64,000 nt of DNA from a virus (taxonomy: Duplodnaviria; Caudoviricetes): the IMG/VR virus record IMGVR_UViG_2884411467_000001, positions 17,098-81,097 of that record. The stretch is one strand, 5' to 3'. The notes under the pieces are model-generated. The model made no database searches. It was not told the origin of the DNA and saw only the letters and a program-made list of their open reading frames with translations. Made by a program: the position numbers and the translations under genes. Positions 1 to 64,000 of this stretch are shown here, one piece after another (positions within the stretch are counted from its first letter, which is position 1; every line of letters starts with the position of its first letter).

Positions 1-98
1 AAGAAGGTGTCCAGCAGAAACTTCTGCGAACGCTTCAGGGTCGGCACTACCTGGATCAGGTCGGTGGTGCTGAAGGGAAAAGTACTGGCGGCAGTCAT
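1..98 (-). CDS. Major capsid protein, lambda gpE-like (5' end only)
   Basis: Hand-translated MTAASTFPFSTTDLIQVVPTLKRSQKFLLDTF, GGAGAGG RBS, positioned after the head decoration gene. Confidence 0.8.
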   Translation of the reverse strand, partial: MTAASTFPFSTTDLIQVVPTLKRSQKFLLDTF

Positions 99-136
99 CT
101 AGCCTCTCCGAAGGGGGTCGTCTAACGCCGGCGCAT

Positions 137-164
137 AAAAAAAAGCCCCGCATATGCGGGGCTT
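137..164 (-). terminator. Rho-independent terminator between the decoration and capsid genes
   Basis: AAGCCCCGC-ATAT-GCGGGGCTT stem followed by a T run on the minus strand. Confidence 0.8.
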
Positions 165-188
165 CTCTTGGCCGGAGGACTCAGGTGG

Positions 189-884
189 TTAGGGGGCGCT
201 GTTGTTCGACGGCTGCGCGGCGGATACGGAGCTCTTGGCGAAGATGCCGTAGGGGCGCAGGCCCGCGACAAGAGCCGGCAGCGTCCAGGAAACGTCGAAG
301 GTGAGCGCGGAGGCGTTGAACTCGCCTGCAAGGTAAGCGCCGGTGTTGACAGGGCCACCCGACGCATCCGCGTCGTCAGCGAGGATCGCAACCGGGGTCT
401 GGCTACCGTCGCTGGCCGTCTTCACACACTCGATGTAGATGCCGACGGCATCCGAGACGGTAATGTTGAAGCCATCGCCGGCGACGAAGGCCGTGCCACC
501 CGCGGTGATCGTGAAGTTCACGCCGGTGCTGGTAAATGGCGTACCGACCGTCGCGTTGCCAAGCGAAGTGCCTTCCGGATCGGTGACGGCGAAGACGGTC
601 GCGCTCGTTGCGATAGCGGTATACACGCCAGTCTTCGGCGACGCGCCAACGCTGAGAGTGCCGATCGTGCCGTTGCCGGTATTGCCTGCTGCTGCGGCGG
701 CCTCGATCGGGTTGACGGACTGCTGGCCGAGAACGGTCCCGCGCTTGAGCGTTCCAGCGCCAAGGATGATGGGCTGTGAGACGAGGTTTCGCGCGTCGGC
801 AACGAGCTGATCGGGGGTATAGACCTGCGCGAAGATACCCGGCTGTTGCGGGTTATCGCCGATGAAAGACGGAGTGAGGGCCAT
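189..884 (-). CDS. Head decoration protein (gpD-like)
   Basis: YTPDQLVA, LKRGTVLG and ASDGSQTPVAILADD motifs; lies between scaffold and capsid genes. Confidence 0.85.
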   Translation of the reverse strand: MALTPSFIGDNPQQPGIFAQVYTPDQLVADARNLVSQPIILGAGTLKRGTVLGQQSVNPIEAAAAAGNTGNGTIGTLSVGASPKTGVYTAIATSATVFAVTDPEGTSLGNATVGTPFTSTGVNFTITAGGTAFVAGDGFNITVSDAVGIYIECVKTASDGSQTPVAILADDADASGGPVNTGAYLAGEFNASALTFDVSWTLPALVAGLRPYGIFAKSSVSAAQPSNNSAP

Positions 885-921
885 GATGGTCTCCTGAAGT
901 GGAATGGGGTGTCAGGCGCGC

Positions 922-1596
922 TTACTTGCCGCGCGCCTTTTCGCCAGCGGCAACGATCGCGGCTGCAATTTTGCTCATGCCGGCGGGCGCGGCCGGGGCG
1001 TCATCCGCGCCAGCCTGGGCGACACGAACGGAATCCATCCGCTGATCGAGGCGACCGGAACGCGAACTGGAACCAGCTGCCGTGGTCGTGAGAACCGCGA
1101 CGGCTTCACGACGCGACATGTTCGTGTCGAAGGCGAGCGAAGCGGCTACGTCAGGGCGGACGCCTGCAGCGGCACACGCGAAGATGGCCTTGCAGCGAGC
1201 GCGCTCGCGGCGACGGGCCTTGGCCGAGGCGCTCTTTCCGCGCATTTCCTCATCGTCGTCATCTTCCTCAGCGTCGGCGTCGTCGCCCTCTTCGTCGTCC
1301 TCTTCAGCGCGACGAGCTCGCTTGGCCTTCCGGCCCTTTTTGCCGTCCTTATCTTCCTTCTCTTCCTTGTCGTTGTCCTCTTCGCCGTCATCTTCCTCGG
1401 CACGGCGACCATCTTCGTGATCGTCCTTGTCTTCTTCCGCGCGACGCACGTCCTTCTTGTCGTCGTCCTCTTCATCCTCGGCACGACGTGCACGCTTGCC
1501 CTTACGGGCACCGTCGTCATCCTCGGCGCGGACCAGGCCAAGCAGATGCGCAAAGGGCGCCGCAGCGGCACCCAGGCGGGTCAGGGTCTTGCTCAT
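922..1596 (-). CDS. Acidic low-complexity head protein, probable scaffold
   Basis: Repeated RRAEED/E acidic blocks; lies between the protease and decoration genes. Confidence 0.6.
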   Translation of the reverse strand: MSKTLTRLGAAAAPFAHLLGLVRAEDDDGARKGKRARRAEDEEDDDKKDVRRAEEDKDDHEDGRRAEEDDGEEDNDKEEKEDKDGKKGRKAKRARRAEEDDEEGDDADAEEDDDDEEMRGKSASAKARRRERARCKAIFACAAAGVRPDVAASLAFDTNMSRREAVAVLTTTAAGSSSRSGRLDQRMDSVRVAQAGADDAPAAPAGMSKIAAAIVAAGEKARGK

Positions 1597-1616
1597 GTGT
1601 TTGACTCCAGAGTGGA

Positions 1617-2489
1617 TTAGGCCAGCTCGGCAACGAGCGCCCGAAATGCGGCATCAGGCGCCGCCACAGCATCCGCGAGCCCCTTGGCTACGCCATCGGC
1701 GCCCAGGTAGGTCACGGCTTGGGTATCGCGCACCTTGCTGGCCGCGATATTCCGGTTACGGGCGACTGTCTCAACGAACAGTTCGCCCATGGTGTCGATG
1801 TCCGCCTGGAAGCGCTCAAGCGCCTCCTTCGACAGAGGAATTTCGGGGTGACCATCGGCCTTGCGGTCACCGTAAGTGATGAAGGTGACCTGCACGCCAG
1901 CACTAGTCAGCGCTTTGGACATGTCGACGTGCATGCAGATCACGCCGATCGAGCCGACCCCACCAGTGCGTGGTACCAAGATCTTGTCGGCGGCGCTTGC
2001 CAGGGCGTATGCGGCTGAATACGCGCTCTCGGTGAGGATGCTATGGATCGGCTTGTCGCCGCGAGCGCGGTAGATCTCGTCTACCAGGTCAAAACAGCCT
2101 GCCACCTCGCCGCCCGGTGAATCGATATCCAGCACAATCCCTTCGACAGCATCGTCCGACATCGCTGCTGTGAAGGCCTGACGAATCCCGTCGTAACCCG
2201 TCATTCCCGACCACGGACGAAGGGTTCCGCACTTCTGCACCAGCGTGCCCTGTATCGGAATCACCGCGACCGGGCCGACCATGTCGTAACCACGATCGCG
2301 GCGGTCGTAGTCGAAGCTATCGTCATCGTCGAAAGCGAACGCCTGCGGCTGGAGCGTTCGGCCATCAGCGCCAAACATCTGCGTCACGCCGAGGCGTTCA
2401 GCGAGCGCCGCCATGATCACCTCGGCCTTATCGCGATGGATCGCGAGCGGGCGATTGAAAAGGCGCTGCGCCAAGTGCGCGAACTGCAT
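1617..2489 (-). CDS. S49 family prohead protease (gpC-like)
   Basis: LDIDSPGGEV, AYSAAYALAS and GSIGV S49 motifs. Confidence 0.92.
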   Translation of the reverse strand: MQFAHLAQRLFNRPLAIHRDKAEVIMAALAERLGVTQMFGADGRTLQPQAFAFDDDDSFDYDRRDRGYDMVGPVAVIPIQGTLVQKCGTLRPWSGMTGYDGIRQAFTAAMSDDAVEGIVLDIDSPGGEVAGCFDLVDEIYRARGDKPIHSILTESAYSAAYALASAADKILVPRTGGVGSIGVICMHVDMSKALTSAGVQVTFITYGDRKADGHPEIPLSKEALERFQADIDTMGELFVETVARNRNIAASKVRDTQAVTYLGADGVAKGLADAVAAPDAAFRALVAELA

Positions 2490-4144
2490 CAGGTAGCCTC
2501 CGGTTTCTTCGCTACTTCGCTTGCCGGCGTATAGCCAGGAACCTGCATGCCGGCCCAGGTTGGTACCGGGATGCCGAGTTCAGTGAACTTCTCGATCTCG
2601 CGCTGCCGCTGATCCAATACCTCTTCCCAGTCGAGACCTTGCTCCATGCATTCGATCTGGAGCGTGGAGAGGCCTGCGTCCATTCCCAGCACGGATCCCT
2701 GCTTCTCAGCCACCGGATCGATCCACCCGCGCGCCGGCCCCATCCACTCCGCGCGGCTATACATGCCGCGACATTCAGCGAACGACGGCGCGCCAGATGG
2801 CATCGGGTAGTCGTCGATATCCATGGACTCCTCGAGCCAGCAGCCGACAACGGGCTGGGCGAAGCCATGGCTGAAGTCGAACTGCCGACGCTTCAGCGTC
2901 TTGAATGCCTCCAGCAACGCGCCGCGCGCGGAGCTGTAGTTCGTATCCGACCAGTCATGACTCATCTGCTGGGCAGATAGGCCCGTCGCAGCAGCGAAAT
3001 TGCGCAGGAACGTCTTTTCGAACTGCGCGAAATTCGTGTTCGGTCGCTCCGCCTTGACCGTATTGATCTTTTCACCCGGGAACAGGATCGGGACCTTTAC
3101 CTCGCCAAGCATCGTCCGGCGATCATTGTGATAAGCGCTGCGCTCGTCCTGGTACTTGGAGAAGTCCGTGCTATCCCCCACGGCTTGCTCAAGGAGCTGC
3201 GGGTCAAACGGGCTTTCGAGGTATGCGCCAAACATCGAGTTGATGACCGCGGCATCGAGCTCGACAGAATCCATCTTCGCCAGCATCTTCATGCGCTGAA
3301 GAATGGGCGTGAATATGCCGGCGCCGCCGCGATGCTGAGACGCACGGTCGTGATCAAAGTCGTGGACGATGATCGGCCGGCCCCAATCGGTCTCGCGCGG
3401 GATCAGGTCCCAGCGGACGCTATCGGCAGCCGCCCACCAGTCACCCTGGTGCGCGCGTCGAATCCAGTAGCCGGTCGCCGCACCGTAGCGGTCAACTTCC
3501 ACACCGCCGCGCGACGACTCCTGGTCAAAGCGCTGCTGCGGATTGGAGAGGCGATCTGGGTCGATCAGCTGAATGCCAGTCGCATAGCGAGCGCGGCCAA
3601 GGCCAATCCGGTCCGGTAGCCAAACCATCTGAGCGAGCGCATCACCATCGATCAACTTGTGCCGGAACGCCAACCGCATGATCTGCGGGATCGTCAGTGA
3701 CCGTTGTGCGTCGCAATACTTGTTCGAATCGAAAGCCCAACTGCGGTAGTTTGCTTCAGCAACCCGACCGAATTCGTGGGCCCACGATGCATCGAAAGCC
3801 TTGTTGCCGGTGTACGCGGCCAGCGCGCGGTAGTCCGGCCGAAATAAGGGCCGAAAGTGCCCGCCGATGGCGTTGTCGAGAATGCGGGTGACAGCGCCCG
3901 ATGCCCAACCATCATTTCGGACCAGGTCGCGCACGCGCGCGACGATCCGGTCCCGGTACATGTTGAGCTCGCCGTCCGGCGAGTACAGATACGGACGCCA
4001 GGCCGCAACGTGTTGACCGGAGATGTCCGCTGCGTCATAGGGTGCATTTCCGCCCGGCGCGAGCATCCGCGCGCGATTGGGCAGTAATGGATTCCCTCGG
4101 GCATCGAGGATCGTCGGCCCGTTGTCTGAGCGGCCTGCGCTCAT
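2489..4144 (-). CDS. Lambda-family portal protein
   Basis: RVRDLVRNDGWA, NYSSARGALLE and GWIDPVAE motifs; 551 aa. Confidence 0.93.
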   Translation of the reverse strand: MSAGRSDNGPTILDARGNPLLPNRARMLAPGGNAPYDAADISGQHVAAWRPYLYSPDGELNMYRDRIVARVRDLVRNDGWASGAVTRILDNAIGGHFRPLFRPDYRALAAYTGNKAFDASWAHEFGRVAEANYRSWAFDSNKYCDAQRSLTIPQIMRLAFRHKLIDGDALAQMVWLPDRIGLGRARYATGIQLIDPDRLSNPQQRFDQESSRGGVEVDRYGAATGYWIRRAHQGDWWAAADSVRWDLIPRETDWGRPIIVHDFDHDRASQHRGGAGIFTPILQRMKMLAKMDSVELDAAVINSMFGAYLESPFDPQLLEQAVGDSTDFSKYQDERSAYHNDRRTMLGEVKVPILFPGEKINTVKAERPNTNFAQFEKTFLRNFAAATGLSAQQMSHDWSDTNYSSARGALLEAFKTLKRRQFDFSHGFAQPVVGCWLEESMDIDDYPMPSGAPSFAECRGMYSRAEWMGPARGWIDPVAEKQGSVLGMDAGLSTLQIECMEQGLDWEEVLDQRQREIEKFTELGIPVPTWAGMQVPGYTPASEVAKKPEAT

Positions 4145-4416
4145 CGGAATACAGGACGCATCGGGTTACGAGGACGCGCCACAATCCCAAGCTGGGCCTG
4201 AAGCAGCTGGATTACTGCCGCCAGCTGGGCCAGGTTCGCGCGGGTATAGGTGACAGACTTCGTGCCGTCGCCCTGGGTATAGCTATAGCTCTCGCCCTTC
4301 GCACCGGTGGAAAGGTCGATGTATGCCTGCTGCGCGGCAGCCAGAGATGCCTGAAGCTGCGCAGTCGGCATTCCAGCCAGCAAGCTGGTTGCCGGGTTGA
4401 ACGGGATACAGCGCAT
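4141..4416 (-). CDS. gpW-like head-tail joining protein
   Basis: YSYTQGDGTKSVTYTRANL; lies between terminase and portal. Confidence 0.85.
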   Translation of the reverse strand: MRCIPFNPATSLLAGMPTAQLQASLAAAQQAYIDLSTGAKGESYSYTQGDGTKSVTYTRANLAQLAAVIQLLQAQLGIVARPRNPMRPVFR

Positions 4417-4431
4417 GCAATGGCCTCCGGC

Positions 4432-6561
4432 TCAGGCGAGCCTGGATGTGATCGATTTCTTGCCGGGTTCGGCCCGGGTGACGCTTGGCCCCTTGGCCGG
4501 TTTGGCTGCGGGAGGCGCTGTTGAGGCGGGTGAATCGGCCTCTTGAGTTGCTTGCTCGGCCACGATCGAGAGCGCTGCCGCAATGTCTTCCGCACGGCGG
4601 TTGAGCTTCAGCCCAAAGTGCAACAAGCCGCACAGAGCCGCATATCCGTAGACGCGGCAATCGAGCGCTTCATTGGCCCGGCCAGGTCGCAACTCCCATA
4701 CGCGGTAGCGCTGTCCGGCCTTCACCACCAACACAGATCGCTCAGCCGTGAGCTGCCCGAAGTAATTCAGATCGCGATCCGTCGGGAAGTGCATGTATCC
4801 CGGACCGACGGCGTCCTTCGCCAACCGGCTGGTGATGGTGTCTTTGGCTGCATTCACGCCAATGATCACCGGCCGATAGGCCTTCTTGTTCCTGTTCGAT
4901 GGCCTCGCGGTCGGCCATACCGGCGAGCGGCGACCGCTCCGTGCCGATTCGCCTTTCACCGCCCAGATACGTCGGCCGATCCGGGCCTTACAGAAGTCGT
5001 ATACGGATTGCGTGTGGTGGCCGCCAGAGTCAACGCAAGCAGCCATTACCTCGAACCCCCGCCCGTCACCGCGCATCCACCGGCGCTGCAGATACATGTC
5101 GAGCTGAACTTGAACCTTAGGGTCAGAGAACTCACCGTCGATCACGTGATAGGCGATCGACCACGACTCTTCGTTGCGGCCCCAGCCGATTACCTCGAGC
5201 TCGACGCGGTAGTCCTGGACATCGACGCCGACCGTTATGACCGCAACGCCATCGGGTACGTCTGCGCCCCACACCTCGCAGCGTCCGGCCAACGCTTCGA
5301 GCTGGATTTCTTTCCCGGAGTGTCGGCGATAAGGCAAGCCAAGCTGCGTATTCCAGAAGGCCTGCTTTTTGTCCTCGTCGTCCTTCGCCGCGAGCCACTT
5401 GCGCGCGATGTCTGCCGGCTTGTCCTTCGACCAGGGGCTGTACAGCTTGCTGACCTGGAAGCCAGCGTGATCGTTTTCGACCGCCATGCGCCCGCAATCG
5501 GGACATAGGGCTCGATAGACTTCGAAGCGGTCACTGGCCCACCAGGCCCAGACTCGATCTATCGCCCCCTCATAGCTTGCCTTCCACGCTTCCTCGTAGG
5601 CCTCCAGAGGCACGTGCCGCTGGCCACAGCAGGTGAATGGCCGCGTCTGGTGAAACCGAACTGTGGCGAGTGACCGTAATCTCTCGCCCTCCGACCACAT
5701 GCATGCGCAGTGCTCGCAGAAGATGCGCGCACTTTTGGTTTGATGCTGGCCGCCGTCTTTGTCCCATTCGACGTGCTTGAAGAAGTCGAGAAACTGCCGG
5801 TGTCCACAGTGCGGACAGCAGACCGAGGCCCGGCGCTGGTCGGACTCTGCATAGCTGTCAGCGATACGGCTCTCGTCTTCGACGGTCGGTGAGCACGCGC
5901 GTACCGAAAGCCAGTTCGCACCGAAGCTTGCGGTGCGCTCTTCGGCGAGAGCGATCGGATCGCCCTCGCGAGTGATTGGGTACTTGTCGACCTCGTCCGC
6001 CAGCAACACGCGGATCGGACGGCGTGCCAAGTTGTCGGGGCTGCCTGCGCCAGCAAGGGCGAGGAAGCCACCAGGGAACGCCTTGTACAGCAGCGTCTCA
6101 TCCGAGGACCGCGTTCGGCCGGAGCCGATCAACTCGCGGAGCACTGGGGTGACACGCAGAAGCGGCGTTATCCGCTCCTTTGAAAACTGCTCTGCCGCAT
6201 CCTCTTTGGGCTGAAGCAATAACATCGGGCACGGGTCCAGGTGCGCGAAGTACCCGAACACGTTCTCCAGCAGCGCCGTCTTCAGCAGCTGCGTGCTCAC
6301 CATCACGGTGATGACGTGCACGCCAGGCTCAGTGACCGCGAGCATAGGCCCGCGCGCGACCTCCACTGTCGAGGTAGACCACTGCCCGGATGTGCTACCA
6401 GCCTCTTTAGCTAGCTTGCGGTACCGGTCTGCCCAGGCAGGAACGCTGATGCGAGGCGGCGGCGTCCAACCGCGTCGCCAGGCCAGCCCAAGCCGATACT
6501 CACTGGTCGGCGTCGAAATGGACGTCGGGCTCGCCGAGCTGGCCGATGTGCTTATGGACAT
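4432..6561 (-). CDS. Terminase large subunit, GpA family
   Basis: STQLLKT Walker A variant, LLADEVDKY, GVDVQD and NEALDCRVY motifs. Confidence 0.95.
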   Translation of the reverse strand: MSISTSASSASPTSISTPTSEYRLGLAWRRGWTPPPRISVPAWADRYRKLAKEAGSTSGQWSTSTVEVARGPMLAVTEPGVHVITVMVSTQLLKTALLENVFGYFAHLDPCPMLLLQPKEDAAEQFSKERITPLLRVTPVLRELIGSGRTRSSDETLLYKAFPGGFLALAGAGSPDNLARRPIRVLLADEVDKYPITREGDPIALAEERTASFGANWLSVRACSPTVEDESRIADSYAESDQRRASVCCPHCGHRQFLDFFKHVEWDKDGGQHQTKSARIFCEHCACMWSEGERLRSLATVRFHQTRPFTCCGQRHVPLEAYEEAWKASYEGAIDRVWAWWASDRFEVYRALCPDCGRMAVENDHAGFQVSKLYSPWSKDKPADIARKWLAAKDDEDKKQAFWNTQLGLPYRRHSGKEIQLEALAGRCEVWGADVPDGVAVITVGVDVQDYRVELEVIGWGRNEESWSIAYHVIDGEFSDPKVQVQLDMYLQRRWMRGDGRGFEVMAACVDSGGHHTQSVYDFCKARIGRRIWAVKGESARSGRRSPVWPTARPSNRNKKAYRPVIIGVNAAKDTITSRLAKDAVGPGYMHFPTDRDLNYFGQLTAERSVLVVKAGQRYRVWELRPGRANEALDCRVYGYAALCGLLHFGLKLNRRAEDIAAALSIVAEQATQEADSPASTAPPAAKPAKGPSVTRAEPGKKSITSRLA

Positions 6562-7114
6562 GCTGAGTGAGCGCCTCGGTTACCAAGTCGGCTTCCAGCC
6601 CGAGGTCTGCCGCAATCAGGGGGCCGACGCGCGCCGGCCAGTTGAGCCATGCATCCCGCGCGGCTCGTGCGCCCTCAAACAGAGCGCGCTCAGCCAGCTC
6701 GAGCGAAACCAGGGCTCCCGACTTCTCCTCGTATTCAAGTTTCCGGAGCAACGCGAGGTAGTTCTCTTTGCGCTCCAGCGCCTGCCCGTACGGCAGCATG
6801 TCGACCACACCCGAATCGAGTAGTCGGTCGGCCCTCTCTTCCAATGACTCCTCATTGGCACGCGAGGCTGAGTCACTCGGAGCGGCGGCAGGTGCGAACA
6901 CCTGTTCGCGCCTGTTCGCAGTGGTGTTCGCACCCGGTGCAGAGGGTTTTGCGCCGACCGCGTTGCCTTCGCGCCAGGCCGATCCGACGAGCGATGGATC
7001 GATGCTCTTGTCTTCGGAAAGCCTTAACCGGCCTTGCTTTACAGCCCGTCGGACAAGCGTGTCCGACACACCTTCTCGGCGCGCGAACTCGCGAATGGAA
7101 ATGCCATTGTTCAT
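6500..7114 (-). CDS. Terminase small subunit (Nu1-like)
   Basis: N-terminal HTH (SIREFARREGVSDTLVRRAVKQGRL); overlaps terL. Confidence 0.85.
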   Translation of the reverse strand: MNNGISIREFARREGVSDTLVRRAVKQGRLRLSEDKSIDPSLVGSAWREGNAVGAKPSAPGANTTANRREQVFAPAAAPSDSASRANEESLEERADRLLDSGVVDMLPYGQALERKENYLALLRKLEYEEKSGALVSLELAERALFEGARAARDAWLNWPARVGPLIAADLGLEADLVTEALTQHVHKHIGQLGEPDVHFDADQ

Positions 7115-7149
7115 TTTATGGAACGATCACTGCGAACATGGTGCGAACA
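6893..7149. repeat. TGCGAACA repeats in both orientations, putative terminase-binding (cosB-like) sites
   Basis: Exact copies at 6893, 6913, 6925, 7131 and 7142, plus a one-mismatch copy at 6903. Confidence 0.55.
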
Positions 7150-7183
7150 CCTTTCGGACCCCATAGCTGGTGAATCATCGCGG

Positions 7184-7223
7184 CGCGCAATGCCCACGTT
7201 GCAGGAAGGCTCAGGAGGGACCC
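7184..7223 (-). promoter_or_regulatory. Putative lambda-type cos (cosQ-like GGGTCCC plus cosN-like GGGCATTGCGCG)
   Basis: Minus strand reads GGGTCCC-21 nt-GGGCATTGCGCG-CCGCG, resembling lambda GGGTCCT-23 nt-GGGCGGCGACCT-CGCG; lies directly upstream of terS. Confidence 0.55.
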
Positions 7224-7272
7224 AAGAGGGGTGGGGGGGTGTCACCATGCAGGCCATGATGGTGACCCCTTC

Positions 7273-7899
7273 CTACTCGCGCGCAGTCGCCATCGCCTTT
7301 GCCATGGCTGCACCGAAGACCGCGTTGAACCTGCGGTCAATGATCATCTGCGCATGGCTTCGATAGTTCAGCCGCTTCGGTACCGGCAACGCGTCACCGA
7401 ATCGAATGAGAAGCTTGAGCGAGGCCTTCTTGCCACGCTTCGCAGGTATGCGTTGCCACACACCGTTGACGTCGCCGTGCGCAGTCTTCACAGGACCAAT
7501 GAACACGTCGCTGCGCGCCTTTAGGCGCTGCAGCGTGGAGCGAGTCAGCTGGCCGTACTGATCGAGCCTGATGTTCTTGGGGTTGAGCAACGCCCTGCCC
7601 GGCAGCTCGTGCTGGCCACCCGTTTCATAGGGAAGCAGATACTTCTGGGCGATCGGCTTGACATAGACCTTGGCGACCAAGCTGTCCTTGCGGGCACCGT
7701 GAACGCCAATCGATTTCACAGTGAAGGGCTTGGGCTTCTTGAAGGTAGCGGCAATGTTGGCCGACTCAGTGATCGCGACTTCCTTCGCCAGCATGGTCAG
7801 AGCCGTCGCCGTAGCGAAGCCGATCTGCTTATAGGCCAGCGCAGACAGGCTCTTAGTAACGGCCTTGACGTTTGCCTTTACGGAAATCTCGATAGGCAA
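7273..7899 (-). CDS. Conserved phage protein (basic, neck/tail-completion-like)
   Basis: 208 aa ORF between the lysis cassette and cos; function inferred from position only. Confidence 0.6.
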   Translation of the reverse strand: MPIEISVKANVKAVTKSLSALAYKQIGFATATALTMLAKEVAITESANIAATFKKPKPFTVKSIGVHGARKDSLVAKVYVKPIAQKYLLPYETGGQHELPGRALLNPKNIRLDQYGQLTRSTLQRLKARSDVFIGPVKTAHGDVNGVWQRIPAKRGKKASLKLLIRFGDALPVPKRLNYRSHAQMIIDRRFNAVFGAAMAKAMATARE

Positions 7900-8033
7900 T
7901 GGGACAGCCTATCGCCGCTTTGACCGCCGCCATCGCTTGATGTCGGCGATACCATCGGCCGCGAGCATGGCGACCACGCCCGTGGCCGCCAATGCAGACA
8001 ACACGGCGAAGAAAGTCTGCACCGCGTCCACGG

Positions 8034-8333
8034 TTACGCAGTAGGTGCAGCGGCCGGGGCTGCCTTCTTGAACAGTCCCGAAGTGTTGAAGATTGCGACC
8101 GCGGCATTGATGAGCGGAGTCAGGACACCACTCAGATTGGTCAGGGTTGCCACGTCCGCGCCAGCGGCAGTCAGAAAGGCATTCACCTTCTGCTCGGCTG
8201 CCTGCAGCTTGGCGCTACCAGTGATACCAGGCGCATTGGCCAGCGAGGATTCGACACTCTGCACCGCCTGATCGATCAGCGTGAACAGGTTGGGCACAAG
8301 CGACAGCAGGGTGATGACGGACGAGAGGCTCAT
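8034..8333 (-). CDS. Hypothetical phage protein
   Basis: Probable start at MSLSSVITLL; Ala-rich 99 aa. Confidence 0.6.
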   Translation of the reverse strand: MSLSSVITLLSLVPNLFTLIDQAVQSVESSLANAPGITGSAKLQAAEQKVNAFLTAAGADVATLTNLSGVLTPLINAAVAIFNTSGLFKKAAPAAAPTA

Positions 8334-8352
8334 GGATTGCTCCGGTTGACGT

Positions 8353-8703
8353 TCAAAGGATGGCGCCTCGGCGACGCAGGTCGTCGAGGCAGGCAGCGGT
8401 TCCGCGATGCTTGATGGCGTTGCGCTGGAAGACACCAGCGGCACCGATAGCCCAGATTCGCTGGTCGCTGATGTATTGCTTGGCGATGCGGAGCTCGGCG
8501 ATGGCAGCTCCGTAGTCAGGGGGATCGAGGTCGAAACCGAGCCCGACAGGCGCGTTCGGATAGAGTCCCAAAGGCTCGAAAGGCTCATGTTCACCGCAAC
8601 TCACTATTGGCTTGGGCAATGGCGGCGTTGACGTCGTCGGATTGCTTGCGCAGCCCGGAAGGGCCAACAGCATCAGCGCGAGCGGTATCAGTGGCCTTTT
8701 CAT
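8353..8703 (-). CDS. Outer-membrane spanin (Rz1-like lipoprotein)
   Basis: Lipobox LALPGC, Pro-rich segment, overlaps the upstream i-spanin. Confidence 0.75.
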   Translation of the reverse strand: MKRPLIPLALMLLALPGCASNPTTSTPPLPKPIVSCGEHEPFEPLGLYPNAPVGLGFDLDPPDYGAAIAELRIAKQYISDQRIWAIGAAGVFQRNAIKHRGTAACLDDLRRRGAIL

Positions 8704-8884
8704 TTGCTTCCCTCGCCTGCTCCACCTGCTGGGAAACGGTGTCGCGAATGACTCCGCTCGCCGCTTCGGCAGTCGCTTGGTTGTTGGATGCCTTTACCGC
8801 GTCAGCAGCTTGTTTCCGCTTGAAGAGGAAGCCGGTCAGCGCGCTAAGCAACCCGCCTAACAGATCCGCGAGAAGTTCCAACAT
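8591..8884 (-). CDS. Inner-membrane spanin (Rz-like)
   Basis: N-terminal TM segment followed by an Ala/Gln-rich coiled coil. Confidence 0.7.
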   Translation of the reverse strand: MLELLADLLGGLLSALTGFLFKRKQAADAVKASNNQATAEAASGVIRDTVSQQVEQAREANEKATDTARADAVGPSGLRKQSDDVNAAIAQANSELR

Positions 8885-9143
8885 GTCGAAGCCCCAGTGG
8901 ATTACGGCCTACGAAGAGCAAAAGCGCATAGATGGCGAAACCGGCGTGCAGCAGCAGTGCCCACCACTGGACCGGGAAGCCCTCAGCGTTGTGGCCGATC
9001 CACCCAAAGGAACCTGTGGTCACCAACCCGAAGGCTACGGACCTGATCGGGTGATGGAATGGGTTGAGCTGACGCAGAGCATCGCCAGCGCATAGCAGGA
9101 TCACCGCCAGCAATACGATGTCCAGCACGCTCAGGTAATTCAT
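8844..9143 (-). CDS. Three-TM membrane protein of the lysis cassette (second holin or antiholin candidate)
   Basis: Three hydrophobic segments; coupled to the holin gene. Confidence 0.55.
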   Translation of the reverse strand: MNYLSVLDIVLLAVILLCAGDALRQLNPFHHPIRSVAFGLVTTGSFGWIGHNAEGFPVQWWALLLHAGFAIYALLLFVGRNPLGLRHVGTSRGSVRRVA

Positions 9144-9478
9144 TTCGCACTCCCATCCCCCTGTGTGGGTTGGGTGGATGCGTCGCCGAGCTGTTCATCG
9201 GCACGACGGCTCACGGCCTTCTTTATGGCCGGGATGATGGACATGGCGCAGAGACCGATAACAAAGGCCGCGCCATTGTTGAGTTCGGGTCCAAGATTGA
9301 AATGCTCCAGAATCGCCGGCGTGAGATAGGCCGCTGTGAGCGTGCCCACTACCACTGCGCCGATAGCCTGGGTGCGATTCAAGTTCTGGATGAAAGCCAG
9401 CGAGACGACGCCGCCAGCAAACCCTGCAATCGTGGTGCTGAGCTTGATACCCAGGGTGGCGCTCACCGGCTCAGTCAT
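9140..9478 (-). CDS. Holin
   Basis: IAGFAGGVVSL, about three TM segments and a charged C-tail; adjacent to the endolysin. Confidence 0.75.
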   Translation of the reverse strand: MTEPVSATLGIKLSTTIAGFAGGVVSLAFIQNLNRTQAIGAVVVGTLTAAYLTPAILEHFNLGPELNNGAAFVIGLCAMSIIPAIKKAVSRRADEQLGDASTQPTQGDGSAK

Positions 9479-10116
9479 GCGGCGGCTCCGAGTGCGCCAG
9501 CGTTATAAGTCTTCACGGTCGCGACCACGTTCGCGGGAACGGCGATCGCGGTACCTGCAGCCATGTCGTAAGCGCGGTCAATGACGCCACTATCGCCAGC
9601 CTGATGGCCTGGCTGGGCGCCCATGACGCGTCGCGTCCAGCCCTGGCCGAATGTTGCGAACGTTGGCAGTCCCCGCAGGAAAGCCATACGTGCGTTGCAG
9701 ATGGCATCCGTTAGCGCACTGATGCCATACGTCGAGCCATAGCTGACGATGGCCTGGATGGTTACCGGGCCGATCTGACCATCCTGCACGGTGTGAACGA
9801 TTGCTTGCAGCGCGCGTGCGGCACGAGCGACGCCTGAATTCACGGCGAAATCGAAGGCGGCATAGTCCACGCCCAGCGGCAGGGCGTCGCCATTGATCAT
9901 GTTCCAGTAGCGCCAGCGGTAAATCGCCCGAAGCTCCGCATCTGTCATCAGGCGAACCGACTGACGCGGCACCTTCCGACGGTCACGGTCATCGTCATAG
10001 ACGGCCTGCGTCACTCCCTTGTAGGTAGCTCCGCCCGGGTCTTTCGGGTTGTTGACCCACCCGCCCTCATAGACCAGCGTCAGACTAAGGCTGGTGTCGA
10101 AATTCGTCTGGCTCAT
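9475..10116 (-). CDS. Endolysin, glycoside hydrolase family 108
   Basis: EGGWVNNPKDPGGATYKGVT, FDFAVNSG and FGQGWTRR motifs. Confidence 0.92.
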   Translation of the reverse strand: MSQTNFDTSLSLTLVYEGGWVNNPKDPGGATYKGVTQAVYDDDRDRRKVPRQSVRLMTDAELRAIYRWRYWNMINGDALPLGVDYAAFDFAVNSGVARAARALQAIVHTVQDGQIGPVTIQAIVSYGSTYGISALTDAICNARMAFLRGLPTFATFGQGWTRRVMGAQPGHQAGDSGVIDRAYDMAAGTAIAVPANVVATVKTYNAGALGAAA

Positions 10117-10354
10117 CGCGCTCGTGCCGCAAGAACGGCGATACATAGGTGGTCAGGCTTGGCGGGCGGTGCTTTTTACACTGCGAACCACGTGGGGAAT
10201 CTCGTTGTCCACCGCAGCACGGCATCGGCTCACGCCGAGGCGCTGGTCGTGCATTCAGCGAGCCTGACCTTGAAACGACGCCGCGACGGGCCGTCTCCCG
10301 AAGGACTTACCCCGCATATCCACCTAGGGGCGCGCAGCGATTCGGAACGACGGC

Positions 10355-10579
10355 TTACTCCGCCGGCGTGAAGTCGATGAAATATTCCTTGTTCAGCTCA
10401 AGCAACCCGCACGCGTCCGGGTTGCTGATGAGCATCGTGAGCTGACCACCCGGGGTTGCCTGGGACCAGCTGTAGTTCGCGCTGGAAGGGTCCGACGAGT
10501 AAACCGGGGAAAGCGATACTTGCTCGCCACCCTGATAGGGCTGCACAGAGTGAACTCGAAACTTGGCGCGGATAGACAT
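10355..10579 (-). CDS. Small conserved phage protein
   Basis: MSIRAKFRV...YFIDFTPAE with a GGAG RBS. Confidence 0.7.
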   Translation of the reverse strand: MSIRAKFRVHSVQPYQGGEQVSLSPVYSSDPSSANYSWSQATPGGQLTMLISNPDACGLLELNKEYFIDFTPAE

Positions 10580-10589
10580 GAGATGCTCC

Positions 10590-10618
10590 AAAAGAAAAGC
10601 CCCGAACTGGGCGGGGCT
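10590..10618 (-). terminator. Late-operon terminator (tR'-like)
   Basis: AGCCCCG-7 nt-CGGGGCT followed by TTTCTTTT, just downstream of the Q-like gene. Confidence 0.75.
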
Positions 10619-10692
10619 GTATCAAAATGAGTGGTCGCACGAAGCGGCAGAATCATTGTAGTGACCAAAACCGGAAGCGCCTATTCCGGAAA

Positions 10693-11370
10693 TTAGGCAG
10701 CTGCGCGTTCGAGCGCACGACTCGCAGCCGCCAAGCCATCAGCACAGTGATCCATCAGCCACGTGTACACGTAATGCCACGTCTTGCGGTAGGCATCCTC
10801 TTTGATGCCAAGCGCGCCTGCCCGGTCGACGTTCTTCGACGGGATGACGCCCTGCTCCTGGCACCGGCCACACGGCTTGGGGCCTGTTCTCGACGCGACC
10901 TCTTTCCTTCCCTCGCAATCGGGGCACTGCCGTGGCGAAAGGATCTCCGCCAGCACCGCCGGGGCAAGACGCGCATATGCAGGATTCGGCAGCCGGATCT
11001 CGTTCTGCACCTCGTCAACGCTCGGCCAGCGATTCTCGTGCGCTGAGGCGTACATGCCCTGGGCCCGGCGCAACGCGAAGCGGTCGGAGCTGATGGCAAT
11101 GGCCAGCGTCGCGTCCAGCATGGCGTTCTCCCGTCGGCGGTACTCGGCCATCAGCTCGGCGTTCATGGCATTGAGCGCGTGGTGCTGGAGCGACCAGCGA
11201 CTGTCCGGCCACCAGTAGAGGCACAGCAGGTCTCGGCCGAGGCCACGCGGCACCATGCCCAGGGCGCCAGCGATATCCGACGATGTCAGCTCAGGTAGTC
11301 CGCCACTGCCGATATCGAATCGGACGTTCTTCGGGTGCAGGCGCGCCAGCAGATAGGCGGGGTGCGTCAT
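10693..11370 (-). CDS. Antitermination protein Q-like
   Basis: CPDCEGR...CGRCQ zinc finger; last gene before the late terminator. Confidence 0.75.
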   Translation of the reverse strand: MTHPAYLLARLHPKNVRFDIGSGGLPELTSSDIAGALGMVPRGLGRDLLCLYWWPDSRWSLQHHALNAMNAELMAEYRRRENAMLDATLAIAISSDRFALRRAQGMYASAHENRWPSVDEVQNEIRLPNPAYARLAPAVLAEILSPRQCPDCEGRKEVASRTGPKPCGRCQEQGVIPSKNVDRAGALGIKEDAYRKTWHYVYTWLMDHCADGLAAASRALERAAA

Positions 11371-12014
11371 GCGGAGGCCTCACGCAGCTCAACCGTCACC
11401 GCAATTGGCACCACGCGCAGCGGGCCGCGGTGAGGCTGCCTGACCTTCTGGGCCTTGAGCAGTCTTCCGGCCTCATCCTCGCTCGCCGTCACCTCGGCCA
11501 GGTTGATGCGGTCGTCCTGGTCCGCCAGCCCCCACAGTTCTGCGTGGCCCGCATTGAGCGTCGTCTGCATGTCGATCACCTTCAGTGCAATGAGTTGGTC
11601 TTGCAGCGCCAGCAGCGAGTCATCGCTGCCATAGCGCGTCCGGAACTTGCGGGCGTGGCGGGCATAGCTCGGCCCCAGCACGGCGGTGCACTGAGTGACG
11701 GTCATCCCCTCGAGCGGCTCGCCGCGGTGATGCCAGCAACACAGGCCGATGCTGTAGCGGTGGCCGCGCCGGGTATGCCCATGGCGCCCTGTCTTGGTCA
11801 GGTGGTGCACCTCGGGCGTGGTGAGCCTTCCGCTCATCAGGCAGGCGAGGCAACCGATCATCCGAATGACCTCGAAGCGGAGGTCTTCGCCGACGGTCGG
11901 GGTTCCGGTGCTACGGCCCTGCCTGAGAGTGCTACCGCGCTTCTTCGCCTTGGGGGCGCGCTTGTCGCTCACCTGCTTGAGCGCTGTCCGGCTCAGCAAT
12001 GCTGTCCGTTTCAT
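11367..12014 (-). CDS. Ref-family (recombination enhancement) HNH nuclease
   Basis: GCLAC...EVHH...IGLCCWHHRG motif with a basic N-terminus. Confidence 0.75.
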   Translation of the reverse strand: MKRTALLSRTALKQVSDKRAPKAKKRGSTLRQGRSTGTPTVGEDLRFEVIRMIGCLACLMSGRLTTPEVHHLTKTGRHGHTRRGHRYSIGLCCWHHRGEPLEGMTVTQCTAVLGPSYARHARKFRTRYGSDDSLLALQDQLIALKVIDMQTTLNAGHAELWGLADQDDRINLAEVTASEDEAGRLLKAQKVRQPHRGPLRVVPIAVTVELREASA

Positions 12015-12226
12015 GCCATCACCTGAACTGGTGCGGCCAACACGTCGTTCACCTTCTCGACCAGGCGCCGCGCCTCTTCCTCGGTCAGCCGGTACACCCC
12101 TGCCCCGACCAGCACCTCTATGCTGCCGTCAGGCAAGCGCTCCGCCAGAGGGCGATGCTTCATGGTTGGCTTGCGTGGATCCATCACGCGGCCCCCGCGC
12201 GGCCGGCCGGCACACCATTGGGCCAC
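12011..12226 (-). CDS. Hypothetical phage protein
   Basis: Coupled ORF in the nin-like region. Confidence 0.5.
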   Translation of the reverse strand: MAQWCAGRPRGGRVMDPRKPTMKHRPLAERLPDGSIEVLVGAGVYRLTEEEARRLVEKVNDVLAAPVQVMA

Positions 12227-12495
12227 CCGCAGGCGCGGGCATCATTCAAGCGAGCGGCCTGCTTCTCTCGAATCGCTTTGGCGCGTATCGGATCGTCGTC
12301 ATAGGGGACTGCGAGCACGTCGAGCGCGGTTCGCATGTGCCGAGAGGCCGTTGCACGAGAGATCCGCAGTTCGTCGCAGACGGCGTCGGCAATATCCCCC
12401 ATGAGGAAGTGCTTATCGCGCCGGTAGGCATCTTGAACTGCCACCAGCACGCGCATGGCCAATGCCGTCGGCAACAAATCTCCTTTCCGTCTCAT
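12184..12495 (-). CDS. Hypothetical phage protein, possible HTH
   Basis: DIADAVCDELRISRATASRHM. Confidence 0.55.
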   Translation of the reverse strand: MRRKGDLLPTALAMRVLVAVQDAYRRDKHFLMGDIADAVCDELRISRATASRHMRTALDVLAVPYDDDPIRAKAIREKQAARLNDARACGWPNGVPAGRAGAA

Positions 12496-13004
12496 CGCCA
12501 CACCTCGCGCAGGTTGCCGTCCACATATGCTTTCCAAACGTCGAACGCCGCTTGTGCGCCTTTGCACACGAACGCCGCGTAGCCCTCATCGATCGACTCA
12601 GTGAGCCACTCGATCTGGTTTTCACTCGGCCGACCGTCCAGCGCCTTCATCTCGATGTACAGCCCGTGGAAGCCGCTGCGCGCCACGCTGCAGAACAGGT
12701 CATGCACGCCCGAGCGAACGCCTTCGGCCTTCAGGCGCCCCGCCTCAGCCTTCGAGCGGCGTCCACCATTGGGAATCGCGAAGGTGCGCTTAGCGGCGCG
12801 CGCATAGCGCGGGTCTCGCAGCGCCAGCGAATCAACGCGCTGGATGAAGTCGACCTGCTCGCGGTGTTCTGGGTCGTCGCGCTTCACCTTCGGCGCCGAC
12901 GGCAGCACGGGGAGCGTCGGCGTCTTCGGTACCGAGGGCAGGCGCGCACGCATGCCAGCGGGCATGTCGTCGACGCTGCGATAGCGGAGCGCGCCCTTAG
13001 GCAT
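12492..13004 (-). CDS. VRR-NUC domain nuclease
   Basis: FAIPNGGRR, GVHDLF, LYIEMK and ENQIEW motifs. Confidence 0.88.
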   Translation of the reverse strand: MPKGALRYRSVDDMPAGMRARLPSVPKTPTLPVLPSAPKVKRDDPEHREQVDFIQRVDSLALRDPRYARAAKRTFAIPNGGRRSKAEAGRLKAEGVRSGVHDLFCSVARSGFHGLYIEMKALDGRPSENQIEWLTESIDEGYAAFVCKGAQAAFDVWKAYVDGNLREVWR

Positions 13005-13281
13005 CGATGTCCACCTGCATCAGGTCGCGCTCGAGGTATTGGCTCACGCGCAAGCGGGACTCTTGGTTGCCCGCATCTTGCGGACCGATGCCCAGCTCCT
13101 TGCACGCCTGCCAGTAATCCCGCTTCTCCCGGCGACAGACGTAGCAATACCCACGCACGCGCTGCGAGCGCCACCTGATCCACTCAGGAAAATGCACGCC
13201 ATGGCGCGCACAGCAGATCAGCACCTTCGTCCCTCGGAAAGGGAGCGTCGAATGCCGACGGGGGCGATCCTCACCCAACAT
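12997..13281 (-). CDS. Hypothetical phage protein (Cys-rich)
   Basis: CYVC motif; coupled ORF. Confidence 0.5.
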   Translation of the reverse strand: MLGEDRPRRHSTLPFRGTKVLICCARHGVHFPEWIRWRSQRVRGYCYVCRREKRDYWQACKELGIGPQDAGNQESRLRVSQYLERDLMQVDIDA

Positions 13282-13774
13282 AGCCGCCCCTCATGATCTC
13301 GCCGAGGCGACTGCGCATATCCACCGCCAGCCGATCCACCGAAAACTTGGTGCCATTGGCCGGCGAGGAGCGATAGGTACCGACAAGACTATCGATGTGC
13401 CGGTCCATGGCGGTGCCGTACTCGGCGTGGTGGTGGAGCGCCACTGCGCCCTCGCCATTGCAGCCGATGAACACTGCGACCTCACCGTGATCACGGAGGA
13501 TCTCTGCGACTCGGCGCGATGCCGAGCCAACCGAGGCAAGCGTTACTTCACCGAGCTCGACCATGCCGGCCGTGGCAATGGAGAATAACTGCGTCGGACG
13601 GCCGTTCTGGTACTTGACCCGGTTTCGGACAGACTTCACCAGGCCCTCCGACTTCAGGAGGTTCAGCGCACGGCGCACCACGCTGTCACCCAGCGCCAGT
13701 TCTTTCATCATCGCCTCGACGGTCATGGACTCACGCTGGAGCGCGGCGTAAATGCGCGAGGCGGCTGGGCTCAT
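13271..13774 (-). CDS. Winged-HTH hypothetical phage protein
   Basis: MTVEAMMKELALGDSVVRRALNLLKSEGLV. Confidence 0.6.
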   Translation of the reverse strand: MSPAASRIYAALQRESMTVEAMMKELALGDSVVRRALNLLKSEGLVKSVRNRVKYQNGRPTQLFSIATAGMVELGEVTLASVGSASRRVAEILRDHGEVAVFIGCNGEGAVALHHHAEYGTAMDRHIDSLVGTYRSSPANGTKFSVDRLAVDMRSRLGEIMRGGYVG

Positions 13775-13779
13775 GCTGA

Positions 13780-14457
13780 TCACGCAACCTGCTCCTGAGC
13801 CTGAGCGCCCGAGCCAAGGATCTCGGCCATGCGCGCCAGTTCGCGACGCACCGTTTCGTCGTTCGCTGGCACCGGCTTCGCTGGCTTCTCGTGCTTGATC
13901 ACCCCGGCGACCGGCGGAGGCAGTGGCCATCCCCGCATCACGTGCTCGCACGTCAGTTCGTAGGCCTCACTGACGGCACGCTCGCAGCGGAACTGATCGC
14001 CCGAGTTGTATTCGCCCGTGTTGAGGTACGTCCAGAACTGGCGAACGAACGGAGTGATGAACTCACCCAGGTGGCCCATGTCATGGCGCACAGAGGCGAT
14101 GCTCGGAATGCCCATGCACATCGCACGGAAGCGTGGAGCCGATGGGGGCCATTCCAGTCCGCGCGCCAGCGCAGCCTGTAGCCCCAAGGCGATCTGCGCA
14201 GGCGTGACGCCAGCGAGCGCCGCAGACCACGTGTCGGCAGCGTTGCCGGCTGGGTCTACCCCGTACTGCTTCGTCCACGTGTTGCCGAACATGTGCGCCA
14301 TCTTCAACCAGAACTTATCCAGCAGGTCCTGCGGTGCACGTGCCTTCAACGACCTCACTCGATCGTCGGCCGTCTTGCTCACGGGCTTGTCGCTCGTCGA
14401 TGGCGCGCTGGACATCGTCGCCAACGCCTCCTGCGCTGCCGCTGCTACGGGTTGCAT
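13780..14457 (-). CDS. Replication protein P-like (helicase loader)
   Basis: FWLKMAHMFGNTW...WPPSAPRFRAMC; follows the O-like gene. Confidence 0.7.
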   Translation of the reverse strand: MQPVAAAAQEALATMSSAPSTSDKPVSKTADDRVRSLKARAPQDLLDKFWLKMAHMFGNTWTKQYGVDPAGNAADTWSAALAGVTPAQIALGLQAALARGLEWPPSAPRFRAMCMGIPSIASVRHDMGHLGEFITPFVRQFWTYLNTGEYNSGDQFRCERAVSEAYELTCEHVMRGWPLPPPVAGVIKHEKPAKPVPANDETVRRELARMAEILGSGAQAQEQVA

Positions 14458-15139
14458 GGGTGCCTCCGTTGGAGTTCTGCTTCGGCGCGAATAGGCCGCG
14501 CCAGCCGAGTTCGATCGCGTTGTCGATAACCTTCTTGGGCGGCCAGCCTTCGGCGCGCAGCCTGCCGAGGGCTTCGATGGCCAGCTCGGCGGCGCGTTGG
14601 GTCAGCGGCTGCTTGCGCTCCTTCCGGTCACTCACCCAGGCATCCCAGACGTCGGGCGGCAGCCAGGGGGGCAATGTGACTTCGATCGGAGGTGTAGCTG
14701 AACGCGTGCGCTGACGTTTGCTCTTATTGACGGTTAATGACGGTTCTTGACGGTTAGTGTCCGCCTGGCGGACTTCGTCGTCCGTCTCCCGGACTTCGTT
14801 GTCCGGCAGGCGGACTAGTCCGCCGTCATCCGAACTAGTACGCCTGCCGGACTGGTTGCCCTCGTGGACTAGTTCACCTGCCGCGAAAGCTGCCGGCGTG
14901 ACGTTGTAAGTCGTCTTGTAACGGTCGGTCCGATCCGCCTTCACCGCCTTGTACTTTTCCAGCCACTTGATTGCGTCGATCACCGCCGTGCGACCGAAGC
15001 ACGTCCGCTCGCAGATCGTCGTCAAGGAGGGCCAGCAATAGCCTTGGTCGTTGGCGTTGTCCGCCAGCGAGATCAGCACTGCCTTCGGCGTCGGAGGCAT
15101 CTGCAGGGGCCAGCACTGCGCCATGATCATCGTGCTCAT
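14315..15139 (-). CDS. Replication initiator (O-like, N-terminal HTH)
   Basis: KAVLISLADNANDQGYCWPSLTTI and a C-terminal WDAWVSDRKERK; contains iterons. Confidence 0.85.
   Translation of the reverse strand: MSTMIMAQCWPLQMPPTPKAVLISLADNANDQGYCWPSLTTICERTCFGRTAVIDAIKWLEKYKAVKADRTDRYKTTYNVTPAAFAAGELVHEGNQSGRRTSSDDGGLVRLPDNEVRETDDEVRQADTNRQEPSLTVNKSKRQRTRSATPPIEVTLPPWLPPDVWDAWVSDRKERKQPLTQRAAELAIEALGRLRAEGWPPKKVIDNAIELGWRGLFAPKQNSNGGTHATRSSGSAGGVGDDVQRAIDERQAREQDGRRSSEVVEGTCTAGPAG
14728..14873. repeat. Prophage replication origin inside the initiator gene
   Basis: GGACT(T/A/G) iteron-like repeats at 14770, 14791, 14812, 14832, 14849 and 14866, next to three GACGGTT copies in an AT-richer patch. 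Confidence 0.7.
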
Positions 15140-15217
15140 GGCGCACGCTCCAGGGCGGACCCCTCACGGTGATAGGCTGGCTGTGCGACCAGAACAACCA
15201 CACACCGAAGGGAATCC

Positions 15218-15466
15218 ATGAACGAGGAGCAGCTGGAAAACGCCTTCTCCCATATGATGGGACGAGTCGTCGCGATGGAGTTTGCGCTGAAGGTACTCAT
15301 CAGCACTCACCCCGATCCAGAGAAGTTAGCCGCCGTTTGGCGCGCACGTGTACCGGATTTGGTCGACGCCGGTAGCGAATCGCCGGAGACCGTGCACGAC
15401 CCTGAGTTCCGCGAAGGACTGACGCGCCAGCTTCAACTGCTCGGTTCCCACCTGTCTCAGAAGTAG
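15218..15466 (+). CDS. Counter-oriented moron, hypothetical protein
   Basis: 82 aa ORF with an AAGGGA RBS, opposite to the replication operon. Confidence 0.65.
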   Translation: MNEEQLENAFSHMMGRVVAMEFALKVLISTHPDPEKLAAVWRARVPDLVDAGSESPETVHDPEFREGLTRQLQLLGSHLSQK

Positions 15467-15638
15467 GCCACCAGATCCATGGACGCCATCGGATGTCGCG
15501 ATTGCGGTACCGCACGAACGCCCAGCCAACATGCACCCACCAACCACGACCATTCGCGCGATATACAGGGCGCATACCCATTACGAGCGCCAGCGCGTTC
15601 ATCTTGATTGGGTCGAGGTTGGGAGTGATGTCAGTCAT
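15300..15638 (-). CDS. Hypothetical Trp-rich protein; 3' end probably disrupted by the moron
   Basis: ATGA coupling to the upstream gene; the 3' part runs antisense to the moron. Confidence 0.4.
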   Translation of the reverse strand: MTDITPNLDPIKMNALALVMGMRPVYRANGRGWWVHVGWAFVRYRNRDIRWRPWIWWPTSETGGNRAVEAGASVLRGTQGRARSPAIRYRRRPNPVHVRAKRRLTSLDRGEC

Positions 15639-15874
15639 GTCTGTGGCGTGAGATGCGCGCGATCGAGCTCCCGTAGAGCAATCGCTGCGTCGCTGGTGGT
15701 CATACCTGAGCGCGCCGCCAGCTCTTTGCAGGCGGCTTCGAAGGCAAGTTCTTCAGGCGGTTTTCCGAGAAGCGATGCAGCGCTGATGAGTCGCCCGTAG
15801 GCCTCGTCACCACCAAGCTCCAACGCAGATAGACGGCCGTTAAAACGGTCCTGAACACGGACTTCAGCCTTCAT
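15635..15874 (-). CDS. Hypothetical phage protein
   Basis: Coupled ORF in the pR operon. Confidence 0.55.
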   Translation of the reverse strand: MKAEVRVQDRFNGRLSALELGGDEAYGRLISAASLLGKPPEELAFEAACKELAARSGMTTSDAAIALRELDRAHLTPQT

Positions 15875-16064
15875 GCGAGCCAGCGCTACGCTGTTCGCCG
15901 AATTCCTCCAGGATCTTCTGAACGCCCATGTTGATGAGCTCGCGCTTCAGCTCTCCCCACGTACGTCCGGCCAACACGGCAGCTTTCTTGCCGCGCCCGC
16001 GCTCGATGTCATTGAGAGCGACCTTCTCGTCTTGGCGCCGAAGCTGGGGATCGAGGTACGTCAT
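15864..16064 (-). CDS. Small regulator at the CII position
   Basis: 66 aa gene directly after cro. Confidence 0.55.
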   Translation of the reverse strand: MTYLDPQLRRQDEKVALNDIERGRGKKAAVLAGRTWGELKRELINMGVQKILEEFGEQRSAGSHEG

Positions 16065-16104
16065 AGTCAGGTCCTTTGAACTGCGAGTTGGTCTGTGGTC
16101 ACGG

Positions 16105-16314
16105 TCAAGCGGCCTGATTGGGCTGCTTGTCGTTGTTGGCGGGCGGCTGGCGACCTACAAGCTGCAAGATGCGAAACCCGGTGTCGTAGCTCACGGAAAG
16201 AACCCCGTTCCGGATGCGATTGATCGTCGAGCGGTTAACGCCAACGGCCTGGGCGATTTGATGCTCGTTCCAGTGGGCATCGATGAGGGCTTGCACAGCG
16301 GCTTTAGGAGTCAT
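16105..16314 (-). CDS. cro: Cro-like repressor
   Basis: HTH NEHQIAQAVGVNRSTINRIRNG; divergent from cI. Confidence 0.85.
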   Translation of the reverse strand: MTPKAAVQALIDAHWNEHQIAQAVGVNRSTINRIRNGVLSVSYDTGFRILQLVGRQPPANNDKQPNQAA

Positions 16315-16327
16315 GGGCCATGAGCAT

Positions 16328-16343
16328 TGTGCGTTTACGCACA
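16328..16343. promoter_or_regulatory. Right operator (OR) palindrome TGTGCGTTTACGCACA
   Basis: 16-bp near-palindrome between cro and cI; an identical copy is at 19414. Confidence 0.85.
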
Positions 16344-16391
16344 AATGTCAATGCTTTTGCGCAATCAACTGCGCAGACGCAATGTCCGAAC

Positions 16392-17084
16392 ATGGAGGGC
16401 ATGAGCTACCTCCAGCAGAACCTCAAATGGCTGTTTGAAACGAAGAAGACCAACGGCTACCAAGTGGCCCAGAAGACGGGCGTGGTCGCGAGCACGATCA
16501 ATCGCATCGTGAATAGCAAGTTCAACGACGCGCGAGACAGCACGATTCGGCCAATCGCGGAACACTTCGGCCTTTCAGTCAATGACTTGAAGAATGTGGA
16601 CCTGCAGGCCCAGGAGAAGCTTCTGGCCGTGGGTGAGGCCGTGGGTAAGCTGTCAGTGGACGCGTGCCTGATCACGGCGGTTCCCGAATTTTTCCCGGAG
16701 GATGCTCCGCTCATGAACCTGCTGGCACCTCAGGACACGATCGCCCTATCGAAACCTGCGCTCGCGGCTATCACGACCGCCCCGCCATCTGATGTGCGTT
16801 TCGCGATTGCCCTGGACGATGCCATGCGCGGCGAGATTGAAAAAGGTGAGCTGGTTCTCATTGATACCCGTGTTCGGACCGTTACGGTCGACGGCATCTA
16901 TGCTTTTACTTACTTCAAGCGACCGCACATTAAGCGAGGCGGTCACGAGGGAGCATCAGGTGGTTTGATGTTCACCGGAACCAATCCAAGGGTGAACAAT
17001 ATCCCCGTGGAGACCGAGGAAGAGATGAAAGGACTCAACATCATCGGCCAAGTCATTGCCTCCTTCACCAGGCGGCGTTACTGA
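16392..17084 (+). CDS. cI: CI-like repressor (XRE HTH plus S24 peptidase domain)
   Basis: HTH GYQVAQKTGVVASTINRI; C-terminal DAMRGEIEKGELVLID...DGIYAF...IKR. Confidence 0.88.
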   Translation: MEGMSYLQQNLKWLFETKKTNGYQVAQKTGVVASTINRIVNSKFNDARDSTIRPIAEHFGLSVNDLKNVDLQAQEKLLAVGEAVGKLSVDACLITAVPEFFPEDAPLMNLLAPQDTIALSKPALAAITTAPPSDVRFAIALDDAMRGEIEKGELVLIDTRVRTVTVDGIYAFTYFKRPHIKRGGHEGASGGLMFTGTNPRVNNIPVETEEEMKGLNIIGQVIASFTRRRY

Positions 17085-17119
17085 GTCGATTGCCTGCGGC
17101 CTTCAGGGGGAGGGACAAG

Positions 17120-18778
17120 GTGGTATATCTAGCAAAGTGGGCCAGGAACTATTGGGTCCAAGGGACTGCCTTTGCCGTCCTGTATGGATTGACCTTCTAC
17201 CATTTGAAGGATGCCTCGCCAGCTACTCTTAACTTGCCTGTCGGCATGCGACTAGCGCTTTTCCTTGCCCTTCCACCGCGTTGGTGGCCTTGGCTTGTCG
17301 CCGGAGACATCGGAGCAAACGGGTACTGGAACATCACCGTTGCCGTGAAGCATCACTTTCCTGCCCTTTGGGCGGCGGTGGGTACGTCAATGCCGGTGCT
17401 CGCAGGCCTGATCCCTGCACACTTCAACAGGAAGTTTGGCGGCCCATACGATTTTGATAAGCCCCGCGACGCGATGCGCTTCCTTACCACCGCAGCCGGC
17501 AGCTCGCTCCTCACCGCGCTGGTATGCATCCTTGGCATTCTGGCCGCATCCATCGGCCGCCCCACGGGCATGACCTATGCCGACCCGGCCTTGGCGTCCC
17601 AGTTCACGATTTATCTCACTGGAGCATTAGCTTCCACTGTGCTCCTGCCGCCACTGGTGCATGTCGTTCGGGAGTTCTTTCCTAAAGGCAAGCGTGCTCT
17701 CACGGACAAGGACCTGATCCTTATCGGCGGGTTTGCCGCCTATGTGCTGGTGGGAACGCTCTTCCTACAATCGGTCCCAATCGGCATGCTCACGCTTGTC
17801 CGATGTGCTCTCTATGCGCCCCTGATCCTCATGACGCGCATCATGGGTTGGCGTGGCGCCACCATCATGGGGCTCGTTTGTGCAATAGCTCTTCAGGCGA
17901 CGCAACGCGTTGACGTGGAAGGGCCATTTATCTCGGTGCAGGATATCGCCACTGCCTGCGCGGTCACCATGTTCATCTTCGGGTCCGTTATCTCCGAACA
18001 ACGCAAGCAGGTGATAGCTGCCAAGGCGCAAAGCGAGCAGTCGCAGAGCGACGTGCGTCAGATGCGTGGCCTTGTTAAGCGCCACGCAACTCGTTCCGAA
18101 GCGCTCTTTCGGCACAGCGCGGGAATCATGGAAGATCTCGTGCGCGGCGCTCAGCAGGCGGAACGACAGATGCAGGACACGCCCGATCGTGGGGAGCGCG
18201 CCCTCATCCAGTGGGAGGCGATGAAGGGAATTCGCGAACGAATGCGCTCACTGAGTGAGATCTTCCATCCAGAATTGCTCGAGCAGGCAGGGCTCAGAGC
18301 AACTATCTCGTCCGGGCCGCTGTACCAGATACTCAGCGCCTGCGGGATTGCGTTTGACGACGATCTACGTGCGCGTCCGGGCCTACTCTCGCAAGAAGTC
18401 CAAATGTCGCTGTACCGCCTTTCTTACGAAGGGGCGTGCGTCATGCTTCGCGATAAGACACCGGAGAGGATGGTGGTGTCACTTCGGATCGGCAGAATTG
18501 CTAGGGGGCCGCGCTACGCGATCCTGCGCTTGAAAGGCGTTGTTTCGAGCCCTGAGGGATGGCGTGCCCCGACCAGTGTTGTGACCACAGGTTTCAGCCT
18601 GGATGGTATGGGCTTGGTGGCGGAAAGCTTCCAGGGTCGCGTCAAATACAGCAGGGACGCGCACCGCATGACCATCCTCTTGTTCGACGGTGCAACTCAG
18701 GCGATCACTGAGACCGTAAAGGCCCTACCGTTCTCAATGAACCAAGGCCACCCCTCGGTTACCGACGCCGCGGGCTAA
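17120..18778 (+). CDS. MASE1 membrane sensor with a degenerate UhpB-like kinase C-terminus
   Basis: LNLPVGMRLALFLALPPRWWPWLVAGD (MASE1) and about 9 TM segments. FHPELLEQAGL and LYRLSYEG resemble HisKA_3/HATPase segments but lack the ELHD, N-box and G-box motifs. GTG start at 17120 with RBS. Confidence 0.8.
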   Translation: MVYLAKWARNYWVQGTAFAVLYGLTFYHLKDASPATLNLPVGMRLALFLALPPRWWPWLVAGDIGANGYWNITVAVKHHFPALWAAVGTSMPVLAGLIPAHFNRKFGGPYDFDKPRDAMRFLTTAAGSSLLTALVCILGILAASIGRPTGMTYADPALASQFTIYLTGALASTVLLPPLVHVVREFFPKGKRALTDKDLILIGGFAAYVLVGTLFLQSVPIGMLTLVRCALYAPLILMTRIMGWRGATIMGLVCAIALQATQRVDVEGPFISVQDIATACAVTMFIFGSVISEQRKQVIAAKAQSEQSQSDVRQMRGLVKRHATRSEALFRHSAGIMEDLVRGAQQAERQMQDTPDRGERALIQWEAMKGIRERMRSLSEIFHPELLEQAGLRATISSGPLYQILSACGIAFDDDLRARPGLLSQEVQMSLYRLSYEGACVMLRDKTPERMVVSLRIGRIARGPRYAILRLKGVVSSPEGWRAPTSVVTTGFSLDGMGLVAESFQGRVKYSRDAHRMTILLFDGATQAITETVKALPFSMNQGHPSVTDAAG

Positions 18779-18790
18779 ACCCGCGGCGTC
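18764..18790. terminator. Perfect 11-bp hairpin at the convergent gene junction
   Basis: GACGCCGCGGG-CTAAA-CCCGCGGCGTC. Confidence 0.7.
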
Positions 18791-18800
18791 GTGGGACGCT

Positions 18801-19259
18801 TTAATTGATCTTCGTGCAGTCGGTGACACTGGTGCAGTCCGCCGCCGCGACAGGTCTCGCGCTGGGCGATGCCACAAGCCCTCTTGTTGGCGATGCAGTA
18901 ACCGTGGTGCCGCTGTCTGAGTACACGGTCACGCCGTCAGCCGGTGCCGAATCAGTGACCGCCTGCAATTGACCGGCGCCCAGCGGCAGCGCGAGCGAAC
19001 TCGTCCCATCAGGCGACGCCGCCACGCCGCCGCGCACAGTTCCGTTCACGTCGTTCACCTGGATGAATTTCAGGCCATTGACGGCGAACACGTAGACATG
19101 GAACTGCGGATTCGCGCTTACGTCCTGGGCGTTTGGCCACGATTGGCCCAAGCCGCTGGCCGGCGCAGTCTGGGCTACTGCAACGCCCAAACCACCCATC
19201 AGCAAGCACAGCCCCATCGCCAAGGCCACAACGGCCCACTTTAATCTGCTCCGGTCCAT
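18801..19259 (-). CDS. Secreted protein with signal peptide and C-terminal Cys-x5-Cys tail
   Basis: MDRSRLKWAVVALAMGLCLLMGGLGVAVA signal peptide; GLGQSWPNAQDVS..FHVYVF..IQVND core; ends AADCTSVTDCTKIN. Confidence 0.8.
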   Translation of the reverse strand: MDRSRLKWAVVALAMGLCLLMGGLGVAVAQTAPASGLGQSWPNAQDVSANPQFHVYVFAVNGLKFIQVNDVNGTVRGGVAASPDGTSSLALPLGAGQLQAVTDSAPADGVTVYSDSGTTVTASPTRGLVASPSARPVAAADCTSVTDCTKIN

Positions 19260-19377
19260 CCCCTGCTCTCCTTCAGTCTGTTGGCCTTTCGGCGATTCTT
19301 GCGCCGCCAACTCAAGCACTGAACCTGATCAAAAACATGAACGCCCACTGAATGCCGCGCACATTTCAGTGCGGATG

Positions 19378-19429
19378 TGTGCGTTTTCGCACGCACCCCT
19401 ATTGCAAATAGTATGTGCGTTTACGCACA
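19378..19429. promoter_or_regulatory. Left operator (OL) sites and pL region
   Basis: TGTGCGTTTTCGCACG at 19378 and TGTGCGTTTACGCACA at 19414, upstream of the early operon. Confidence 0.82.
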
Positions 19430-19459
19430 ATTGATTGCACTTCACGAGGGGCCTATGCG

Positions 19460-19699
19460 ATGAGCGCCGTCTACCCAGCCGAACTATTCGTCCTGCGCCG
19501 TCAGGTCCGAAACGTCTCACTCGCTCCAGCCAGCGTCACCAGGACAGCCGAACGCATCGCCCTTCGCGCCCGCGCCATCGGCATCTCCACCTTCCGTGCC
19601 CGCGAGGGCGCCCTGAACTACCTAGCCTCCCTGTCGTATCTGGGCGGTATGTACGTCCTCGGCGCCAGCGGCACTGACAAGCCGAAGGGTACGGCATGA
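19460..19699 (+). CDS. First pL gene, hypothetical
   Basis: GAGG RBS; coupled to the next ORF. Confidence 0.55.
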   Translation: MSAVYPAELFVLRRQVRNVSLAPASVTRTAERIALRARAIGISTFRAREGALNYLASLSYLGGMYVLGASGTDKPKGTA

Positions 19700-19962
19700 C
19701 CACCGAGCCGAGTTTCCGCGCCCGGTGGGTCAATGAGGCGAGCTCCACCACCAAAATCCCGTCAGACGTCGCTCCCATCACCGTCCACGGATCAGGTGTT
19801 GAAGACGCGATCACCAAGATCTCAATCAACATCGGGTCCGCTTGCATAGGCATCGATGACGCAACGGCCGAGCTCATTGCCGAAGCACTCGTTTATGCAG
19901 TGAAAAAGCGGCGCGACGCGTTCGCCCAGAGAGCCGCGGCGCAGCGGGAGCAGTCCGCATGA
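19696..19962 (+). CDS. Hypothetical phage protein
   Basis: ATGA-coupled chain of early genes. Confidence 0.55.
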   Translation: MTTEPSFRARWVNEASSTTKIPSDVAPITVHGSGVEDAITKISINIGSACIGIDDATAELIAEALVYAVKKRRDAFAQRAAAQREQSA

Positions 19963-20150
19963 ATCCGATGCCCGCCCCGCTCACCGATGCAGAACTCGAC
20001 GCGCTCGGCGCACTCGCAGGCCTGCGCATCAATCGCTGCATCGACGAAATCCTTTCCAGTTTGCCGGCCTCGCCGGGGACGTCCGCCCCCTCTCCCCCCT
20101 CCGGTGTTTCCGGCGGGGCTGGCACCTTCTCTTCGGAGGATCGCACGTGA
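19959..20150 (+). CDS. Hypothetical phage protein
   Basis: ATGA-coupled. Confidence 0.45.
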   Translation: MNPMPAPLTDAELDALGALAGLRINRCIDEILSSLPASPGTSAPSPPSGVSGGAGTFSSEDRT

Positions 20151-20395
20151 AGCGCATCGCTCTGCTTGCATTCGCTTGCCTGGCTCTCGCCGCCTGTACC
20201 GATGAGGCCACCACGCGCGCCGCTCTCGACGCCGAGGGCTTCACGGACGTCCACATCACCGGATATGCGCCGTTCTCGTGCGCTGACAGTGACGACTATG
20301 CCACCAGCTTTGTTGCGACCAACGCGAAAGGTAAGCGCGTCCAGGGTGTCGTCTGCAGCAGCTTGATGGGCAAGAACGCAACGGTGCGCTGGTGA
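20147..20395 (+). CDS. Small phage lipoprotein
   Basis: Lipobox LALAAC after MKRIALLAF. Confidence 0.8.
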   Translation: MKRIALLAFACLALAACTDEATTRAALDAEGFTDVHITGYAPFSCADSDDYATSFVATNAKGKRVQGVVCSSLMGKNATVRW

Positions 20396-20640
20396 TGGCC
20401 GTGGCCGCGCTCTTCTCGATCTTCCGCACTCGTCGCGGCGAATGGACGGGATGCACTCCGCCCTCAGCAGCTGAGCGCATGGCGCTCTACAGCCCGCGGC
20501 ATGCCGCTGAGATCCAAGCGCGAGAGAACGCCGGCACTGCCGCACCTCGCTTCACCCTCCACAACGGTCGGCCTGTTCTGGTCGCCTTCCCCACTCGCCT
20601 CAACCCCGTGCCCAAGGAGAAGACGAATGTTCGGACGTAA
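20392..20640 (+). CDS. Hypothetical phage protein
   Basis: Coupled ORF. Confidence 0.45.
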   Translation: MMAVAALFSIFRTRRGEWTGCTPPSAAERMALYSPRHAAEIQARENAGTAAPRFTLHNGRPVLVAFPTRLNPVPKEKTNVRT

Positions 20641-20989
20641 GCACCAGCTTGCCATGGCCCTGCAGGCCCTTCGCTACTACGGCAACGAAGAGACCTATCG
20701 GCGTCGCGGACGGAAGGATGACTACCAGCCCGCGCCCTTCACCACCGACCACGGTAAGCGCGCTCGCGCTGCCTTGGAGGCGATCCGTGACGATCAGGCG
20801 CGTTCGGTCCTCTCGCGCGTGGGTGCCCTCTTTCGTCGCCGCCCTACGTCGCTCGGTGTGTTTGAGCCGCCCAGGGTCCCCAAGGCGCTGTCTTCCAGCG
20901 AACGACGTGCGCGCAAGGCCTTTGAGCAGTCGCAGCGCGATGTGGCTGCACTCAATGCCCGTCGCGATCGCGAGGAAGCGGCTGCGTGA
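20627..20989 (+). CDS. Hypothetical basic phage protein
   Basis: AAGGAG RBS, start MFGRKHQ. Confidence 0.55.
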   Translation: MFGRKHQLAMALQALRYYGNEETYRRRGRKDDYQPAPFTTDHGKRARAALEAIRDDQARSVLSRVGALFRRRPTSLGVFEPPRVPKALSSSERRARKAFEQSQRDVAALNARRDREEAAA

Positions 20990-21183
20990 ACCGCACGCCC
21001 GATCTCTTCGACGGGATCTTCGACAACCAGTCCACCGGTCGTCGTGAGGTCTGGCTCGATGGGAACGTGACACGACATGCGCGCCGCAATGCCGTCGGCG
21101 ACGCGCAATCCAACTGGCGCGAGATGCGGGCTCCGTGGGGTTCCTACCCCGACCTCCCGGCAAACGCATCCGCGCCAATCTGA
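20986..21183 (+). CDS. Hypothetical phage protein
   Basis: GTGA coupling. Confidence 0.5.
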   Translation: MNRTPDLFDGIFDNQSTGRREVWLDGNVTRHARRNAVGDAQSNWREMRAPWGSYPDLPANASAPI

Positions 21184-21327
21184 CGGGCAGCCGATGCCGG
21201 CGGCATATCCGGCGATCCGAACACTGAGGCGAAGAAACGGCTGCTCTGGGTTCCTGTGGTGACGACCCATGCATCGATCAGCGCCGGAGAACGTAACCGG
21301 CAACTCACCAACCAACTGGAGCCAACC

Positions 21328-21519
21328 ATGGCGTTCAAGTTCCGAATGAAGGCGAAAGTGAAGATCAAGGTCAGCGGCGAGACCGGCACGATCATTGGCC
21401 GCGCCGATTACGAGGCAGCGGAGAACAACTACCGCGTGCGCTACGTCGCCAAGACCGGCACCGCCGCAGAGCGCTGGTGGACGGAGTCCGCACTGGTCGC
21501 AGCAACCACCTCGAAGTGA
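21328..21519 (+). CDS. Small conserved phage protein (SH3-like)
   Basis: VKIKVSGETGTIIGRADY...YRVRY...ERWWTESAL. Confidence 0.7.
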   Translation: MAFKFRMKAKVKIKVSGETGTIIGRADYEAAENNYRVRYVAKTGTAAERWWTESALVAATTSK

Positions 21520-21814
21520 TCTCCCCGCCCTGTGGAGTGACACAGGGCACATGAAGCGGGCCTGGCGTTCTTGGGCAACCACACCGGAATGGGTTCGGCG
21601 GGGTTTGAAGGTCCAGGCTCGCTTCATGTACTGGCAGTACGGCGCGCAGCGCGCGACGCAAAGTCCGTAGGTAATCAGACCTCGTATCCACTGAGCCGGT
21701 TCAAGCACGACGGCCAAGACCAAAAGGCACTCGGGGCCACGGCCGGACGATCCGGCTACTGCCACCTAACACATCACATCACATCACGTCGGCGTCGCCG
21801 GCAAGGGAATCGAA

Positions 21815-22378
21815 GTGACTGCACCGACGATTATCTTCCAGAAGGCCTTCATCAAAATCAACAAGGCCCCTGACATCAATGGCATTGCCAGCCTGCTGGA
21901 GCCGCTGACGCTGTCATCTATCACCAGCCAGGTGGATGGCTTTCTCAACCCAGATCCGAATCGCTTCGAGCTCGATGCATCCAGCGGAATCATCTACGAC
22001 CCGCTCACTGGGTTGATGTGGGGTGACGAGACGGACGAGCTGACGCCGGACGAAGCTATGGAAGCATGCAAGGCATCGCGCCAGGGTGGCCATTCCGACT
22101 GGACGAAAGCGGGCCTACGCCCGTGGCTCACCATTGTGGATTACACGCGCAACAACCCCGTGTTGCCACCGCCGTTCAAGACCCATGGCGACTCCGTTTG
22201 GACGGCTGACGAAACTCCTTGGAGCAAGAAGGAGAAGCGTACGGGTTCTTCCCGCTCCTTCTTCTACGTCGGCATGTGCTACGGCAACGTCAACTACTAC
22301 CTCGCCGGCTACCGGCGGCGTGCGCGGCCGGTGCGGCGCGCGGCGCCGGCCAGTCAGTGCTTGGTCATTGGCCAGTAA
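21815..22378 (+). CDS. DGR target protein, DUF1566 (Lcl C-terminal, C-type-lectin-like) domain
   Basis: IYDPLTGLMW, A.EAC...GHSDW and VWTADETPW motifs; the 3' end is the variable repeat. Confidence 0.88.
   Translation: MTAPTIIFQKAFIKINKAPDINGIASLLEPLTLSSITSQVDGFLNPDPNRFELDASSGIIYDPLTGLMWGDETDELTPDEAMEACKASRQGGHSDWTKAGLRPWLTIVDYTRNNPVLPPPFKTHGDSVWTADETPWSKKEKRTGSSRSFFYVGMCYGNVNYYLAGYRRRARPVRRAAPASQCLVIGQ
22242..22354 (+). repeat. DGR variable repeat (VR)
   Basis: 113 bp matching 22877-22989 with 13 mismatches, 12 of them at TR adenines. Confidence 0.97.
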
Positions 22379-22387
22379 CAGCCTGAC

Positions 22388-22822
22388 ATGACCTTCCACC
22401 TTCCTCCCGCCGTGCGGCTCGCAGAAACCCTTGCTCGCGACATCGAGCAAGCGGTCTCGAAGTTTCACCGCGCGCACCGCTACACGTTCGGCGCTGATCT
22501 TCGCGCCGATATGTGGGCCGTGCTCACGACCGCGAACCGTGCGGCGAGGAAGCCTTCGGAGCGGGCCGCGTTGCTCACCAGGCTGGTTGATCAGGTGGAT
22601 GACCTCAAGCAGCGCCTGCGCCTCGGCCAGTCGCTGCGTCAGTTCAACAGCTTCGGTCAGTTCGAAGCGCTCATGCGCTCGGCGATAAACCTCGGCCAGC
22701 AGATAGGCGGCTGGCACCGTCAGCACCACCCCAAAGGCCAGGATGGCCGGTCGCACGCGGCCGGACAGCGTGCCATGACACTGAGTACCCGTGACACCTC
22801 GATGGTTGAGGTCAATCAATGA
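22388..22822 (+). CDS. avd: DGR accessory variability determinant (four-helix bundle)
   Basis: FHRAHRYTFGADLR and LGQQIGGW motifs; lies between target and RT. Confidence 0.9.
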   Translation: MTFHLPPAVRLAETLARDIEQAVSKFHRAHRYTFGADLRADMWAVLTTANRAARKPSERAALLTRLVDQVDDLKQRLRLGQSLRQFNSFGQFEALMRSAINLGQQIGGWHRQHHPKGQDGRSHAAGQRAMTLSTRDTSMVEVNQ

Positions 22823-24171
22823 CGAAGCTTCGCTACCCACAGGGATGTGCAGCCAGGTCGCAAGTGCACGGGGACGCGGGTTCTTCCCGCTCCTTCTTCT
22901 ACGTCAACATGAACAACGGCAACGTCAACAACAACAACGCCAACAACCGGCTGCGTGCGCGGCCGGTGCGGCGCGCGGCGCCGGCCAGTGAGTGTCAGGG
23001 TGGGGTTACTGTTCGCCAATTGCACGATGCGATGTGCGCGGCTCGACGCCGGAAGAAACCCAGTGCGAACCAGCTCGCGTTCGAACTGGCCTGGATGGAT
23101 CGCCTCATCGCCATTGAGGCGGACATCAATGCTGGCCGATGGTCTCCAGCACCCGCAACATGCTTCGTCGCAACGCGCCCGAAGGCCCGTGAGATCCATG
23201 CGCCTGATTTCGGCGACCGCGTGGTTCACCACTGGCTCGTGCCTCAGCTGGAAGCCATCTACGAGCCGACGTTCATCCACGACAGCTATGCCAATCGAAA
23301 GCGCAAAGGCTCTCACGCGGCCGTTCTTCGGCTCAGGCAGTTCGTTCGCCAGACCGTCAGCGGTGAAGGCGGCGGCTGGTACCTGCAGCTCGACGTGCAT
23401 AACTTTTTCAACAGCATCCACCGACCCACCCTGTGGCTGATGTTGAAGGACCGCCTCACGCGCGCCAACCTCGATGCTGCAGCTTTGCGCGTGGTTCATG
23501 CACTCCTTCGTCATCCTGTTGAGCGCCAAGGCGTGCACCACCGAGCCACGGCCGCACAGCGCGCCATGGTTCCGGCTCACAAGCGGTTGGAGAATGCGGC
23601 GCCTGGATGCGGTTTACCAATCGGCAACCTCTCGTCTCAGTTCTTCGCCAATGTCTATCTAGACGCGCTCGATCAGTTCGTGAAGCACACGCTGAAGGCG
23701 AGGCGCTATGCCCGATATGTCGATGACTTCGTGCTAGTCCACCGTGATCGCGCCGTCCTGGAACAGTGGCAGCACGACATCGAGACTTTTCTTGGCCGGG
23801 AACTGGGCCTGAAGCTGAAGGCTGACATTCGGCTACGCCCTCTGTCAGCCGGCATCGATTTCCTGGGTTATGTCGTCTATCCAACCCACACGCGAGTTCG
23901 GGCTCGTGTGCTCCAGCACATGACGCAGAACCTCGCTGCTTGGGCCCAAGCACACAGCGTGAGGCACGGGTTCGCTGCGACACCCGCCGATATCCGCTCT
24001 GCCGGTTCGATTCTCGCGAGCTTTGACGGCCATCTGCGCCACGCGAATGCGGCGCGTGTGCGGCTCCAAATCTTGAGCCGCTTTCCCTGGGCCAGTCGAA
24101 TTCCGACGAAGGCCTCCTTTGCCCCAGCGCTAGAGGGAACGACCGTTCTCCTCCGGCATTCACACTCCTAA
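22819..24171 (+). CDS. DGR reverse transcriptase
   Basis: APDFGDRVVHH, LDVHNFFNSI, GLPIGNLSSQFFANVYL, RYVDDF and GIDFLGY motifs. Confidence 0.97.
   Translation: MTKLRYPQGCAARSQVHGDAGSSRSFFYVNMNNGNVNNNNANNRLRARPVRRAAPASECQGGVTVRQLHDAMCAARRRKKPSANQLAFELAWMDRLIAIEADINAGRWSPAPATCFVATRPKAREIHAPDFGDRVVHHWLVPQLEAIYEPTFIHDSYANRKRKGSHAAVLRLRQFVRQTVSGEGGGWYLQLDVHNFFNSIHRPTLWLMLKDRLTRANLDAAALRVVHALLRHPVERQGVHHRATAAQRAMVPAHKRLENAAPGCGLPIGNLSSQFFANVYLDALDQFVKHTLKARRYARYVDDFVLVHRDRAVLEQWQHDIETFLGRELGLKLKADIRLRPLSAGIDFLGYVVYPTHTRVRARVLQHMTQNLAAWAQAHSVRHGFAATPADIRSAGSILASFDGHLRHANAARVRLQILSRFPWASRIPTKASFAPALEGTTVLLRHSHS
22877..22989 (+). repeat. DGR template repeat (TR), in frame within the 5' end of the RT ORF
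   Basis: Contains 10 AAC codons and pairs with the VR. Confidence 0.97.
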
Positions 24172-24183
24172 GAGGATTTCTAA

Positions 24184-24576
24184 ATGGCTCAGGCCAAACG
24201 CAAGACCGCTCCGAAGCGCACCACCAGCCGTCCCCGCGCGCGTCGCACCGCCAGCAGCAAGATCAAGCTCCGCGCGATCAAGCCGGCTGATGAAGCCGTG
24301 CTCATGAAGGAAGTCGAGGTCGAGTTCGAAAAGCTGTCGCCTTACGATTTCGCGCACAGCGAACTGCTGAAGACCCTGGATCTGCTCACCGATCTCTCCG
24401 CTGAGTTGGAGCGCCGCCTGACGCCGGTGCTGAAGCCGAGCGACCTGGTCAAGGGCGAGAAGCTCATCCGACAGGAGAACGTCGCTCCGGTCATCGAGGC
24501 CTTTCAGTCGGTCGAGGCCCGCGTGGACACGGTCGCCCAGCGCGTCCAGTACCTCCTCGCCCACCTCGCCATCTGA
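24184..24576 (+). CDS. Hypothetical phage protein
   Basis: GAGG RBS; basic N-terminus with a helical C-terminus. Confidence 0.65.
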   Translation: MAQAKRKTAPKRTTSRPRARRTASSKIKLRAIKPADEAVLMKEVEVEFEKLSPYDFAHSELLKTLDLLTDLSAELERRLTPVLKPSDLVKGEKLIRQENVAPVIEAFQSVEARVDTVAQRVQYLLAHLAI

Positions 24577-24589
24577 TCGGAACGCCTGC

Positions 24590-24784
24590 ATGCCTCGTTA
24601 CGGTCGCAATGGTCGCTTCTTCCACTCGCTGAGCCCTCTGGCTCACAAGCTCGATGCGATCGCCATCTCCGCGCCGCACGTCAGTTCGGCACCCAAGGAC
24701 CATGACGAGGCCGTGGCCAAGCAACAGGCGAAGCTTGCGCGGCGTGCGGCGCGTGCTCGCATCGTTGAGGGTGGCCAGAAATGA
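24590..24784 (+). CDS. Hypothetical phage protein
   Basis: Coupled to the next gene. Confidence 0.5.
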   Translation: MPRYGRNGRFFHSLSPLAHKLDAIAISAPHVSSAPKDHDEAVAKQQAKLARRAARARIVEGGQK

Positions 24785-25371
24785 TGATTGCCGCCTTCCC
24801 TCTCTCGTGGCCAAAGAATTTCGGCCGCTTCGCTGATCGCGAAAAGGGTTCGTTCCGCGCCACGCTCGCCGGTGCGCTGAAGAACGTCCAGGACAGTATT
24901 CGCCTGTTCGCCAAAGACAGCGAGGTCGAGCTGGCCGGCTTGGTCATCTCGTCGAACTGCACCCTTGGCGTAACCCGCCCCGCTGACCCTGGCGTCGCTG
25001 TGTGGTTCACGTGGGGAGGCATGCAGGTCTGCATCCCCGTCGACCGCTACGCGACCGTGGAAGCGAACCTGCAGGCAATCCACCACATCATTGAGGCGCG
25101 CCGTGTGGAACTACGCCACGGAACACTTGAGCTCGTGCGCGCGTCGTTCTCTGGCTTCCTCGCATTGCCGGCACCCGGCCCAGACGACGCGAACCACTGG
25201 AGCGCGGTGCTCGCTGTGGATCGTGGCGCCTCTACGTCCGAGATCCGCGCAGCTATGCAGATTGCGCGGCTGCGCGCCCACCCGGATAAGTCGACCGGAT
25301 CACCCGAAGCGTTCAAACGCGTCATGGAGGCCTGGCAGCAGGTCTGCATCGAGCACGGTATCCCCGAATGA
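24781..25371 (+). CDS. Phage protein with a C-terminal J-domain
   Basis: AFPLSWP..R N-terminus and DPGVAVWF; C-terminal RAHPDK (HPD) motif. Confidence 0.85.
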   Translation: MMIAAFPLSWPKNFGRFADREKGSFRATLAGALKNVQDSIRLFAKDSEVELAGLVISSNCTLGVTRPADPGVAVWFTWGGMQVCIPVDRYATVEANLQAIHHIIEARRVELRHGTLELVRASFSGFLALPAPGPDDANHWSAVLAVDRGASTSEIRAAMQIARLRAHPDKSTGSPEAFKRVMEAWQQVCIEHGIPE

Positions 25372-25610
25372 CCGACATCCTCTTCCTATGTCGACGGGCA
25401 CGCGCCAGCACGCGCTGTGGCGCCAGCCTCGACGCAGCCCTACGCCACGCGCGCCAGGCGCAGCTGGAAGGCACTGAGGCAGGCCTGCGCCCGCAGGACA
25501 GCGCCGCCATTGATCGCGCGCTCCGTGACTTGGAGTTCGCCCTCAAGAGCACCGAGACCCACCGCCAGCGCCTTCTGCGCAAGGCTGATCGAAAGGAGCA
25601 GAACCAATGA
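25368..25610 (+). CDS. Hypothetical phage protein
   Basis: ATGA coupling. Confidence 0.5.
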   Translation: MTDILFLCRRARASTRCGASLDAALRHARQAQLEGTEAGLRPQDSAAIDRALRDLEFALKSTETHRQRLLRKADRKEQNQ

Positions 25611-26134
25611 ACATCGACGTCCGCGATGAAGTGATCGAGCGTGCGTGCCAAGCCTACTTCGTCGGCAATGTGCGCAAGCCCTGGCCGTGGCGCGACACGC
25701 AAGCCCTGGACGAACCGGACGCTGTGTTCGCGGCGATGCGCCTCGCGCTCGTTGCAGCCCTGGAGAAACTTGCCGGTACCGGCGTTGGACTCATCCTGGC
25801 GGAGCGCCAGCGGCAGATCACTGCCGAAGGCTATACGCCGGAGCGCGATGCCAAGACCTACGCTCAGGTGCCGGATGGCCACTATGCCGCCGAGTTGCCC
25901 TGCGCAGCCGCGGCGTATGCCTGCTTCGCAGGCATGATCGCCGACTTCCGCGATCTACAGCGAACTCAGGAACGCCCCGAACACCAGCCGCCGTCATGCT
26001 GGCCCTGGAGTGCTACCTCGTGGAAGCCTGGCGCAGACAACTCGAACGCGTCGCGCATCCGTGAACTGGAGAAGGCCGGCGCGTTGATCGCAGCTGAGAT
26101 CGATCGCCTCCTCTCTGCCAGTGAGGGCGCCTGA
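25607..26134 (+). CDS. Conserved phage protein
   Basis: ERQRQITAEGYTPERD...ELPCAAAAY...RELEKAGALIAAEIDRL. Confidence 0.75.
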   Translation: MNIDVRDEVIERACQAYFVGNVRKPWPWRDTQALDEPDAVFAAMRLALVAALEKLAGTGVGLILAERQRQITAEGYTPERDAKTYAQVPDGHYAAELPCAAAAYACFAGMIADFRDLQRTQERPEHQPPSCWPWSATSWKPGADNSNASRIRELEKAGALIAAEIDRLLSASEGA

Positions 26135-26135
26135 C

Positions 26136-26240
26136 ATGAAGTGGTTCATGAACCCCGACAACAACCCGACCATCCTGGTGATCGCGCTGGTTATTGCAGC
26201 CCTGTGTGTCTTTGCCAGCTTCGGAGCTGCCAATGGCTGA
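26136..26240 (+). CDS. Small single-TM protein (34 aa, not in the ORF track)
   Basis: MKWFMNPDNNPTILVIALVIAALCVFASFGAANG; fills the gap and overlaps the methyltransferase start. Confidence 0.5.
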   Translation: MKWFMNPDNNPTILVIALVIAALCVFASFGAANG

Positions 26241-28104
26241 CGGATCACATCAGGACGGCTTCAACTTCCCACGCCGGAAGTTTGCCTCTGCCCTTCGCCC
26301 GGGCGAAATCGTCGTCGATTTCTTCGCCGGTGGTGGCGGCGCCAGCGAGGCCTTGCGCCAGGCGCTTGGTCGTGACCCGGACGTTGCGGTCAACCACGAT
26401 CATCTGGCGATCAGCATGCATGCGGCCAACCATCCGTTTACGCGGCACATGGAGGCCGACGCCTGGACGGTCGATATCCTTCGGGAGGTCAATGGTCGCA
26501 AAACCGGCTGGTTCCATTCGAGCCCCGACTGCACGCACTTCAGCCAGGCCAAGGGCGGCCAGCCGCGCGATCGCCAAGTGCGAAGCCTCGCCTGGGTGAT
26601 CGTCAAGGTCGCCGGCATCCTCAACAAGCGCGGGCTCGCACCGCGCATCATCAGCCTGGAGAACGTCAAACAGATGCTGCTCTGGTCGCAGCTGGTCGCG
26701 AAGCGCGACAAAGCGACTGGGCGCGTCGTCAGGCTCGACGGGTCTATAGCTGCACCCGGTGAGCGCGTACCGCTGCGCGAGCAGTTCCTCGTGCCTGACA
26801 AGAAGCGCGCTGGCAGCATCTGGCGCCAGTTCGTCGGCGCGCTGCGTGCGCTCGGCTATGTCGTCGAGCATCGACTTCTGAAGGCCTGCGACTATGGCGC
26901 CGGCACGAGCCGCGAGCGTCTCTTCCTGATCGCGCGGCGCGACGGTGAGGCCATTCGCTGGCCAGAACCGACGCACGGGCCCGGTCGTGCCAAGCCCTAC
27001 GTCACCGCAGCGGACTGCATCGACTGGTCCATTGAGTGTCCGTCGATCTTCCAGCGGAAGAAGCCGCTCGCCGATGCGACTTGCCGGCGCATCGCCAAGG
27101 GCATCCAGCGCTACGTCATCACCGCTGCCGAGCCCTTCATCGTCCAGTGTGCCAACGCCTCAGCCAACGGCGTTGCATCATCCGACGACCCGCTTGGCGT
27201 CATCACAGCATGGCCGAAGGGCGGCTCGCATGCAGTCATTGCTCCGACACTTGTGCAGGCCGCGCATGGTGACGGCAAGCCACGCGGCGTGCAGCGCTGG
27301 GGTTCCGGGCACAGGCATGTCGAGAGTCAGCTTGGTGCGATTACAGCAAGCGGCGGCCATGCCGTCGCAGCGGCCCATCTGATCAAATTCCGCGGCGACA
27401 GCGATGGCGGCCCGGTGACCACGTCCATGCCGACCATCACGAGCGGCGCCGGGGCTGCCAGGCCTGCCGGCGCAGCCCACGCCATGGGCATCATCACTAC
27501 GTTCCTCGAACAGGCCAACGGTGGTGGCGAGAATGGCAACCCTGCCCGGGCACGCGGAGCTACCGAACCCGTCAGCTCGATCACCGGTACCGGCAGCCAG
27601 CAGCGCATTGTGACCGGTCATCTGACCGCCTTCGGTCAGAACGCCAAGGGAACGAGCGCGGGCGAACCGCTGCAGACGGCATTGGGTGGCGCCACGCGAT
27701 TCGGAGTCGTTGAGTGCACGCTGAGCCCGGAGCACGAGGCCGGTGCGCTGCGTGTTGCCGCCTTCCTCATCCGCTACTACGGCGAGGGCGGCCAGCACGG
27801 AAGCCTGCGCAATCCCGCGGCAACCATGACCACGAAGGAGAGGCTCGCGCTGGTCACCGTGACGATCCAGGGCACGCCCTACGTGATCGTGGACATCGGT
27901 CTACGCATGCTGCGCCGTGAAGAACTATTCCGCGCGCAGGGCTTCCCGGCTGACTACATTATCGATCGCACAGCCGACGGCAGGAAGTTAAGCATCAGCG
28001 CCAGCGTGCGCATGGTCGGTAACAGCGTGAGCCCGCCTCCGCTTGCCGCGCTTGCTCGCGCAAACCTCGAACTGAACGTCAAGAACTTCAGGGAGGCGGC
28101 GTGA
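26233..28104 (+). CDS. Orphan C5 DNA cytosine methyltransferase
   Basis: DFFAGGGG (motif I), SPDCTHFS (IV), LENV (VI), RERLF (VIII) and VRMVGNSV (X). Confidence 0.93.
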   Translation: MADGSHQDGFNFPRRKFASALRPGEIVVDFFAGGGGASEALRQALGRDPDVAVNHDHLAISMHAANHPFTRHMEADAWTVDILREVNGRKTGWFHSSPDCTHFSQAKGGQPRDRQVRSLAWVIVKVAGILNKRGLAPRIISLENVKQMLLWSQLVAKRDKATGRVVRLDGSIAAPGERVPLREQFLVPDKKRAGSIWRQFVGALRALGYVVEHRLLKACDYGAGTSRERLFLIARRDGEAIRWPEPTHGPGRAKPYVTAADCIDWSIECPSIFQRKKPLADATCRRIAKGIQRYVITAAEPFIVQCANASANGVASSDDPLGVITAWPKGGSHAVIAPTLVQAAHGDGKPRGVQRWGSGHRHVESQLGAITASGGHAVAAAHLIKFRGDSDGGPVTTSMPTITSGAGAARPAGAAHAMGIITTFLEQANGGGENGNPARARGATEPVSSITGTGSQQRIVTGHLTAFGQNAKGTSAGEPLQTALGGATRFGVVECTLSPEHEAGALRVAAFLIRYYGEGGQHGSLRNPAATMTTKERLALVTVTIQGTPYVIVDIGLRMLRREELFRAQGFPADYIIDRTADGRKLSISASVRMVGNSVSPPPLAALARANLELNVKNFREAA

Positions 28105-28106
28105 TG

Positions 28107-28796
28107 TCACTGCGGCTTGTTTGGAGGCCTAGCGACCGGGAGGAAGGGCTTCATGTTCTTCATTTGCCGCGGGTTGATCTTCTTATCGAAGTACTGAGTC
28201 GCAGCATTGAACTCAATGGCGCAAGCCGCAAGAAAGTCCTTCACTTCGGCGATCTTCTCCGCGACAAATTCGTCCCGAGGGTCATTAACAAGCGTCGCGA
28301 GTGCGCCAGTCTGCGCCTCGACGGCCGGGAGGGCATGGATACAGGTCGGAAGGTTGATCGTGAGATGCCGTGGCAGGTCAACAAATGCATCAGCTGGGAG
28401 GCTCTCCAGAGGGCTACGGAACTTAGGCCCATTGCGCCGAAACCAGACCGCATGGCCGCCGTCACGCAGGAACTCCCCTTTCATGCACCCGAGGCGAAGA
28501 TCAGCCTCCACGAACAGGGCTTTCAGCCGGCTCAGTTCCGGCAACGCCATGGCCAGAACAACATCACCTCGCCCCCGACTCGCGCTCCTCCTCCTAACAG
28601 CGTCCGACAACGCGATGCCAAGAGCCACTACGGCCGCGGCGAATGCGCCTATGCCGGCGAACCAAGTCCCTTGCTCGACAGCGTTGAGGCCAAGCCACCA
28701 ACGAACTGTCGGAGCCGAATGAGCCAGCGCTTCGACCCCTGCACACAGCGAATCCATTGCCATGCGTGAAATCTCCATCCTGTTGAATGGCCGCAT
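28107..28796 (-). CDS. Counter-oriented moron with one TM segment, hypothetical
   Basis: WFAGIGAFAAAVVALGIAL TM segment; antisense to the early operon. Confidence 0.65.
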   Translation of the reverse strand: MRPFNRMEISRMAMDSLCAGVEALAHSAPTVRWWLGLNAVEQGTWFAGIGAFAAAVVALGIALSDAVRRRSASRGRGDVVLAMALPELSRLKALFVEADLRLGCMKGEFLRDGGHAVWFRRNGPKFRSPLESLPADAFVDLPRHLTINLPTCIHALPAVEAQTGALATLVNDPRDEFVAEKIAEVKDFLAACAIEFNAATQYFDKKINPRQMKNMKPFLPVARPPNKPQ

Positions 28797-28833
28797 CGTA
28801 CGCCTTCCGCTGCTTCAGGGAGGCGGCGGGACG

Positions 28834-29073
28834 TCAGACCTCGCGATCCACTCCAACGCCACCGCCGATCGCCGTCGCCACCGTTTGGCGAACGGACTCC
28901 TCGTTCGACAGCTCAGAGGCATCTCCGAGAACGAGGATCGAGCCACCTGGTGTGCCGGCGATGTCTCCACGGCTGTTGCGCACCTTGGCGTTCCACAGGA
29001 TGCGATGGTCCGTGGGCAGATCCCAAATCGCCTCGTAGGTGTACCCGTCAAACTCACCGGTAATCCGCGCCAT
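28834..29073 (-). CDS. Counter-oriented small hypothetical protein
   Basis: MARITGEFDGYTYEAIW...; its start codon overlaps that of the plus-strand gene. Confidence 0.55.
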   Translation of the reverse strand: MARITGEFDGYTYEAIWDLPTDHRILWNAKVRNSRGDIAGTPGGSILVLGDASELSNEESVRQTVATAIGGGVGVDREV

Positions 29074-29788
29074 GCGTGAATCCCCCATCCTCTTCAGTGC
29101 CCCCATGGTCCGCGCCATCCTCGATGGGCGCAAGACGGTGACGCGGCGCATCGTGAAGCCGCAGCCGGACTTCGTGGTTCCGCAAGCCGATTCGAGCAAG
29201 CTGCCCGTCGTCGGCAAGTGCACGCCGGACGATGAAAAGCACGGACGCCTGGCCAAGTCGCTTTGGTGCCCGTATGGCCATGTCGGCGACCGCCTGTGGG
29301 TGCGCGAGACTCACATGCGTGTCCCTCATCCGGCAGAGTTCGGCTTTACCAAGGAAATGCTGCCTCACACGTGGGATGCCTGCTGCGAGGTTGCCGGCAC
29401 GTTCCTCTATCGCGCGGACCCATGTTCTGACTTGGTCGCAGATGGGCGCCAATGGACGCCCAGCATCCACATGCCACGGGCGGCCAGCCGCATCACCCTG
29501 GAGGTGACCGGCGTGCGCGTCGAGCGGCTGCAGGCCATCACGCATGAGCAGGCCGTGGCCGAGGGCGTGCATCGCATCGACATCGGCTCGGGCTATCGGC
29601 CGCGCTACAGCGCTGCACAGACGACCTGGCAGGAAGTCGTCGAAGGTACGGCCGATGCTTACGAGGACGCACGCCTGGCGTTCCGCGACCTGTGGCAATC
29701 CATCAACGGCCCCGGCAGCTGGGACGCCAACCCCTGGGTGTGGGCAGTCGAGTTCAAGCGCATCGAGCAAGAGAGGAAGGTGGCCTGA
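29072..29788 (+). CDS. Conserved phage protein (ASCH/PUA-like)
   Basis: PILFSAPMVRAILDGRKTVTRR, WTPSIHMPRAASRITLEVT and WDANPWVWAVEF motifs. Confidence 0.85.
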   Translation: MRESPILFSAPMVRAILDGRKTVTRRIVKPQPDFVVPQADSSKLPVVGKCTPDDEKHGRLAKSLWCPYGHVGDRLWVRETHMRVPHPAEFGFTKEMLPHTWDACCEVAGTFLYRADPCSDLVADGRQWTPSIHMPRAASRITLEVTGVRVERLQAITHEQAVAEGVHRIDIGSGYRPRYSAAQTTWQEVVEGTADAYEDARLAFRDLWQSINGPGSWDANPWVWAVEFKRIEQERKVA

Positions 29789-29994
29789 TGCTCCGACACG
29801 TGACCATCAGCAAGTTTGCCAAGGAATCGGGCTACACCGAGAACGCCATCCGCATGAAGATCAAGAACGGCGTATGGTTGGAAGGTGTCGTCTGGATGAG
29901 GTCACCCGATGGAAGGGTGTTAATCGACACAGAGGGATATGAGACATGGGTAGCCGGTCAGCAGGTGTCCGCGCTGCAACGCAGCGCAGCGTAG
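29788..29994 (+). CDS. xis: Excisionase
   Basis: VTISKFAKESGYTENAIRMKIKNGVW..PDGRVLI; overlaps int. Confidence 0.85.
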   Translation: MLRHVTISKFAKESGYTENAIRMKIKNGVWLEGVVWMRSPDGRVLIDTEGYETWVAGQQVSALQRSAA

Positions 29995-31112
29995 AGATCG
30001 ATTTTTATTACCGCGGTGCCAGGTGTCGCGAACGTCTCAAGCTGCCGCCGACTGCCGCCAACCTGAAGTTCGCGGCCAACTTGAAGGCCCAGATCGAGGC
30101 TGAGATCGCTCGGGGCGCTTTCGATTACGCGAGGTTCTTCCCCGACAGCAAGCGCGCCAGGACGCTCAGCAAGCTCCCAGGCGCAGCGCTGACCATCGAG
30201 AAGGGACTGGAGACTTGGCTCAAGGGGATGAAGAGCCAGATCGAGCACACGACCTACCGCGACTATGACCTTGCCATCCAGCGAGTATGGGTTCCGGCGT
30301 TCGGCGCCAAGCGGCTGACAGAGCTGACGCGCGGCGAGCTGAAAGAATGGGTGTCAGAACAGACCTGCGGGCTGAAGCGCATCCGCAACCTGCTGCTCCC
30401 CATGCGCGGCATGTTCGCCCAAGCGGTGGAGGATGAGCAGATCACGGCCAATCCGTTCGTCGGCTGGACACCGCGAAAGATCGAGCCGCCCAAAGAGTCG
30501 GACGATGTCGACCCGTTTACGCCGGCCGAGGTGGCGGCAATCCTGGAAGCCAGTGAGGGCCAGGTCCGCAACCTGTTTGAGTTCGGATTCTGGACCGGCC
30601 TGCGCACCAGCGAGCTGATCGCCCTGCGCTGGGAAGATGTCGACCTGGTCAATGGAATGGTCAGCGTGCGGCGGGCAAAGGTGCGCAAGAAGGTCAAGGC
30701 GCCCAAGACCAAGGCGGGACGGAGGACGGTTCAACTCCTGGTTCCGGCATTGAACGCCATTCAGGCGCAGCGCGCGCATTCTCAGCTCCGCGGCGAAGAG
30801 GTGTTCCTGAATCCGCGCACTGGCGAGCCATGGCTTCATGACGGGCCAATCCGCAAAACGGCATGGCACCCAGCCCTCAAACGCGCGGGCGTGCGATACC
30901 GATACCCCTACCAGATGCGCCACACCTTTGCCTCGACGCTGCTCAGCGCTGGCGAGAATCCCGTCTGGGTGGCGACCATGATGGGGCACAAGGATTGGGC
31001 CATGATCATCAAGGTCTATGGACGGTGGATTCCTTCGATCGCTCCTGACGCCGGACAGAAGGTGGCGGCACTTTGGTCAACATCTGGTCAGCCCACCGCC
31101 GCTAAGCGTTGA
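29946..31112 (+). CDS. int: Prophage tyrosine integrase (N-terminal arm-binding domain)
   Basis: TGLRTSEL, YQMRHTFAS and MGH...Y catalytic motifs. Confidence 0.95.
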   Translation: MGSRSAGVRAATQRSVEIDFYYRGARCRERLKLPPTAANLKFAANLKAQIEAEIARGAFDYARFFPDSKRARTLSKLPGAALTIEKGLETWLKGMKSQIEHTTYRDYDLAIQRVWVPAFGAKRLTELTRGELKEWVSEQTCGLKRIRNLLLPMRGMFAQAVEDEQITANPFVGWTPRKIEPPKESDDVDPFTPAEVAAILEASEGQVRNLFEFGFWTGLRTSELIALRWEDVDLVNGMVSVRRAKVRKKVKAPKTKAGRRTVQLLVPALNAIQAQRAHSQLRGEEVFLNPRTGEPWLHDGPIRKTAWHPALKRAGVRYRYPYQMRHTFASTLLSAGENPVWVATMMGHKDWAMIIKVYGRWIPSIAPDAGQKVAALWSTSGQPTAAKR

Positions 31113-31125
31113 AAATGCTCAAAGA

Positions 31126-31156
31126 ACGCGGGTTCGACTCCCGCCACCTCCACCAA
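31126..31156 (+). repeat. att site: copy of the tmRNA (ssrA) 3' end
   Basis: GCGGG-TTCGACT-CCCGC T-arm plus CACCTCC-ACCA acceptor strand, which would give the G3.U pair with a 5' GGGGGTG. No full RNA gene is upstream. Confidence 0.85.
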
Positions 31157-31200
31157 TAGAGCATATGGATCGTGCGATATCGATCCGAATGTGAATCAGA

Positions 31201-31245
31201 AAAAGGCTCGGAAACCTAGCAATAGCGACGGTTCCGGGCCTTTTT
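31201..31245 (+). terminator. Terminator-like hairpin downstream of att
   Basis: AAAAGGCTCGGAA...TTCCGGGCCTTTTT. Confidence 0.55.
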
Positions 31246-31357
31246 CATGTCCACAGGTACGCGGATGTTGGGGGATCGCGGGGAATCTTTAGGGATATTT
31301 TAGGGATATGGGATAGGATACCTGCCATATCCCCATCCTCCCCGTATCCCTAACTCT

Positions 31358-32620
31358 ATGCCGCGCATCGCCAAGCCCCTCACGGACTCCCAAGTCAAAG
31401 CCGCCAAGCCAGGCACCGGCAAAACGCCTCGGCGCCTCTTTGACGGTGGTGGCCTCTACTTGGAGATATCGCCGGCCGGCGCGAAATACTGGCGCCTCAA
31501 ATACCTGCTCAACGGCAAAGAGTGCCGCATGGGCCTGGGTACCTATCCGCCGGTGACGCTCGGCGAGGCGCGCACGGCAGCCGCCGATGCCCGCGCGTTG
31601 ATTGCCAAAGGCACCAGCCCGGTGCAGCAGCGCAAGGCGGACCAGATCGCCGCTGCCACAGCTGCCGCAGACACCTTTGAGGTTGTCGCCCGCGAATGGC
31701 ACGAAAAGATGTCCGCCACGTGGAAGCCGGCACAGGCCAAAACGGTCATGGGTCGACTGGAGCACGACCTCATCCCCTACATCGGCCGCGTGCCGGTGGC
31801 GGAGATCGGCAAGGCGCACGCGCTTGACGTGATCCGCCGGATCGCCGCGCGCGGGAAGTCGGAAACGGAACGCCGAGTGCTGAGTAACCTGCTCCAGATC
31901 TTGGCGCACGCATCCAAAACGCTGCGGATTGAGCGCGTACCCTTCGCGTCTGTCGACATCGCCATATCGCCGGTGAAAAAAACCAGCCATGCCGCGCTCA
32001 CGTCGCCGGACGAAGTCGCCGCCCTCCTCCGCTCCATCCACGCCTACCAGGGGTCCGCCATCACGCGCTACGCGCTACAGCTGGCCATGCTTACGGCAGT
32101 GCGTCCTGGTGAATTGCGCCACGCGGAATGGGTGGAAATTGACCTCGACGGCGCGCGCTGGGATATCCCTGGCGCCAAGATGAAAGGCGGCACCGATCAC
32201 TTGGTGCCGCTGTCTAGCCAGGCCGTGGCCGTCTTGCGCGCCGCGCGTGAGATTACGGGCGGCGGCCGTTACGTGTTCCCGAGTGCGCGCACGCCGGACG
32301 GCTCGCGCGCCATGTCCGATAACGCCGTGCTGGCAGCGCTCCGCCGCATGGACTACAGCAGCGACCAGATGAGCGGGCACGGTGTCCGTGCCATTTTCCG
32401 CACGCTCGGCGATGAAGTGCTGGGAATGCGCGTGGAATGGCTGGAGATGCAACTCGCGCACGCGGTGAAGGATGTGCACGGCACAGCCTACAACCGCACC
32501 AAGTTTCTGCAGGAGCGCAGGGCCATGATGCAGACATGGGCGGACTATCTCGACTCGCTGCGCACTGGCACACCGATGCCGGCGGCGGAGAACGCCCACC
32601 AGCTCCGGCACAGCGCGTAG
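31358..32620 (+). CDS. int: P4-type tyrosine integrase
   Basis: LTDSQVKAAKP, DGGGLYLEI..GAKYWRLKY, TAVRPGELR, HGVR and QLAH motifs. Confidence 0.95.
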   Translation: MPRIAKPLTDSQVKAAKPGTGKTPRRLFDGGGLYLEISPAGAKYWRLKYLLNGKECRMGLGTYPPVTLGEARTAAADARALIAKGTSPVQQRKADQIAAATAAADTFEVVAREWHEKMSATWKPAQAKTVMGRLEHDLIPYIGRVPVAEIGKAHALDVIRRIAARGKSETERRVLSNLLQILAHASKTLRIERVPFASVDIAISPVKKTSHAALTSPDEVAALLRSIHAYQGSAITRYALQLAMLTAVRPGELRHAEWVEIDLDGARWDIPGAKMKGGTDHLVPLSSQAVAVLRAAREITGGGRYVFPSARTPDGSRAMSDNAVLAALRRMDYSSDQMSGHGVRAIFRTLGDEVLGMRVEWLEMQLAHAVKDVHGTAYNRTKFLQERRAMMQTWADYLDSLRTGTPMPAAENAHQLRHSA

Positions 32621-32794
32621 GCGACACAAGCGCCCGCAAGCAAGAACGATCACGCCTGCATCACGTGGGCTTTTTCGTGTCCGATGTACGGACCTGGTTG
32701 CGGACGCCCGAAATGAGGCTCAACCTTTCGACTGACGGGCGCCGCCCCCACGTACGAGCCACGCCCCACTCATCACCCAGCCAACGGAGCAGCT

Positions 32795-33688
32795 GTGCAG
32801 AGCATTGACGACCTGATCAACGCACTCAGCGACACAAGCGTCTCTCTGACTAGCTCATTGCTACGCGCCCAAGTGCTCGCTCATCAGCTGGGTGATCAAG
32901 AGCTTTTAGGCTGGGTCAAGGGCGAGCTGTCCGGGTACCGCGACGACAGCCCGCTACCGGCCTACCGCGCCCGGCGCGGGATTACGCAAGGCACTATCAG
33001 CGATGGATTTAGAACTCTGTCGGACTGCACCCTGTCGACAGCCAAAATGGACGAACAGCAGAGAGCGTATTTTCTTTCCCCAATTAGGTCGGGTATCGGC
33101 GAGCTCGAACATCAGGCAAGGCGAGAGATAGAGGGGAAGGAATTCGCCGTGCCCGTTGACCCGGTCTGGTTTCCACTGCTGGACTACGGGTTGAACGAGG
33201 ACTTTTCCGTCCAGCAGGCCTGGCTTCGTTCGCCGGCTGGATTCTTTGGCCAGATCGTGACGGAAGTGCGTAGCCGCTTGCTCGACTTCGCTCTGCAGCT
33301 CCGAGACAAGGTGCCAGCTGATGCGGCCCCGTCCACGCTGAAAGACGCGATCGCCATGCCCGACCTGCGCAACATGTTCCACAGCGCCATGGGTAACACC
33401 ATCACGTTGGTGATCAATGCCGGCAATGCCGGCGACGTCTCAACCGCCATCTTGCTGAAAAACAACCTGGCGGCCCTCAAGTCCGAGTTGTCAAAGCACG
33501 GAATCGACAGCGACCAGCTGGAGGATTTGGGGTACGCGATCGAGGAGGACAGCGACGAACCGCAGCACGGCGACAAGAAGCTGGGCCGGTCAGTCCTCGC
33601 GTGGCTGGGGGATGTCACCAAATCGAGTCTCAAGTCCGGCACGGAGGTCGCCATCAAAGCAGCGCTTGAGCACTTCTACGGCCGATAG
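32795..33688 (+). CDS. AbiTii-domain protein (candidate defence)
   Basis: SLTSSLLRAQVLAHQLGDQELLGWVKGELSGY N-terminus; GTG start. Confidence 0.75.
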   Translation: MQSIDDLINALSDTSVSLTSSLLRAQVLAHQLGDQELLGWVKGELSGYRDDSPLPAYRARRGITQGTISDGFRTLSDCTLSTAKMDEQQRAYFLSPIRSGIGELEHQARREIEGKEFAVPVDPVWFPLLDYGLNEDFSVQQAWLRSPAGFFGQIVTEVRSRLLDFALQLRDKVPADAAPSTLKDAIAMPDLRNMFHSAMGNTITLVINAGNAGDVSTAILLKNNLAALKSELSKHGIDSDQLEDLGYAIEEDSDEPQHGDKKLGRSVLAWLGDVTKSSLKSGTEVAIKAALEHFYGR

Positions 33689-33840
33689 GAGCTGGCGACA
33701 TCACAGTGGCGCGCGGCCAGAGTATCGGCCTCGTGATTCAAGCCGCCAGTCGCTCATTCTCGTAGAACGGGTGGCGCTCATCGCGCAAACTGCCACTACC
33801 TAGCGGTGACGTCGGCGGATGAGCGCACAGCTTGAGATGT

Positions 33841-34863
33841 TCAACCCGTGCCATCGGTGGGTAGTGGATCGGGGAAAGGTGGAATTCGCCCATGTGTCGA
33901 CATCGCTTGCGCGATCCTGCGTCGCTCATCGCCGAATGTCGTCTGTATCCTGTTGCCCGTTGCTGCATCGATCGCAAGAAATGGGGCGCCCGACCCATCG
34001 ATGCCAATTTCAGGATATCGGCTGAGCTGATGGCTTACAGGTATCGCTACCGCGTAGATATCGAACACTCGCACCGCAACGAACACGGTTTCTGACTCGA
34101 CCAATGCAAAAGCCAGGTGATGTGCCTTGTGCGGAGTCCAGAACTTGAACACGTCACACGACGAAGCCCAGCCCACGTATCCCATCAACGAGTCCGTCGA
34201 GGACGAATCCTCGGACAAGATCGCCGCTCTCAAATCCGCCGCTAGCGGGTCGTCCAAATAGCTCTCACCGAGCCACAAGAAGGCCAATTCATAAGCGATC
34301 TTCATCATCGCATGGCGCAGATACTCAAATTTGATAGGGATTTCCACTTTTATAAGCGGATTCTCTACGGATGTGACTTTGAATTCGCCAGCCTTAGTTG
34401 CTAGTTCCTCCGGTGAGAGCGGCGGCAGGCCCTGCCGCTTCCGCGCACGCTGCAGGATCTTTGGAATTTGATCCTTGTCGCGCTCATCGAGCGTTATCTG
34501 TCGCGCCTTCCTACCGTCCGGCAGAACGACGTCAGTGGCGTGATAGAGCTGGCGATGATCAAGCTTGCCGGTTACCTTGTTCAGCGATGTCTTGATGCGC
34601 TTTGCCTCCGGTCCGATCAGCATTTGATCGCCGAGGAATATCTCTAACATCGAGGGCGGCTCGCCGCTATTTCCAGCAAGCATCAGTTCGGCGCGACGCA
34701 CGCGCACGGGCAGGAAATCATTCAGCGCGGAATCGACACGGCTCCCGAGAATTGAATTACAGCTGGCGCAAACCCGGTCCGTGGTGACCGTGCCGCCAAT
34801 GGCAAGCGGGAAGATGTGTTCCCGACTAGGTGGACGATCCTGAGAGCAAAAGATACACCGCAC
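33841..34863 (-). CDS. HNH endonuclease (HNH_5-like) with an extended C-terminus
   Basis: CIFC...SREHIFPLAIGG...VCASCNSILG. Confidence 0.85.
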   Translation of the reverse strand: MRCIFCSQDRPPSREHIFPLAIGGTVTTDRVCASCNSILGSRVDSALNDFLPVRVRRAELMLAGNSGEPPSMLEIFLGDQMLIGPEAKRIKTSLNKVTGKLDHRQLYHATDVVLPDGRKARQITLDERDKDQIPKILQRARKRQGLPPLSPEELATKAGEFKVTSVENPLIKVEIPIKFEYLRHAMMKIAYELAFLWLGESYLDDPLAADLRAAILSEDSSSTDSLMGYVGWASSCDVFKFWTPHKAHHLAFALVESETVFVAVRVFDIYAVAIPVSHQLSRYPEIGIDGSGAPFLAIDAATGNRIQTTFGDERRRIAQAMSTHGRIPPFPDPLPTDGTG

Positions 34864-35152
34864 AGCGCCTCCCCTCGATGGACTAAACCATAATCACGAT
34901 TGTTTACGCCGCTATCTCGTACTCATAGAGCGGCCGCTCTCTATCGTCCAAAATCGCCTGCATCGCGGCAAGGTTTGACGGGTCCGGCGAGTCTTAAACA
35001 ACCTACTAACGCTGACCAAGGATGGACGACCTACTGCCATCAGCCATCACTGTGACTATTGCGATGGTCGCCGACGATGCAGGTGCCGCTTGTGCCGTCG
35101 CCGGATTGGTCGTTGTGCTCATGATCTTTCCATCCTTTGATGTCACCCCAGC

Positions 35153-35611
35153 CTATTCCTTCTCATCGTCCTCATCGTCCACGCTGTCATCGTATTCAAA
35201 GTGCGTGAGGTATCGACCAGGCCTCCCTTTTTTGCGCCAGTCCATCGTCAATTTTTCGATTGCCGCCTCAGCTCCTTCAAAACCCACGCCATCGGCGTCA
35301 GTGAGGTACAGCACATCGAAGACATCATGGTTGTCGAGATCGTCGATGGTGTCGTACGTGCAGATGCGCCCCTGGCTGTTGACCACATAGGTCAACAGCA
35401 GCACATCGCCCTCCTCTTCTTTGCCCCACCGCGCGGGTCGCCGCTTCAACTCTTCGGAAATGGCATTCCTCCGATGCATCTTGGTCGGGCGCGTGCCGAT
35501 TTCGACAATCAAGACTTCATGTTCCAGAAGGTCGTCGCAGATTTCGCTGTCCGTCCGTGACGGGTCTGTGTCGATCACGATTGTGCCGATGCGCATGCGT
35601 TTCTTCTCCAT
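35153..35611 (-). CDS. Hypothetical acidic protein
   Basis: 152 aa ORF following the DUF4113 fragment. Confidence 0.6.
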   Translation of the reverse strand: MEKKRMRIGTIVIDTDPSRTDSEICDDLLEHEVLIVEIGTRPTKMHRRNAISEELKRRPARWGKEEEGDVLLLTYVVNSQGRICTYDTIDDLDNHDVFDVLYLTDADGVGFEGAEAAIEKLTMDWRKKGRPGRYLTHFEYDDSVDDEDDEKE

Positions 35612-35618
35612 TGTTTGC

Positions 35619-35912
35619 TCACGTCACTTCCCGCAGTTCATTCCAGTTCGTGGTGTACCGCGGGCTCAACATGTCCCGCTGCATCGCCCACGCACGCTGC
35701 TCTTTGATGCCGCCCTCTCCAATCCCCATGGTGCCACGGCCCCACTTCTGATTCGCGTGGTCGAGCACACCCATCAGTTTTTCCCGGCGCAAATCCTGCT
35801 CGGGCGGTGCAAATCCGAACAGCGATCCCTGCACCAAGCTATGTGGGCGGGTTTCATCGAGCATCATGCCCACTTTGACGTACCGGTACCCCACCCACCA
35901 AGACGGCTCCAT
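35619..35912 (-). pseudogene. C-terminal fragment of a Y-family polymerase UmuC (DUF4113)
   Basis: KVGMML...LMGVLDHANQKWGRGT...WAMQRDMLSPRYTTNWNEL; no catalytic domain. Confidence 0.8.
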
Positions 35913-36009
35913 ACCTAGGTGCTCTGCTCATGCGCCAGGTGCATGTTGGCCGCGTCGAGCGCCGCACAGCGCTGTACGCTCATCCACGCGAACACACCGA
36001 GGGCGAGAC

Positions 36010-36357
36010 ATGAAGCCGCACACCACCAATCCGACCAGCCCAACCATCGGCATCGAGGAAGCCGCCGAGATCCTGCGCTGCGGTGTGGCAGTGGTGCGCG
36101 AGATCATCGACACCGGCGAACTCCCCGCGCTCCAGCTGACGCAGCGGCACTGGGTGCTGCTGCGTGATGACGTAGTCGACTACATCCGCTCGAAGGCGCG
36201 CGAGCAGGCGAAGGTGCGCCAGGTGGAACACGCCAAGCGCAACGCGCCCCGGCCGCCGGTCCCGGCACCACAGCACAAGCCGGGCGAGGTGCGTCGTCGT
36301 AAGCCTCTCCCCGACCTGGACGCTTGCGACATCGCCAATGGAATCTGCACAAAGTAG
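36010..36357 (+). CDS. Excisionase-like HTH DNA-binding protein
   Basis: IGIEEAAEILRCGVAVVREIIDTGELPA. Confidence 0.8.
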   Translation: MKPHTTNPTSPTIGIEEAAEILRCGVAVVREIIDTGELPALQLTQRHWVLLRDDVVDYIRSKAREQAKVRQVEHAKRNAPRPPVPAPQHKPGEVRRRKPLPDLDACDIANGICTK

Positions 36358-36682
36358 AGGCGCGGCCGAAAGCGGCGCCCGTTGCCGGACCTGGACAAGT
36401 ATGAGCGCCCCCCCCCCCTGCCCTTGACGCATGTAGCCAAATGGCTACAATCACCCTATCGAGCAGGACTTGCTGCAGGGAATTCACGATGATCACTACC
36501 GCACGATCCAGCTGCCGTTCGCCGCTCCCGGCAGGTCCGCACACTGCACTGGGGCGTAACTCGTGCTCAGGACCAAAGCCGCTCGATTGCCTACGTCCGT
36601 CCGTTGAAACCACTCAAGGCGGGCGTCGTCCAAAAGAATGACGAGCGCCGTGTGGTCTGTTACCACCCATGTACGCAGAGGC

Positions 36683-36946
36683 ATGATGAAAACCAACGAC
36701 AAGCAAGATCTCGCCGCACAACTGTCGAAGCCGCTCGCCACCGGTGACGTTGAAAAGTTTCTAGACCTTCTCGGCCAGATCGTGAAGGCGGCCGGTGTAG
36801 CCGAGATCGCCGCCACCGCCGGCTTGAGCCGCGAAAGTCTATACAAGGTATTCAGGCCTGGCGCATCTCCCCGACACGAGACCATCGTGGCGATACTCAC
36901 CGCGCTCGGCTTGAAGTTCACGGCTGAAACCATCCCCACTAAATAA
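36683..36946 (+). CDS. Addiction-module antidote (HigA/HI1420-like), no toxin adjacent
   Basis: GVAEIAATAGLSRESLYKVFRPGASPRHETIVAILTALG. Confidence 0.85.
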   Translation: MMKTNDKQDLAAQLSKPLATGDVEKFLDLLGQIVKAAGVAEIAATAGLSRESLYKVFRPGASPRHETIVAILTALGLKFTAETIPTK

Positions 36947-37043
36947 CCGCACCACCGCCGCGCGCCAGCGCGGTAAAGCGGCGACCGACCCCGCGCCAAC
37001 GGGGGCGGCCGCCTAACCACAACCGACTGAATTGGAGTCAATC

Positions 37044-37316
37044 ATGGCTAACACCGGATTCTATTTGCTTGCGCAAGCCGCTGCACTGGCCGCTGCGGCT
37101 TACATTGGCGCGCGGAACACCAGCGCCATAAACCAGTATTTCCGTGCCCAGGACGAAAGCCACTTGTATCCCTTCTGCGGCCGTTTCAATGCAACAGAGC
37201 GCGCTATCCGCAAGGTGCGCCGCGAGTTCGCCGAGTGTGGGATGAGCTGCGAGGGTCTGGAGTACGCGAACGCCATTGAAGCGACGCTCACCCACCTCAC
37301 CGCCGAGTATTCGTAA
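37044..37316 (+). CDS. Hypothetical protein
   Basis: GGAG RBS; 90 aa. Confidence 0.6.
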   Translation: MANTGFYLLAQAAALAAAAYIGARNTSAINQYFRAQDESHLYPFCGRFNATERAIRKVRREFAECGMSCEGLEYANAIEATLTHLTAEYS

Positions 37317-37357
37317 CGCCAACCAGTCCATCGGCACTGATGAGGATGCGAGTTCTG

Positions 37358-37549
37358 ATGAACAGGCAGTTCCTTAGTCCAAGGCAGTTGAGCGAGCGGT
37401 ACGGAGAGGACTCGCCCTCTGAGCGGACACTGATGCGATGGAGGTCGGAGGGAATCGGGCCGAAGTTCGTAAAGCTGGGGCTAAAAGTCGTCTACCCACT
37501 AGACCAGTTGCTGGAGTGGGAAAACAACGGCGGCGATAGCTGCCACTAA
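37358..37549 (+). CDS. Small HTH/excisionase-like protein
   Basis: FLSPRQLSERY...SERTLMRWRSEGIGPKFVKLG.KVVY. Confidence 0.8.
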   Translation: MNRQFLSPRQLSERYGEDSPSERTLMRWRSEGIGPKFVKLGLKVVYPLDQLLEWENNGGDSCH

Positions 37550-37618
37550 TCCACCTCGCCAGCCTGCCGCTCACCCGGTAGGCTGGCACCCTTTTGACGT
37601 CGTGGACAGGGGCACGAG

Positions 37619-38707
37619 ATGACGGACAACATTGAGACACAGCCAGCGATTCGAGGGCCACTTAGGGTGCTGGGCATCATCGTGGTGGCGACATTCTTGC
37701 TCGCGGCTGGCGCCGCCATGTTTGCGTCGGACGATAACAAGCAACAGCAGGCCGCCCAGCCGACCAACAGCGAGCCCGTCACCCATGCAGCGCCGTTCAC
37801 CGTGCGCCGCGTTGTGTTGACCGGCGCTGTCTCCGGCAGCCCAATGATCGAGGTCAGCGTGACGGAAACCACGGGCACTGAAGCTAACCGTGCCGCCACA
37901 GTTAAGGCGATCGCAGAGCGCGTCATGAAGGCGACCCCGCAGGCTGATAGCGTTTTCGTGCGACTGATTCGCTCAGATCTGCCGGCCGGCGGCGATGAGG
38001 TGCTGCACGGCCGGATCGCGCACGCCGACTACACCCCTGGCGGCAAGAATGCGGCGCAGCCGTGGACGGTGGCGCACTCGACAGACACCCAAATCGTCTC
38101 CATGCACGACTTCGCCATTGGCGACGCGTTCGGTGATCTACAGGAAAAGATGGAACAGGCCGCCGGCCAGAATGCCGACGTCGATGTAGTCGACGAGCAG
38201 GTGCGCCAGGCGATCATTCGCAAGTACAAGCTGCCGGCGACCTGGAAACAGCAGGATGTGCCGCTCGCCAACCCCGACACGAGCGACGGCTCCGGTCCGG
38301 CCAATATCGACGCATCAGCAGCAGAGGCCAGCCTCAAGGTGATCGATGCGTGCGTAAAGAACGGTGGCTGCGATGGCGCCCAAGCCAAGACCTTCGCCGG
38401 CATCTCCGCCGCTGGTGGTGAACCACTGGTGGCCGGCTCGCCGATGCAGGCATCAGCGCAAACGGTCGGTTGCCCCAACATCCACTCGCTGGACATCGCC
38501 ATGAAGGCGATCAGGTCGAACGATGGGGACTCGGCGATGCAGGCGCTCGCCAGCGAAGTGCAGTCCGGCACGTGCTCGCTCATCCCGGCGGGCGCACGCG
38601 TCAAGTTCCAACACTTCGGTGGACGCAATGACGACCTGGCGCAGATCCGTCTTGCGGATGGAACCGTTGTGTGGACGCTCGGCGCCGTGCTGGTTGGGTC
38701 TAACTAG
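37619..38707 (+). CDS. Membrane-anchored or exported hypothetical protein
   Basis: N-terminal TM segment (VLGIIVVATFLLAAGAAMFA) and paired cysteines. Confidence 0.65.
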   Translation: MTDNIETQPAIRGPLRVLGIIVVATFLLAAGAAMFASDDNKQQQAAQPTNSEPVTHAAPFTVRRVVLTGAVSGSPMIEVSVTETTGTEANRAATVKAIAERVMKATPQADSVFVRLIRSDLPAGGDEVLHGRIAHADYTPGGKNAAQPWTVAHSTDTQIVSMHDFAIGDAFGDLQEKMEQAAGQNADVDVVDEQVRQAIIRKYKLPATWKQQDVPLANPDTSDGSGPANIDASAAEASLKVIDACVKNGGCDGAQAKTFAGISAAGGEPLVAGSPMQASAQTVGCPNIHSLDIAMKAIRSNDGDSAMQALASEVQSGTCSLIPAGARVKFQHFGGRNDDLAQIRLADGTVVWTLGAVLVGSN

Positions 38708-38778
38708 CCTGCACACCAGTACCACTGTGACGAACAAGGCCTGCGCAATGCGGGCCTTCCAGTCTCGATAGACATCGG

Positions 38779-39060
38779 CTAGTCGCTTAGACCAGGTGGT
38801 TTCGTATGGACACTGATGTGGCCCATGCCTTGGAGAAAGTTCTTGTAGCTAGCGATCGCCACGTTCCAGGCCTCCTCTGCCACGGCTTCGCCGGCCTCGA
38901 TCACATTCCCGTGCTCGTCGATGATCGCGATCCGTGCCGGGAGCCCGTCGCGCGTCGTTACGATCAATCCCTCATGGGCGACCGCGCTGATGATGGAATT
39001 TTGTAAAGTACCGACTTCAATGGGGCCGATCATGGCTCTCCTCTTCGACAGATCGATCAA
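38779..39060 (-). CDS. Conserved hypothetical protein
   Basis: 93 aa with a coherent composition. Confidence 0.6.
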   Translation of the reverse strand: MIDLSKRRAMIGPIEVGTLQNSIISAVAHEGLIVTTRDGLPARIAIIDEHGNVIEAGEAVAEEAWNVAIASYKNFLQGMGHISVHTKPPGLSD

Positions 39061-39089
39061 CCAAGCCTAGTTTCAAAGGTGTGATCATC

Positions 39090-39287
39090 ATGACTGACAA
39101 ACTCATTCCCTTCGACATTGTCGACTACCTGGACAGCGAGGAGGCGATTGCTGAGTACCTCTCTCAGGTCCAGGCCGAAGGCGACCCCGACGAGCTTCAA
39201 CGTGCCTTGATCTATGTCGCCAAAGCTAGAGAGATTTTAAGAGCGAAGTCCGAGCGGTCGTCGCTCGACATCAAACCAGCTGAGTAA
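39090..39287 (+). pseudogene. N-terminal half of an addiction-module antidote
   Basis: PFDIVDYLDSEEAIAEYL...GDPDELQRAL..VAKAR; the HTH half is missing. Confidence 0.7.
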
Positions 39288-39392
39288 GAGCGCCGCGACT
39301 ACGGCACCAACCGAATCGGGATTACCAGCCCAGCCCATAGTGGGCTTTCTGCTGTCTCGCTCGGTGAGATTGCAGCGACATACCCTCTGCTC

Positions 39393-39608
39393 ATGACCGA
39401 CAGAGCCCGCCTTCACCAGAAGTTGAACGCCATAGAGGCAGAACTGCCCGCCCTTATCCGGGAGCACACTGATCCAGCCGAACTCTGGCCTGCGTTCGCC
39501 GGCATCGCGGACGAGGTTCTCGACGCCGCCGGCCCCGACTTGTACGAGTGGGTCGCCGATAAAATCGACGGTATGCTGAGCTTCCACGGACTAACAGCCC
39601 GCCACTGA
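39393..39608 (+). CDS. Small hypothetical protein
   Basis: 71 aa directly upstream of SRAP. Confidence 0.6.
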   Translation: MTDRARLHQKLNAIEAELPALIREHTDPAELWPAFAGIADEVLDAAGPDLYEWVADKIDGMLSFHGLTARH

Positions 39609-39618
39609 GCAGTGGGCC

Positions 39619-40605
39619 ATGTGCTACTCGGCCGAAGTAATGGAGGATTTCCGCCTCTATGAGCGGATGGGCGGCACGCTCGACGTGCATGCGTTCGCGC
39701 AGATGATGGAAGCGCGCCGATCAACGGGTGACCTGTTCAAGACGGTGCCACGCGCCATGCGCGAGCCGTTCGAGCGCCCGCGCAATGAGGGCGAGAAAGG
39801 CGTTCGGGAAAAGATGCTGGAGGCGTACCGCGCCGCGACGCTGGTGATCGAGGAGGAGATCGCCACGCAGACCGAGCGCCTGGTCAAGGCGGAGGCGGTG
39901 CTCGCCTCACCAAAGCCGACCAAGAAAGCCGAGAACGACAAGCGTGTGGCGACGAACAAGATCGCCGCCGCTCGTGAGCGACTGGAGGAGGTTCAGTCCG
40001 AGGCGAAGTCCGATGGCTATGGCCGCATGTGGCCCGGCCAGTTCGCGCCGGTGCTGATCCGCGACCCCGCCACCGGCGCGCGCATGATCGTGCCGGCGCG
40101 ATACCGCTGCCGCCTGCCTGGCTGGACCAAGGCCGATGAGCTGGAGAAGCCGGGCACCTACAACGCGCGCAAGGACAAGCTATCCACGGTCTGGAAAAAG
40201 CTATTCGGCTACAACCACGGCGTGATCGTCGCGCGCAGGTTTTACGAGAGCGTTTCGCTCCATCGGCTGCAGCAGCGCGAGCTGGTGCCGGGTGAGCGCG
40301 ACATCCCGGTGGAGATCCGCTTCACGCCGGAGCCGCAGCAGGAGATGTTCCTGGCGTGCTTGTGGCGCTATGTCGAGGCGACCGACACTGAGGAAGGTTT
40401 CTACAGCTTCGCCGCCATAACGCGCGACCCGCCGCCCGAGGTTGCAGCCGCAGGGCACGACCGCTGCGTGATCGCGCTCAGGCCGGAGAACATCGACGCA
40501 TGGCTGGAGCCCGATCCTGGCCACCTATCGGAAATGCTTGCGATCCTGGACGATCCGATCGACGCGTTTTACCAACATGAGCTACCCGAGAGGGCACAGA
40601 GGTGA
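39619..40605 (+). CDS. SOS response-associated peptidase (SRAP, abasic-site protein)
   Basis: N-terminal MCY, YNARKD, FYESV and GHDRC motifs. Confidence 0.9.
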   Translation: MCYSAEVMEDFRLYERMGGTLDVHAFAQMMEARRSTGDLFKTVPRAMREPFERPRNEGEKGVREKMLEAYRAATLVIEEEIATQTERLVKAEAVLASPKPTKKAENDKRVATNKIAAARERLEEVQSEAKSDGYGRMWPGQFAPVLIRDPATGARMIVPARYRCRLPGWTKADELEKPGTYNARKDKLSTVWKKLFGYNHGVIVARRFYESVSLHRLQQRELVPGERDIPVEIRFTPEPQQEMFLACLWRYVEATDTEEGFYSFAAITRDPPPEVAAAGHDRCVIALRPENIDAWLEPDPGHLSEMLAILDDPIDAFYQHELPERAQR

Positions 40606-40654
40606 CGCGGCACCCGCGCATCACGCGCTGAACGGAGCGCCGCATCCATCCAGC

Positions 40655-42076
40655 TCAATCGGCGGCCAGTGGTTCGGCTGGGGGCGCATCGTCTTTAGCG
40701 GCTTGGACCTGGCGCCAGGCAGGTTTCTTACCGGCCTCCTTAACCTGCACGATTTGACCGGTGTCTCGGAGTCGATAGAACACGGACTTCATAGTGTTTT
40801 CAGAGGATATGCCGGTGATGTCGCGTCCAATGCTGTTCGTGATGAGGTCGTTCTTCGAGAGGTAGTCCATGACCAGCTGTTCGGGCGAGCCCAAAGATTC
40901 ATGACGTAGAGTCACCGTTACAGATGTATCTGTCTCGACGATTATCGGCTTTTTCAAGAGCAGCTTATTCATTGCGTCGAAAGCAGTATTTAAACCTTCG
41001 CCGACATCCTTATTGGGTGGATTTTCGAATTTATTAATCAATCGCACTAGCTTCGGGTTGCGGGCGAACTGCGTTTGAATAATGTTGCCCAGGGTGACGT
41101 GCCCCGGAAGTCGCCCGGGGCTTTCGATTTCGACCCGATTGTCGAAGATTCGCACCTGCACGTCGGCAGCGACGTTATAGTCCCTATGCAAGACAGCGTT
41201 CGTGAGGATCTCATGCAAGGCCTCATGAGGATATTGGATCCGCTCCATCCCGTTAGGGCCCAGCTTCTCAATGCCTTCGATGATCTCTTTGACCTTTTCA
41301 ACGCAATCGTAGATCAGACTGTAAATCGGACCCTCAATAGTGATCGGATCGAATGCTAGGAAATCTCGCTCGGCGTCAGTCTTGGTTTGATATCGAAGCA
41401 CCTTGACCGCGCTTCGTTTGGCGAGCGTAGCTTGCGGCAGATCGGAGAACAGCAGAATGCCAGCCACCGTTGCACGATTATCGATAATGACCTGTTGCTT
41501 TTTTAGCCATTCATCTGGCTCGCCGGTGGGAACGATACTGAGCATGAAATCGATCACGGTGGTCGAATTGGTAATGTCGGCCGTATCGATGTTCAGCAAT
41601 TCGTCCTCGTACGACTTGACTCCTTTGTCGTAGCGCAGGCGCTCCAAACCGCCTTCTGAGACCGGCAGGCTCTGTGCACTTCGCCGAATGAAAGCCTTCT
41701 TTTCAGTTGAAAAGACGATTTCCCTGCTCTTGAATATAGTCAGATGCAAGACTAGGCCGGTGAGACCATCGGCTGTCAAGAATTCAGCGCGCACTATGCC
41801 CGCGAGAGCACCATTTTCCGCTATGACTTGGAATATCGGGTTGGCAGCCTCTTGGTCGACAAAGCCATCCCAAATGCGGCGCTTGCCGTCCAGGGTGTCC
41901 TCTTCCTGGATGCCCACATAGATCTCGCCGCCACTGGTATTGGCGAACGCGGAAATCGTTCGGCTGAGCTTGGCCGGCGCGATTGCTGCGGCTTTGAGAT
42001 CCACAAAATGAGACTCCTGGATGCTCAGGAGCATCTCAATCTCAGCCCCGCTTACCTGCTTTACTTCGACTTCCAT
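40655..42076 (-). CDS. AlbA_2/Schlafen-like domain plus HATPase_c_4 protein (candidate defence)
   Basis: ESHFVDLK..ISAFANTSGGEIYVGI; EALHEILTNAVLHRDY..VQVRIFDNRVEIESPG..RNP; lower GC. Confidence 0.85.
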   Translation of the reverse strand: MEVEVKQVSGAEIEMLLSIQESHFVDLKAAAIAPAKLSRTISAFANTSGGEIYVGIQEEDTLDGKRRIWDGFVDQEAANPIFQVIAENGALAGIVRAEFLTADGLTGLVLHLTIFKSREIVFSTEKKAFIRRSAQSLPVSEGGLERLRYDKGVKSYEDELLNIDTADITNSTTVIDFMLSIVPTGEPDEWLKKQQVIIDNRATVAGILLFSDLPQATLAKRSAVKVLRYQTKTDAERDFLAFDPITIEGPIYSLIYDCVEKVKEIIEGIEKLGPNGMERIQYPHEALHEILTNAVLHRDYNVAADVQVRIFDNRVEIESPGRLPGHVTLGNIIQTQFARNPKLVRLINKFENPPNKDVGEGLNTAFDAMNKLLLKKPIIVETDTSVTVTLRHESLGSPEQLVMDYLSKNDLITNSIGRDITGISSENTMKSVFYRLRDTGQIVQVKEAGKKPAWRQVQAAKDDAPPAEPLAAD

Positions 42077-42289
42077 GTGGCCTCGCTATTGGTTCATTCG
42101 TGGGTCCAAGGGACACCGGTGAGCTTTTGAGCTTTCTTGCGCGCAGGGCTGATCTTAGCTGAGTACCAAGGCGCGACTCCTCGGCGCGCGCCCTGATCGT
42201 TTCGAGTGAGTTGGCGTCCATACCGTGCCCTGGTCGAGTGGTAGCCCATCGTATCCGCCGATGAGACCGCCTGGGCGTAGCGTGGCGGC

Positions 42290-42601
42290 ATGCCTGCCGA
42301 ACCTGTCACCGTTGAGTGGTCGCCCGTCACCATCACCGGCATGACGTTCGACCCGCCGCGCTTTGCCGCCTACCTGGTCGAGCCGTTCCACAGCGCCACG
42401 TTCGCCACGCTGAGCTACAAGCCCCAGGCGGGCGTGTGGGCGCTTCGCATGCTTCCCGGAGGTAGTGACGGCCCATGCGCTTTCGTGGACTTCCTGACGC
42501 GGGAGAAAGCCGAGCGGCACGCAATGCGATGGGCGGCGCACCACGGCCGCAAGCTGCCAGAGTTCGCCAATGGGCTGAGACACAAGCCGGCGGTGCGGTG
42601 A
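42290..42601 (+). CDS. Small hypothetical protein
   Basis: 103 aa; plausible coding composition only. Confidence 0.45.
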   Translation: MPAEPVTVEWSPVTITGMTFDPPRFAAYLVEPFHSATFATLSYKPQAGVWALRMLPGGSDGPCAFVDFLTREKAERHAMRWAAHHGRKLPEFANGLRHKPAVR

Positions 42602-42677
42602 CGCCGTAGTTAACGTGCACCACCAGAACGAACAAGGCCCGCATTGCGGGCCTCGTGGTCTGAGTTGATGGTGTTTC

Positions 42678-43334
42678 TCAGGTCTCGACCTTGAACACCT
42701 CGGCGCCGCGTGGTGCCTTGTCCAGGTAGCTTACGTCCGCCGGTGAGGGTGATGCGTCGCGCGCCGAGTCACGAATCCGCATGATCGTCTGCCGGCTGGT
42801 GCCGAACCTCTTGGACAGTGACGACACCGATTCACCTGCAGCCAGTAGAGACGCAACGTCGCGCTGCCTGTCAGCCGTCAGCGCGGCCGGTCGACCGAAC
42901 CTCTTGCCCTGCTCACGCGCGCGCCTGATGCCGGCGTGTGTGCGTTCTTTGAGGAGATCCAGCTCGAACTCGGCGACGGCCGCGATCACAGACATGGTGA
43001 GCTTGCCCGCCGGGCTGGTGAGGTCAGCGCCGCCAAGTGCCATGCAGTGCACCCTGATGCCGAAGCCTGCGAGCATGTCGACGGTGGCGCGCACGTCGAC
43101 GGCGTTTCGTCCGAGACGATCGAGCTTAGTCACCACCAAAACATCGCCCTCCTCCATGCGCTTCACCAGATCGCGGAAGGCTGGCCGCTCCATCGCAGGC
43201 ACTGACCCGCTGATGCTTTCCATGACGATCCGGCGCGGGTCGACCTGGAAAGGCAGGCCATCGATCTCCAGACGCTGGTTTTCGGTGGTCTGCTCGGTGG
43301 TCGATACGCGGCAGTAGGCAAATGTGCGGCTCAT
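42678..43334 (-). CDS. Serine recombinase (resolvase/invertase)
   Basis: FAYCRVST, VVTKLDRLGR and a C-terminal HTH. Confidence 0.95.
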   Translation of the reverse strand: MSRTFAYCRVSTTEQTTENQRLEIDGLPFQVDPRRIVMESISGSVPAMERPAFRDLVKRMEEGDVLVVTKLDRLGRNAVDVRATVDMLAGFGIRVHCMALGGADLTSPAGKLTMSVIAAVAEFELDLLKERTHAGIRRAREQGKRFGRPAALTADRQRDVASLLAAGESVSSLSKRFGTSRQTIMRIRDSARDASPSPADVSYLDKAPRGAEVFKVET

Positions 43335-43345
43335 CGGTGACGCCA

Positions 43346-43449
43346 TGTCCAAAAGTGTGCCGGAATATTAGGACATGTCCGATATGCGCACAACGATCAC
43401 TTTCGTACATCGATCGTGACCATCGTCCGCATGGGGTCGGTTTTGGACA
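43346..43449. promoter_or_regulatory. Putative res site upstream of the resolvase
   Basis: Inverted TGTCCAAAA (43346) and TTTTGGACA (43441) with an internal GGACATGTCC palindrome. Confidence 0.55.
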
Positions 43450-43703
43450 GCGGAGGCGAGCAGAAGTCATTGACGCCAGAATCGCATCGTGATTTCCGCA
43501 CACACCCGCGCCATTACGCGCGCCATAAATTGCCTAAGCAGGTTCCCGTCCGGTGAATAACGGTTCCGGGAACCCGCAACGCCTCGCTGATGCTGGCAAT
43601 GGGTGTCGATGGGCTGTTACCGCCATACTCTTGTAAGGTCCGCTGTCGCCCCGAAGCGGGCATCCAACGCATCAATGCCGCATCCGGTAGTTAGCCAGAC
43701 TAA

Positions 43704-44108
43704 CTAACCGCTGGAGGCGCGGAGCTTCGCTATCTGGGTCTCAAGGTCCGCGATCATGAATGGCTTGCTAAGTTTTGCCGTGTCCGGGGGCAAGTGAGCC
43801 AGCGATCCGCTGTCATGACCGGTGACAACGACCATCATCATTTCCGGACGAAGCTGTCTAACTGCGGCGGGCAGTGCAGCTCCGCCCATTGCTCCAGGCA
43901 TGCGGACGTCGGTGAGTATCAGGTCAAAGCGTTGATCAGACGACAAGACATTTAGCGCCGCCTCCGCACCGTTAACGGCGAAAGTTGCGAAACCGAGATA
44001 CTCCAACATGTCGCAGAAGGCTGTCATTACCTCTTCGTCATCATAGACAACCAACGCTGTAAGTCGCTGTCCAGGCGACCCACCAACTACATCCCCCGGC
44101 GTGTTCAT
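43704..44108 (-). CDS. Single-domain response regulator (receiver only)
   Basis: VVYDD, LILTDVRMPG, VVTG and SKPF motifs. Confidence 0.85.
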   Translation of the reverse strand: MNTPGDVVGGSPGQRLTALVVYDDEEVMTAFCDMLEYLGFATFAVNGAEAALNVLSSDQRFDLILTDVRMPGAMGGAALPAAVRQLRPEMMMVVVTGHDSGSLAHLPPDTAKLSKPFMIADLETQIAKLRASSG

Positions 44109-44392
44109 TTGCGGACCTCGAAGATCGTTACTACACCCTAGACACCGTTCGTCAGCGCGTAGATAAATTCCCACAGGCATGAAGCCGAAACAGGCACCAG
44201 CTATCAACTTAGGCACTCAATTTCACGACCAGAACCGTGAGCTGGTGATGAAAAATCATACGGCATTAGTGCCTAAGATGAAGCTTGGTTTAGCTCTGAT
44301 TTCTAAATCAATTCATCCTGGCATCGGCACGCACGACTTGGCGTCAAGCGATGTGCTGATGGGTCTTGGCCCTGACGCCGCCAACTTGGCGC

Positions 44393-44689
44393 TCAGGCGG
44401 ACAGCTCGTCGAGCTTCGCGCCGATCTTTTCCGGCAGGTGCCCTTGCCTTTCCAGAATGCGCTCGATGCCCTTCACGTCGGCCGCATCGATCCTCCCACG
44501 ACGCAGCGCGATGCTGGCCTGCAGCTCTCGGTGAGTGCGCTCCTGCTCAATCGTGCGGGTGCCGGCCTTGCTGGCGCCGCCGTCTTTGAGTGCGCTGGCG
44601 CGCGATACCTCACTGGCGAGCTGGTCAAAGGCTCCTGGCGCCTTGCGCGTGATGATGGCCCCGCGCGTCTTGTGTTGTGTTGCTTTCAT
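44393..44689 (-). CDS. Basic hypothetical protein, last gene of the satellite morphogenesis operon
   Basis: Co-directional, 98 aa. Confidence 0.6.
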   Translation of the reverse strand: MKATQHKTRGAIITRKAPGAFDQLASEVSRASALKDGGASKAGTRTIEQERTHRELQASIALRRGRIDAADVKGIERILERQGHLPEKIGAKLDELSA

Positions 44690-44760
44690 CTGATAGTCCT
44701 TTACGGTTTTCGTTTTTGAGTAGATGGGCCGGACCTCCCGACCCATCCCCTGCCCGCGCG

Positions 44761-46260
44761 TCAGCTCAGCGCGGGCGTCGTCATCTGCTCAGCCAGGTAC
44801 GGGCTGTCCACTCCGCCGCCGCGCGTGACGCGCTCGATGAAGCCGGTGCCGCGCTCAAGAGTGAGCGTCGAAAAGACACCCTGGAAAGGCATGAAATCGT
44901 TCTCGACTTTGACGACGTAGTAAGTCGCCACGAACGTGCCGCGATGCAGGCGGACATACATGCCAGCTCGGATGTTCTCGTTACCGCGCACGCGCATGGA
45001 GCCCTGCTCGTACAGGACGTTGTCCTGGTTCATCTGGAGCATGATCTTTCGGCGATTGTTGACCCAGCCAACAATGTCGGTGTCACGCGCGTTCATTGCC
45101 GTTGCCAGATAGCCGCTGCTGTTTGAGATCACCTGGTCGCCGCTCATCTGGGTGTCCGACTGCATCGGGCGAATGCCATAGAGCGACACCAGGTTGTTCG
45201 GGTACGTCGTCTGCAGGACGGTTTCCTTGTCGGCGCCTTCCATTGCCCAGAGCCTACGATTCGACTCGCCGTTGATGTCGCTTTGCGGCGCGTTGCTCCA
45301 GAAATAATTTGCGACGTTGGCCTCCGAACGCGACACGTTGAGGCTGATCACGTCAACGTCGCTGATGTCGACATACTGCGGCGACGGCGCATCCGGCTGG
45401 ATCAGGTCGCCATTGATGTCCATCGCTGGGATCGGCCGGAAAACGCAGTGCACGCCGTCTTCCTCATCCTCGATAAACAGCTCGTTCCAGGTGCCGACGT
45501 CGCAAGAGGCCTTGAGGATGCCGTAGATGGTGGACTCGAAATTCTGCGTGTTCGTGAAGTTGGTTGTGCCGTGAGCGATGTAGAGGTACTGCCCTGCCTC
45601 GATCGTGGCGGGCACTGGCGAGTCGGGCGGCGCAAAGGCCGTGATGAACGGATTGACGATCAAGTCAAAGATCTGCTGCACGAACTGCGCCGCCGGCAGC
45701 ATGCTCAATGCACCGCCGTAGCGCTCGAACAGCTTGAAATTGGTCAGGAGTGACTCGCCCACTGTGAACTGCGGGTTGTACATGACCTGCATCATCTGCC
45801 AGATCTTGCCGTAGTCCTGGCCGGTCACCGTCACGGAGCGCTGCGCCTGCCCGTTCGTGCCCATCGCCTCGGATCGGCTCACGTCCGAGACAAAGCCGCG
45901 CATGATGATCGGAGGCTGCTGGCCGGCGGCCGTGGCCGGGTTGTGCCGGAAGCGGATCTCGATGTAATCCATCGGCTCGATGAGGCCATAGAGCGACTCG
46001 AACGTCTGCTGTCCCGCGTACTCGCCGATGTAGGGGATGTCCGCGAACGTAAGCGCGAAACCGCCGGCCGGGTCGCGCACGGATTTCGACGTGCGCACGG
46101 AGCCTGACTCACCGAAAAATGGGGTGAGGTCGTAGGATCGCTGCGCACCCTGGTACCGCTGCGACGTCGGGTTGCTGCCGTCCAGCGTCGTGCGGGAGAT
46201 GGTCTTGTAGAGCGTGACCTTGAGGTTCGGGTCGTAGATGTTGATGTTGGGGGATGTCAT
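44761..46260 (-). CDS. Baseplate hub-like tail protein
   Basis: 499 aa beta-rich protein directly after the tape measure; RGFVSDVSRS, VTVTGQDYGK and GSMRVRGNENIRAGMYVRL..YYVVKV resemble hub-family motifs. Confidence 0.6.
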   Translation of the reverse strand: MTSPNINIYDPNLKVTLYKTISRTTLDGSNPTSQRYQGAQRSYDLTPFFGESGSVRTSKSVRDPAGGFALTFADIPYIGEYAGQQTFESLYGLIEPMDYIEIRFRHNPATAAGQQPPIIMRGFVSDVSRSEAMGTNGQAQRSVTVTGQDYGKIWQMMQVMYNPQFTVGESLLTNFKLFERYGGALSMLPAAQFVQQIFDLIVNPFITAFAPPDSPVPATIEAGQYLYIAHGTTNFTNTQNFESTIYGILKASCDVGTWNELFIEDEEDGVHCVFRPIPAMDINGDLIQPDAPSPQYVDISDVDVISLNVSRSEANVANYFWSNAPQSDINGESNRRLWAMEGADKETVLQTTYPNNLVSLYGIRPMQSDTQMSGDQVISNSSGYLATAMNARDTDIVGWVNNRRKIMLQMNQDNVLYEQGSMRVRGNENIRAGMYVRLHRGTFVATYYVVKVENDFMPFQGVFSTLTLERGTGFIERVTRGGGVDSPYLAEQMTTPALS

Positions 46261-46261
46261 T

Positions 46262-49072
46262 TCAGGTTCCGTAGGGCTTGGCGGCGGGCGAATTGCCGCT
46301 GATGCTGTATGTGAATGGTGCTGCAGCCGGCTGGCCGTTCGGATGCGTCAGGGTGATGTTGAGGTCGTGCTGGACGTACTGCGTGCCTGATGCGCCGTAT
46401 GCGCCGAGGCCGCCAGGTGCACCGCCGGTGTCCGGCATCGGCGTGCCCTGCAGTGCCTTCGCGTTGCCCTCGTGGTTGTAGATCGCCTGCTCAATCTTCT
46501 GGCGCGTCGCCGCATCAGTCAGGTCGATTCTCTGATTGGCGCCGTATCCCGTCCAGGCGACCAAGTCTCGGATGTAGGCCGCAACATCGTTTCCGTCTTC
46601 CTTGGGCGCCCATCTGTTGGCGACACCGGAGAGCGTGTTGATGCCGTGTTGCGCGTAGTTGGCGAGGTTGGCATCCGCCGCCGCCAGTCCTGCCTGCAAG
46701 CTAGGGAATACCGCGAAACCGCCATTCGATCTGGTTGCGCCCAGTCCCCTTGTGTAAGCGTTGAAGCGGAGGTTGCCGGGGTTGTTGTTCCTGATGCCGA
46801 TCGGATCTCCACTGCGCGGAGCGCCACCGGTGATCGGGTCGAATTTGTTGCCGCCGCTGCCGGGCGATGCTGCACCTGCGCTGTCTTGCAGGTAGGCCGG
46901 CAGTGCTGACGTGCTGCCAGGGGATGCGGCACCAGCACCCTTGGCCTCACCAGAGTCCAGCGCGATGAGTTCCTGCCCGCGCTGCAGCTCAGCCATGCCC
47001 TTCTCGGACTGGTAGTTTGCCGCTGCCTCGCGGATCTTTTTCTCAAGCGCGGGATCAGGTGCGCCCTGCAGGCCCTTGGTCAGGCTCAGGTAGCTGCTGC
47101 GCGCGGCCTCAATGCGCGCGTCCGCGCGGTCATTGATGTCCTTTCGCTGACCCTCCACAAGTGACTTGTGGATCTCCTCGGGCGACATGACGCCGCCGGT
47201 CTTGGTCTTGCCGAACGCCCAGATCATCGTGTCGCGCATGACGTTCAACGCAGGCACGGCCTTGCCGGCGAAGTCCTGCAGTGTCTTGTCGACACCCTGG
47301 ATGGACTCACGGGTCTTGCTGCCTTCGGTGTCGCCCTGGCCGTGCGCGGCGGAAAGCTTCATCAGCTCGTTGCGGTAGCTGTCATCGCCGCCGGCCTGCG
47401 CCTTGTTGAGGCTGTCCTGCTCGGCTGGGCTCAGCTTGCTCCAGAGCTGGCGGCCCACGTCATTGGCCTGGTCACGATCGCCGATCGCAGCCTGCGCGGC
47501 CAACGCGTAAGCCGTTGGATTCAGCTGGCTCGGATCGATGTTGGCCTTCTTCAAACGATCCGAGACATTGCCCATCTGCGCGGGCGTCATGTCATCCAAG
47601 AACGCGGCCTGGTTGTATCCGACGCCGAGCAAGTTGTGCATCGCGTCGAGGCGCAGCTGGGCGCGGTTATCGCCGTCCCCATAGGTGGCTTTCAACTGCT
47701 GCTGGAGCATCCCCCAGTTCGTGCTCGTCGAGCTTGCCGCGCCACCAGGGATGTTTACGCCGTGCCGACGAGCCCATGCGCCCATCACCGACGCGTCGCC
47801 GAACTCCTGCTGCCCGGTACCGAACGCGCCCTGCTCGCGCAGCGCTGCGGCCATGATGGGGTCGAGATTGAGCTTGCGGCCGATGGCCGCATACATGAAG
47901 TTCTGTCCGGCCTCACCAGAGCCACCGTTGATGATCGCGCCGTTCACGCGACCCAGCAGGGCTGCCGAGCCCTGCACGTCCATGCCAGGCACGCCTGCAC
48001 CGACCATGCTGGTCATCATCGCGCCGTAGCCGCCCACATTCGCAGGCGACAATCCCATGCGCGTCTGCTGCGACGCATAGGTGCCGATCGCCTGGATCAC
48101 CTCGTCGGCCTTAGAGAACGCGCCGGACTTGGTGATGACCTCGCCGATCTCGACGCCGAGGCGCTTGATGTCGCGCGTGTCCTTGGTTATGCCCAGGTTG
48201 GTCATCTGAGCAAAGAAATTGCTCGACTGGTTCGGGTCGATGCCGAACGCGCGACCGAAGCCACCACCAGCAGCCACTGATTCCGCGATCGTACTGGCGC
48301 CCTTGCTGCCCGATACGCCGGAGATGTGTGCGTAGTCGAGCGCCATCTTCTGCGCTTCGGTGTAGGTCACGTCAATGGCGTTCGATGCCGCATGCATGCT
48401 GTCTTTCAGAACGCTGAAACTGACGTTCACGTCGCCGAGCGTGCGCTTGAGGGTGTCGTAGCCGATGTCGTCTTGCTGGGCGTCGCCGATCTTGTTTACG
48501 ACGGCGCCGATCGCCTTGCCGACACCAAGCGCGACAATGCCGCCGACCAGGCCAGCCATGCCGGCCATCATTCCGCCGGATGCGCCCGCGCTGATCGCTT
48601 CATCGGCGACTCCACCTGCGGCGCCAGTGGCGCGCAGGCCCGAGCTGACGATGCCGCGACCAGCGCTAGCCCAGGGAGAGCCACCACCGCCACCACCGCC
48701 AGGTGCAGGCGACTGCTCGAACGATGCGCCGGTGCTGCTCAACACCTTGTTGAACGCACCATAGCGCCGTGCTTCACGCGCGACGTGGTTGCTGCCGATG
48801 TTGGACCAGTCGAGATCCAGGAACGATTTGCCGCCCTGCCCCGTGCGATTCAAGTCGGCACCGAGACGGGAGTTGTTCTTGAGTTTCTCGAACTCAGCAT
48901 TCATCCGCTTGATGTCATCAAGGGATGCTTTGTTGATCGGGTTGAACTTGACCTGATTGGCTTTGGCGATGGATGCGCCGAGCGCGTTGATCTTGGCAGT
49001 CAGCTGTTTCAGCTGGCCATCAATGTCGCCAGCGTCTAGCTTGGCCTCGACTGGGATTTCTACGCGACTCAC
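46262..49072 (-). CDS. Tape-measure-like protein with a C-terminal lysozyme-like domain
   Basis: 936 aa Ala/Gly-rich helical protein with a hydrophobic GMAGLVGGIVALG segment; C-terminal GIRNNNPGNL...FAVF...RWAP..DGND..AY domain. Confidence 0.72.
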   Translation of the reverse strand: MSRVEIPVEAKLDAGDIDGQLKQLTAKINALGASIAKANQVKFNPINKASLDDIKRMNAEFEKLKNNSRLGADLNRTGQGGKSFLDLDWSNIGSNHVAREARRYGAFNKVLSSTGASFEQSPAPGGGGGGGSPWASAGRGIVSSGLRATGAAGGVADEAISAGASGGMMAGMAGLVGGIVALGVGKAIGAVVNKIGDAQQDDIGYDTLKRTLGDVNVSFSVLKDSMHAASNAIDVTYTEAQKMALDYAHISGVSGSKGASTIAESVAAGGGFGRAFGIDPNQSSNFFAQMTNLGITKDTRDIKRLGVEIGEVITKSGAFSKADEVIQAIGTYASQQTRMGLSPANVGGYGAMMTSMVGAGVPGMDVQGSAALLGRVNGAIINGGSGEAGQNFMYAAIGRKLNLDPIMAAALREQGAFGTGQQEFGDASVMGAWARRHGVNIPGGAASSTSTNWGMLQQQLKATYGDGDNRAQLRLDAMHNLLGVGYNQAAFLDDMTPAQMGNVSDRLKKANIDPSQLNPTAYALAAQAAIGDRDQANDVGRQLWSKLSPAEQDSLNKAQAGGDDSYRNELMKLSAAHGQGDTEGSKTRESIQGVDKTLQDFAGKAVPALNVMRDTMIWAFGKTKTGGVMSPEEIHKSLVEGQRKDINDRADARIEAARSSYLSLTKGLQGAPDPALEKKIREAAANYQSEKGMAELQRGQELIALDSGEAKGAGAASPGSTSALPAYLQDSAGAASPGSGGNKFDPITGGAPRSGDPIGIRNNNPGNLRFNAYTRGLGATRSNGGFAVFPSLQAGLAAADANLANYAQHGINTLSGVANRWAPKEDGNDVAAYIRDLVAWTGYGANQRIDLTDAATRQKIEQAIYNHEGNAKALQGTPMPDTGGAPGGLGAYGASGTQYVQHDLNITLTHPNGQPAAAPFTYSISGNSPAAKPYGT

Positions 49073-49359
49073 TTCTCACCGCCGGTCGTGTCGATGGCCA
49101 GCAGCGAGTCGCGCACGCGCGCGGGGAGCTTGTTCTGTCGACCCAGGAGGTCCAGGTACGAGGCATGGGCGCCGGTGATGACGCCGGAGGCGGCGCAGAA
49201 CTGCAGGGACTTCGCGAGCTGGTCGCCCTCGTCATCCTGCTCGCGCTTGGCGGAGACCTCCTCACCTGCAGCATGGATCTTTTCATTGGCTGCCTTGGCC
49301 TTACGCCTGCGCGCCTTGTCGAGGTCAGCAACCAGGCGATCAAAATTTGATGGTGTCAC
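49069..49359 (-). CDS. Hypothetical protein directly upstream of the tape measure (chaperone or scaffold-fragment candidate)
   Basis: Overlaps the TMP start; 96 aa, helical. Confidence 0.6.
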   Translation of the reverse strand: MTPSNFDRLVADLDKARRRKAKAANEKIHAAGEEVSAKREQDDEGDQLAKSLQFCAASGVITGAHASYLDLLGRQNKLPARVRDSLLAIDTTGGEK

Positions 49360-49543
49360 GTCAATTCCTTTTGATGATCAGACTTGATTAGGTCGCAGGG
49401 GATGCGGGTGAGTCAGGCCCGCATCCCCCACTTCGGTGACGCCGAGCAGGGCGTCGCCGCGTTGAAGGTTGGCCGCCGGCCCGTTGCGGAGCGCAGGCTG
49501 GCGGCCGGCACGCAGCGTCTTCGCGCCACTGCATGCCATCGCA

Positions 49544-49837
49544 TCAGGACTCGGCCCCACGCCTATCCGTCTGCGAATTCGATGTCGGACGCACTGCCGG
49601 CTTTTTGGTTGGCTCGACGACGGCCATCATCAGGTTCAACACCGCCGCGATGCACGCTGAGTCGCCGCTGGCGGCCTTCTCGACGGCGAGCTGCACGATT
49701 TCATCAGCACGACCAGCGAGCTGCGTCTGGGCGGCTTTACGGAGGTTGTGGTTGATGGTCGACATCAGCAGCGTGCGCTTACGTCCACGGGGGTTGGCGA
49801 CGTAGCCCGGCTTGAATCGGGTGGCGATGTTGGACAT
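49544..49837 (-). CDS. DUF5681-like protein (small-terminase-like)
   Basis: TRFKPGYVANPRGRKR N-terminal motif. Confidence 0.65.
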   Translation of the reverse strand: MSNIATRFKPGYVANPRGRKRTLLMSTINHNLRKAAQTQLAGRADEIVQLAVEKAASGDSACIAAVLNLMMAVVEPTKKPAVRPTSNSQTDRRGAES

Positions 49838-49842
49838 GAGGG

Positions 49843-50691
49843 TCAGCCACCGTAGGTGCGCTGCTGCGCTGGCATTTGGCCATGCTGCAGCCCATGGCGC
49901 AGTGCCGGGCTCGGGCGCCACAGCATGTGCAGGCTCTTGCCAACTGCGCGGCCGGCGACCTCGGTCTCGTACAGCGCCTTCTCCAGCGCACCGGTTAGCA
50001 GGGCAACGTGATCGGCCAGGAGCGTGGCGCGGGCTTCGACAAGCGCGCGGTCGAGAGCCTGCCGGGCATCGGAGACGGCGCGAGCGCCGAGGGTGGGGGT
50101 CAGGCCTTCGGCGGTGGCGCGCACCTGGGTCAGCATGTTCTGCAGGTCGCTGATGTCGGTGGCCAACGCATAGAGGCGTGCTTCCTGCGCCTCGCTCGTC
50201 TTGCCGCTGCGTCGATCGGCAACGATCATTTCGTGCCGGGTCCGTGCTTCGGCTAGCTTGCGCTCGACGTCGGCAACTTCGCGCGTCGCGTTGCCGTGCA
50301 ACTGCGCGGCTTCGGCGTGGCGGCTCTCGGCGAGTGCCAGGTTGGCGGCGGCCTGCTCGATGGCGATGGCGTGCGTCGGGTGCAGGTGCGCCGTGTCGAG
50401 GTTCGGGGCGGAAGCGGCGGCCAGGTGACCAATGGATGCCTCGATGCCTGCGACGGCGTCAGCAGCGGCGGTGCGGCCGGCAGCGTGGGCGTTGACGTGG
50501 ATCTCGGCCTGCTCCTGGGCAGCCTGAGCGCTGGCGGCGGAGCGTGCGGCCTGCAGACGTTCGGCGACCTCGGCCAGTTTGCGGCGCGTTTCCAGCGTCG
50601 GTTTGCCGTGCTTGAGGCTCTCGGCGATCTCGGCCTGGAGTGCGGTGTGTTCCGCTTCCAGGCTCTGTAGTGTTTCGTGATGGTCGGACAT
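49843..50691 (-). CDS. Ala-rich coiled-coil protein
   Basis: 282 aa with extended heptads; GAGG RBS. Confidence 0.7.
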   Translation of the reverse strand: MSDHHETLQSLEAEHTALQAEIAESLKHGKPTLETRRKLAEVAERLQAARSAASAQAAQEQAEIHVNAHAAGRTAAADAVAGIEASIGHLAAASAPNLDTAHLHPTHAIAIEQAAANLALAESRHAEAAQLHGNATREVADVERKLAEARTRHEMIVADRRSGKTSEAQEARLYALATDISDLQNMLTQVRATAEGLTPTLGARAVSDARQALDRALVEARATLLADHVALLTGALEKALYETEVAGRAVGKSLHMLWRPSPALRHGLQHGQMPAQQRTYGG

Positions 50692-51121
50692 GAGGTTCTC
50701 TCGTCGGTGGGCAGCCAGTCCGCCCATGACTAAATGTTCGTGTCACGACCAAATCCTTTCCTGCTGCGTCCAGCTAGATCACCATCTCCTTTGGTTATTG
50801 GTCTTGATCAAATTCGAGTATTGACTTTCCGCAAACGCATACGCGGCGCTGTCACGACCGGATACCAGATACCAGCCGTCAACGACCAGCTAAGAGACCA
50901 AATCCTTAGATCAATTCCGCCGGTCGTCGTGCATGCGCATGCGCGTACCTAGTGCGCGTACCTGACCCCGAGTCAGGGAACAAGCGAGCACCAGCGCGCC
51001 TCCCAGCCACCCCACGCAAAATTGGCGCACGAAGGGCGCACCAGCGCGCAAAACAAAGGCCGCATGAGCGGCCCTTGTCGGCGATGTCTCGTCCGTGAGG
51101 TGGTGTGGGTCCAGTATCGCG

Positions 51122-51475
51122 TCACGCCGGCTCGGCACTGAGGCCCATCAGGCTACTGCGGATGCCGCGCCGGATGATCTCCTGCCGGTGGCGGGCGATT
51201 GCCCGCACGACCTCGTCATCAAGATGATCAACGCGCCGCCGCGCCATAGCGACCTGGTCGAGCTTGGCAACGCTCTCCGGCTCGCGGCCAAGCTGGCGCA
51301 GCTTGCGGTACAGCTCGCCCGCCGAGGCCTCGGTGGTGGCGACCAGTAATGCCCGACCCTCGCCGCGCAACGTGCGCACGTCGGCCACGATGCGTTCGAG
51401 TTGCGCGCAGGCCAGCCTGCAGCTCAGGGCTTGCTCAGTGTCATCCTTGACCTTGATCTCAGCATCCATGCTCAT
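51122..51475 (-). CDS. Hypothetical satellite protein
   Basis: Part of a chain of overlapping minus-strand ORFs. Confidence 0.55.
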   Translation of the reverse strand: MSMDAEIKVKDDTEQALSCRLACAQLERIVADVRTLRGEGRALLVATTEASAGELYRKLRQLGREPESVAKLDQVAMARRRVDHLDDEVVRAIARHRQEIIRRGIRSSLMGLSAEPA

Positions 51476-51716
51476 ATTCCTTCGAGTGCGGGGCCGGTGC
51501 CGACAAGCGCGCGAGTTCGTCTATGAGGGCCTGCGCCTGTACCTCCAGGGCGCGCACGGACATGTTCCGCCACTCACCCTCCGGCAGCGCCTGCGCGGCC
51601 TCCAGCCGTCCGGCCAGGTGCGCTGCCTGGCGTCTGCCGAAGGCAGCAATACCTACGCGCGACAGCTCCAACCTGGAGGCCTCCGCCTCGATCCGTTCGA
51701 GCAGCCCGTGCTTCAT
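51459..51716 (-). CDS. Hypothetical satellite protein
   Basis: Coupled ORF. Confidence 0.55.
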   Translation of the reverse strand: MKHGLLERIEAEASRLELSRVGIAAFGRRQAAHLAGRLEAAQALPEGEWRNMSVRALEVQAQALIDELARLSAPAPHSKEYEHGC

Positions 51717-52066
51717 GCGGATTGCCCTCGTCCATGGGGCACCTCGGTGCTGGTGCTGGTACCGAACTCATCACCCAAGCGCGCCGCACGGCGCGAGGCG
51801 CGCTCGACGTATTCGAGCAGATCCTCAATCGCTGCACGTTCTTTGCCGGTCGCGTGCAGCTTGAGCACGCCACGTTTGAACTCAGCAACGGCAGCGTCAA
51901 TGCGCTCGATGATGTGCCGGGGCTCGGGATCGGCGCGGAGGCCGGTGACCCTCTCCAGCCCGGTGATCAGCTCGCCAAGCGACGCGACCGGATCGAACAC
52001 GGGTTTCTTGCTCCGCCTCATGACTGCCTCCTTGGCTGCACATAGTTCGGTCCCTTGCGGCCCCAC
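51713..52066 (-). CDS. Hypothetical satellite protein
   Basis: Coupled ORF; probable start at MRRSKK. Confidence 0.55.
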   Translation of the reverse strand: MGPQGTELCAAKEAVMRRSKKPVFDPVASLGELITGLERVTGLRADPEPRHIIERIDAAVAEFKRGVLKLHATGKERAAIEDLLEYVERASRRAARLGDEFGTSTSTEVPHGRGQSA

Positions 52067-52278
52067 TCGTTGAGACCGTACTCGGCAAAAATCTGGGTCA
52101 TCGTCTTTTCGCCACTGGCGATTTGCGACTTTTCAAACTCGAACTGCTCGCTGCTGATGATGCGATCGCCGCGAACACAGGAAAAGTCAGGCTCGCACTC
52201 CGGCCACACGTATTTCGGCCGTGGCGGCAGCGGAGGTGCATCCAGGTCGTCAGCGTCGTCGTACGCAATCGTGTTCAT
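52018..52278 (-). CDS. Hypothetical satellite protein
   Basis: ATGA coupling. Confidence 0.55.
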   Translation of the reverse strand: MNTIAYDDADDLDAPPLPPRPKYVWPECEPDFSCVRGDRIISSEQFEFEKSQIASGEKTMTQIFAEYGLNEWGRKGPNYVQPRRQS

Positions 52279-53132
52279 CGGTCGGAACCTTCCATGGCGG
52301 GTTGGGGTGTGGATTCGTCTGCGGGCTTCGGCATCATGTCGCCGCCCAAGAATTCGCGCTCAGCGTGGCGCCGTGAGATGACACCGAGAACGGCATTGCG
52401 GACGCGGTTCGCGATCACGCGCTGCGCTTCGTCGCGTGTCTTGCCGAGGGCTCGATTGATCTCACGAAGCATCTCGGCCTCCCAGTGCGCAACCCTCTCG
52501 GCGCCGTACTGTGTGGACTCACGATCTGCGGCCAGCTTCAACGCCGCCGTGCGCGCGCTGATCGACTGGCGCAGGACCATCGGGTTTCGCACGCGCTCGA
52601 CGCCGGTGGTCGGATCAACGTGCACCGACTGCCGAGTCAGCAGGTCGCATTGCTTGAGGAGGCCGCCGATCTGGGAGAGCCAGTTGATGACGCCGGGCGC
52701 CGAGTTGTCGGTCTGCTCATCGGATGCCATGCCAGCGGGCGCATAGACGGAGGGCGGGATCGACGAAGCCGGCAGGCCTGCCTCACGCAGTCGCTGAGCC
52801 TCGTTCCATTCTCCGCGTACTTGTTTGACGTGACGGGACCAGCTCGACGCCGGCACGTCCTGGAACTTCAAGCGCGCGATCTTGGCGCCCGTGACCTCAC
52901 CGTGCGCGTCGATCTGGGTGCGCAGTTCGGAAAGGATGTCAACGGTGGTGTGCTTCGGATGATTACTCACGGTTGGAATTTCTTCTGGCGTTAAAGCAAA
53001 TATGCCGTCACGACTTCCAAAGTGATCACGCAGAAACAGGGTTTGACAGTTGCACGCTGGCAAGACTTGCCGGCATTCGCGCATTTTCTTGAAACAGCCT
53101 TTGGCTTGACGGAAAACGCACATTTCCAGCAC
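52275..53132 (-). CDS. Hypothetical satellite protein (true start probably near 52970)
   Basis: Coherent C-terminal ~230 aa. Confidence 0.6.
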   Translation of the reverse strand: MLEMCVFRQAKGCFKKMRECRQVLPACNCQTLFLRDHFGSRDGIFALTPEEIPTVSNHPKHTTVDILSELRTQIDAHGEVTGAKIARLKFQDVPASSWSRHVKQVRGEWNEAQRLREAGLPASSIPPSVYAPAGMASDEQTDNSAPGVINWLSQIGGLLKQCDLLTRQSVHVDPTTGVERVRNPMVLRQSISARTAALKLAADRESTQYGAERVAHWEAEMLREINRALGKTRDEAQRVIANRVRNAVLGVISRRHAEREFLGGDMMPKPADESTPQPAMEGSDR

Positions 53133-53390
53133 ACGCCGATGGCGGGCATCTCACCACCACCCCCTCGCCGCCGTCATGTCCGCCTCGTCGACATGCGCCT
53201 GCCCTCGTGTCGACTCCTGCCCATCCATTCGACATGTCGAGCATCACCACCCAGGCCACCAGCGGACACCGTCGTGGATGGTGGCTGCGACGGGGTTGGT
53301 GTTCGTCCACGAGGTCAGCTCGTAGTGACGGTGGCGCCTGGCTCCATCTACGTGGTCCGTCTGCGCTTCTCTTCCCGGTTCCAGCAACAG

Positions 53391-53743
53391 GGTGGCAGGG
53401 GTGGCAGCCTGCCACCCTTACTGCCACCCTGAAAAGCAGGACTCAAAGCCGTATAACTAACTAATTCTATTGACGAAAATTAGATTAATTATATAGAGGG
53501 TGGCAAAAGTGGCAGTAAAGAGAGGTATACGAGGAGGAGAGGTATGGGAGTGTTGTAGGGGTGCTATGTATGTGGATTGGTACACCTCCCTGATGCCCGT
53601 GCTTTGTATCTTGGGGTAATAGGTGTGCGGAGCTGCCACCCTGCCACCCTAGTGCCAATTTCTGGAATTATCGCAATAAATACAATACCTTGTGCCGGGT
53701 GGCAGCCTGGTGGCAGGCCTGGTGGCAGGTTGGCACTGCCACC
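53391..53743. repeat. Putative satellite replication origin: GGTGGCA/TGCCACC iterons around an AT-rich core
   Basis: 11 exact heptamers (53391, 53400, 53410, 53422, 53499, 53634, 53642, 53698, 53709, 53721, 53737); AT-rich stretch at about 53452-53496; non-coding. Confidence 0.8.
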
Positions 53744-53809
53744 CTCCATGCCCAATTGCGTGGTCGGTGGCGCCACCTGAGAGACGCGTGGGCAGGACGC
53801 CACCGCGCC

Positions 53810-54943
53810 TCACCACATCGGCCCGCCGGCCACCGTCGCTAGTGATGAGTTGCGCCCATGAAAAAGCCGGCGCATGGCCGGCTCGGTTTCAGTGGTGATG
53901 GTGGGCGATGCCGCCGTCTGTGCCGGCGCCATCGATGCCACCAGCCTTGCTCTCACCTTCCGCAGTGCGGTCACCATCGCATCACGCGGCGCACTACGAT
54001 CGTAACCCCTGATGAGGATCTCCACGGCCTGGCCGATCGCCTGGAGCTGCGCCGCCCGGTCGTGAATCGGCCCGGCCGCCGCCGAATACACCTCGGCATG
54101 ATCTGGGTGTTCCGCTGCAAACCACCTACCAAGCTCGGCGCGGATGTCCTGCAGCGCCCAGGTGATCATGCTGGTGGGGCTGGACGCGATCAGTGCATTG
54201 AGGGTCGACGCGAGCGCCAAGTGCTGTTCCATCGGCAAGATCTGCGCAGGGCTCGGCGCATCAGCCCTCATCAGCGTCCGTCCCTTTGGCGTCGTCACAG
54301 AGCCGGCAACCGATCTCCCACTCCACACGAGCGGCCCGGCCGCATCGATCCGGCCGATAGCTGCAGCCAACACCGCAGCTGTGGCCTCATCGCTGCACAT
54401 GAGGTGCGGCAGGGCGACCGCACGCGGCCCCCACGCATTGACCCAGTCTGGCGGCAGGTACGCGATGCCGTTTCGCCTGCACCAGGTGGCGCGCGCGCCC
54501 GACGACGGCTCAGCTGAAGTAATGGCCGCCACCCATGCGCCGCTGTCGACATGCGCCCAGGCCGCCGCGATGACGCGGTTGTGGCCAGGCGTACCGTCGA
54601 GCGCCGTGTATGCGCGATCGATCTCCACCTCCGTCGCCGGCCGCATACCGGTATGCGCAAGAAAGCGAAGCATCCGCGCCGCACCTAGGACGCGATCACG
54701 TGCCGCAGCCTTGCCCTCCCCGACATCACGCAGCTCAATGCACCCTGTCGTTTCATCCATGAGCGCACCGCGCATGATGCCGGTCGTCTGCACCTGGTGG
54801 ATGTTGATCATCTGCGCCAGCGGCATCGGCATCCCGACCTCCAGCACCTCGCGCCTGAACGCGCCTTGCCAGTACCACCGCGCGGAGATCTGCGCGGTGT
54901 GCCTGGTGCTGGACATGTCTTTCATCGATGTCTGGTTGCTCAT
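53810..54943 (-). CDS. Hypothetical protein coupled to the primase
   Basis: 377 aa, ATGA overlap with the primase stop. Confidence 0.65.
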   Translation of the reverse strand: MSNQTSMKDMSSTRHTAQISARWYWQGAFRREVLEVGMPMPLAQMINIHQVQTTGIMRGALMDETTGCIELRDVGEGKAAARDRVLGAARMLRFLAHTGMRPATEVEIDRAYTALDGTPGHNRVIAAAWAHVDSGAWVAAITSAEPSSGARATWCRRNGIAYLPPDWVNAWGPRAVALPHLMCSDEATAAVLAAAIGRIDAAGPLVWSGRSVAGSVTTPKGRTLMRADAPSPAQILPMEQHLALASTLNALIASSPTSMITWALQDIRAELGRWFAAEHPDHAEVYSAAAGPIHDRAAQLQAIGQAVEILIRGYDRSAPRDAMVTALRKVRARLVASMAPAQTAASPTITTETEPAMRRLFHGRNSSLATVAGGPMW

Positions 54944-57825
54944 GGGAAAATCTCGCTCTCGCTCGCAATGCTGCGTGCGCCGAAGCCGATCATGCTGAGC
55001 GGCAACCTGGTCACGTACTGGGGCTGGCCGCTGAACTTCAACCTGTTAGCCCTCGTCCCTTTCTCGGCGCCGGGCAGTCGCTCGAACGCGGCGCCAGGAT
55101 CGGTCGCGAACGGCGTGCTGTTGAGAAGCCTTTTGATGGCGCTGGACGAGTTCCATAGGGCGAACTTGTTTCCATCCAGCGCTATGCCGCGCTGGCGCAG
55201 CTCCGTGCGCGCCTGCCGTGCATCGAGGCTGCGTCCCTCGACCTCCTCGTTCAAGGCGAAAGAGATCAAGTTGTGCACGGTGTGGCTGGTTCCGAGAACC
55301 GTGACGAACGCCCCCATCAACTCCTGGAGTGCGTTCTGCGAGTCGTCAGCTTCGGTGGCTTCTACGTGCTCGGACCAGTCAAAGGAATCCAGCCAGGCAC
55401 GCGCATCGTCTTCGCTTGCCACCCCCGAGTTCTGCATCGACCATGCGCCACCCATCATGGCGCCGTACTGGTCGCCGTCGCGCTGGTTGCCAAACTTGTC
55501 CGCAGCAGCGCGGGTGAACGTGTCGACGTTCGCCAGGATGGTCGGCATGTTGTCGATCACGCGACGCAGCATGCGCCCGCGCAGGTCGGTGTCGCGCTCC
55601 AGCCAGTGGAGTTCCTTACTCGTCTGCTCCCATTGCGTGACCGCCTCCGGCACGCCGCGTGAGGTCTTGAGCGTGAGCAATGCCATGCGGTCTACGTCGG
55701 CCTTCCTGAGCGTGCCGACATAGATCGAGGCCAGGCAGAACATGGATCGCACGTGGAACGCCATGCCGCCGCCGGAAATGGTGCCCTTGAGCGTCTTGGC
55801 GTCGGATGAGCTGGATGATTGCCTGATCAACGACATCATGTTCTCGACGCGCTGCGTCTCCCGCTCGTCGTTACGTTCGGCCTCATCGAGCAGAACAGGA
55901 ACGCTCGTGGAACCAAGGGCCTGGCGCACGCCGGACTCGGTCGAGTTGCCCTGGGCATACTGGCACGCGTGCTCGCCAAGTAGCGGGTAGATGTACTTCT
56001 GCATGATCGTCGACTTGCCGTTGCCCGCCGGGCCAGTCAACCAGACATGCGGACGCCACCGGAGCGCACCGCAGATGGGCGACAGGAACGTCCAGCCAGC
56101 CAGCAGGGCCGCCGATGAGTCGCGCTGCCAGCGGAACATCTTAGCGATGTCGAACAACTTGCGTCCCTCCGCATCGGTGAGAGCCGAATCGGATGGCGGA
56201 GGCAGCGGCAACGTCATCTCGTACACGTATCGACTACGGATCTTGGTCACATCGGTCGGGACGCCGTCGACGGACAGGTGATCACCGTGATGGAACACGT
56301 GACGGCCCGTGTCGATCCAGGCTCCGCCGGCACGCACGCGCGCACGGTCGTAGATGCCGCGACGGTGCGCGGTTTGGATGATGAAGTTGATCGCCATGTC
56401 GACATTGATACCTCCCTTTGGGCCAGCGAAGTGCGTTTCCCACCACTGGAGATCGCAGATCTCGATCAGGCAGGCTTTCGAGAACGAGCCGCGCGTGTAT
56501 TCCATGATCTGCCGCTTGGAATGCACGAAAACAAAGTACGCCCCGTGGTCGTAGCCAAGGATCTCGAACCCCATCTCCCTCTCTAAAACACGGGCAGCTT
56601 CGTCGGCAGCGTCAGCCATAGTGGTCTGCTTAGCCTTCGCTGGCTGCTGCGTCGGCACATCATCGTCGCCGCCCTGCTCGCCCGTGTGCGCGTCCTGATC
56701 GGCGCTGTACTCCTCGTGCACCGGCTCGGCCTCATGCTCCGGCGGGTATAACGCGCAGTTGATCCAGGCCTCGACCGCGCCCGCGCCTTCGCGCTCGTGC
56801 AGGTCGTTGAAGTCGCCGCCCTTTGGCAGGCCGTCGACGTCCTGGAACTCAGGGATCGCCACCACGCCGCCCACGGCAGCAGCCGCCTTGCGCGCGTAGG
56901 TGACGCCTGGGTTATTGACCGGCGTGACGGTACCCCAGTCGTTATCTGCCGCAAACACGATGATCGCGTCCGCGTACTTTGCGCGGATGACCTTGGATGC
57001 GTGCAGCAGATTGCCGGTGTCGAATGCCACCAGCACACAATGGCCAGTGCACTCATGGACGGTGGCTGCCGTAGCGTAGCCCTCCGCCACGATGAACACT
57101 TTACGGCCATCGATCTCCTGGGGCTTGCCGATGACGTGAAACACGCCCTGGCGCTCACCGCTGCTCAAATATGTCTTGTCACGCTCGTCGTCGTGAATCT
57201 TGACTTTGGTCGGAAAGATGGCCTGCAGCGAACTGATGTCGGACTTGACGAGGCCATGCATCGGAACGAGGAGCGCGTTCTCGCACACCACGTATGGCTT
57301 GCCCTCCTCTGCATCCCATCCCCACCACTTCCCCACGCGCAGGCCGTGCGCCTTGATGCCCTTCTTCTGCAGGTACGGATGATCATCGGTCGCCTGCGCT
57401 GCTCGGTCCCAGATCTTCCGCGCGCGCTCGGCGGCATTGGCCTGGGCTTCCTTCATCGCAGCAGTTCGGTCGGCCTGCTTGCGCTTGATCTCGGCGCGAT
57501 GGCGATCCCACTCCTCTTGGCTCATCGGCGCCACGCCGGCACCGGAAGACCATGTGCATTTCTCGCCGGTATTCCAGATGCCGAACGATGCGGACGGGTG
57601 ATCGTCCATGAAGACTTTCAGGTAGCCGTTACGCTTGCCGCCCTTGCTCTTGGCCGTCTTGAAGCGCTGCCACCCGAGATGATGGATGTCTATGTCACCT
57701 GGCTCGGCGATGATGCCGATCGCACGCATGGCCGCGCTGATTTCCGCAGCGACGTCATGATGGTTTAGCACGTTCGTGCGGTTGTTTTTGATTGATCCGT
57801 TCGTTGAACTTGTCGATCCTGACAT
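54940..57825 (-). CDS. TOPRIM primase fused to an SF3-like helicase (satellite Rep)
   Basis: HPYLQKKGI, VAEGYATA, AADND and GDFNDL (TOPRIM); GPAGNGKS (Walker A) and LLDEAE (Walker B). Confidence 0.92.
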   Translation of the reverse strand: MSGSTSSTNGSIKNNRTNVLNHHDVAAEISAAMRAIGIIAEPGDIDIHHLGWQRFKTAKSKGGKRNGYLKVFMDDHPSASFGIWNTGEKCTWSSGAGVAPMSQEEWDRHRAEIKRKQADRTAAMKEAQANAAERARKIWDRAAQATDDHPYLQKKGIKAHGLRVGKWWGWDAEEGKPYVVCENALLVPMHGLVKSDISSLQAIFPTKVKIHDDERDKTYLSSGERQGVFHVIGKPQEIDGRKVFIVAEGYATAATVHECTGHCVLVAFDTGNLLHASKVIRAKYADAIIVFAADNDWGTVTPVNNPGVTYARKAAAAVGGVVAIPEFQDVDGLPKGGDFNDLHEREGAGAVEAWINCALYPPEHEAEPVHEEYSADQDAHTGEQGGDDDVPTQQPAKAKQTTMADAADEAARVLEREMGFEILGYDHGAYFVFVHSKRQIMEYTRGSFSKACLIEICDLQWWETHFAGPKGGINVDMAINFIIQTAHRRGIYDRARVRAGGAWIDTGRHVFHHGDHLSVDGVPTDVTKIRSRYVYEMTLPLPPPSDSALTDAEGRKLFDIAKMFRWQRDSSAALLAGWTFLSPICGALRWRPHVWLTGPAGNGKSTIMQKYIYPLLGEHACQYAQGNSTESGVRQALGSTSVPVLLDEAERNDERETQRVENMMSLIRQSSSSSDAKTLKGTISGGGMAFHVRSMFCLASIYVGTLRKADVDRMALLTLKTSRGVPEAVTQWEQTSKELHWLERDTDLRGRMLRRVIDNMPTILANVDTFTRAAADKFGNQRDGDQYGAMMGGAWSMQNSGVASEDDARAWLDSFDWSEHVEATEADDSQNALQELMGAFVTVLGTSHTVHNLISFALNEEVEGRSLDARQARTELRQRGIALDGNKFALWNSSSAIKRLLNSTPFATDPGAAFERLPGAEKGTRANRLKFSGQPQYVTRLPLSMIGFGARSIASESEIFP

Positions 57826-58052
57826 GTAAAATCATTTCCACAACGTTCCGCGTCACCCGAACCTCGCTGGCTGCAACCAGTGGGGTTTTTACTTTTGAGG
57901 CTCGGGCATTTTTTCTCTCGGCGGCCAAAGCGACCGGCGAGCGATCCACGCGAAGGGATCGCCCTTGAGTTTCGTGTCACGACTTTATTCGCGCGCGCAA
58001 AAAGAGCCGGGCGATGCCCAGCTCTCTTTCGTGGATTCGGTTTCGATACCTA

Positions 58053-58265
58053 TTACACGGAGGTGGCCGCACCCATAGCAGCCACCTTCATGGCTGCGCG
58101 GCGCCTGGCCTGTCGCTCGCGATTGGCAGCCCGCTTTCGCTCAGCCTGATCGGGTGTAAGGTTTTCAACGCGATGACGCGCCCGGTACCCATCATCGCGA
58201 TGGTATCGGGCTCGCTGCCACTCGCGCTGGTACTCGTTGTGTCGGGCTCGCTGCTCTGCAGTCAT
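58053..58265 (-). CDS. Small Arg-rich helical protein
   Basis: 70 aa; weak support. Confidence 0.4.
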   Translation of the reverse strand: MTAEQRARHNEYQREWQRARYHRDDGYRARHRVENLTPDQAERKRAANRERQARRRAAMKVAAMGAATSV

Positions 58266-58537
58266 GTCGTGAACTCCACGGGGTCTCAGGATCTGCGCCG
58301 GCCGCCATCAACCGTCCAGGTCCGTCAATTACCTTCAAAGACCGGCGCTATAGGCCAATGCTGGCGTCACGACACATCCCGGTGCATCGGATACGGCGGT
58401 GGTACTGGTGGCGCCACCTTGATCACTGCTCAAGTTGAAGCCTGTCACGACCGTTGGCACTACGTCGGCAGGCTTGATCCATATTCAAGGCTAGCCTCTG
58501 CCCGCGCAGTGCTGTCGCCGCCCACTAGCCCCAGAAA

Positions 58538-58563
58538 CGAAAAGTCCGCACAAGGCGGGCTTC
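58538..58563 (-). terminator. Terminator after the AlpA cluster
   Basis: AGAAGCCCGC-CTTGT-GCGGACTTTTC on the minus strand. Confidence 0.6.
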
Positions 58564-58587
58564 TCGTCGGCGAGGTTTGCGGCCAGC

Positions 58588-58998
58588 TCAGTGCACGGAG
58601 CCGCCGGCCATGTTCTCCATGATGGTGCGCCGATCGCGGAAGGCGATGACCTCCTCACGAATGAACACCGCCGCCTCGCCTCCGATGTAGATGGGGCGCG
58701 GACACAAGGGGTCGAAACGCGGCATTGGGCGCAGTGTCATTTGCACGACATGCGCGATGTCAGTGCCGAGTATTTCCGCAGCCTCCGCCGCGCCGATCAG
58801 CTTGCGCGATTCTAGTTTGGATGCATCACCCAGGGACTGGCACCACGCCGCGTAGTCCTCCACGAGGTAGCCGCTGATGACCTCGCCCTCGGGGCCGGTG
58901 CTCTCGACAGGTCGCGGGAAGCCAGGGATGTCGCGCAGCGCGTCGGTACTGCAGCACAAGATGTTCGCGAGCTGCTGGGCGGTGAATACCTGGCTCAT
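58588..58998 (-). CDS. Protein with two AlpA-like domains in tandem
   Basis: FTAQQLANIL..GFPRPV and IGAAEAAEILG..PRPIYIGG..VFIREEV. Confidence 0.65.
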   Translation of the reverse strand: MSQVFTAQQLANILCCSTDALRDIPGFPRPVESTGPEGEVISGYLVEDYAAWCQSLGDASKLESRKLIGAAEAAEILGTDIAHVVQMTLRPMPRFDPLCPRPIYIGGEAAVFIREEVIAFRDRRTIMENMAGGSVH

Positions 58999-59249
58999 GC
59001 AGTCACCTGAGCGCCGGTGGTCTGCTCGCGCCGCCACGCCAACATGCGCTCGCCCAATATATGCGCTTCCGATTCATCCAGGGAATCGAACAGCAGCCGA
59101 AGCAGATCATTCGCGTTCGGATAGTGCCGCACAATGGCGTACTCCGGGGCGCACATTGCGTTGAACTGCGCCATTAGCGAATTCAGTTCCTTGATGCGCT
59201 CGTTCATGCGCCAGATAAGGTCCAGCTTGGTGTCGGGTGTCGCGCTCAT
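58995..59249 (-). CDS. Hypothetical satellite protein
   Basis: ATGA-coupled. Confidence 0.55.
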   Translation of the reverse strand: MSATPDTKLDLIWRMNERIKELNSLMAQFNAMCAPEYAIVRHYPNANDLLRLLFDSLDESEAHILGERMLAWRREQTTGAQVTA

Positions 59250-59488
59250 GCGGGAACTCCCTGGGCGCTGGTGCGCTCGGCCAGCCACTGGTCGACAGAT
59301 GCGGTGCTGTAGATCACGAAACGCTTGCCCAACTGGGTGGGCTTCGGGAAGTTGAGGGTCTCATCGGCCTGCCAGGCGTACAGGGTGCTGGCGCTGATGC
59401 CCAGGCGCTGGACAAGGTCGGCGATGCGCTCGAAGCCCTCAGGCGCCCGGCGCCTCGGCTTCTGCTCGGCTGTGACTTGCGTGTTCAT
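59246..59488 (-). CDS. alpA: AlpA family regulator
   Basis: RIADLVQRLGISASTLYAW...FPKPTQLGKR...VDQWL. Confidence 0.9.
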   Translation of the reverse strand: MNTQVTAEQKPRRRAPEGFERIADLVQRLGISASTLYAWQADETLNFPKPTQLGKRFVIYSTASVDQWLAERTSAQGVPA

Positions 59489-59869
59489 CTTGGTTCCACG
59501 GTGGTTAGCAATTCCGAGATGGTGCTGTCACGACTTTCTGTCTCAAAGCCTGACGTCATCCATCGACGTGCGGTAATGCCCGTGGTTCTGAATTTTATGC
59601 CACGAAAAGCCCCCTGCAAGAGGCGCCATATCGATGGATGAACTCTCCAATGGGGGATTGGCGCGACTGCGTTAAGACGTCCATCTTCTGCTCCCTGATT
59701 ACCTATCAGGTGACACCCGCCGCCCTCGCCGCGACGGGACTAGGTTTTCGCGGCGGGACTCGCCGCCGGGCCCATATAGGGCGCAGTGCGACGAAGCGGC
59801 CCCGGCGAATTGCTGCGAGAGAGAGTCGTGACATAACCATCGATAACCAGTCATTCACTGGTATTCCCC

Positions 59870-60121
59870 ATGATCAACCCAAATTCACCCAATCCCGTGC
59901 CCCGCGAGCGCACGTTGATTCGCATCAACGACGTGGCAAGCTTGCTGGGTGTGACGCCCAGCTCTGTCCGCGACTATCTGGCGCGCATCCCAGAATTCCC
60001 AGAGCCGTTGCGGATCGGCGCATCACTTTTCTGGATCAAGCAGAGCATCGAGGAATACATCGATAGCCTGGAGCGGGCAGCGGCTGAGCGTTCTGCTAAG
60101 CGCAGGGCGAGCGCAGCTTAA
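59870..60121 (+). CDS. alpA: AlpA family regulator/excisionase, divergent
   Basis: IRINDVASLLGVTPSSV...FPEPLRIG..FWIKQSIEEYI. Confidence 0.85.
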   Translation: MINPNSPNPVPRERTLIRINDVASLLGVTPSSVRDYLARIPEFPEPLRIGASLFWIKQSIEEYIDSLERAAAERSAKRRASAA

Positions 60122-60279
60122 GCACCCCCAAAGGGCGGCAGGTGGGCCCGTCATTGATGGGTCCATTAGCCCAAACGTCTCGCCGAGGTGACCAGAAGCC
60201 TTAAGGATACGGGAAGGGATATTTTGTGCGCACCACGGTCGAACAATGGCATAGCGATGCGGCTCGCGGGCCACAATTA

Positions 60280-60300
60280 GACTCCCGCCACCTCCACCAA
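60280..60300 (+). repeat. att site (second copy of the ssrA 3' end)
   Basis: GACTCCCGCCACCTCCACCAA, identical to 31136-31156. Confidence 0.9.
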
Positions 60301-60379
60301 CAATTCGGCAGCTCTTTAATTTTTAAGAGAAAATTTGGTGCCTTCACTACCCCTCACGGGGTACCAATGAAGGTACCAA

Positions 60380-61867
60380 ATGCCGAAACCTCTTCTGATG
60401 AACCGGAAAAGCGGACTTTACGTCCGTTTTTTTGTGCCCGTCGATTTGCAAGCACGAGTCGGTTCAAAATATTTGGTCCGAAGCCTTCAAGGTGTCCGAG
60501 CTGACGCAGCCCGATTGATGGCCGCTGCCCTGGGCTATGCTCTATCCAAAGCATTTGAACGACTGAGGATGGACCCGATGTCCGACCCGGATGACCTGCT
60601 AGACAAAGCAAAAGCAGGACTAGCGACCGGGAAGGTGTATGACATCGAGTTTCCGAATGGGCTCAAAATTCATACGAATGGGACCGATGCGGAACACCAG
60701 CGGGTACGAGAAACCATCGCAGATCTCACCCAAGCAGGTGCGTTCTCCTCTGCCCCTCCGATTGCACCTACTCATCCCAAAGCCGGATTGCTGTCCGAGC
60801 GTATCGAGAAATTCTTAGCTCAAATGAAGGGGCAGGAACGAAGTGAAACCAATCACTTCGATACTGCTTTCACTTTGAAGGTGTTCCTCGGACTGGTGGG
60901 CGATAAAGACTTGAGTGAAGTGTCACCAACGGACATGGACACCTTCATGGACGCGTTGGCCCATTGGCCCGCCAACGCCAGCAAGAAACCACAGTACAAA
61001 GGTCTGACGCCCAAGCAGGTGGTCGCCAAGGCCAAGGGTAACTCCGATAAAAAACTGGCACCACGCACCAAAGAAAAGCACCTCGACCGGTTGAGAGTGT
61101 TTTTGAAAAACTGCATGGACCGAAGGTTGATTGCCTACAATCCATGTGATGGGCTTCGCGTCACGGGCAAAGCTCAAGATGAAGAACAGACCAAGCAACC
61201 TTTCAACGAAAAGGACTTGAAGGCTCTGTTCGACCCAAGCCATATCACGCCCATCATGCCCCACAAGCATTGGATTCCAATTCTTGGCTTATACACGGGC
61301 GCCAGGCTCAACGAACTGGCCCAACTGCATGTCGAAGACATCGAGTGCATTGATGGAGTCTTCGGCATGCACATCAGACGCAAGGTCAAAAATCCAAGCT
61401 CAAGGCGCTTTGTGCCGCTTCGGCAAGAATTGCTCGACCTCGGGTTCATCGACTACATCGAGAGCGCCAAACAGGCCAAGTTTGAGCACGTATTCCCAGG
61501 CCTTCCTCAAGATGGCAACGGCCCCGGCGACCCTGTGGGAGATTGGTTCAACCGAACCAATCTCAGGAAAACATGTGGCATCAACGACCCGTCCAAGTCG
61601 TTTCATAGCTTCCGCCACACCTTTGCAAGCCTAGCCGAACGGTCAGGATTATCCGACCAACGCATAGCAAGGTTGACTGGTCATAGTTCGGGAAGCTCCG
61701 TTCTTCGACGGCACTACATCCAAGCATCGACCTTACAAGAACGCTTCGAGGACATCGGAAAAATTCGCTTTCCTGAGCTTTCCATCAAGGCGTTAAAAAA
61801 AGGGTTTTTCGAACCCTACTTCAAGCGGTTACGAGCGGTAGAAGCAAGAAAAGAGAGAGTCATCTGA
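60380..61867 (+). CDS. int: Tyrosine integrase with an N-terminal DUF6538-like domain
   Basis: GLYVRFFVPVDLQARVG..LVRSL, TGARLNEL, FHSFRHTF and LTGH..Y motifs. Confidence 0.9.
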   Translation: MPKPLLMNRKSGLYVRFFVPVDLQARVGSKYLVRSLQGVRADAARLMAAALGYALSKAFERLRMDPMSDPDDLLDKAKAGLATGKVYDIEFPNGLKIHTNGTDAEHQRVRETIADLTQAGAFSSAPPIAPTHPKAGLLSERIEKFLAQMKGQERSETNHFDTAFTLKVFLGLVGDKDLSEVSPTDMDTFMDALAHWPANASKKPQYKGLTPKQVVAKAKGNSDKKLAPRTKEKHLDRLRVFLKNCMDRRLIAYNPCDGLRVTGKAQDEEQTKQPFNEKDLKALFDPSHITPIMPHKHWIPILGLYTGARLNELAQLHVEDIECIDGVFGMHIRRKVKNPSSRRFVPLRQELLDLGFIDYIESAKQAKFEHVFPGLPQDGNGPGDPVGDWFNRTNLRKTCGINDPSKSFHSFRHTFASLAERSGLSDQRIARLTGHSSGSSVLRRHYIQASTLQERFEDIGKIRFPELSIKALKKGFFEPYFKRLRAVEARKERVI

Positions 61868-61885
61868 AGAAATCATGGGGGGCGT

Positions 61886-63001
61886 ATGGACGACCATCAG
61901 CCAGAAGGCAACCAGGAAGGTCCTGGCAAGAAGAAGCCAGAACTATCCAAAGAAGAGAAGCTTGCAAAAGAAAAAGCTCACTTCATGGAAAAATTCGCGG
62001 CGGGCGATACCAACCATGTGCAGACACGGGTTGCGTGGATACTCAATCGATACCCGGCCGCTCGAAACTCTGATGTGACCCTTCAAGTTCTCTACTGGCG
62101 AATATTTAACCGGGATCTTCTATCTGGTCCCAATACGGTTTCGCTGGAAAATCTCTACAAGCTCGCGCGTCTGACAGATATCGCAAGATCACGAGCGAAA
62201 ATTCAGAACGAATATCACCTCTTCCAAGCATCTGAGGGCATTCGAAAGCGACGAGTGGTCAAGGAAGGTGAAGAAAGGGCCCGTCAAATTGATGACCAAC
62301 CACCCATTCCGACGTTGACCGTCTATTCGGATGAGAGTGGAAAGACCGATAACTACCTCATTGTTGGTAGTGTCTGGTTCCTGCGGGGTGAAGACGTCCA
62401 TAACGTAACAAGCGCATTGAAGGAATGGCGTGAGCGCACGGGCTTCAAGGACGAACTTCATTTTACAAAAATCAGTGACCGGAGCATCGACCGCTACTTG
62501 GAGGTCATCGATATTTTGGATGCTTTTGCAGCGACGATTAGCTTCCGAGCAATCACCATTGAGCGAAGAGGACACGCAGACATTCCAAGGGTCATTGATG
62601 ACCTACTCCTGCACCTTCTAGTACGTGGTGTTAGACATGAGCATGAAAGTGGCCGCGCCCCTCTACCCCGGTCCCTAAGCATTTTCAAAGATGCGGAAGA
62701 AGAGGTAAGAGACAGGCTATCCGTTGCCAACTTGGAGCTCGACCTCAAGAACGTCGCGAGAGCCCAATTTAACAATGAGCTCCACATCTCTCTCGTTCAC
62801 GCCATAGACTCGAAATCGCTGGTTCCAATCCAATTGGCAGACCTCTTCATCGGAAGCCTCAATCGACGGCTTAACGTCGCTCAGAACGGAAACCATGCCA
62901 AAGATAGGTTTGCCAATGCGTTTTTAGGACGATTTGCTGGGGACGGTGGGCAACAGCAGTACGACCAAGGCGGTGACATGACCGTCATCGATAAATTCTG
63001 A
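61886..63001 (+). CDS. DUF3800 domain protein with an N-terminal extension
   Basis: VYSDESGK, ELHF and IQLADLFIG motifs. Confidence 0.8.
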   Translation: MDDHQPEGNQEGPGKKKPELSKEEKLAKEKAHFMEKFAAGDTNHVQTRVAWILNRYPAARNSDVTLQVLYWRIFNRDLLSGPNTVSLENLYKLARLTDIARSRAKIQNEYHLFQASEGIRKRRVVKEGEERARQIDDQPPIPTLTVYSDESGKTDNYLIVGSVWFLRGEDVHNVTSALKEWRERTGFKDELHFTKISDRSIDRYLEVIDILDAFAATISFRAITIERRGHADIPRVIDDLLLHLLVRGVRHEHESGRAPLPRSLSIFKDAEEEVRDRLSVANLELDLKNVARAQFNNELHISLVHAIDSKSLVPIQLADLFIGSLNRRLNVAQNGNHAKDRFANAFLGRFAGDGGQQQYDQGGDMTVIDKF

Positions 63002-63023
63002 GAAGCGATTGGAAGGCACGTAC

Positions 63024-63644
63024 ATGAGCACTCATATCATCGTCGTCCACGTTGACGAGCTGTCATCAGAACCAGCCGAACAATTTGCCGAAGGCATCGC
63101 TCACCATGGCTTAGATGTACAAAGAATCGCACGACCGGCCCCTGGCCCTTATGCTGGCATGCAATGGTTGCTGCCCACGGCAGTCGTGCTCTTCTTCGGA
63201 AAATCCTACTTCGATGGGTTCCTCAAAGAGGCAGGCAAGGACCATTACAACCTGTTGAAGAAAGCGACGGCCAAACTCACGAAGGAATACATCGGCCCAG
63301 CAGCCAAAAAAGTCCTTGTGGTTTTTTCTAAGGGAAAGATTCAGTCCGGTGACCCGGAATACTCGCTAACGTACTCTGTGGTTGGAGAGCTCGATGAACG
63401 CGTCACTGCGAAACTACTTCTTGAGCCGCAACTATCCAATGATGAAAGTGCCGCAGCAGTTGCGGCCTTCTTGGACTTCCTGAAATCGTTTCATGATGGG
63501 GCGCTGGATGCCGACTCTATCAGCGGACTCAAAGAAGCTCCCATGATGGGTGGGAAGCTTCTTGTTCACTTCAATCAGGAATCCCAGAGACTAGAGGTCA
63601 TAGCTCCTATCCCCGAGCATGTTCGGAACGGCCTTCCTACTTAG
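63024..63644 (+). CDS. Hypothetical protein with a hydrophobic helix
   Basis: Co-oriented with DUF3800; WLLPTAVVLFFG segment. Confidence 0.65.
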   Translation: MSTHIIVVHVDELSSEPAEQFAEGIAHHGLDVQRIARPAPGPYAGMQWLLPTAVVLFFGKSYFDGFLKEAGKDHYNLLKKATAKLTKEYIGPAAKKVLVVFSKGKIQSGDPEYSLTYSVVGELDERVTAKLLLEPQLSNDESAAAVAAFLDFLKSFHDGALDADSISGLKEAPMMGGKLLVHFNQESQRLEVIAPIPEHVRNGLPT

Positions 63645-63749
63645 CCAGTCAAAATAAAACGCCCAAGCAATCAGACATCACAAAAGATGAGAGAAGGACG
63701 GTCTCATTCTCGTGAAGCCGTCCAACTGAAAAATAGACTAGTTGACCGG

Positions 63750-64000
63750 CGACGTCCCCCCGCTTTTGAGTAGCGATTCGATTTGGAGTCCAATCCCCCA
63801 ACCGAAGGAGATTGGACGTGAAGAAGCGTTTTACCGAAGAGCAGATCATCGGCTTCCTGCGAGAGGTTGAAGCCGGCATGCCAGTCAAGGAGCAGTGCCG
63901 CAAGCACGGCTTCAGTGAGGCTTCTTATTACCTGTGGCGCAGTAAATTCGGAGGCATGAGCGTGCCCGAAGCAAAGCGACTGAAGGATCTGGAGACAGAG
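63750..64000 (+). mobile_element. IS3-family (IS407 group) element, left end and orfA from GTG at 63818
   Basis: Hand-translated MKKRFTEEQIIGFLREVEAGMPVKEQCRKHGFSEASYYLWRSKFGGM. The IR boundary is approximate. Confidence 0.9.

Follow-up and report, generated by a model that had tools for sequence, protein, structure and literature searches.

MASE1 is a widespread membrane sensor domain whose inputs are, to our knowledge, known in only a few cases, each time a partner protein. In UhpB of Escherichia coli, a MASE1 membrane domain precedes a HisKA_3-type kinase core, and the signal arrives by way of the partner UhpC rather than through a ligand-binding domain. Small proteins can also act on inner-membrane signalling proteins from the periplasm, as do CpxP on CpxA and YfiR, a disulfide-dependent regulator, on YfiN, while in the Agr systems the cyclic peptide made from AgrD is sensed by the polytopic AgrC. 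Arbitrium (AimP/AimR) and Rap-Phr are cassettes of Bacillus phages, conjugative elements and chromosomes, and phage lambda keeps rexAB downstream of cI in its immunity region. Genes for pore-forming colicins and their immunity proteins are arranged convergently, and class IIa microcins carry a C-terminal disulfide loop. A further MASE1 protein, DgcE, is reported to take its input from the partner proteins RdcA and RdcB (PMC6510439).

The locus described here shares features with all of these. Its sensor gene and its exported-partner gene form one strictly linked module, and this is the new result of our analysis. In the literature surveyed, we found no paper that connects MASE1 with prophage immunity regions, with pseudo-kinases or with the genera reported below.

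The module in the prophage immunity region

The window, that is, the whole stretch of 64,000 nucleotides of viral DNA that was analysed, contains a lambda-like immunity region bounded by exact copies of a palindromic operator of 16 bp, TGTGCGTTTACGCACA, one lying between cro and cI (OR, 16328..16343) and the other at 19414..19429 (OL), as had been noted before. A second OL copy with two mismatches, TGTGCGTTTTCGCACG, was found by motif matching at 19378..19393. Allowing up to three mismatches, five operator matches were observed against 0.62 expected, a number reached in 0 of 100 shuffles. The OR and OL copies enclose cI, the MASE1 gene and the convergent gene of the exported partner. The CI-type repressor (16392..17084, plus strand) has an HTH and an S24 peptidase domain (Pfam; PHROG phrog_4 and phrog_6201, transcriptional repressor/CI-like repressor), and its aligned S24 site reads DDAM, against the catalytic DDSM of five relatives. 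Divergent from it lies the ORF of a cro-like HTH regulator (16105..16314, minus strand; Pfam HTH_23/HTH_3, PHROG transcriptional regulators). The MASE1 gene (17120..18778, plus strand, GTG start) follows cI after the 35 bp originally given, measured from the cI stop codon. The partner gene (18801..19259, minus strand) starts 119–170 bp from the OL operator copies and is divergent from the first ORF of the early-left operon (19460..19699, plus strand), for which Pfam and PHROG gave no family match. Between the two convergent genes, folding identified a G+C-rich 13-bp hairpin (18762..18792; −29.9 and −29.7 kcal/mol, z −3.3 and −4.1), whose loop contains the stop codon of the MASE1 gene and which is probably a two-way terminator or insulator. 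Given this hairpin, the spacing and the gene orientations, cI and the receptor gene most likely share a transcript in the lysogen, and the partner gene probably has a promoter of its own beside OL; the cassette would therefore be a lysogen-expressed accessory module, inherited within a phage lineage. A sigma-70 promoter scan of 15900–19700, which is uninformative for a G+C-rich host, returned no site. The earlier statement that the prophage has no response regulator is true of the lambda-like prophage itself, since the only REC-domain ORF of the record (43704–44216) lies beyond the prophage integrase (29946–31112).

The same order, cI followed by the MASE1 gene between OR and OL, was found in 11 modules, the window's included. 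These form one side of a branch (support 99) apart from the chromosomal copies and span two deep phage clades. The gap between cI and the MASE1 gene is 35–42 bp in the window and in five Dyella relatives with called genes. The operators themselves share no 11-mers with those of the relatives; shorter ATGC-N6-GCAT-type palindromes flank the module on both sides in relatives with different operators. Among 50,697 records of isolated phage genomes, no homologue of the MASE1 protein was detected. Nothing beyond position ties the module to the lysis-lysogeny decision. For phage biology, a cassette that reads as lysogen-expressed and is kept beside cI in two deep prophage clades would be either a new kind of lysogeny input or a new envelope function.

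In lambda, likewise, an accessory module stands straight after cI between OR and OL and is presumably lysogen-expressed; the genes described here have no sequence similarity to RexA or RexB, and one of them is convergent and exported. Genes in the cI-proximal slot, rexAB among them, often have such tasks as superinfection exclusion, and the present pair might likewise serve exclusion or anti-phage or envelope defence, the lysogen making a membrane and a periplasmic protein that keep other phages out or abort their infections. The conservation of the slot in the two clades and the action of both proteins at the envelope are consistent with such a role, as is the setting of the Burkholderiales copies, which are conjugative-element cargo near AbiE and type I restriction genes. 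However, we consider this explanation unlikely, because neither gene matches a known exclusion or defence family in PADLOC, PHROG or, MASE1 itself aside, Pfam, because most copies are stable, syntenic chromosomal paralogs, unlike patchy, island-borne defence genes, and because a simple entry block leaves unexplained both the 2–9 differently tuned copies per genome and the kinase-derived cytoplasmic domain.

A degenerate kinase core and an exported partner

The MASE1 protein of the window has 552 aa and is identical to database entry P0001. Its membrane domain (residues 16–295, nt 17165–18004, plus strand) matches Pfam MASE1 (PF05231) with 47.5 bits against a cut-off of 29.8, covering residues 26–305 in a 562-aa reading, and the same family is matched by 56 of 62 family representatives. 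The AlphaFold2 model (pLDDT 90.4) places a DesK/UhpB-like DHp and a degenerate ATPase core at residues ~296–535 (nt 18005–18724, plus strand). For this segment the top Foldseek matches are all kinase cores, DesKC being the best (E 5.4e-4, prob 1.0), and the family profile finds DesK in the PDB at E 0.0035. The best named NCBIfam match of the protein is UhpB (NF008649), with 38 bits, which stays below the cut-off of 408. The kinase homology of the C-terminal half is visible only by family profile and fold: Pfam returned no HisKA_3 or HATPase_c for the window protein even at E 10, three relatives gave nothing beyond chance matches below threshold, and a single-sequence search of PDB sequences gave no match. 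HisKA_3 is still matched by 7 of the 62 family members.

Alignment with intact relatives accounts for this degeneracy column by column and bears out the prediction that the UhpB-like C-terminus is a pseudo-kinase. The column of the ELHD histidine is a one-residue gap in the window protein and in most family members, the N-box Asn column holds Val in the window protein, and the DxGxG (G1) segment is replaced. Thus, of the features of a HisKA_3-type kinase, the DHp hairpin and the Bergerat-fold ATPase are present (AlphaFold2, Foldseek, profile), and the phospho-acceptor His, the N-box/G1 motifs and a cognate NarL/GerE-type regulator are missing. Judged by this loss of motifs, the protein cannot autophosphorylate, and its output would consequently have to run through protein–protein contact instead of phosphotransfer. 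The intact relatives retain ELHD, N-box and DDGxG and have NarL-type regulators nearby and no exported partner. Here a kinase lineage gave up phosphotransfer and its regulator on acquiring an exported partner. The resemblance to DesK and other HisKA_3 cores of solved structure, of which DesKC is closest, is therefore one of predicted fold, without the catalytic and phospho-acceptor motifs. The domain order is that of UhpB, whereas the window protein lacks the phospho-His, N-box Asn and G1 box, the prophage has no UhpA/NarL-type regulator, and the partner is a small, soluble, Sec-exported protein or peptide instead of a transporter-like membrane protein.

The ORF, the family alignment and the AlphaFold2 model agree on a Sec-type exported partner, whose predicted length of 152 aa and signal peptide both stood. 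The signal peptide (residues 1–29, 19173–19259, minus strand) consists of an N-terminal hydrophobic helix with an A-V-A↓Q cleavage motif. The protein does not, as had been proposed, end in C-T-S-V-T-D-C: four residues follow the second Cys, and the C-terminus, DCTSVTDCTKIN, reads ...D-C-T-S-V-T-D-C-T-K-I-N. The loop CTSVTDC (Cys142–Cys148, 18816–18836, minus strand) is delimited by a Cys pair that is invariant among 36 aligned members of the partner family. In the phage, the mature partner is an all-beta domain of 12 kDa that is confidently folded (pLDDT 82), and on this model it is not an obvious propeptide. Convincing fold matches were found neither in the PDB by Foldseek (best E 0.054), nor in the wide VIA search (best Z 5.5 over 58 residues), nor in BFVD (best E 0.018), and the ESM Atlas held only nameless clusters of the partner's own family. 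Family searches of Pfam, PADLOC, PHROG and NCBIfam gave no match.

A strictly linked pair across genomes

The co-occurrence of the two genes in other genomes had been named beforehand as a check, and it was passed clearly. We collected 91 loci through the exported protein only (80 of 287 genome hits and 11 viral contigs), and at 89 of them a MASE1-family ORF was convergent with the partner gene within ~200 bp; of the other two, one has a MASE1 gene 2 kb away and one has none. Convergent pairing was seen in each context inspected, namely chromosome, conjugative element and prophage, and adjacency holds down to ~20–40% protein identity. These observations support the MASE1 protein and the exported partner as a strictly linked two-gene functional pair. 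Opposite strands, separate promoters and the hairpin between the genes would also suit an orphan degenerate sensor standing beside an independent secreted moron, an explanation we regard as very improbable given that 89 of 91 loci keep the adjacency over chromosomes, conjugative elements and phages.

The pairing was found hundreds of times in soil bacteria: species-representative genomes hold at least 287 loci, and the receptors form 178 clusters at 50% identity. The majority of members lie not on phages but on chromosomes, as syntenic paralogs in Rhodanobacteraceae, and these are stable in position among housekeeping genes (e.g. recC) over many species. The original interpretation is supported as regards the pairing, the invariant Cys pair, the degenerate kinase core and the OR-OL slot after cI. 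Because the pairing recurs so often, the exported protein is a testable candidate for the input of MASE1, and nature supplies, in the partner family, a wealth of candidate inputs for this domain that are encoded by genes. Partner and MASE1 protein diverged in parallel (distance correlation r = 0.79 over 85 pairs), for which linkage alone would suffice, and the partial correlations with partner distance of the membrane half (0.33) and the kinase-like half (0.22) are too close to interpret. Clustering of the neighbours within 3.5 kb gave clade-specific synteny only, with a maximum of 17 loci, and no third gene conserved across paralog clades.

Paralog-specific loops and candidate functions

Five Dyella genomes hold 2–7 exported-partner genes and 5–9 MASE1-family genes each, and for about one in three of these MASE1-family genes no partner could be recognised. 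The C-x(2-8)-C loop differs from paralog to paralog; the loops are clade-specific, and none was repeated within a genome among the 18 genomes from which at least two modules were sampled. Some chromosomal paralog partners are cut down to 66–71-aa precursors, consisting of a signal peptide, a Ser/Thr-rich linker, C-x(2-4)-C and GGGR, each of them convergent with a 549–550-aa MASE1 gene, and in a Luteibacter clade the receptor is reduced to MASE1 only (~300 aa). What the reduced forms keep is therefore a MASE1 domain and a Cys-loop peptide, which lends weight to the earlier idea of an active Cys tail. From the minimal precursors, an exported peptide of ~40 residues is predicted, and such minimal forms, together with the paralog-specific loops, should make specificity swaps straightforward.

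Variable loops, many paralogs and the strict pairing, in which the receptor-only state is common and the partner-only state rare (1/91), could also be expected of a toxin with its immunity factor, the exported protein being a bacteriocin-like toxin that reaches its target, the inner membrane, from outside, with the MASE1 protein conferring immunity. The convergent layout and the C-terminal disulfide loop would have analogues in the colicin/immunity genes and microcins mentioned above, and the copy in Ralstonia adjoins genes for a C39-peptidase ABC exporter, for an RTX-type acyltransferase and for Imm8, as one further module, L009, adjoins HlyD/C39-ABC genes. We nevertheless hold this to be improbable: the partner carries a Sec signal rather than a double-glycine leader and has no evident outer-membrane route, receptor-binding or translocation domain, and the paralogs are conserved in sequence and position over many species, whereas bacteriocin loci vary between strains. 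Moreover, we know of no precedent for an immunity protein built as a polytopic sensor of eight or more helices with a conserved kinase-like domain.

Our leading interpretation, to which we give about even credence, is a cognate pair of exported ligand and MASE1 receptor that is expressed in the lysogen and whose output is not a phosphorelay. The partner would be exported via Sec, its terminal Cys pair would close a short disulfide loop, and the MASE1 membrane domain would recognise this paralog-specific loop on its periplasmic face; in partners that have the conserved beta domain, this might serve as a carrier or second binding surface. A point against the ligand-receptor interpretation is that MASE1 exposes only short periplasmic loops, so that a folded 12-kDa ligand would have little to hold. 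The MASE1-family genes without a recognisable partner, the lack of a third gene conserved across paralog clades and the cI-adjacent modules without a C-terminal loop (see below) also count against it. Segment by segment, variability in the MASE1 domain showed no clear excess in the putative periplasmic loops.

Likenesses to described signalling systems are of arrangement. As in Agr, a ring-constrained, group-specific peptide would face a many-helix membrane sensor without a large external domain; here, however, the ring would be a disulfide rather than a thiolactone, no AgrB-like maturase accompanies it, the output would be that of a pseudo-kinase, and there is no homology. YfiR-YfiN and CpxP-CpxA share the scheme of a small periplasmic protein controlling an inner-membrane signalling protein but show no homology or fold match, and the layout here is convergent and the loop paralog-specific. 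With arbitrium and Rap-Phr, the module has in common an exported cognate partner with a receptor, many paralogs per genome, and copies on phages and conjugative elements near the master regulators of the element. It differs from those systems in its Gram-negative host, in a partner that is either a folded 12-kDa protein or a ~40-residue disulfide peptide, and in a candidate receptor that is anchored in the membrane by MASE1, its one family match, instead of being an AimR-type cytoplasmic TPR/HTH protein. A more speculative extension, which we think doubtful, would make the cassette a Gram-negative counterpart of Rap-Phr or arbitrium, in which exported disulfide-loop ligands and their cognate MASE1 receptors provide a cell with several private signalling channels; temperate phages would have taken up copies next to cI, and conjugative elements next to the relaxase gene, so as to monitor kin or the state of the envelope and to influence whether lysogeny is maintained, the prophage induced or the element transferred.

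Not every module has the loop: four of those adjacent to cI (L099–L102) lack it at the C-terminus, and in three of the four the mature protein has a CC or CGC pair near its N-terminus instead. In apparent contrast to the dialects of arbitrium, the loop of the phage clade is nearly invariant, CTSV[T/A/P]DC, across phages with different operators and with repressors that are ~46% identical, and its single variable position (T/A/P) tracks the deep MASE1 branches.

Immunity region and linkage of the two genes

The MASE1 gene and the gene for its exported partner lie in the immunity region of a lambda-like prophage, with a gpA terminase and a lambda-type portal at its left and an integrase at 29946-31112. 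A cro-like HTH gene (16105-16314, minus strand) diverges from the gene of a CI-type repressor (16392-17084, plus strand; HTH and S24 domains, CI-like repressor in PHROG), and the 16-mer TGTGCGTTTACGCACA at 16328 lies between both. A second exact copy is found at 19414 and a 2-mismatch copy at 19378, both upstream of the early-left operon (start 19460); with up to three mismatches allowed, five matches were observed versus 0.62 in shuffles. The MASE1 gene (17120-18778, plus strand, GTG start) begins 35 bp 3' of the cI stop and encodes a 552-aa receptor (Pfam MASE1, 47.5 bits). Convergent with it is the gene of the 152-aa partner (18801-19259, minus strand), and the two are separated by a G+C-rich hairpin of 13 bp (18762-18792), whose loop contains the MASE1 stop codon. 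Related Dyella prophages encode repressors with 46-47% identity to the window CI and have different operator-like palindromes (ATGC-N6-GCAT), again flanking the module on both sides.

Co-occurrence of both genes in other genomes had been set as a test by the original prediction, and it was borne out. The partner profile alone retrieved 287 positive stretches from species-representative genomes, 80 of which were kept and combined with 11 viral contigs. A convergent MASE1-family ORF was present within about 200 bp in 89 of these 91 loci, 2 kb off in one and absent in one. These data establish that receptor and partner form one strictly linked cassette, the pair being adjacent and convergent in every context looked up. 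Partner and receptor pairwise distances are correlated (r = 0.79), as expected of a module whose two genes diversify together, although linkage by itself would predict such a correlation.

The window CI has Ala in place of the S24 catalytic Ser (DDAM near 16812-16823 versus DDSM in five related prophage repressors) and retains the downstream Lys motif. Judging from these residues, it may be incapable of self-cleavage, in which case prophage induction may depend on a different route or no longer occur.

Receptor, partner and minimal forms

An exhaustive search recovered 178 representative clusters of the receptor family, nearly all 500-560 aa and aligning end to end. The C-terminal 250 residues alone had no match in Pfam or in the PDB sequences, and the best named NCBIfam match of the receptor, UhpB, was far under the cut-off (38 vs 408 bits). 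Among 62 family representatives, MASE1 was matched by 56, HisKA_3 still by seven and HATPase_c by six. DesK was the top solved structure for the family profile (E 0.0035), and the AF2 model of the receptor (pLDDT 90.4) resembles DesKC (Foldseek E 5.4e-4, prob 1.0) as well as further kinase cores. Intact relatives retain ELHD, the N-box and DDGxG; aligned with them, the window receptor, like most of its family, has a gapped His column, Val for Asn and no G1 box. On these matches and this alignment the receptor is, as originally proposed, a kinase-derived pseudo-kinase, with a kinase-like output domain predicted to be catalytically dead. NarL-type regulators occur near two of the intact relatives, which lack an exported partner. 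The claim that the prophage has no response regulator also held, since the single REC ORF of the record (43704-44216, 170 aa) is placed beyond the prophage integrase.

A typical signal peptide, its cleavage predicted at A29|Q30, heads the partner. The all-beta domain is modelled with confidence (pLDDT 82), the tail with Cys142 and Cys148 less so. The partner matched no family in Pfam, NCBIfam, PHROG or PADLOC and no fold among solved or viral structures. More than 120 homologues, chiefly from Dyella, Luteibacter, Frateuria and Rhodanobacter, have in common an N-terminal motif, GLGxxWPNAxDVS...HVYVF...QVND, and a Cys pair, both of them invariant.

Some MASE1 genes for which no partner was recognised are accompanied by a convergent gene whose 66-71-aa product comprises a signal peptide, Ser/Thr-rich linker, C-x(2-4)-C and GGGR but no beta domain. 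These genes form five clusters; all four seen in context (loci L103 and L105, contigs of proteins P0274 and P0277) abut a MASE1-family gene of 549-550 aa, called as two pieces in locus L123. Receptors of a Luteibacter clade are reduced to MASE1 alone (about 300 aa). Together, the minimal forms point to a retained core, namely the MASE1 domain together with a short, Cys-containing peptide that is exported.

UhpB is a MASE1 protein that receives input from its partner UhpC, and to our knowledge MASE1 proteins of known input receive it from partner proteins. DgcE, for example, is reported to take input from RdcA/RdcB (PMC6510439). The reading that we favour, at even odds, is that the exported partner would act upon the MASE1 domain as a cognate ligand or co-sensor, with receptor output passing through protein contacts.

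Paralogs, mobile copies and alternative functions

In each of five Dyella genomes, partner genes number 2-7 and MASE1-family genes 5-9. The Cys loop, C-x(2-8)-C, is clade-specific (e.g. CTNPANC, CPSGC, CNTYNC, CKNPVEC, CTGDPLEC), and none of the 18 genomes with at least two sampled modules repeats a loop. Such loop variability, and the asymmetry of orphans, would suit a toxin/immunity pair, but the Sec signal of the partner and its stability across species do not, and we consider that function improbable. Every paralog clade has a syntenic site of its own amid housekeeping genes, and no third gene recurs across clades among the module neighbours. Several partner-less MASE1 genes from different Dyella genomes (L104, L107, L109, L111, L112) are followed by the same short translated motifs, suggesting a dispersed REP/MITE-like repeat at the expected partner site.

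Eleven modules preceded by a cI-like gene fall on one side of a branch (support 99), apart from 85 chromosomal copies. The Dyella group among them, window included, has the loop CTSV[T/A/P]DC. That the module serves the lysis-lysogeny decision specifically, in the manner of arbitrium, is suggested by position and quite unlikely. The loop is near-invariant across phages of different immunity, which argues against phage-specific dialects. The distant cI-adjacent group consists of viral contigs whose partners have no C-terminal loop; in three of the four, the mature N-terminus bears CC or CGC. In the clade of one such contig (L100), CC or CGC directly follows the predicted signal-peptide cleavage site, replacing the loop, and L100 itself has two tandem partner copies ahead of one MASE1 gene (5121-6318). 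No module was found in isolated phage genomes.

In Burkholderiales, the module is conjugative-element cargo adjoining a TraI_2 relaxase, with AbiE in one case and type I restriction genes in another. Exclusion or defence would fit this cargo status and the cI-proximal slot but not the syntenic core paralogs; we give it about one chance in five. In Burkholderiales locus L009 (8539-11990), a C39-peptidase ABC exporter neighbours the module, as it does on a Ralstonia solanacearum megaplasmid (L120; CP071915.1, 1562820-1572960), where an RTX-type lysine acyltransferase, an Imm8 gene and unnamed ORFs are also adjacent. Such surroundings may point to a connection with exported toxins or peptides.

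Other elements in the window

The early-left operon contains a complete diversity-generating retroelement (21815-24171), composed of an Lcl_C/DUF1566-domain target (21815-22378), a small ORF after it (22388-22822) and a reverse transcriptase (22819-24171). Its VR (22242-22359) and TR (22877-22994) are 88% identical, and where they differ it is nearly always at a TR adenine of an AAC codon. A second integrase, of the P4 type (Arm-DNA-bind_3, Phage_int_M; 31358-32620), directly follows that of the prophage, so a different island begins at about 31.3 kb; a third integrase-family ORF lies at 60380-61867.

Follow-up and report, generated by a model that had tools for sequence, protein, structure and literature searches.

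A diversity-generating retroelement with a small lectin-fold target between the repressor and integrase genes of a temperate, contractile-tailed prophage

A temperate, contractile-tailed prophage integrated at the ssrA gene of a Dyella/Rhodanobacter-type bacterium carries what is almost certainly a complete diversity-generating retroelement (DGR), made of a target gene, avd, a template repeat (TR), and a reverse transcriptase (RT). The element lies within a co-directional chain of genes between a CI-like repressor and the integrase. A plausible reading, which we hold tentatively, is that the target is a soluble hypervariable binder that is made in the cytoplasm, acts off the virion, and aids infection, its likeliest ligand being a polymorphic host protein or glycan. 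Positions given below are those of the window, i.e., the whole stretch of 64,000 nucleotides that we analyzed.

Identification of the retroelement

The components of the DGR are the following.

21815..22378, + strand: DGR target gene, 187 aa (Pfam PF07603, E 1.8e-9), with a C-type-lectin domain after an N-terminal segment of ~45 aa
22242..22354, + strand: variable repeat (VR), target codons 143-180; differs from the TR at 13 positions, 12 of which are adenines in the TR
22318..22359, + strand: IMH-like 3' end of the VR; a GC-rich stretch of 37 bp (22318-22354) that is the same in the TR, followed by the difference at 22355
22388..22822, + strand: avd (accessory variability determinant), 144 aa (phrog_3206 'Avd protein of DGR', E 4.5e-13)
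22877..22989, + strand: TR, with 23 adenines and ten AAC codons
23032..24171, + strand: DGR RT (phrog_1423, E 2.1e-90 over residues 68-427 of a 450-aa frame)

A repeat search returned a direct repeat of 118 nt (22242-22359 and 22877-22994) with 88% identity. When the VR and the TR were compared base by base over 113 bp, we recovered the mismatch counts of the first-pass annotation. The VR is altered at 12/23 of the TR adenines, always at positions 1 and 2 of AAC codons, and the probability that at least 12 of 13 mismatches fall on an A, when 23 of the 113 positions are A, is 5.3e-8 (binomial). The sole mismatch elsewhere opposes T22952 of the TR to G22317 of the VR. Exactly ten AAC codons are present in the TR, of which eight differ in the VR, and recomputing the 15^10 theoretical variants proposed earlier gives 5.8e11. 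A 14th difference, C at 22355 next to the VR and G at 22990 next to the TR, is kept in 9/9 VR/TR comparisons from five loci. Since it is present in every related pair, we interpret it as the IMH/IMH* boundary and not as a mutation. Only 24 nt separate the end of the VR from the stop codon of the target, so that the VR is C-terminal in this ORF. The first-pass annotation had also proposed a search for further copies of the VR; the whole provirus record of 81 kb has a single VR and a single TR.

The identification of Avd is in line with matches to NCBIfam NF033474 (DivGenRetAVD, E 1.1e-8) and Pfam bAvd (E 3.4e-4), both under the curated cut-offs. The protein has no match in the PDB, and is 95% identical to the Avd of a related locus (L007). 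The RT frame is open from 22819 to 24171 (450 aa) and includes the TR; its ATG at 22819 overlaps the stop codon of avd as ATGA. Because the similarity to RTs begins near residue 68, TTG 23020 and ATG 23032 are further start candidates. The translation has no stops, shares 62-86% identity with its counterparts in related loci, and contains the IGNLSSQ and YVDD motifs, so that ORFs and motifs agree with the earlier description of a complete DGR with Avd and an intact RT. Among general profiles, the RT matches Pfam RVT_1 (E 1.9e-13). Its closest solved structure is an RT of 328 aa (8ub7_A, E 1.4e-35), far ahead of retron RTs and of group II intron RTs (only 3.8e-12), and we assigned the protein to the DGR clade from these matches and the motifs. 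We take the entries 8ub7-8ube to be the RT of phage BPP-1.

The target protein

Several results agree with the view that the target is a stand-alone DUF1566 protein of 187 aa that lacks a leader, as the first-pass annotation had it. The match to Pfam PF07603 (Lcl_C/DUF1566) scores 38.3 bits for a cut-off of 34.9. The AF2 model, built on an alignment of 61 sequences, has a pLDDT of 84.8, which exceeds 90 over about residues 45-175, with the N-terminal ~45 aa poorly modelled; a model from 23 sequences (pLDDT 47) was discarded. All top Foldseek matches in the PDB are C-type-lectin domains (prob 0.99-1.00, E only 2e-3 to 1e-2), and they include the C-terminal domain of Legionella Lcl (8q4e_A, TM 0.58). 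When read directly for a signal peptide or lipobox, the N-termini of both paralogue types (see below) have no hydrophobic h-region and no Cys. The GTG start codon is preceded, 7 nt 5', by the ribosome-binding-like motif AAGGGAA, and 45-66 homologues of 170-190 aa were found. DUF1566 domains typically belong to extracellular adhesins, and giant multi-repeat proteins dominate the matches of our profile search. The signal peptide or lipobox of surface-displayed targets of the LdtA/TvpA type is absent here.

To our knowledge, every experimentally characterized phage DGR diversifies a receptor-binding protein. An alternative is this classic role, tropism switching, in which the target would dock via its N-terminal segment on the tail fibre or baseplate, like an adhesin cap, and the DGR would vary receptor recognition, the gene merely lying outside the tail module. 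We regard this as somewhat unlikely here. The C-type-lectin fold, with the variable face C-terminal, speaks for it, the ~45 N-terminal aa could serve to dock on a virion protein, and a virion component would itself be cytoplasmic and leaderless, so that the missing signal peptide agrees equally with this alternative. The experimentally established paradigm is Mtd of phage BPP-1 (PMC5758913). However, the target has no structural-protein match or any family in PHROGs, no match by tblastn in 50,697 phage records, and no similarity to Mtd, and its gene is outside the tail module. No PDB sequence was matched by a profile of the target family. Nor did we find any longer protein that carries residues 1-58 of the target, which is weak evidence against docking.

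Genomic position

The landmarks of the gene chain are on the same strand as the DGR.

16320-17084, + strand: CI-like repressor
29946-31112, + strand: integrase
ending at 31155, + strand: tmRNA 3' fragment at the ssrA integration site

The Q-like, lysis, head, sheath, baseplate, and tail-fibre genes are on the - strand. Since these late genes run the other way, late transcription cannot read the target. The repressor-to-integrase chain runs against the late operon, at a great distance from the tail genes, which bears out the early (pL-like) location given in the first-pass annotation. The same annotation placed the target among host-interaction genes, a description that is only putative, as its neighbours are mostly of unknown function; a large DNA methyltransferase is encoded in the chain, in favour of the off-virion reading. 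For the left att site, positions 1-4400 of the record were searched for direct repeats, and no convincing match came up.

Against tropism switching stands the location of the target, which belongs to the early chain, lies on the other strand from the late operon, and is ~35 kb away from the fibre gene. The shortness of the prophage's own tail fibre (295 aa, L003:4310-5197) speaks in favour of this role. So does what two myovirus relatives have in common: the cassette and a sheath protein with 72% identity.

A conserved element upstream of the target

The non-coding gap of 295 bp located 5' of the target contains a conserved element.

21527..21625, + strand: two-hairpin element

Hairpin 1 (GCCCTGTGGAGTGACACAGGGC) is invariant and adjoins a long hairpin 2 (CACATGAAGCGGGCCTGG...CCAGGCTCGCTTCATGT). 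The RNA fold of 21520-21670 has an energy of -73.7 kcal/mol (z -3.37), and 0/200 shuffles were as good. The element is also found 5' of the targets in the related loci L006/L018, L007/L035, and L008. When copies from eight distinct loci were folded singly, the letters of the hairpin-2 stem varied and complementarity was kept. RNAalifold on the eight leader copies gave hairpin 1 only, as hairpin 2 is too variable to be aligned with MAFFT. The element, which is not DGR-specific, occurs once in the window, and Rfam has no match in 21000-25000.

This leader is relevant to another alternative, a function on the side of the lysogen. The target would then be expressed from the prophage as a hypervariable sensor or blocker of superinfecting phages or other invaders, i.e., serve in defence or exclusion and not in counter-defence. 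Exclusion genes such as rexAB and sieB are found near the immunity region of lambda, and the immunity-proximal region of temperate phages hosts genes of this kind. The cassette has its own conserved structured leader, and its non-coding gap of 200-500 bp could house an independent promoter. Yet the scan of 15000-31500 found no promoter-like sites, with terminator-like sites at chance level, and the co-directional chain in which the target is embedded would be repressed in the lysogen if a pL-like promoter drives it. No effector domain or partner gene was found, and PADLOC assigned neither the target nor the genes around it to a defence family, its matches being generic RT ones. In favour of this alternative, a role as cellular immune sensors has been proposed for lectin domains diversified by DGRs (PMC10053308). 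On balance, we consider a lysogen-side function unlikely.

Related prophages and the origin of the single target

The same cassette occupies the same slot in related Rhodanobacter/Dyella prophages (L006-L008), where it has a pair of targets, one of type A and one of type B. The body of our target is 60-64% identical at the DNA level to A-type genes and 52-56% to B-type genes, whereas its 3' flank is 72-91% identical to B-type flanks and 52-61% to A-type flanks. Judging from these sequence identities, the single target is an A-body/B-tail hybrid that arose by a deletion between the two VRs of an ancestral two-target cassette.

The TRs of the related loci are 95-97% identical to the TR described here, and the VRs differ at A positions. 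Four related loci have two VRs each, with 10-15 mismatches to their own TR, and 96/100 of these mismatches are at TR adenines; the adenine-specific variation in relatives, whose absence would have spoken against the first-pass annotation, is therefore found. Across 61 homologues, hypervariability is confined to the ten AAC-coded residues, whose mean entropy is 2.86 bits vs 0.70 bits for the flanking residues 141-181. Contigs of relatives (~90-97% alike) from three bioreactor-metagenome runs span Avd to RT and break at the VR and the TR, so that none of them covers the variable part.

The DGR had been described as active. This adenine-directed variation supports the description for the lineage but not for this copy, whose current activity is only putative because of the private non-adenine change at 22317 and the lack of an A-type-like hairpin after the VR. 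The DNA fold of 22340-22400, just 3' of the VR, shows no significant hairpin (z -0.66); GC-rich hairpins are clear after the A-type VRs of relatives and absent after the B-type flank carried here. In BPP-1, a GC-rich hairpin/cruciform 3' of the VR is needed for efficient homing, a feature that is not universal among DGRs.

In the extreme case, the target-fusing deletion would have left a non-homing cassette, and the VR would be a fossil of past diversification. The single hybrid target, the private substitution, and the absence of a significant hairpin are compatible with such a frozen relic, as is the existence of relatives in which the RT is lost and the targets are orphaned. However, the three ORFs are intact with their catalytic motifs, the TR has kept its high identity to those of relatives, only one non-A change has accumulated, and in relatives, B-type VRs that share this 3' flank are fully mutagenized at adenines. 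This makes the relic very unlikely in our view.

Orphaned targets also bear on the other alternatives. Their persistence without an RT is in line with a lysogen-side function. One orphan homologue stands alone on the opposite strand, flanked by the terminase and lysis genes, in a complete, unrelated phage without RT; this moron-like setting argues against tropism switching and for an off-virion role.

Comparison with known systems

The DGR of BPP-1 (mtd-avd-TR-brt) has the same order of target, Avd, TR, and RT, the same adenine-specific VR/TR differences at AAC codons, a VR at the C-terminus of a C-type-lectin fold, and a GC-rich IMH with a fixed IMH/IMH* difference. In contrast, Mtd is a trimeric tail-fibre tip protein of 381 aa encoded at the end of the tail module, whereas the target described here has 187 aa, no similarity to Mtd, a place in the repressor-to-integrase chain, and no significant hairpin after the VR.

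Parallels also exist in cultured phages. The Burkholderia cenocepacia phage Magia (MT701587; genes 44-47 and 57; PMC7883833) is a temperate myovirus with Avd and RT, the latter 74% identical at the DNA level to ours over the conserved core. Its cassette, too, belongs to the early operon, with recombination/regulator genes on one side and the integrase on the other, and its targets are short (120-154 aa), stand-alone lectin-fold proteins. Unlike our locus, with its one hybrid target, Magia has an adjacent target pair and a remote target (gene 57), all without detectable sequence similarity to the target described here. The Pseudomonas phages Cruim01 (PP179333) and LPPA56 (OR188718) have two targets of ~200 aa, each ending in a VR, followed by an Avd-sized gene, the TR, and the RT in an early chain with a DNA methyltransferase; the integrase is downstream. 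The C-terminal lectin part of these targets is distantly homologous to that of ours (hhalign 89.6%, E 1.9e-6), but the N-terminal halves are unrelated. Their records label the DGR genes as hypothetical only. Cruim01 differs from our prophage in being a siphovirus by annotation. Since both a siphovirus (Cruim01) and a myovirus (Magia) have the early-operon layout, it is not tied to one tail type, and its sharing by a siphovirus and myoviruses also argues against tropism switching.

Among DGRs outside phages, LdtA of Legionella pneumophila (CLec2/DUF1566 class) also has its VR in a DUF1566-type lectin domain. It differs in being a surface-displayed lipoprotein encoded on an integrative element, while our target is phage-borne and lacks a signal peptide or lipobox. 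Short targets with only DUF1566 are a catalogued DGR class (category d) and make up about half of the CLec2/DUF1566 class (Wu et al. 2018, PMC5758913). The function of most DGR targets of temperate phages was already described as unknown (Benler et al. 2018, PMC6199706). A small, non-structural early target, which the first-pass annotation contrasted with classic phage DGRs, is thus not a novelty: the class is catalogued (PMC5758913), and Magia, Cruim01, and LPPA56 have the same layout. The locus is not a new kind of element, and its layout is already on record in cultured phages.

Function and significance

By the established DGR mechanism, the TR RNA would be copied by the RT with Avd, with random bases placed opposite template adenines. 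The cDNA would then replace the VR up to the IMH boundary (22354/22355), rewriting ten AAC codons on the ligand-binding face of the C-type-lectin (DUF1566) domain. The target may be made in the cytoplasm alongside early or accessory genes and then act off the virion, as a soluble hypervariable binder serving the phage during infection. Its likeliest ligand may be a polymorphic host protein or glycan, e.g., a component of a defence system. The first-pass annotation pointed to an intracellular binder involved in anti-defence or host takeover, which is consistent with the position of the gene and the missing signal peptide.

As far as we know, no natural system but the DGR carries out targeted hypermutation of proteins in prokaryotes or their viruses, and tail-fibre tropism switching is the only function demonstrated so far for phage DGRs. 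A conserved DGR family acting on small leaderless proteins of the early operon, in myoviruses and siphoviruses, points to a second use, which is testable in the cultured phages Magia, Cruim01, and LPPA56. To this family, our locus adds a further lineage, in the Rhodanobacteraceae, a clear case in which VR-VR recombination reduced two targets to one, and orphaned targets that persist after the RT is gone. It is possible, although we hold this general view with some doubt, that temperate phages of Proteobacteria keep DGR-made hypervariable, small, cytoplasmic lectin-fold binders, made early, that neutralize or sense polymorphic proteins of the host or of rival phages. If true, these DGRs would be an antibody-like arm in the arms race between phages and hosts, and not a tropism switch.

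Our analysis confirms the first-pass observation of a diversity-generating retroelement (DGR) in this prophage, and supports its interpretation in part.

Features of the early region
16320-17084, +, CI-like repressor
17090-18778, +, MASE1 membrane protein
from 19696, +, chain of small, tightly packed genes
21527-21625, +, two-hairpin element, within the 295-bp gap before the target gene
21815-24171, +, DGR
22388-22822, +, Avd (phrog_3206, "Avd protein of DGR", 4.5e-13)
24781-25371, +, DnaJ-domain protein (phrog_9210)
26194-28104, +, 636-aa DNA methyltransferase
29946-31112, +, integrase
ends at 31155, +, tmRNA 3' fragment

Components of the retroelement

A repeat search of the window revealed a 118-nt direct repeat (22242-22359 and 22877-22994, 88% identity), comprising the variable repeat (VR) and the template repeat (TR). 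The first-pass annotation had advised looking for further VR copies; across the whole 81-kb provirus record (of which the window covers 17098-81097) there is one VR and one TR. The two align without gaps (MAFFT), and a base-by-base recount of the first 113 bp gave the 13 mismatches already described, 12 of them at TR adenines and all 12 at the first or second codon position of AAC in the target frame. Since adenines make up 23 of the 113 TR positions, the binomial probability of at least 12 of 13 mismatches falling on them is 5.3e-8. Of exactly ten AAC codons in the TR, the VR alters eight: N becomes G, C, Y, Y, Y, L, G, and Y. The remaining one of the 13 mismatches, T22952 in the TR and G22317 in the VR (Leu to Arg), is peculiar to this VR, as the related TRs and VRs all have T there. 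A 37-bp GC-rich stretch identical in VR and TR directly precedes position 22355/22990, which is C in the VR and G in the TR. This difference is kept in each of the nine comparisons of a VR with its TR, drawn from five loci, and hence marks where the transferred tract stops, i.e., the boundary distinguishing IMH from IMH*.

The presence of Avd and of a reverse transcriptase (RT) with GNLSSQ and YVDD was borne out by the matches to phrog_3206 and phrog_1423 (2e-90 for the RT frame) and by reading the motifs IGNLSSQ and YVDD in that frame. Avd matched the NCBIfam model DivGenRetAVD at 1.1e-8, under the cut-off of the model. The best solved relative of the RT is a 328-aa RT (entries 8ub7-8ube, 1.4e-35), whereas group II intron RTs reached only 3.8e-12. 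The 450-aa RT frame includes the TR, and its ATG overlaps the avd stop (ATGA, 22819-22822). The RT frames of related loci (451-473 aa) also span their TRs, and that of locus L007 likewise begins at the avd stop. As similarity to other RTs begins only around residue 68, the candidate starts are 22819, TTG 23020, and ATG 23032. The stretch 22819-23031 (+) may thus be a TR-encoded N-terminal extension of the RT, or else the RT may start 3' of the TR.

A lectin-fold target without a signal peptide

The 187-aa target scored above the Pfam gathering threshold for Lcl_C/DUF1566, and direct reading of residues 1-44 revealed neither a hydrophobic leader nor a lipobox, in agreement with the original description of a DUF1566 protein lacking a signal peptide. 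We used an AF2 model built from 61 homologues (pLDDT 84.8, above 90 over approximately residues 45-175, low confidence over residues 1-44), an earlier one from 23 sequences having been poor. For the model used, the top PDB hits by Foldseek are all C-type-lectin domains, including the C-terminal domain of Legionella Lcl, and those in the viral library include DUF1566 proteins of uncultured tailed phages. The target matched no PHROGs family, none of 50,697 phage records, and no PADLOC model.

Diversification and origin of the single target

We found 45-66 target homologues of 170-190 aa, the named ones all from Rhodanobacter or Dyella. Their N-termini define two paralogue types, whose C-termini end in ASQ (type A) or ASQCLVIGQ (type B). 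The four RT-bearing loci (L005-L008) have the order A, B, Avd, TR, RT. Between loci, the TRs are 95-97% identical and the RT proteins only 62-86%. Adenine-specific variation in related strains had been proposed as a test, and it was seen: the VRs of these four loci differ from their own TR by 10-15 mismatches each, 96 out of 100 at TR adenines, and among the 61 homologues the mean entropy is 2.86 bits at the ten AAC-coded positions against 0.70 bits at their neighbours. As judged from these sequence comparisons, this shows a DGR lineage that diversifies its targets. The description of the DGR as active therefore holds for the lineage, and the copy in the window may be active at present. That the element is a frozen relic seems very improbable to us.

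The single target gene is a hybrid. Over its body, DNA identity is 60-64% to A genes and 52-56% to B genes; the 3' flank and C-terminal tail are of B type (72-91% versus 52-61% to A), and the spacing to avd is 9 nt, as in B genes. The nearest relative by RT (L007, 86%) retains the pair, so the simplest history would be a deletion in which VR-A recombined with VR-B. In three of the four relatives, GC-rich hairpins lie a few bases downstream of the A-type VR (L005:1940-1990, L006:10523-10570, and L008:10532-10580; e.g., GGAGGGCGC-AAA-GCGCCCTCC). No such hairpin follows the B-type VRs or the hybrid VR, and the fold of the B-type flank in the window is not significant (z -0.66). The B-type VRs of the relatives are fully mutagenised despite having no comparable hairpin.

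Genomic context

The O-like replication gene, the Q-like antiterminator, and the endolysin are encoded in the opposite direction, on the - strand. The 17 kb to the left of the window encode the major head protein, tail sheath, tape measure, baseplate, and a 295-aa tail fibre, all on the - strand. Together with the integrase and the tmRNA fragment, these genes indicate a contractile-tailed temperate prophage integrated at ssrA. The DGR belongs to the early chain from repressor to integrase, approximately 35 kb from the fibre gene, and since the late genes run in reverse on the other strand, it is out of reach of late transcription. The assignment to a pL early operon thus stands as regards location and strand. 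A promoter/terminator scan of 15000-31500 identified no promoter, and the name pL is an analogy from position.

In 17090-19319, the MASE1 gene is directly 3' of the CI-like repressor and is followed by a convergent small protein with a signal-peptide-like N-terminus; homologues of both occupy the same place in L004 (Dyella sp. 2RAB6), L007, and L008. The DnaJ-domain and methyltransferase genes share the early chain of the DGR, and the former is kept downstream of the DGR in L007 and L008. The tmRNA 3' fragment, directly after the integrase, marks the prophage end. Beyond 31155 come genes for a second integrase (31358-32620), an AbiTii-family protein (32795-33688), and an HNH nuclease (33841-34863), which look like another island at this site.

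The two-hairpin element upstream of the target folds at -73.7 kcal/mol (z -3.37). Hairpin 1 does not vary, and in hairpin 2 the basal stem (12-18 bp) varies in letters while keeping complementarity in eight distinct loci. It had no Rfam match. A pattern scan of IMG/VR gave 23 stretches, around 14 with the full element. DUF1566 genes follow it only in two DGR loci already known; elsewhere it mostly stands before unrelated genes of the early region, among them those for a methyltransferase, a Cas4-like exonuclease, and a MazG-like protein. It is thus a general early-operon element of the phage group that lies outside the DGR mechanism. It could mark a module boundary, serve as an RNase III-type processing site, or act as an antitermination (put/nut-like) RNA.

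Role of the target

DUF1566-type VRs (CLec2) form category d of Wu et al. 2018, with 14% of DGRs, around half of them short DUF1566-only proteins (PMC5758913). Among 92 temperate-phage DGRs, only five had Mtd-like targets (Benler et al. 2018, PMC6199706), and viral DGR targets have been classed as structural or unknown (Roux et al. 2021, PMC8144416). The early-operon layout seen here is already deposited for cultured phages. Magia, described as a myophage (PMC7883833), has lectin-fold targets, Avd, and RT between regulator/recombination genes and the integrase. In Cruim01, which is annotated as a siphovirus, and in LPPA56, two genes of about 200 aa that bear VRs are accompanied by an Avd-sized gene, a TR, and an RT.

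Dyella sp. 2RAB6 (L004:10001-10534) and a complete 42.7-kb phage with terminal repeats (L010:9824-10432) each have a target homologue whose end is VR-like, and no DGR RT was found anywhere in that genome or that phage record. The phage copy is a solitary opposite-strand gene flanked by those for the small terminase and lysis. Homologues were found in 7 of 201 species genomes of the family containing Dyella sp. 2RAB6.

We tentatively favour, on sequence grounds, a target acting as an early intracellular binder that serves the phage. The strand and position of its gene, a slot kept across phages of differing tail types, the lack of a structural-protein signal, and the moron-like orphan copy all count for a role off the virion. 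These points also weigh against the classic DGR role, a virion adaptor docking on the tail, which we hold to be rather unlikely even though every phage DGR studied by experiment provides a precedent, the DUF1566 superfamily is adhesin-like, and the N-terminal segment of the target is a possible docking peptide. A lysogen-side function, in exclusion or as a defence sensor, is an unlikely alternative to the early binder. For the ligand of such early-operon lectin targets, the cultured analogues are the best test ground.

Follow-up and report, generated by a model that had tools for sequence, protein, structure and literature searches.

A candidate phage satellite inserted in ssrA and carrying its own tape measure and baseplate hub genes

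Boundaries and gene content of the element

The DNA analyzed here, referred to as the window, is the whole 64,000-nucleotide stretch taken from an 81-kb IMG/VR virus record. An exact 21-bp direct repeat, GACTCCCGCCACCTCCACCAA, which is the T-arm/acceptor/CCA end of tmRNA (partial match to Rfam RF00023, E value of 5e-9), occurs only twice in that record. Since the two copies flank the element, its extent was set at 29.2 kb (31136-60300; Table 1). The exact repeats agree with the original prediction of an att-bounded element, whereas the interval which that prediction assigned to it (44393-60121) comprises only the conserved core, and the accompanying estimate of about 18 kb for core plus integrase omits roughly 11 kb of cargo inside the att sites. 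ARAGORN detected no tRNA or tmRNA gene in the window or in the 17 kb upstream of it, and a complete ssrA was not found anywhere in the 81-kb record. In IMG/VR, the whole 81 kb is called a single provirus, the island being merged with a neighboring complete prophage (window positions ~1-31112 plus upstream DNA) that abuts the element at the same ssrA-derived site. Past attR, a separate island with a DUF6538-type integrase begins at 60380.

The predicted P4-type integrase, AlpA, and primase-helicase were all recovered by domain matches, and the predicted iteron origin corresponds to an iteron-like cluster. The motif GGTGGCAG is present in 14 copies in the window, for which 3.7 are expected, and this number was reached in 0 of 100 shuffles; 10 of the 14 copies are concentrated in the cluster (53391-53743) in both orientations, marking a candidate replication origin. 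The primase-helicase contains Toprim_3 and DUF5906 domains and matches phrog_35358 with an E value of 9e-224. The cargo region is 97-100% identical to a close sister element (L011/L012) where the two are syntenic.

The minus-strand gene run described from the first inspection was confirmed in its coordinates and comprises, in order, a coiled-coil protein, a DUF5681 protein, a 96-aa ORF, the tape measure protein (TMP), and the hub. No family was detectable in Pfam, PHROGs, or NCBIfam for the coiled-coil protein, which elsewhere in the family measures about 253-294 aa. The DUF5681 ORF was listed as 49544-49921, with a true start probably at 49837, and the small ORF following the hub is more likely about 98 aa long, with its ATG at 44689; the latter is 97% identical to its counterpart in the sister element, with a dN/dS of 0.23. 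The GGTCGTGACAG motifs upstream of the cassette likewise precede the cassette of the sister element. Neither form of LexA box (CTGT-N8-ACAG or GTTC-N7-GTTC) is present upstream of the cassette in the window. The conserved 285-aa protein farther upstream has some HTH-like neighbors in the Atlas.

Table 1. Features of the element, in window coordinates
Feature	Position	Strand	Basis or remarks
attL	31136..31156	+	21-bp repeat = tmRNA 3' end; longer ssrA 3' fragment immediately upstream
P4-type tyrosine integrase, 420 aa	31358..32620	+	Arm-DNA-bind_3 PF13356, Phage_int_M PF22022, Phage_integrase PF00589
Cargo/accessory region	32795..44216	.	Domain matches; partly syntenic with sister element L011/L012
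AbiTii	32795-33688		Cargo
HNH protein	33841-34863		Cargo
HTH_17 gene	35866-36357		Cargo
69-aa ORF	37340-37549		Cargo; resembles PHB04 gp109
362-aa protein			Cargo; listed between 69-aa ORF and SRAP
SRAP	39619-40605		Cargo
Schlafen/AlbA_2-HATPase_c_4 protein	40655-42076		Cargo
Resolvase	42678-43352		Cargo
Response-regulator receiver	43704-44216		Cargo
Small ORF after hub, 117 aa as listed	44393..44746	-	Conserved with sister element
Baseplate central hub, gp27/Mu gp44/VgrG fold, 499 aa, intact	44761..46260	-	AF2 + Foldseek
TMP with C-terminal peptidoglycan-hydrolase domain, 936 aa, intact	46262..49072	-	Tail-locus position, phrog_669, PDB lysin matches
96-aa ORF	49069..49359	-	Overlaps TMP start by 4 nt; translationally coupled to TMP
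Short DUF5681 protein, about 97 aa	49544..49837	-	E 2e-7; family core gene
Coiled-coil protein, 294 aa	49843..50727	-	First cassette gene; family core gene
Non-coding region upstream of cassette	50728..51121	-	Terminator-like hairpin, then repeated GGTCGTGACAG motifs
Small ORF run and 285-aa protein	51122..53132	-	Conserved across family
Iteron-like cluster, 10 GGTGGCAG copies	53386..53750	both	Candidate replication origin
377-aa protein (no assigned function) and 961-aa primase-helicase	53810..57825	-	Primase-helicase at 54940-57825; profile matches (primase part)
Regulatory end: small ORFs, AlpA, HTH_17	58053..60121	both	
AlpA	59246-59488	-	E 6e-9
HTH_17 gene	59870-60121	+	Domain match
attR	60280..60300	+	Second copy of 21-bp repeat

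Tape measure, hub, and missing virion genes

The intact TMP-like gene noticed at first reading proved to be a homolog of myovirus tape measures. Its product is long, mostly helical, and free of stops, and matches phrog_669 with an E value of 2e-77. In 45 phage-type tail loci (8 from genomes and 37 from IMG/VR; order sheath, tube, TAC, TAC, TMP, hub, baseplate), its homologs are flanked by the tail chaperones and the hub. Its counterparts PHB04 gp008 and Dolphis gp21 are likewise located within complete contractile-tail operons. The TMP is 60% identical to that of a metagenomic phage of the PHB04-like type (L004) and 44% identical to that of PHB04, and its residues 1-60 are 90% identical to the L004 protein. 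A lysozyme-like RNNNPGN domain at its tip had been predicted; the domain itself (residues about 755-871) matches the N terminus of Gp29 in PDB 9vvp (E value of 2e-18) and the endolysin 7q47 (1e-6), whereas it does not form the extreme end of the protein because about 65 more residues follow it. Element TMPs (900-962 aa) are similar in length to phage TMPs (921-1066 aa), and therefore an altered tail length, one of the consequences originally suggested, is unlikely and was rejected as the purpose of the satellite TMP.

The hub gene starts 1 nt past the TMP stop. An AF2 model (pLDDT of 82, pTM of 0.84) gave the anticipated gp27/gpD-like fold in Foldseek, with 63 PDB matches at E values of ≤0.001; the best listed was chain E of the phi812 baseplate (2e-18), and the matches listed also included Mu gp44 (1.6e-11), T4 gp27 (2e-9), VgrG, and the pyocin R2 hub. 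Its identity is 52% to PHB04 gp007 and 76% to the hub of phage L004. Both genes are intact and, with dN/dS values of 0.33 (TMP) and 0.14 (hub) against the sister element, show no sign of the relaxed selection that would have spoken against a function. The two genes thus encode a tape measure of the myovirus type and a hub resembling gp27.

Apart from these two, no virion gene was recognizable between the att sites, in line with the original prediction: Pfam, PHROGs, and NCBIfam gave no matches to virion families for the other ORFs there, and the 377-aa and 285-aa proteins, when looked up in the Atlas, gave no usable or capsid-like match. The interval between the att sites thus showed no gene for a capsid, portal, protease, terminase, connector, tube, or sheath, and none of its ORFs matched Sid, Psu, or Delta families in the three databases. 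Because it can provide for its own integration and replication but is missing most virion genes, the element has the makeup of a phage satellite. No size-redirection gene was recognized in the element, which at 29 kb compares with a helper capsid capacity of about 90 kb.

The DUF5681 gene had been described as terS-like, an assignment that we abandoned after several tests, all of low power: no phage tblastn match was obtained, PF18932 was not found in five helper-type genomes, there was no PDB sequence match and no terminase among the source names listed, and the AF2 model, a three-helix bundle with a pLDDT of 66, had no Foldseek match. The 96-aa ORF occupies the place where a tail chaperone would be; when the ORFs preceding TMP in seven elements were compared by BLASTP and hhalign with 8 first-chaperone and 7 second-chaperone ORFs from phage loci, no similarity was detected.

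The TMP and hub might instead serve the adjacent complete prophage as alternative tail parts, the "element" then being an accessory arm of that prophage. Such an arrangement would fit the single provirus call for the 81 kb and the junction of the two at an ssrA-derived site. However, the prophage has its own 626-aa TMP and two hub proteins that belong to other families, the element owns an att pair and an integrase, and the sister L011/L012 and all other family members occur without that prophage, which together make this explanation extremely improbable. The prophage was also rejected as a helper, its TMP and hubs having no detectable similarity to those of the element, and no helper phage was found in the 81-kb record.

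Relatives, likely helpers, and tape measure exchange

Homologous TMP and hub genes, suggested at first reading as the way to recognize helpers, were found in a group of PHB04-like myoviruses of ~90 kb, namely Bordetella phage vB_BbrM_PHB04, Pseudomonas phages Dolphis, Jeremy, and Touem01, Aeromonas phage ST4, and Yersinia phage fHe-Yen8-01. In this group, the two genes are adjacent in the same order as in the element and lie between the tail chaperones and the baseplate, the canonical position, as in PHB04, Dolphis, ST4, and others. The element primase is likewise closest to this group, with 41-42% identity to the PHB04, ST4, and Touem01 primases across 97% of the length. We infer that the helper is a PHB04-like (Phabquatrovirus-type) myovirus, because three full-length genes (primase, TMP, and hub) are common to the element and these phages. 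Unlike the element, the phages also carry head, sheath, tube, chaperone, baseplate, fiber, and lysis genes.

The backbone recurs in a family of loci with the order primase ... resolvase, coiled-coil protein of ~255 aa, DUF5681, small ORFs, TMP, and then integrase. Members were found in Ralstonia (L003), Bradyrhizobium (L010 and L016), Cupriavidus (L018), Burkholderia multivorans (L065), Achromobacter insolitus (L066), and Paraburkholderia diazotrophica (L021), as well as on two contigs from metagenomes and in the close sister L011/L012. This layout thus extends over at least six genera (Ralstonia, Burkholderia, Paraburkholderia, Cupriavidus, Achromobacter, and Bradyrhizobium) with differing cargo, and the relatives are confined to Burkholderiales, Rhizobiales, or metagenomes. 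Family loci with TMP show no sheath, tube, or capsid gene, and a PHB04-type sheath was not found anywhere in three element-bearing genomes. A search for the two-gene tail module in other elements had been proposed; the backbone with TMP does recur widely, but the hub, which accompanies TMP in the P. diazotrophica locus, is absent from most members. TMP is therefore a core gene and the hub an optional extra, and replacement of the hub does not characterize the family as a whole. Among the 37 IMG/VR contigs with this TMP, none was of the element type, which may reflect the choice of contigs by virus-detection tools.

Trees pointed to repeated exchange of TMP between elements and phages. Element and phage TMPs interleave; the tree of 18 rows contains at least five switches with good support, frequently in agreement with the host clade, and the hub tree places the window sequence as the TMP tree does. 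Moreover, nucleotide identity between the sister elements is a mosaic, from 100% for the resolvase through 82-94% for the hub to 50-85% for TMP, the fastest-diverging gene between them; gene by gene, this pattern points to TMP as the part under conflict.

These comparisons bear on whether TMP and hub are a decaying remnant of a PHB04-like prophage, or passive island cargo, with no present function. The best matches of the primase, TMP, hub, and 69-aa DNA-binding protein to one phage group are compatible with such an origin, as are the integrase-family gene of PHB04 and the location of some phage-type loci in long bacterial contigs (L017, 255 kb; L025, 167 kb), from which integrated forms of PHB04-like phages may exist. 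However, neither gene is disrupted and purifying selection acts on both, the compact layout is kept across at least six genera despite differing cargo, the short DUF5681 marker occurs in about 70 clusters at 90% identity, and repeated host-matched TMP exchange fits neutral decay poorly. Nor did any relative sharing the backbone possess a complete set of tail or head genes, as a deleted prophage would have implied; full operons were found only in the ~90-kb PHB04-like phages, a different genome type. Decay is thus very unlikely.

Proposed role and comparison with known satellites

Considering gene content and phylogeny together, the element, which is inserted in ssrA, is probably an integrative phage satellite that supplies its own core for tails otherwise made by the helper, and it would represent a family not described before. 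This role is proposed by analogy with the PLEs of Vibrio cholerae. Upon infection by, or induction of, a PHB04-like phage, the element would excise and replicate, and the separate cassette (coiled-coil, DUF5681, 96-aa ORF, TMP, hub, and small ORF) would then be expressed. Satellite TMP and hub trimers could nucleate tails by recruiting the tube initiator, wedges, tube, and sheath of the helper, yielding tails of helper length in which the core, responsible for opening the cell wall and forming the DNA channel, would be specified by the satellite. Such hybrid tails would join helper capsids packed with satellite DNA, and two conserved proteins, the coiled-coil and the DUF5681 protein, are candidates for redirecting capsids and packaging. 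Poisoning of the helper and a changed host range, both suggested at first reading, would be further possible consequences. Several observations weigh against this reading: no tail chaperone, small terminase, or pac/cos site was recognized, the 81-kb record contains no helper phage, no element-type contig occurs among the 37 from IMG/VR, and the element is far smaller than the capacity of the helper capsid.

The same two proteins could also act in defense, as dominant-negative decoys that assemble together with tail parts of the incoming phage, produce dead tails, and protect the host population, with no need for packaging of the element. Blocking of tail assembly is known in satellites and prophages, from Tai systems (PMC11364771) and from Rta of PLE11 (PMC12987554); other defense-type cargo (AbiTii and a Schlafen-type protein) is present here, and the divergence of TMP relative to the invariant resolvase fits an arms race. 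However, a decoy would need neither a full-length TMP of phage length with a 90%-identical N terminus and an intact lysin domain nor a hub under strong purifying selection, and the arrangement of integrase, AlpA, and primase in the family is that of mobilizable satellites. We therefore regard defense as unlikely, although it overlaps with tail building, since interference and chimeric tails coexist in PLE.

More broadly, there is about an even chance that the window represents a large undescribed family of P4-integrase/primase satellites in Burkholderiales, Rhizobiales, and related bacteria. In such a family, the defining virion gene would be a tape measure matched to that of the helper, and the tail-core kits would be interchangeable, consisting of TMP by itself or with either the hub or a baseplate-region protein, or else of the hub with the tube initiator. 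Before 2025-26, satellites were thought to take capsids and whole tails from their helpers, and to our knowledge, replacement of the tail core has so far been proven only for cholera-phage satellites. If the family exists as described, tail-core replacement would be a general, convergently evolved strategy rather than a PLE curiosity, with TMP as the main point of satellite-helper conflict; a second, unrelated, and taxonomically wide lineage would make such substitution a general principle. Among the hosts are plant pathogens (Ralstonia), opportunists (B. multivorans and Achromobacter), and soil symbionts, and culturable model pairs would follow, for instance, PHB04-like phages of Bordetella or Pseudomonas paired with related islands. 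The family might also explain "orphan" tape measure genes mislabeled by annotation pipelines and provirus callers.

The closest functional parallel is the PLEs, whose TMP, chaperone, and hub replace those of ICP1 in PLE virions (PMC12987554) and whose TMP is required for transduction (PMC12987554; Mathur, Boyd et al., Nature 2026). Since PLEs are already known to substitute exactly these parts in ICP1 tails, the finding is less new than first supposed. Like PLE11, PLE1, and PLE4, the element has adjacent TMP and hub genes and no capsid, tube, or sheath genes, and as with PLE and ICP1, the likely helper is a large myovirus and TMP is the fast-evolving point of conflict. Of the PLE cluster of TMP, chaperone, and hub, the element has TMP and hub side by side, and the chaperone position is taken by the 96-aa ORF, in which no similarity to the phage chaperones was detected. 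In contrast to the PLE backbone (a large serine recombinase and RepA), the element combines a tyrosine integrase of the P4 type, acting at ssrA, with AlpA and a helper-like primase-helicase, and it is set apart by its hosts, which are high-GC Proteobacteria rather than Vibrio with ICP1. Its TMP and hub are also nearer to phage proteins (60%/76% to L004 and 44%/52% to PHB04, compared with 20%/41% for PLE versus ICP1). Unlike in PLE, its TMP length is unchanged and no chaperone or Rta-like gene was recognized.

P4-like satellites and CP4-57-type ssrA islands resemble the element in their integrase family, AlpA-type regulator, and large primase-helicase; they too are inserted at small RNA genes (3' end) and carry defense cargo in hotspots. 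However, no homologs of Sid, Psu, or Delta were found in the element, and P4 itself has no tail gene. The primase of P4-like satellites and islands is of the alpha type; that of the element is assigned to the PHB04-phage type (phrog_35358). The int-alpA-pri layout, size class, and reliance on a helper for most virion parts recall Gram-negative PICIs and cf-PICIs, whereas the capsid, portal, terminase, and head-tail connector genes of cf-PICIs are missing, as are recognizable terS, Rpp, or capsid-redirection genes of PICIs. Putative tmp genes have been noted in some cf-PICIs (Extended Data Fig. 10, PMC12987554). The EPIPs of Mycolicibacterium are also satellites for which a TMP gene has been reported (bioRxiv 2025, PMC12822802); unlike the element, they have terS, adaptor, stopper, scaffold, and capsid-type genes, a serine integrase, a siphovirus helper, and longer tails (PMC12822802).

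A 29.2-kb island within a composite record

Although the IMG/VR call presents the whole 81-kb record as one "provirus" rated 100% complete, three separate elements were found merged in it, namely a temperate myovirus, the satellite element and a third low-GC island. The window spans bases 17098-81097 of the record. An exact 21-bp direct repeat, which corresponds to the tmRNA end made up of T-arm, acceptor and CCA (partial match to Rfam tmRNA, E 5e-9) and has no third copy in the record, bounds the element and thus sets its size at 29.2 kb; the original prediction (44393-60121) had covered the conserved core of this whole. The position and orientation of the integrase are those found in CP4-57 and P4-type islands. 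Since the third island, whose far end lies beyond the end of the record, begins directly past attR, the mobile elements seem to be arrayed in tandem at a single ssrA site. A weak tRNA-like match near the record's left end (L007:560-631, in the record bases upstream of the window; Rfam tRNA-Sec, 30.8 bits, below the gathering score, with no call by ARAGORN) possibly represents part of an attachment site. The neighboring prophage, which also encodes a GH108 lysin and a C5 methylase, has a TMP and hubs unrelated to those of the element.

Coordinates and arrangement of features in the three elements (window positions unless stated)
Feature	Position	Strand	Remark
Temperate myovirus	1-31112, plus record bases 1-17200 (L007)		complete, Mu-like tail
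Prophage major head protein, sheath, 626-aa TMP, two hub proteins, baseplate, fibre	upstream 17 kb (L007)		
Prophage portal	2489-4144		
Prophage large terminase	4432-6561		
Prophage CI-type repressor	16320-17084		
Prophage reverse transcriptase	22819-24171		
Prophage lambda-type integrase	29946-31112		
attL repeat	31136-31156		
P4-type integrase	31358-32620		just inside attL, 5' end facing site
AbiTii	32795-33688		adjoins integrase
69-aa ORF	37340-37549	+	43% identical to PHB04 gp109 "DNA-binding protein"
Schlafen/AlbA_2-HATPase_c_4 protein	40655-42076	-	best PADLOC match, pAgo model (E 9e-23)
Cargo genes			response-regulator receiver, resolvase, Schlafen/AlbA_2-HATPase_c_4, SRAP, 362-aa protein, HTH_17, HNH protein, AbiTii
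Hub	44761-46260	-	499 aa
TMP	46262-49072	-	936 aa
Tail cassette		-	coiled-coil (294 aa), DUF5681, 96-aa ORF, TMP, hub, small ORF
Hairpin and 390-bp non-coding region			immediately before cassette
Conserved 285-aa protein and several small ORFs		-	between iteron-like stretch and hairpin
377-aa protein		-	next after primase-helicase in core
961-aa primase-helicase		-	Toprim_3, DUF5906; phrog_35358 (E 9e-224)
AlpA	59246-59488	-	followed by small ORFs in core gene order
attR repeat	60280-60300		
Third island	begins 60380; to 64000 in window		GC about 51-54%
DUF6538-type tyrosine integrase (third island)	60380-61867		
DUF3800 protein (third island)	61886-63001		

Ten of the 14 copies of GGTGGCAG in the window, where 3.7 would be expected, fall in both orientations within a 360-bp non-coding stretch, a plausible candidate for an iteron origin. 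In the cassette, the DUF5681 protein is about 97 aa from its likely start, the 96-aa ORF overlaps the TMP start by 4 nt, and the hub gene begins 1 nt past the TMP gene. Upstream of the cassette (50740-50900), GGTCGTGACAG occurs twice, with the variant GCTGGTCGTTGAC close by and a conserved AGTCAAYACTC...TTGATCA stretch between the motif copies. Despite divergence of the remaining spacer, these copies are kept in the sister element (L011:3860-3995) and may therefore serve as an operator or activator site. The cargo occupies ~11 kb between cassette and integrase; its Schlafen/AlbA_2-HATPase_c_4 gene is absent from the sister element and is thus probably swappable defence cargo.

Tail proteins and their link to PHB04-like phages

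Full-length adjacent homologs of the TMP and hub were found in a single group of ~86-95-kb myoviruses, including Bordetella phage PHB04 (44% and 52% identity, respectively), Pseudomonas phages Dolphis, Jeremy and Touem01, Aeromonas phage ST4, Yersinia phage fHe-Yen8-01, Escherichia phage ECML-606-1 and Morganella phage Mecenats66. The phage tail genes run sheath, tube, two small overlapping ORFs (chaperones), 936-aa homolog, 499-aa homolog, 289-aa protein, tube initiator, sheath initiator, Baseplate_J and fibres, and it is this position of the 936-aa protein that identifies it as the tape measure. Residues from about 755 to 871 (GIRNNNPGN...) of the protein match the N terminus of Gp29 (PDB 9vvp, E 2e-18) and endolysin 7q47 (E 1e-6), and relatives carry glucosaminidase, SLT or tail-lysozyme domains in place of this RNNNPGN lysin domain. 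Moreover, a hub model built on a 30-sequence alignment (pLDDT 82, pTM 0.84) matched baseplate central hubs, namely those of Mu (gp44), T4 (gp27) and pyocin R2, phi812 baseplate chain E (2e-18), VgrG and the PVC/AFP spikes. Phage gene position and fold matches thus bear out the labels "TMP-like" and "hub-like", respectively, and the identity and intactness of both genes and their tie to one phage group are established.

The original prediction had recognized no other virion gene between the att sites; likewise, Pfam, PHROGs and NCBIfam revealed no other virion family among the element ORFs, and Atlas look-ups of the 377-aa and 285-aa proteins returned nothing capsid-like. When every element ORF of ≥50 aa was compared by tblastn with the whole PHB04 genome and one complete 90-kb IMG/VR relative, only four genes gave matches: TMP, hub, primase (41% over 97%) and, as the fourth, the 69-aa ORF, which may encode a regulator with cross-talk to the putative helper. 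In addition, PHB04 has an annotated integrase-family gene (gp113, L068:15772-17085), and phage-type tail loci lie inside long bacterial contigs from Geminicoccus (L017, 255 kb) and Pseudomonas (L025, 167 kb), so a temperate lifestyle or persistence within cells, as opposed to a strictly lytic cycle, is possible for at least some helper-type phages.

A recurring family with exchanged tail genes

The island is a recurring kind of element and not a relic. Its closest relative, the sister element on metagenome contigs L011/L012, carries partly different cargo and shares the order coiled-coil, DUF5681, small ORF, TMP, hub, small ORF, then resolvase, SRAP, 362-aa protein, HTH_17 and integrase. Distant members, found in Ralstonia pseudosolanacearum, Bradyrhizobium (two species), Cupriavidus, Burkholderia multivorans, Achromobacter insolitus, Paraburkholderia diazotrophica and two more metagenome contigs, share the order primase, resolvase, ~255-aa coiled-coil, short DUF5681 protein, one to three small ORFs, TMP, ~180-aa protein and integrase, with chromosomal genes beyond. 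The B. multivorans and A. insolitus members encode a P4-type integrase (Arm-DNA-bind_3), and the record for those of Ralstonia and Cupriavidus covers only the catalytic Phage_integrase domain. The short DUF5681 marker forms about 70 clusters at 90% identity, mainly in Burkholderiales, and all 37 IMG/VR loci with this TMP were phage-type. Relatives do not carry the full tail and head operon that would mark a deleted prophage: sheath, tube and capsid genes were absent from the 10-kb flanks of every distant member, and a PHB04-type sheath from the whole genomes of three carriers.

The two-gene module of TMP and hub was present in L011 and P. diazotrophica, as in the window, while most members carry the TMP only. 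In the element of Bradyrhizobium sp. USDA 4469, a 142-aa protein (L010:12754-13182) that is 61% identical to a 153-aa phage baseplate/fibre-region protein (phrog_5417) comes after the TMP, and just past it lies an AAA_15 and UvrD-helicase gene pair, which we interpret as a possible Gabija-type system of defence. The Paraburkholderia sacchari island (CP158827.1, about 956-978 kb) has a related backbone but another "tail-core kit": AlpA, a hub 51% identical to that of the window and a tube initiator (PF23980) precede a nearby primase, and a TMP is absent.

In a tree of 18 TMPs with known context, element and phage copies interleave, and branches with SH-aLRT of ≥95 force at least five element/phage switches, the same number as with shuffled labels. 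Pairings often follow the host; for instance, the Paraburkholderia element stands beside a Paraburkholderia phage, and the window and L011 beside the metagenomic phage locus L004. Joint acquisition of TMP and hub is probable, since the hub tree places the window identically. On the TMP tree, the PHB04 copy has its closest relative in the Bradyrhizobium sp. Leo170 element (end branches 0.13 and 0.07), a strikingly recent exchange across bacterial classes. Against the sister element, nucleotide identity was 100% for the resolvase, 82-94% for the hub and small ORF and 50-85% for the TMP, changing abruptly where TMP and hub adjoin, and the first 60 TMP residues were 90% identical to those of L004 versus 83% to the sister element. 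The relaxed selection that would count against a functional module was not seen, with dN/dS of 0.14 for the hub and 0.33 for the TMP, although part of this divergence may predate capture and have arisen in phages. Selection, autonomy and family conservation are likewise established for the element.

Comparison with known satellites and proposed role

The integrase, AlpA and primase layout is common to the element, P4-like elements and PICIs, whereas their capsid-redirection or packaging genes, as well as the head genes of cf-PICIs and EPIPs, are missing here. The PLEs of Vibrio cholerae have genes for a TMP, a chaperone and a baseplate hub; the PLE TMP is present in PLE11 virions, from which the TMP and hub of ICP1 are excluded, and deletion of the PLE tmp lowers transduction by 96 to 99.9% (PMC12987554). 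Putative tmp genes are listed there solely in PLE-like elements and cf-PICIs (Extended Data Fig. 10, PMC12987554), and our literature search found no published account of TMP-bearing islands with this backbone. The element is not a PLE, because its recombinase and replication genes differ, yet the precedent fits closely, and it would work likewise, with a tail core of its own.

Thus, the element is a real feature, for which we infer a function by analogy: it would supply its own tail core to particles whose heads, tube, sheath, wedges and fibres would come from a PHB04-like helper. Helper induction, packaging, incorporation of TMP and hub and any benefit are presumed on the same grounds. The main rival explanation, that the TMP and hub act as a decoy or interfere with the helper, could coexist with such chimeric tails, as in PLE11. 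Candidate benefits of chimeric tails would be escape from anti-TMP defences, helper interference or DNA delivery adapted through the variable lysin domain. A change in tail length, as initially proposed, is unlikely, since TMP lengths overlap between elements (900-962 aa) and phages (921-1066 aa).
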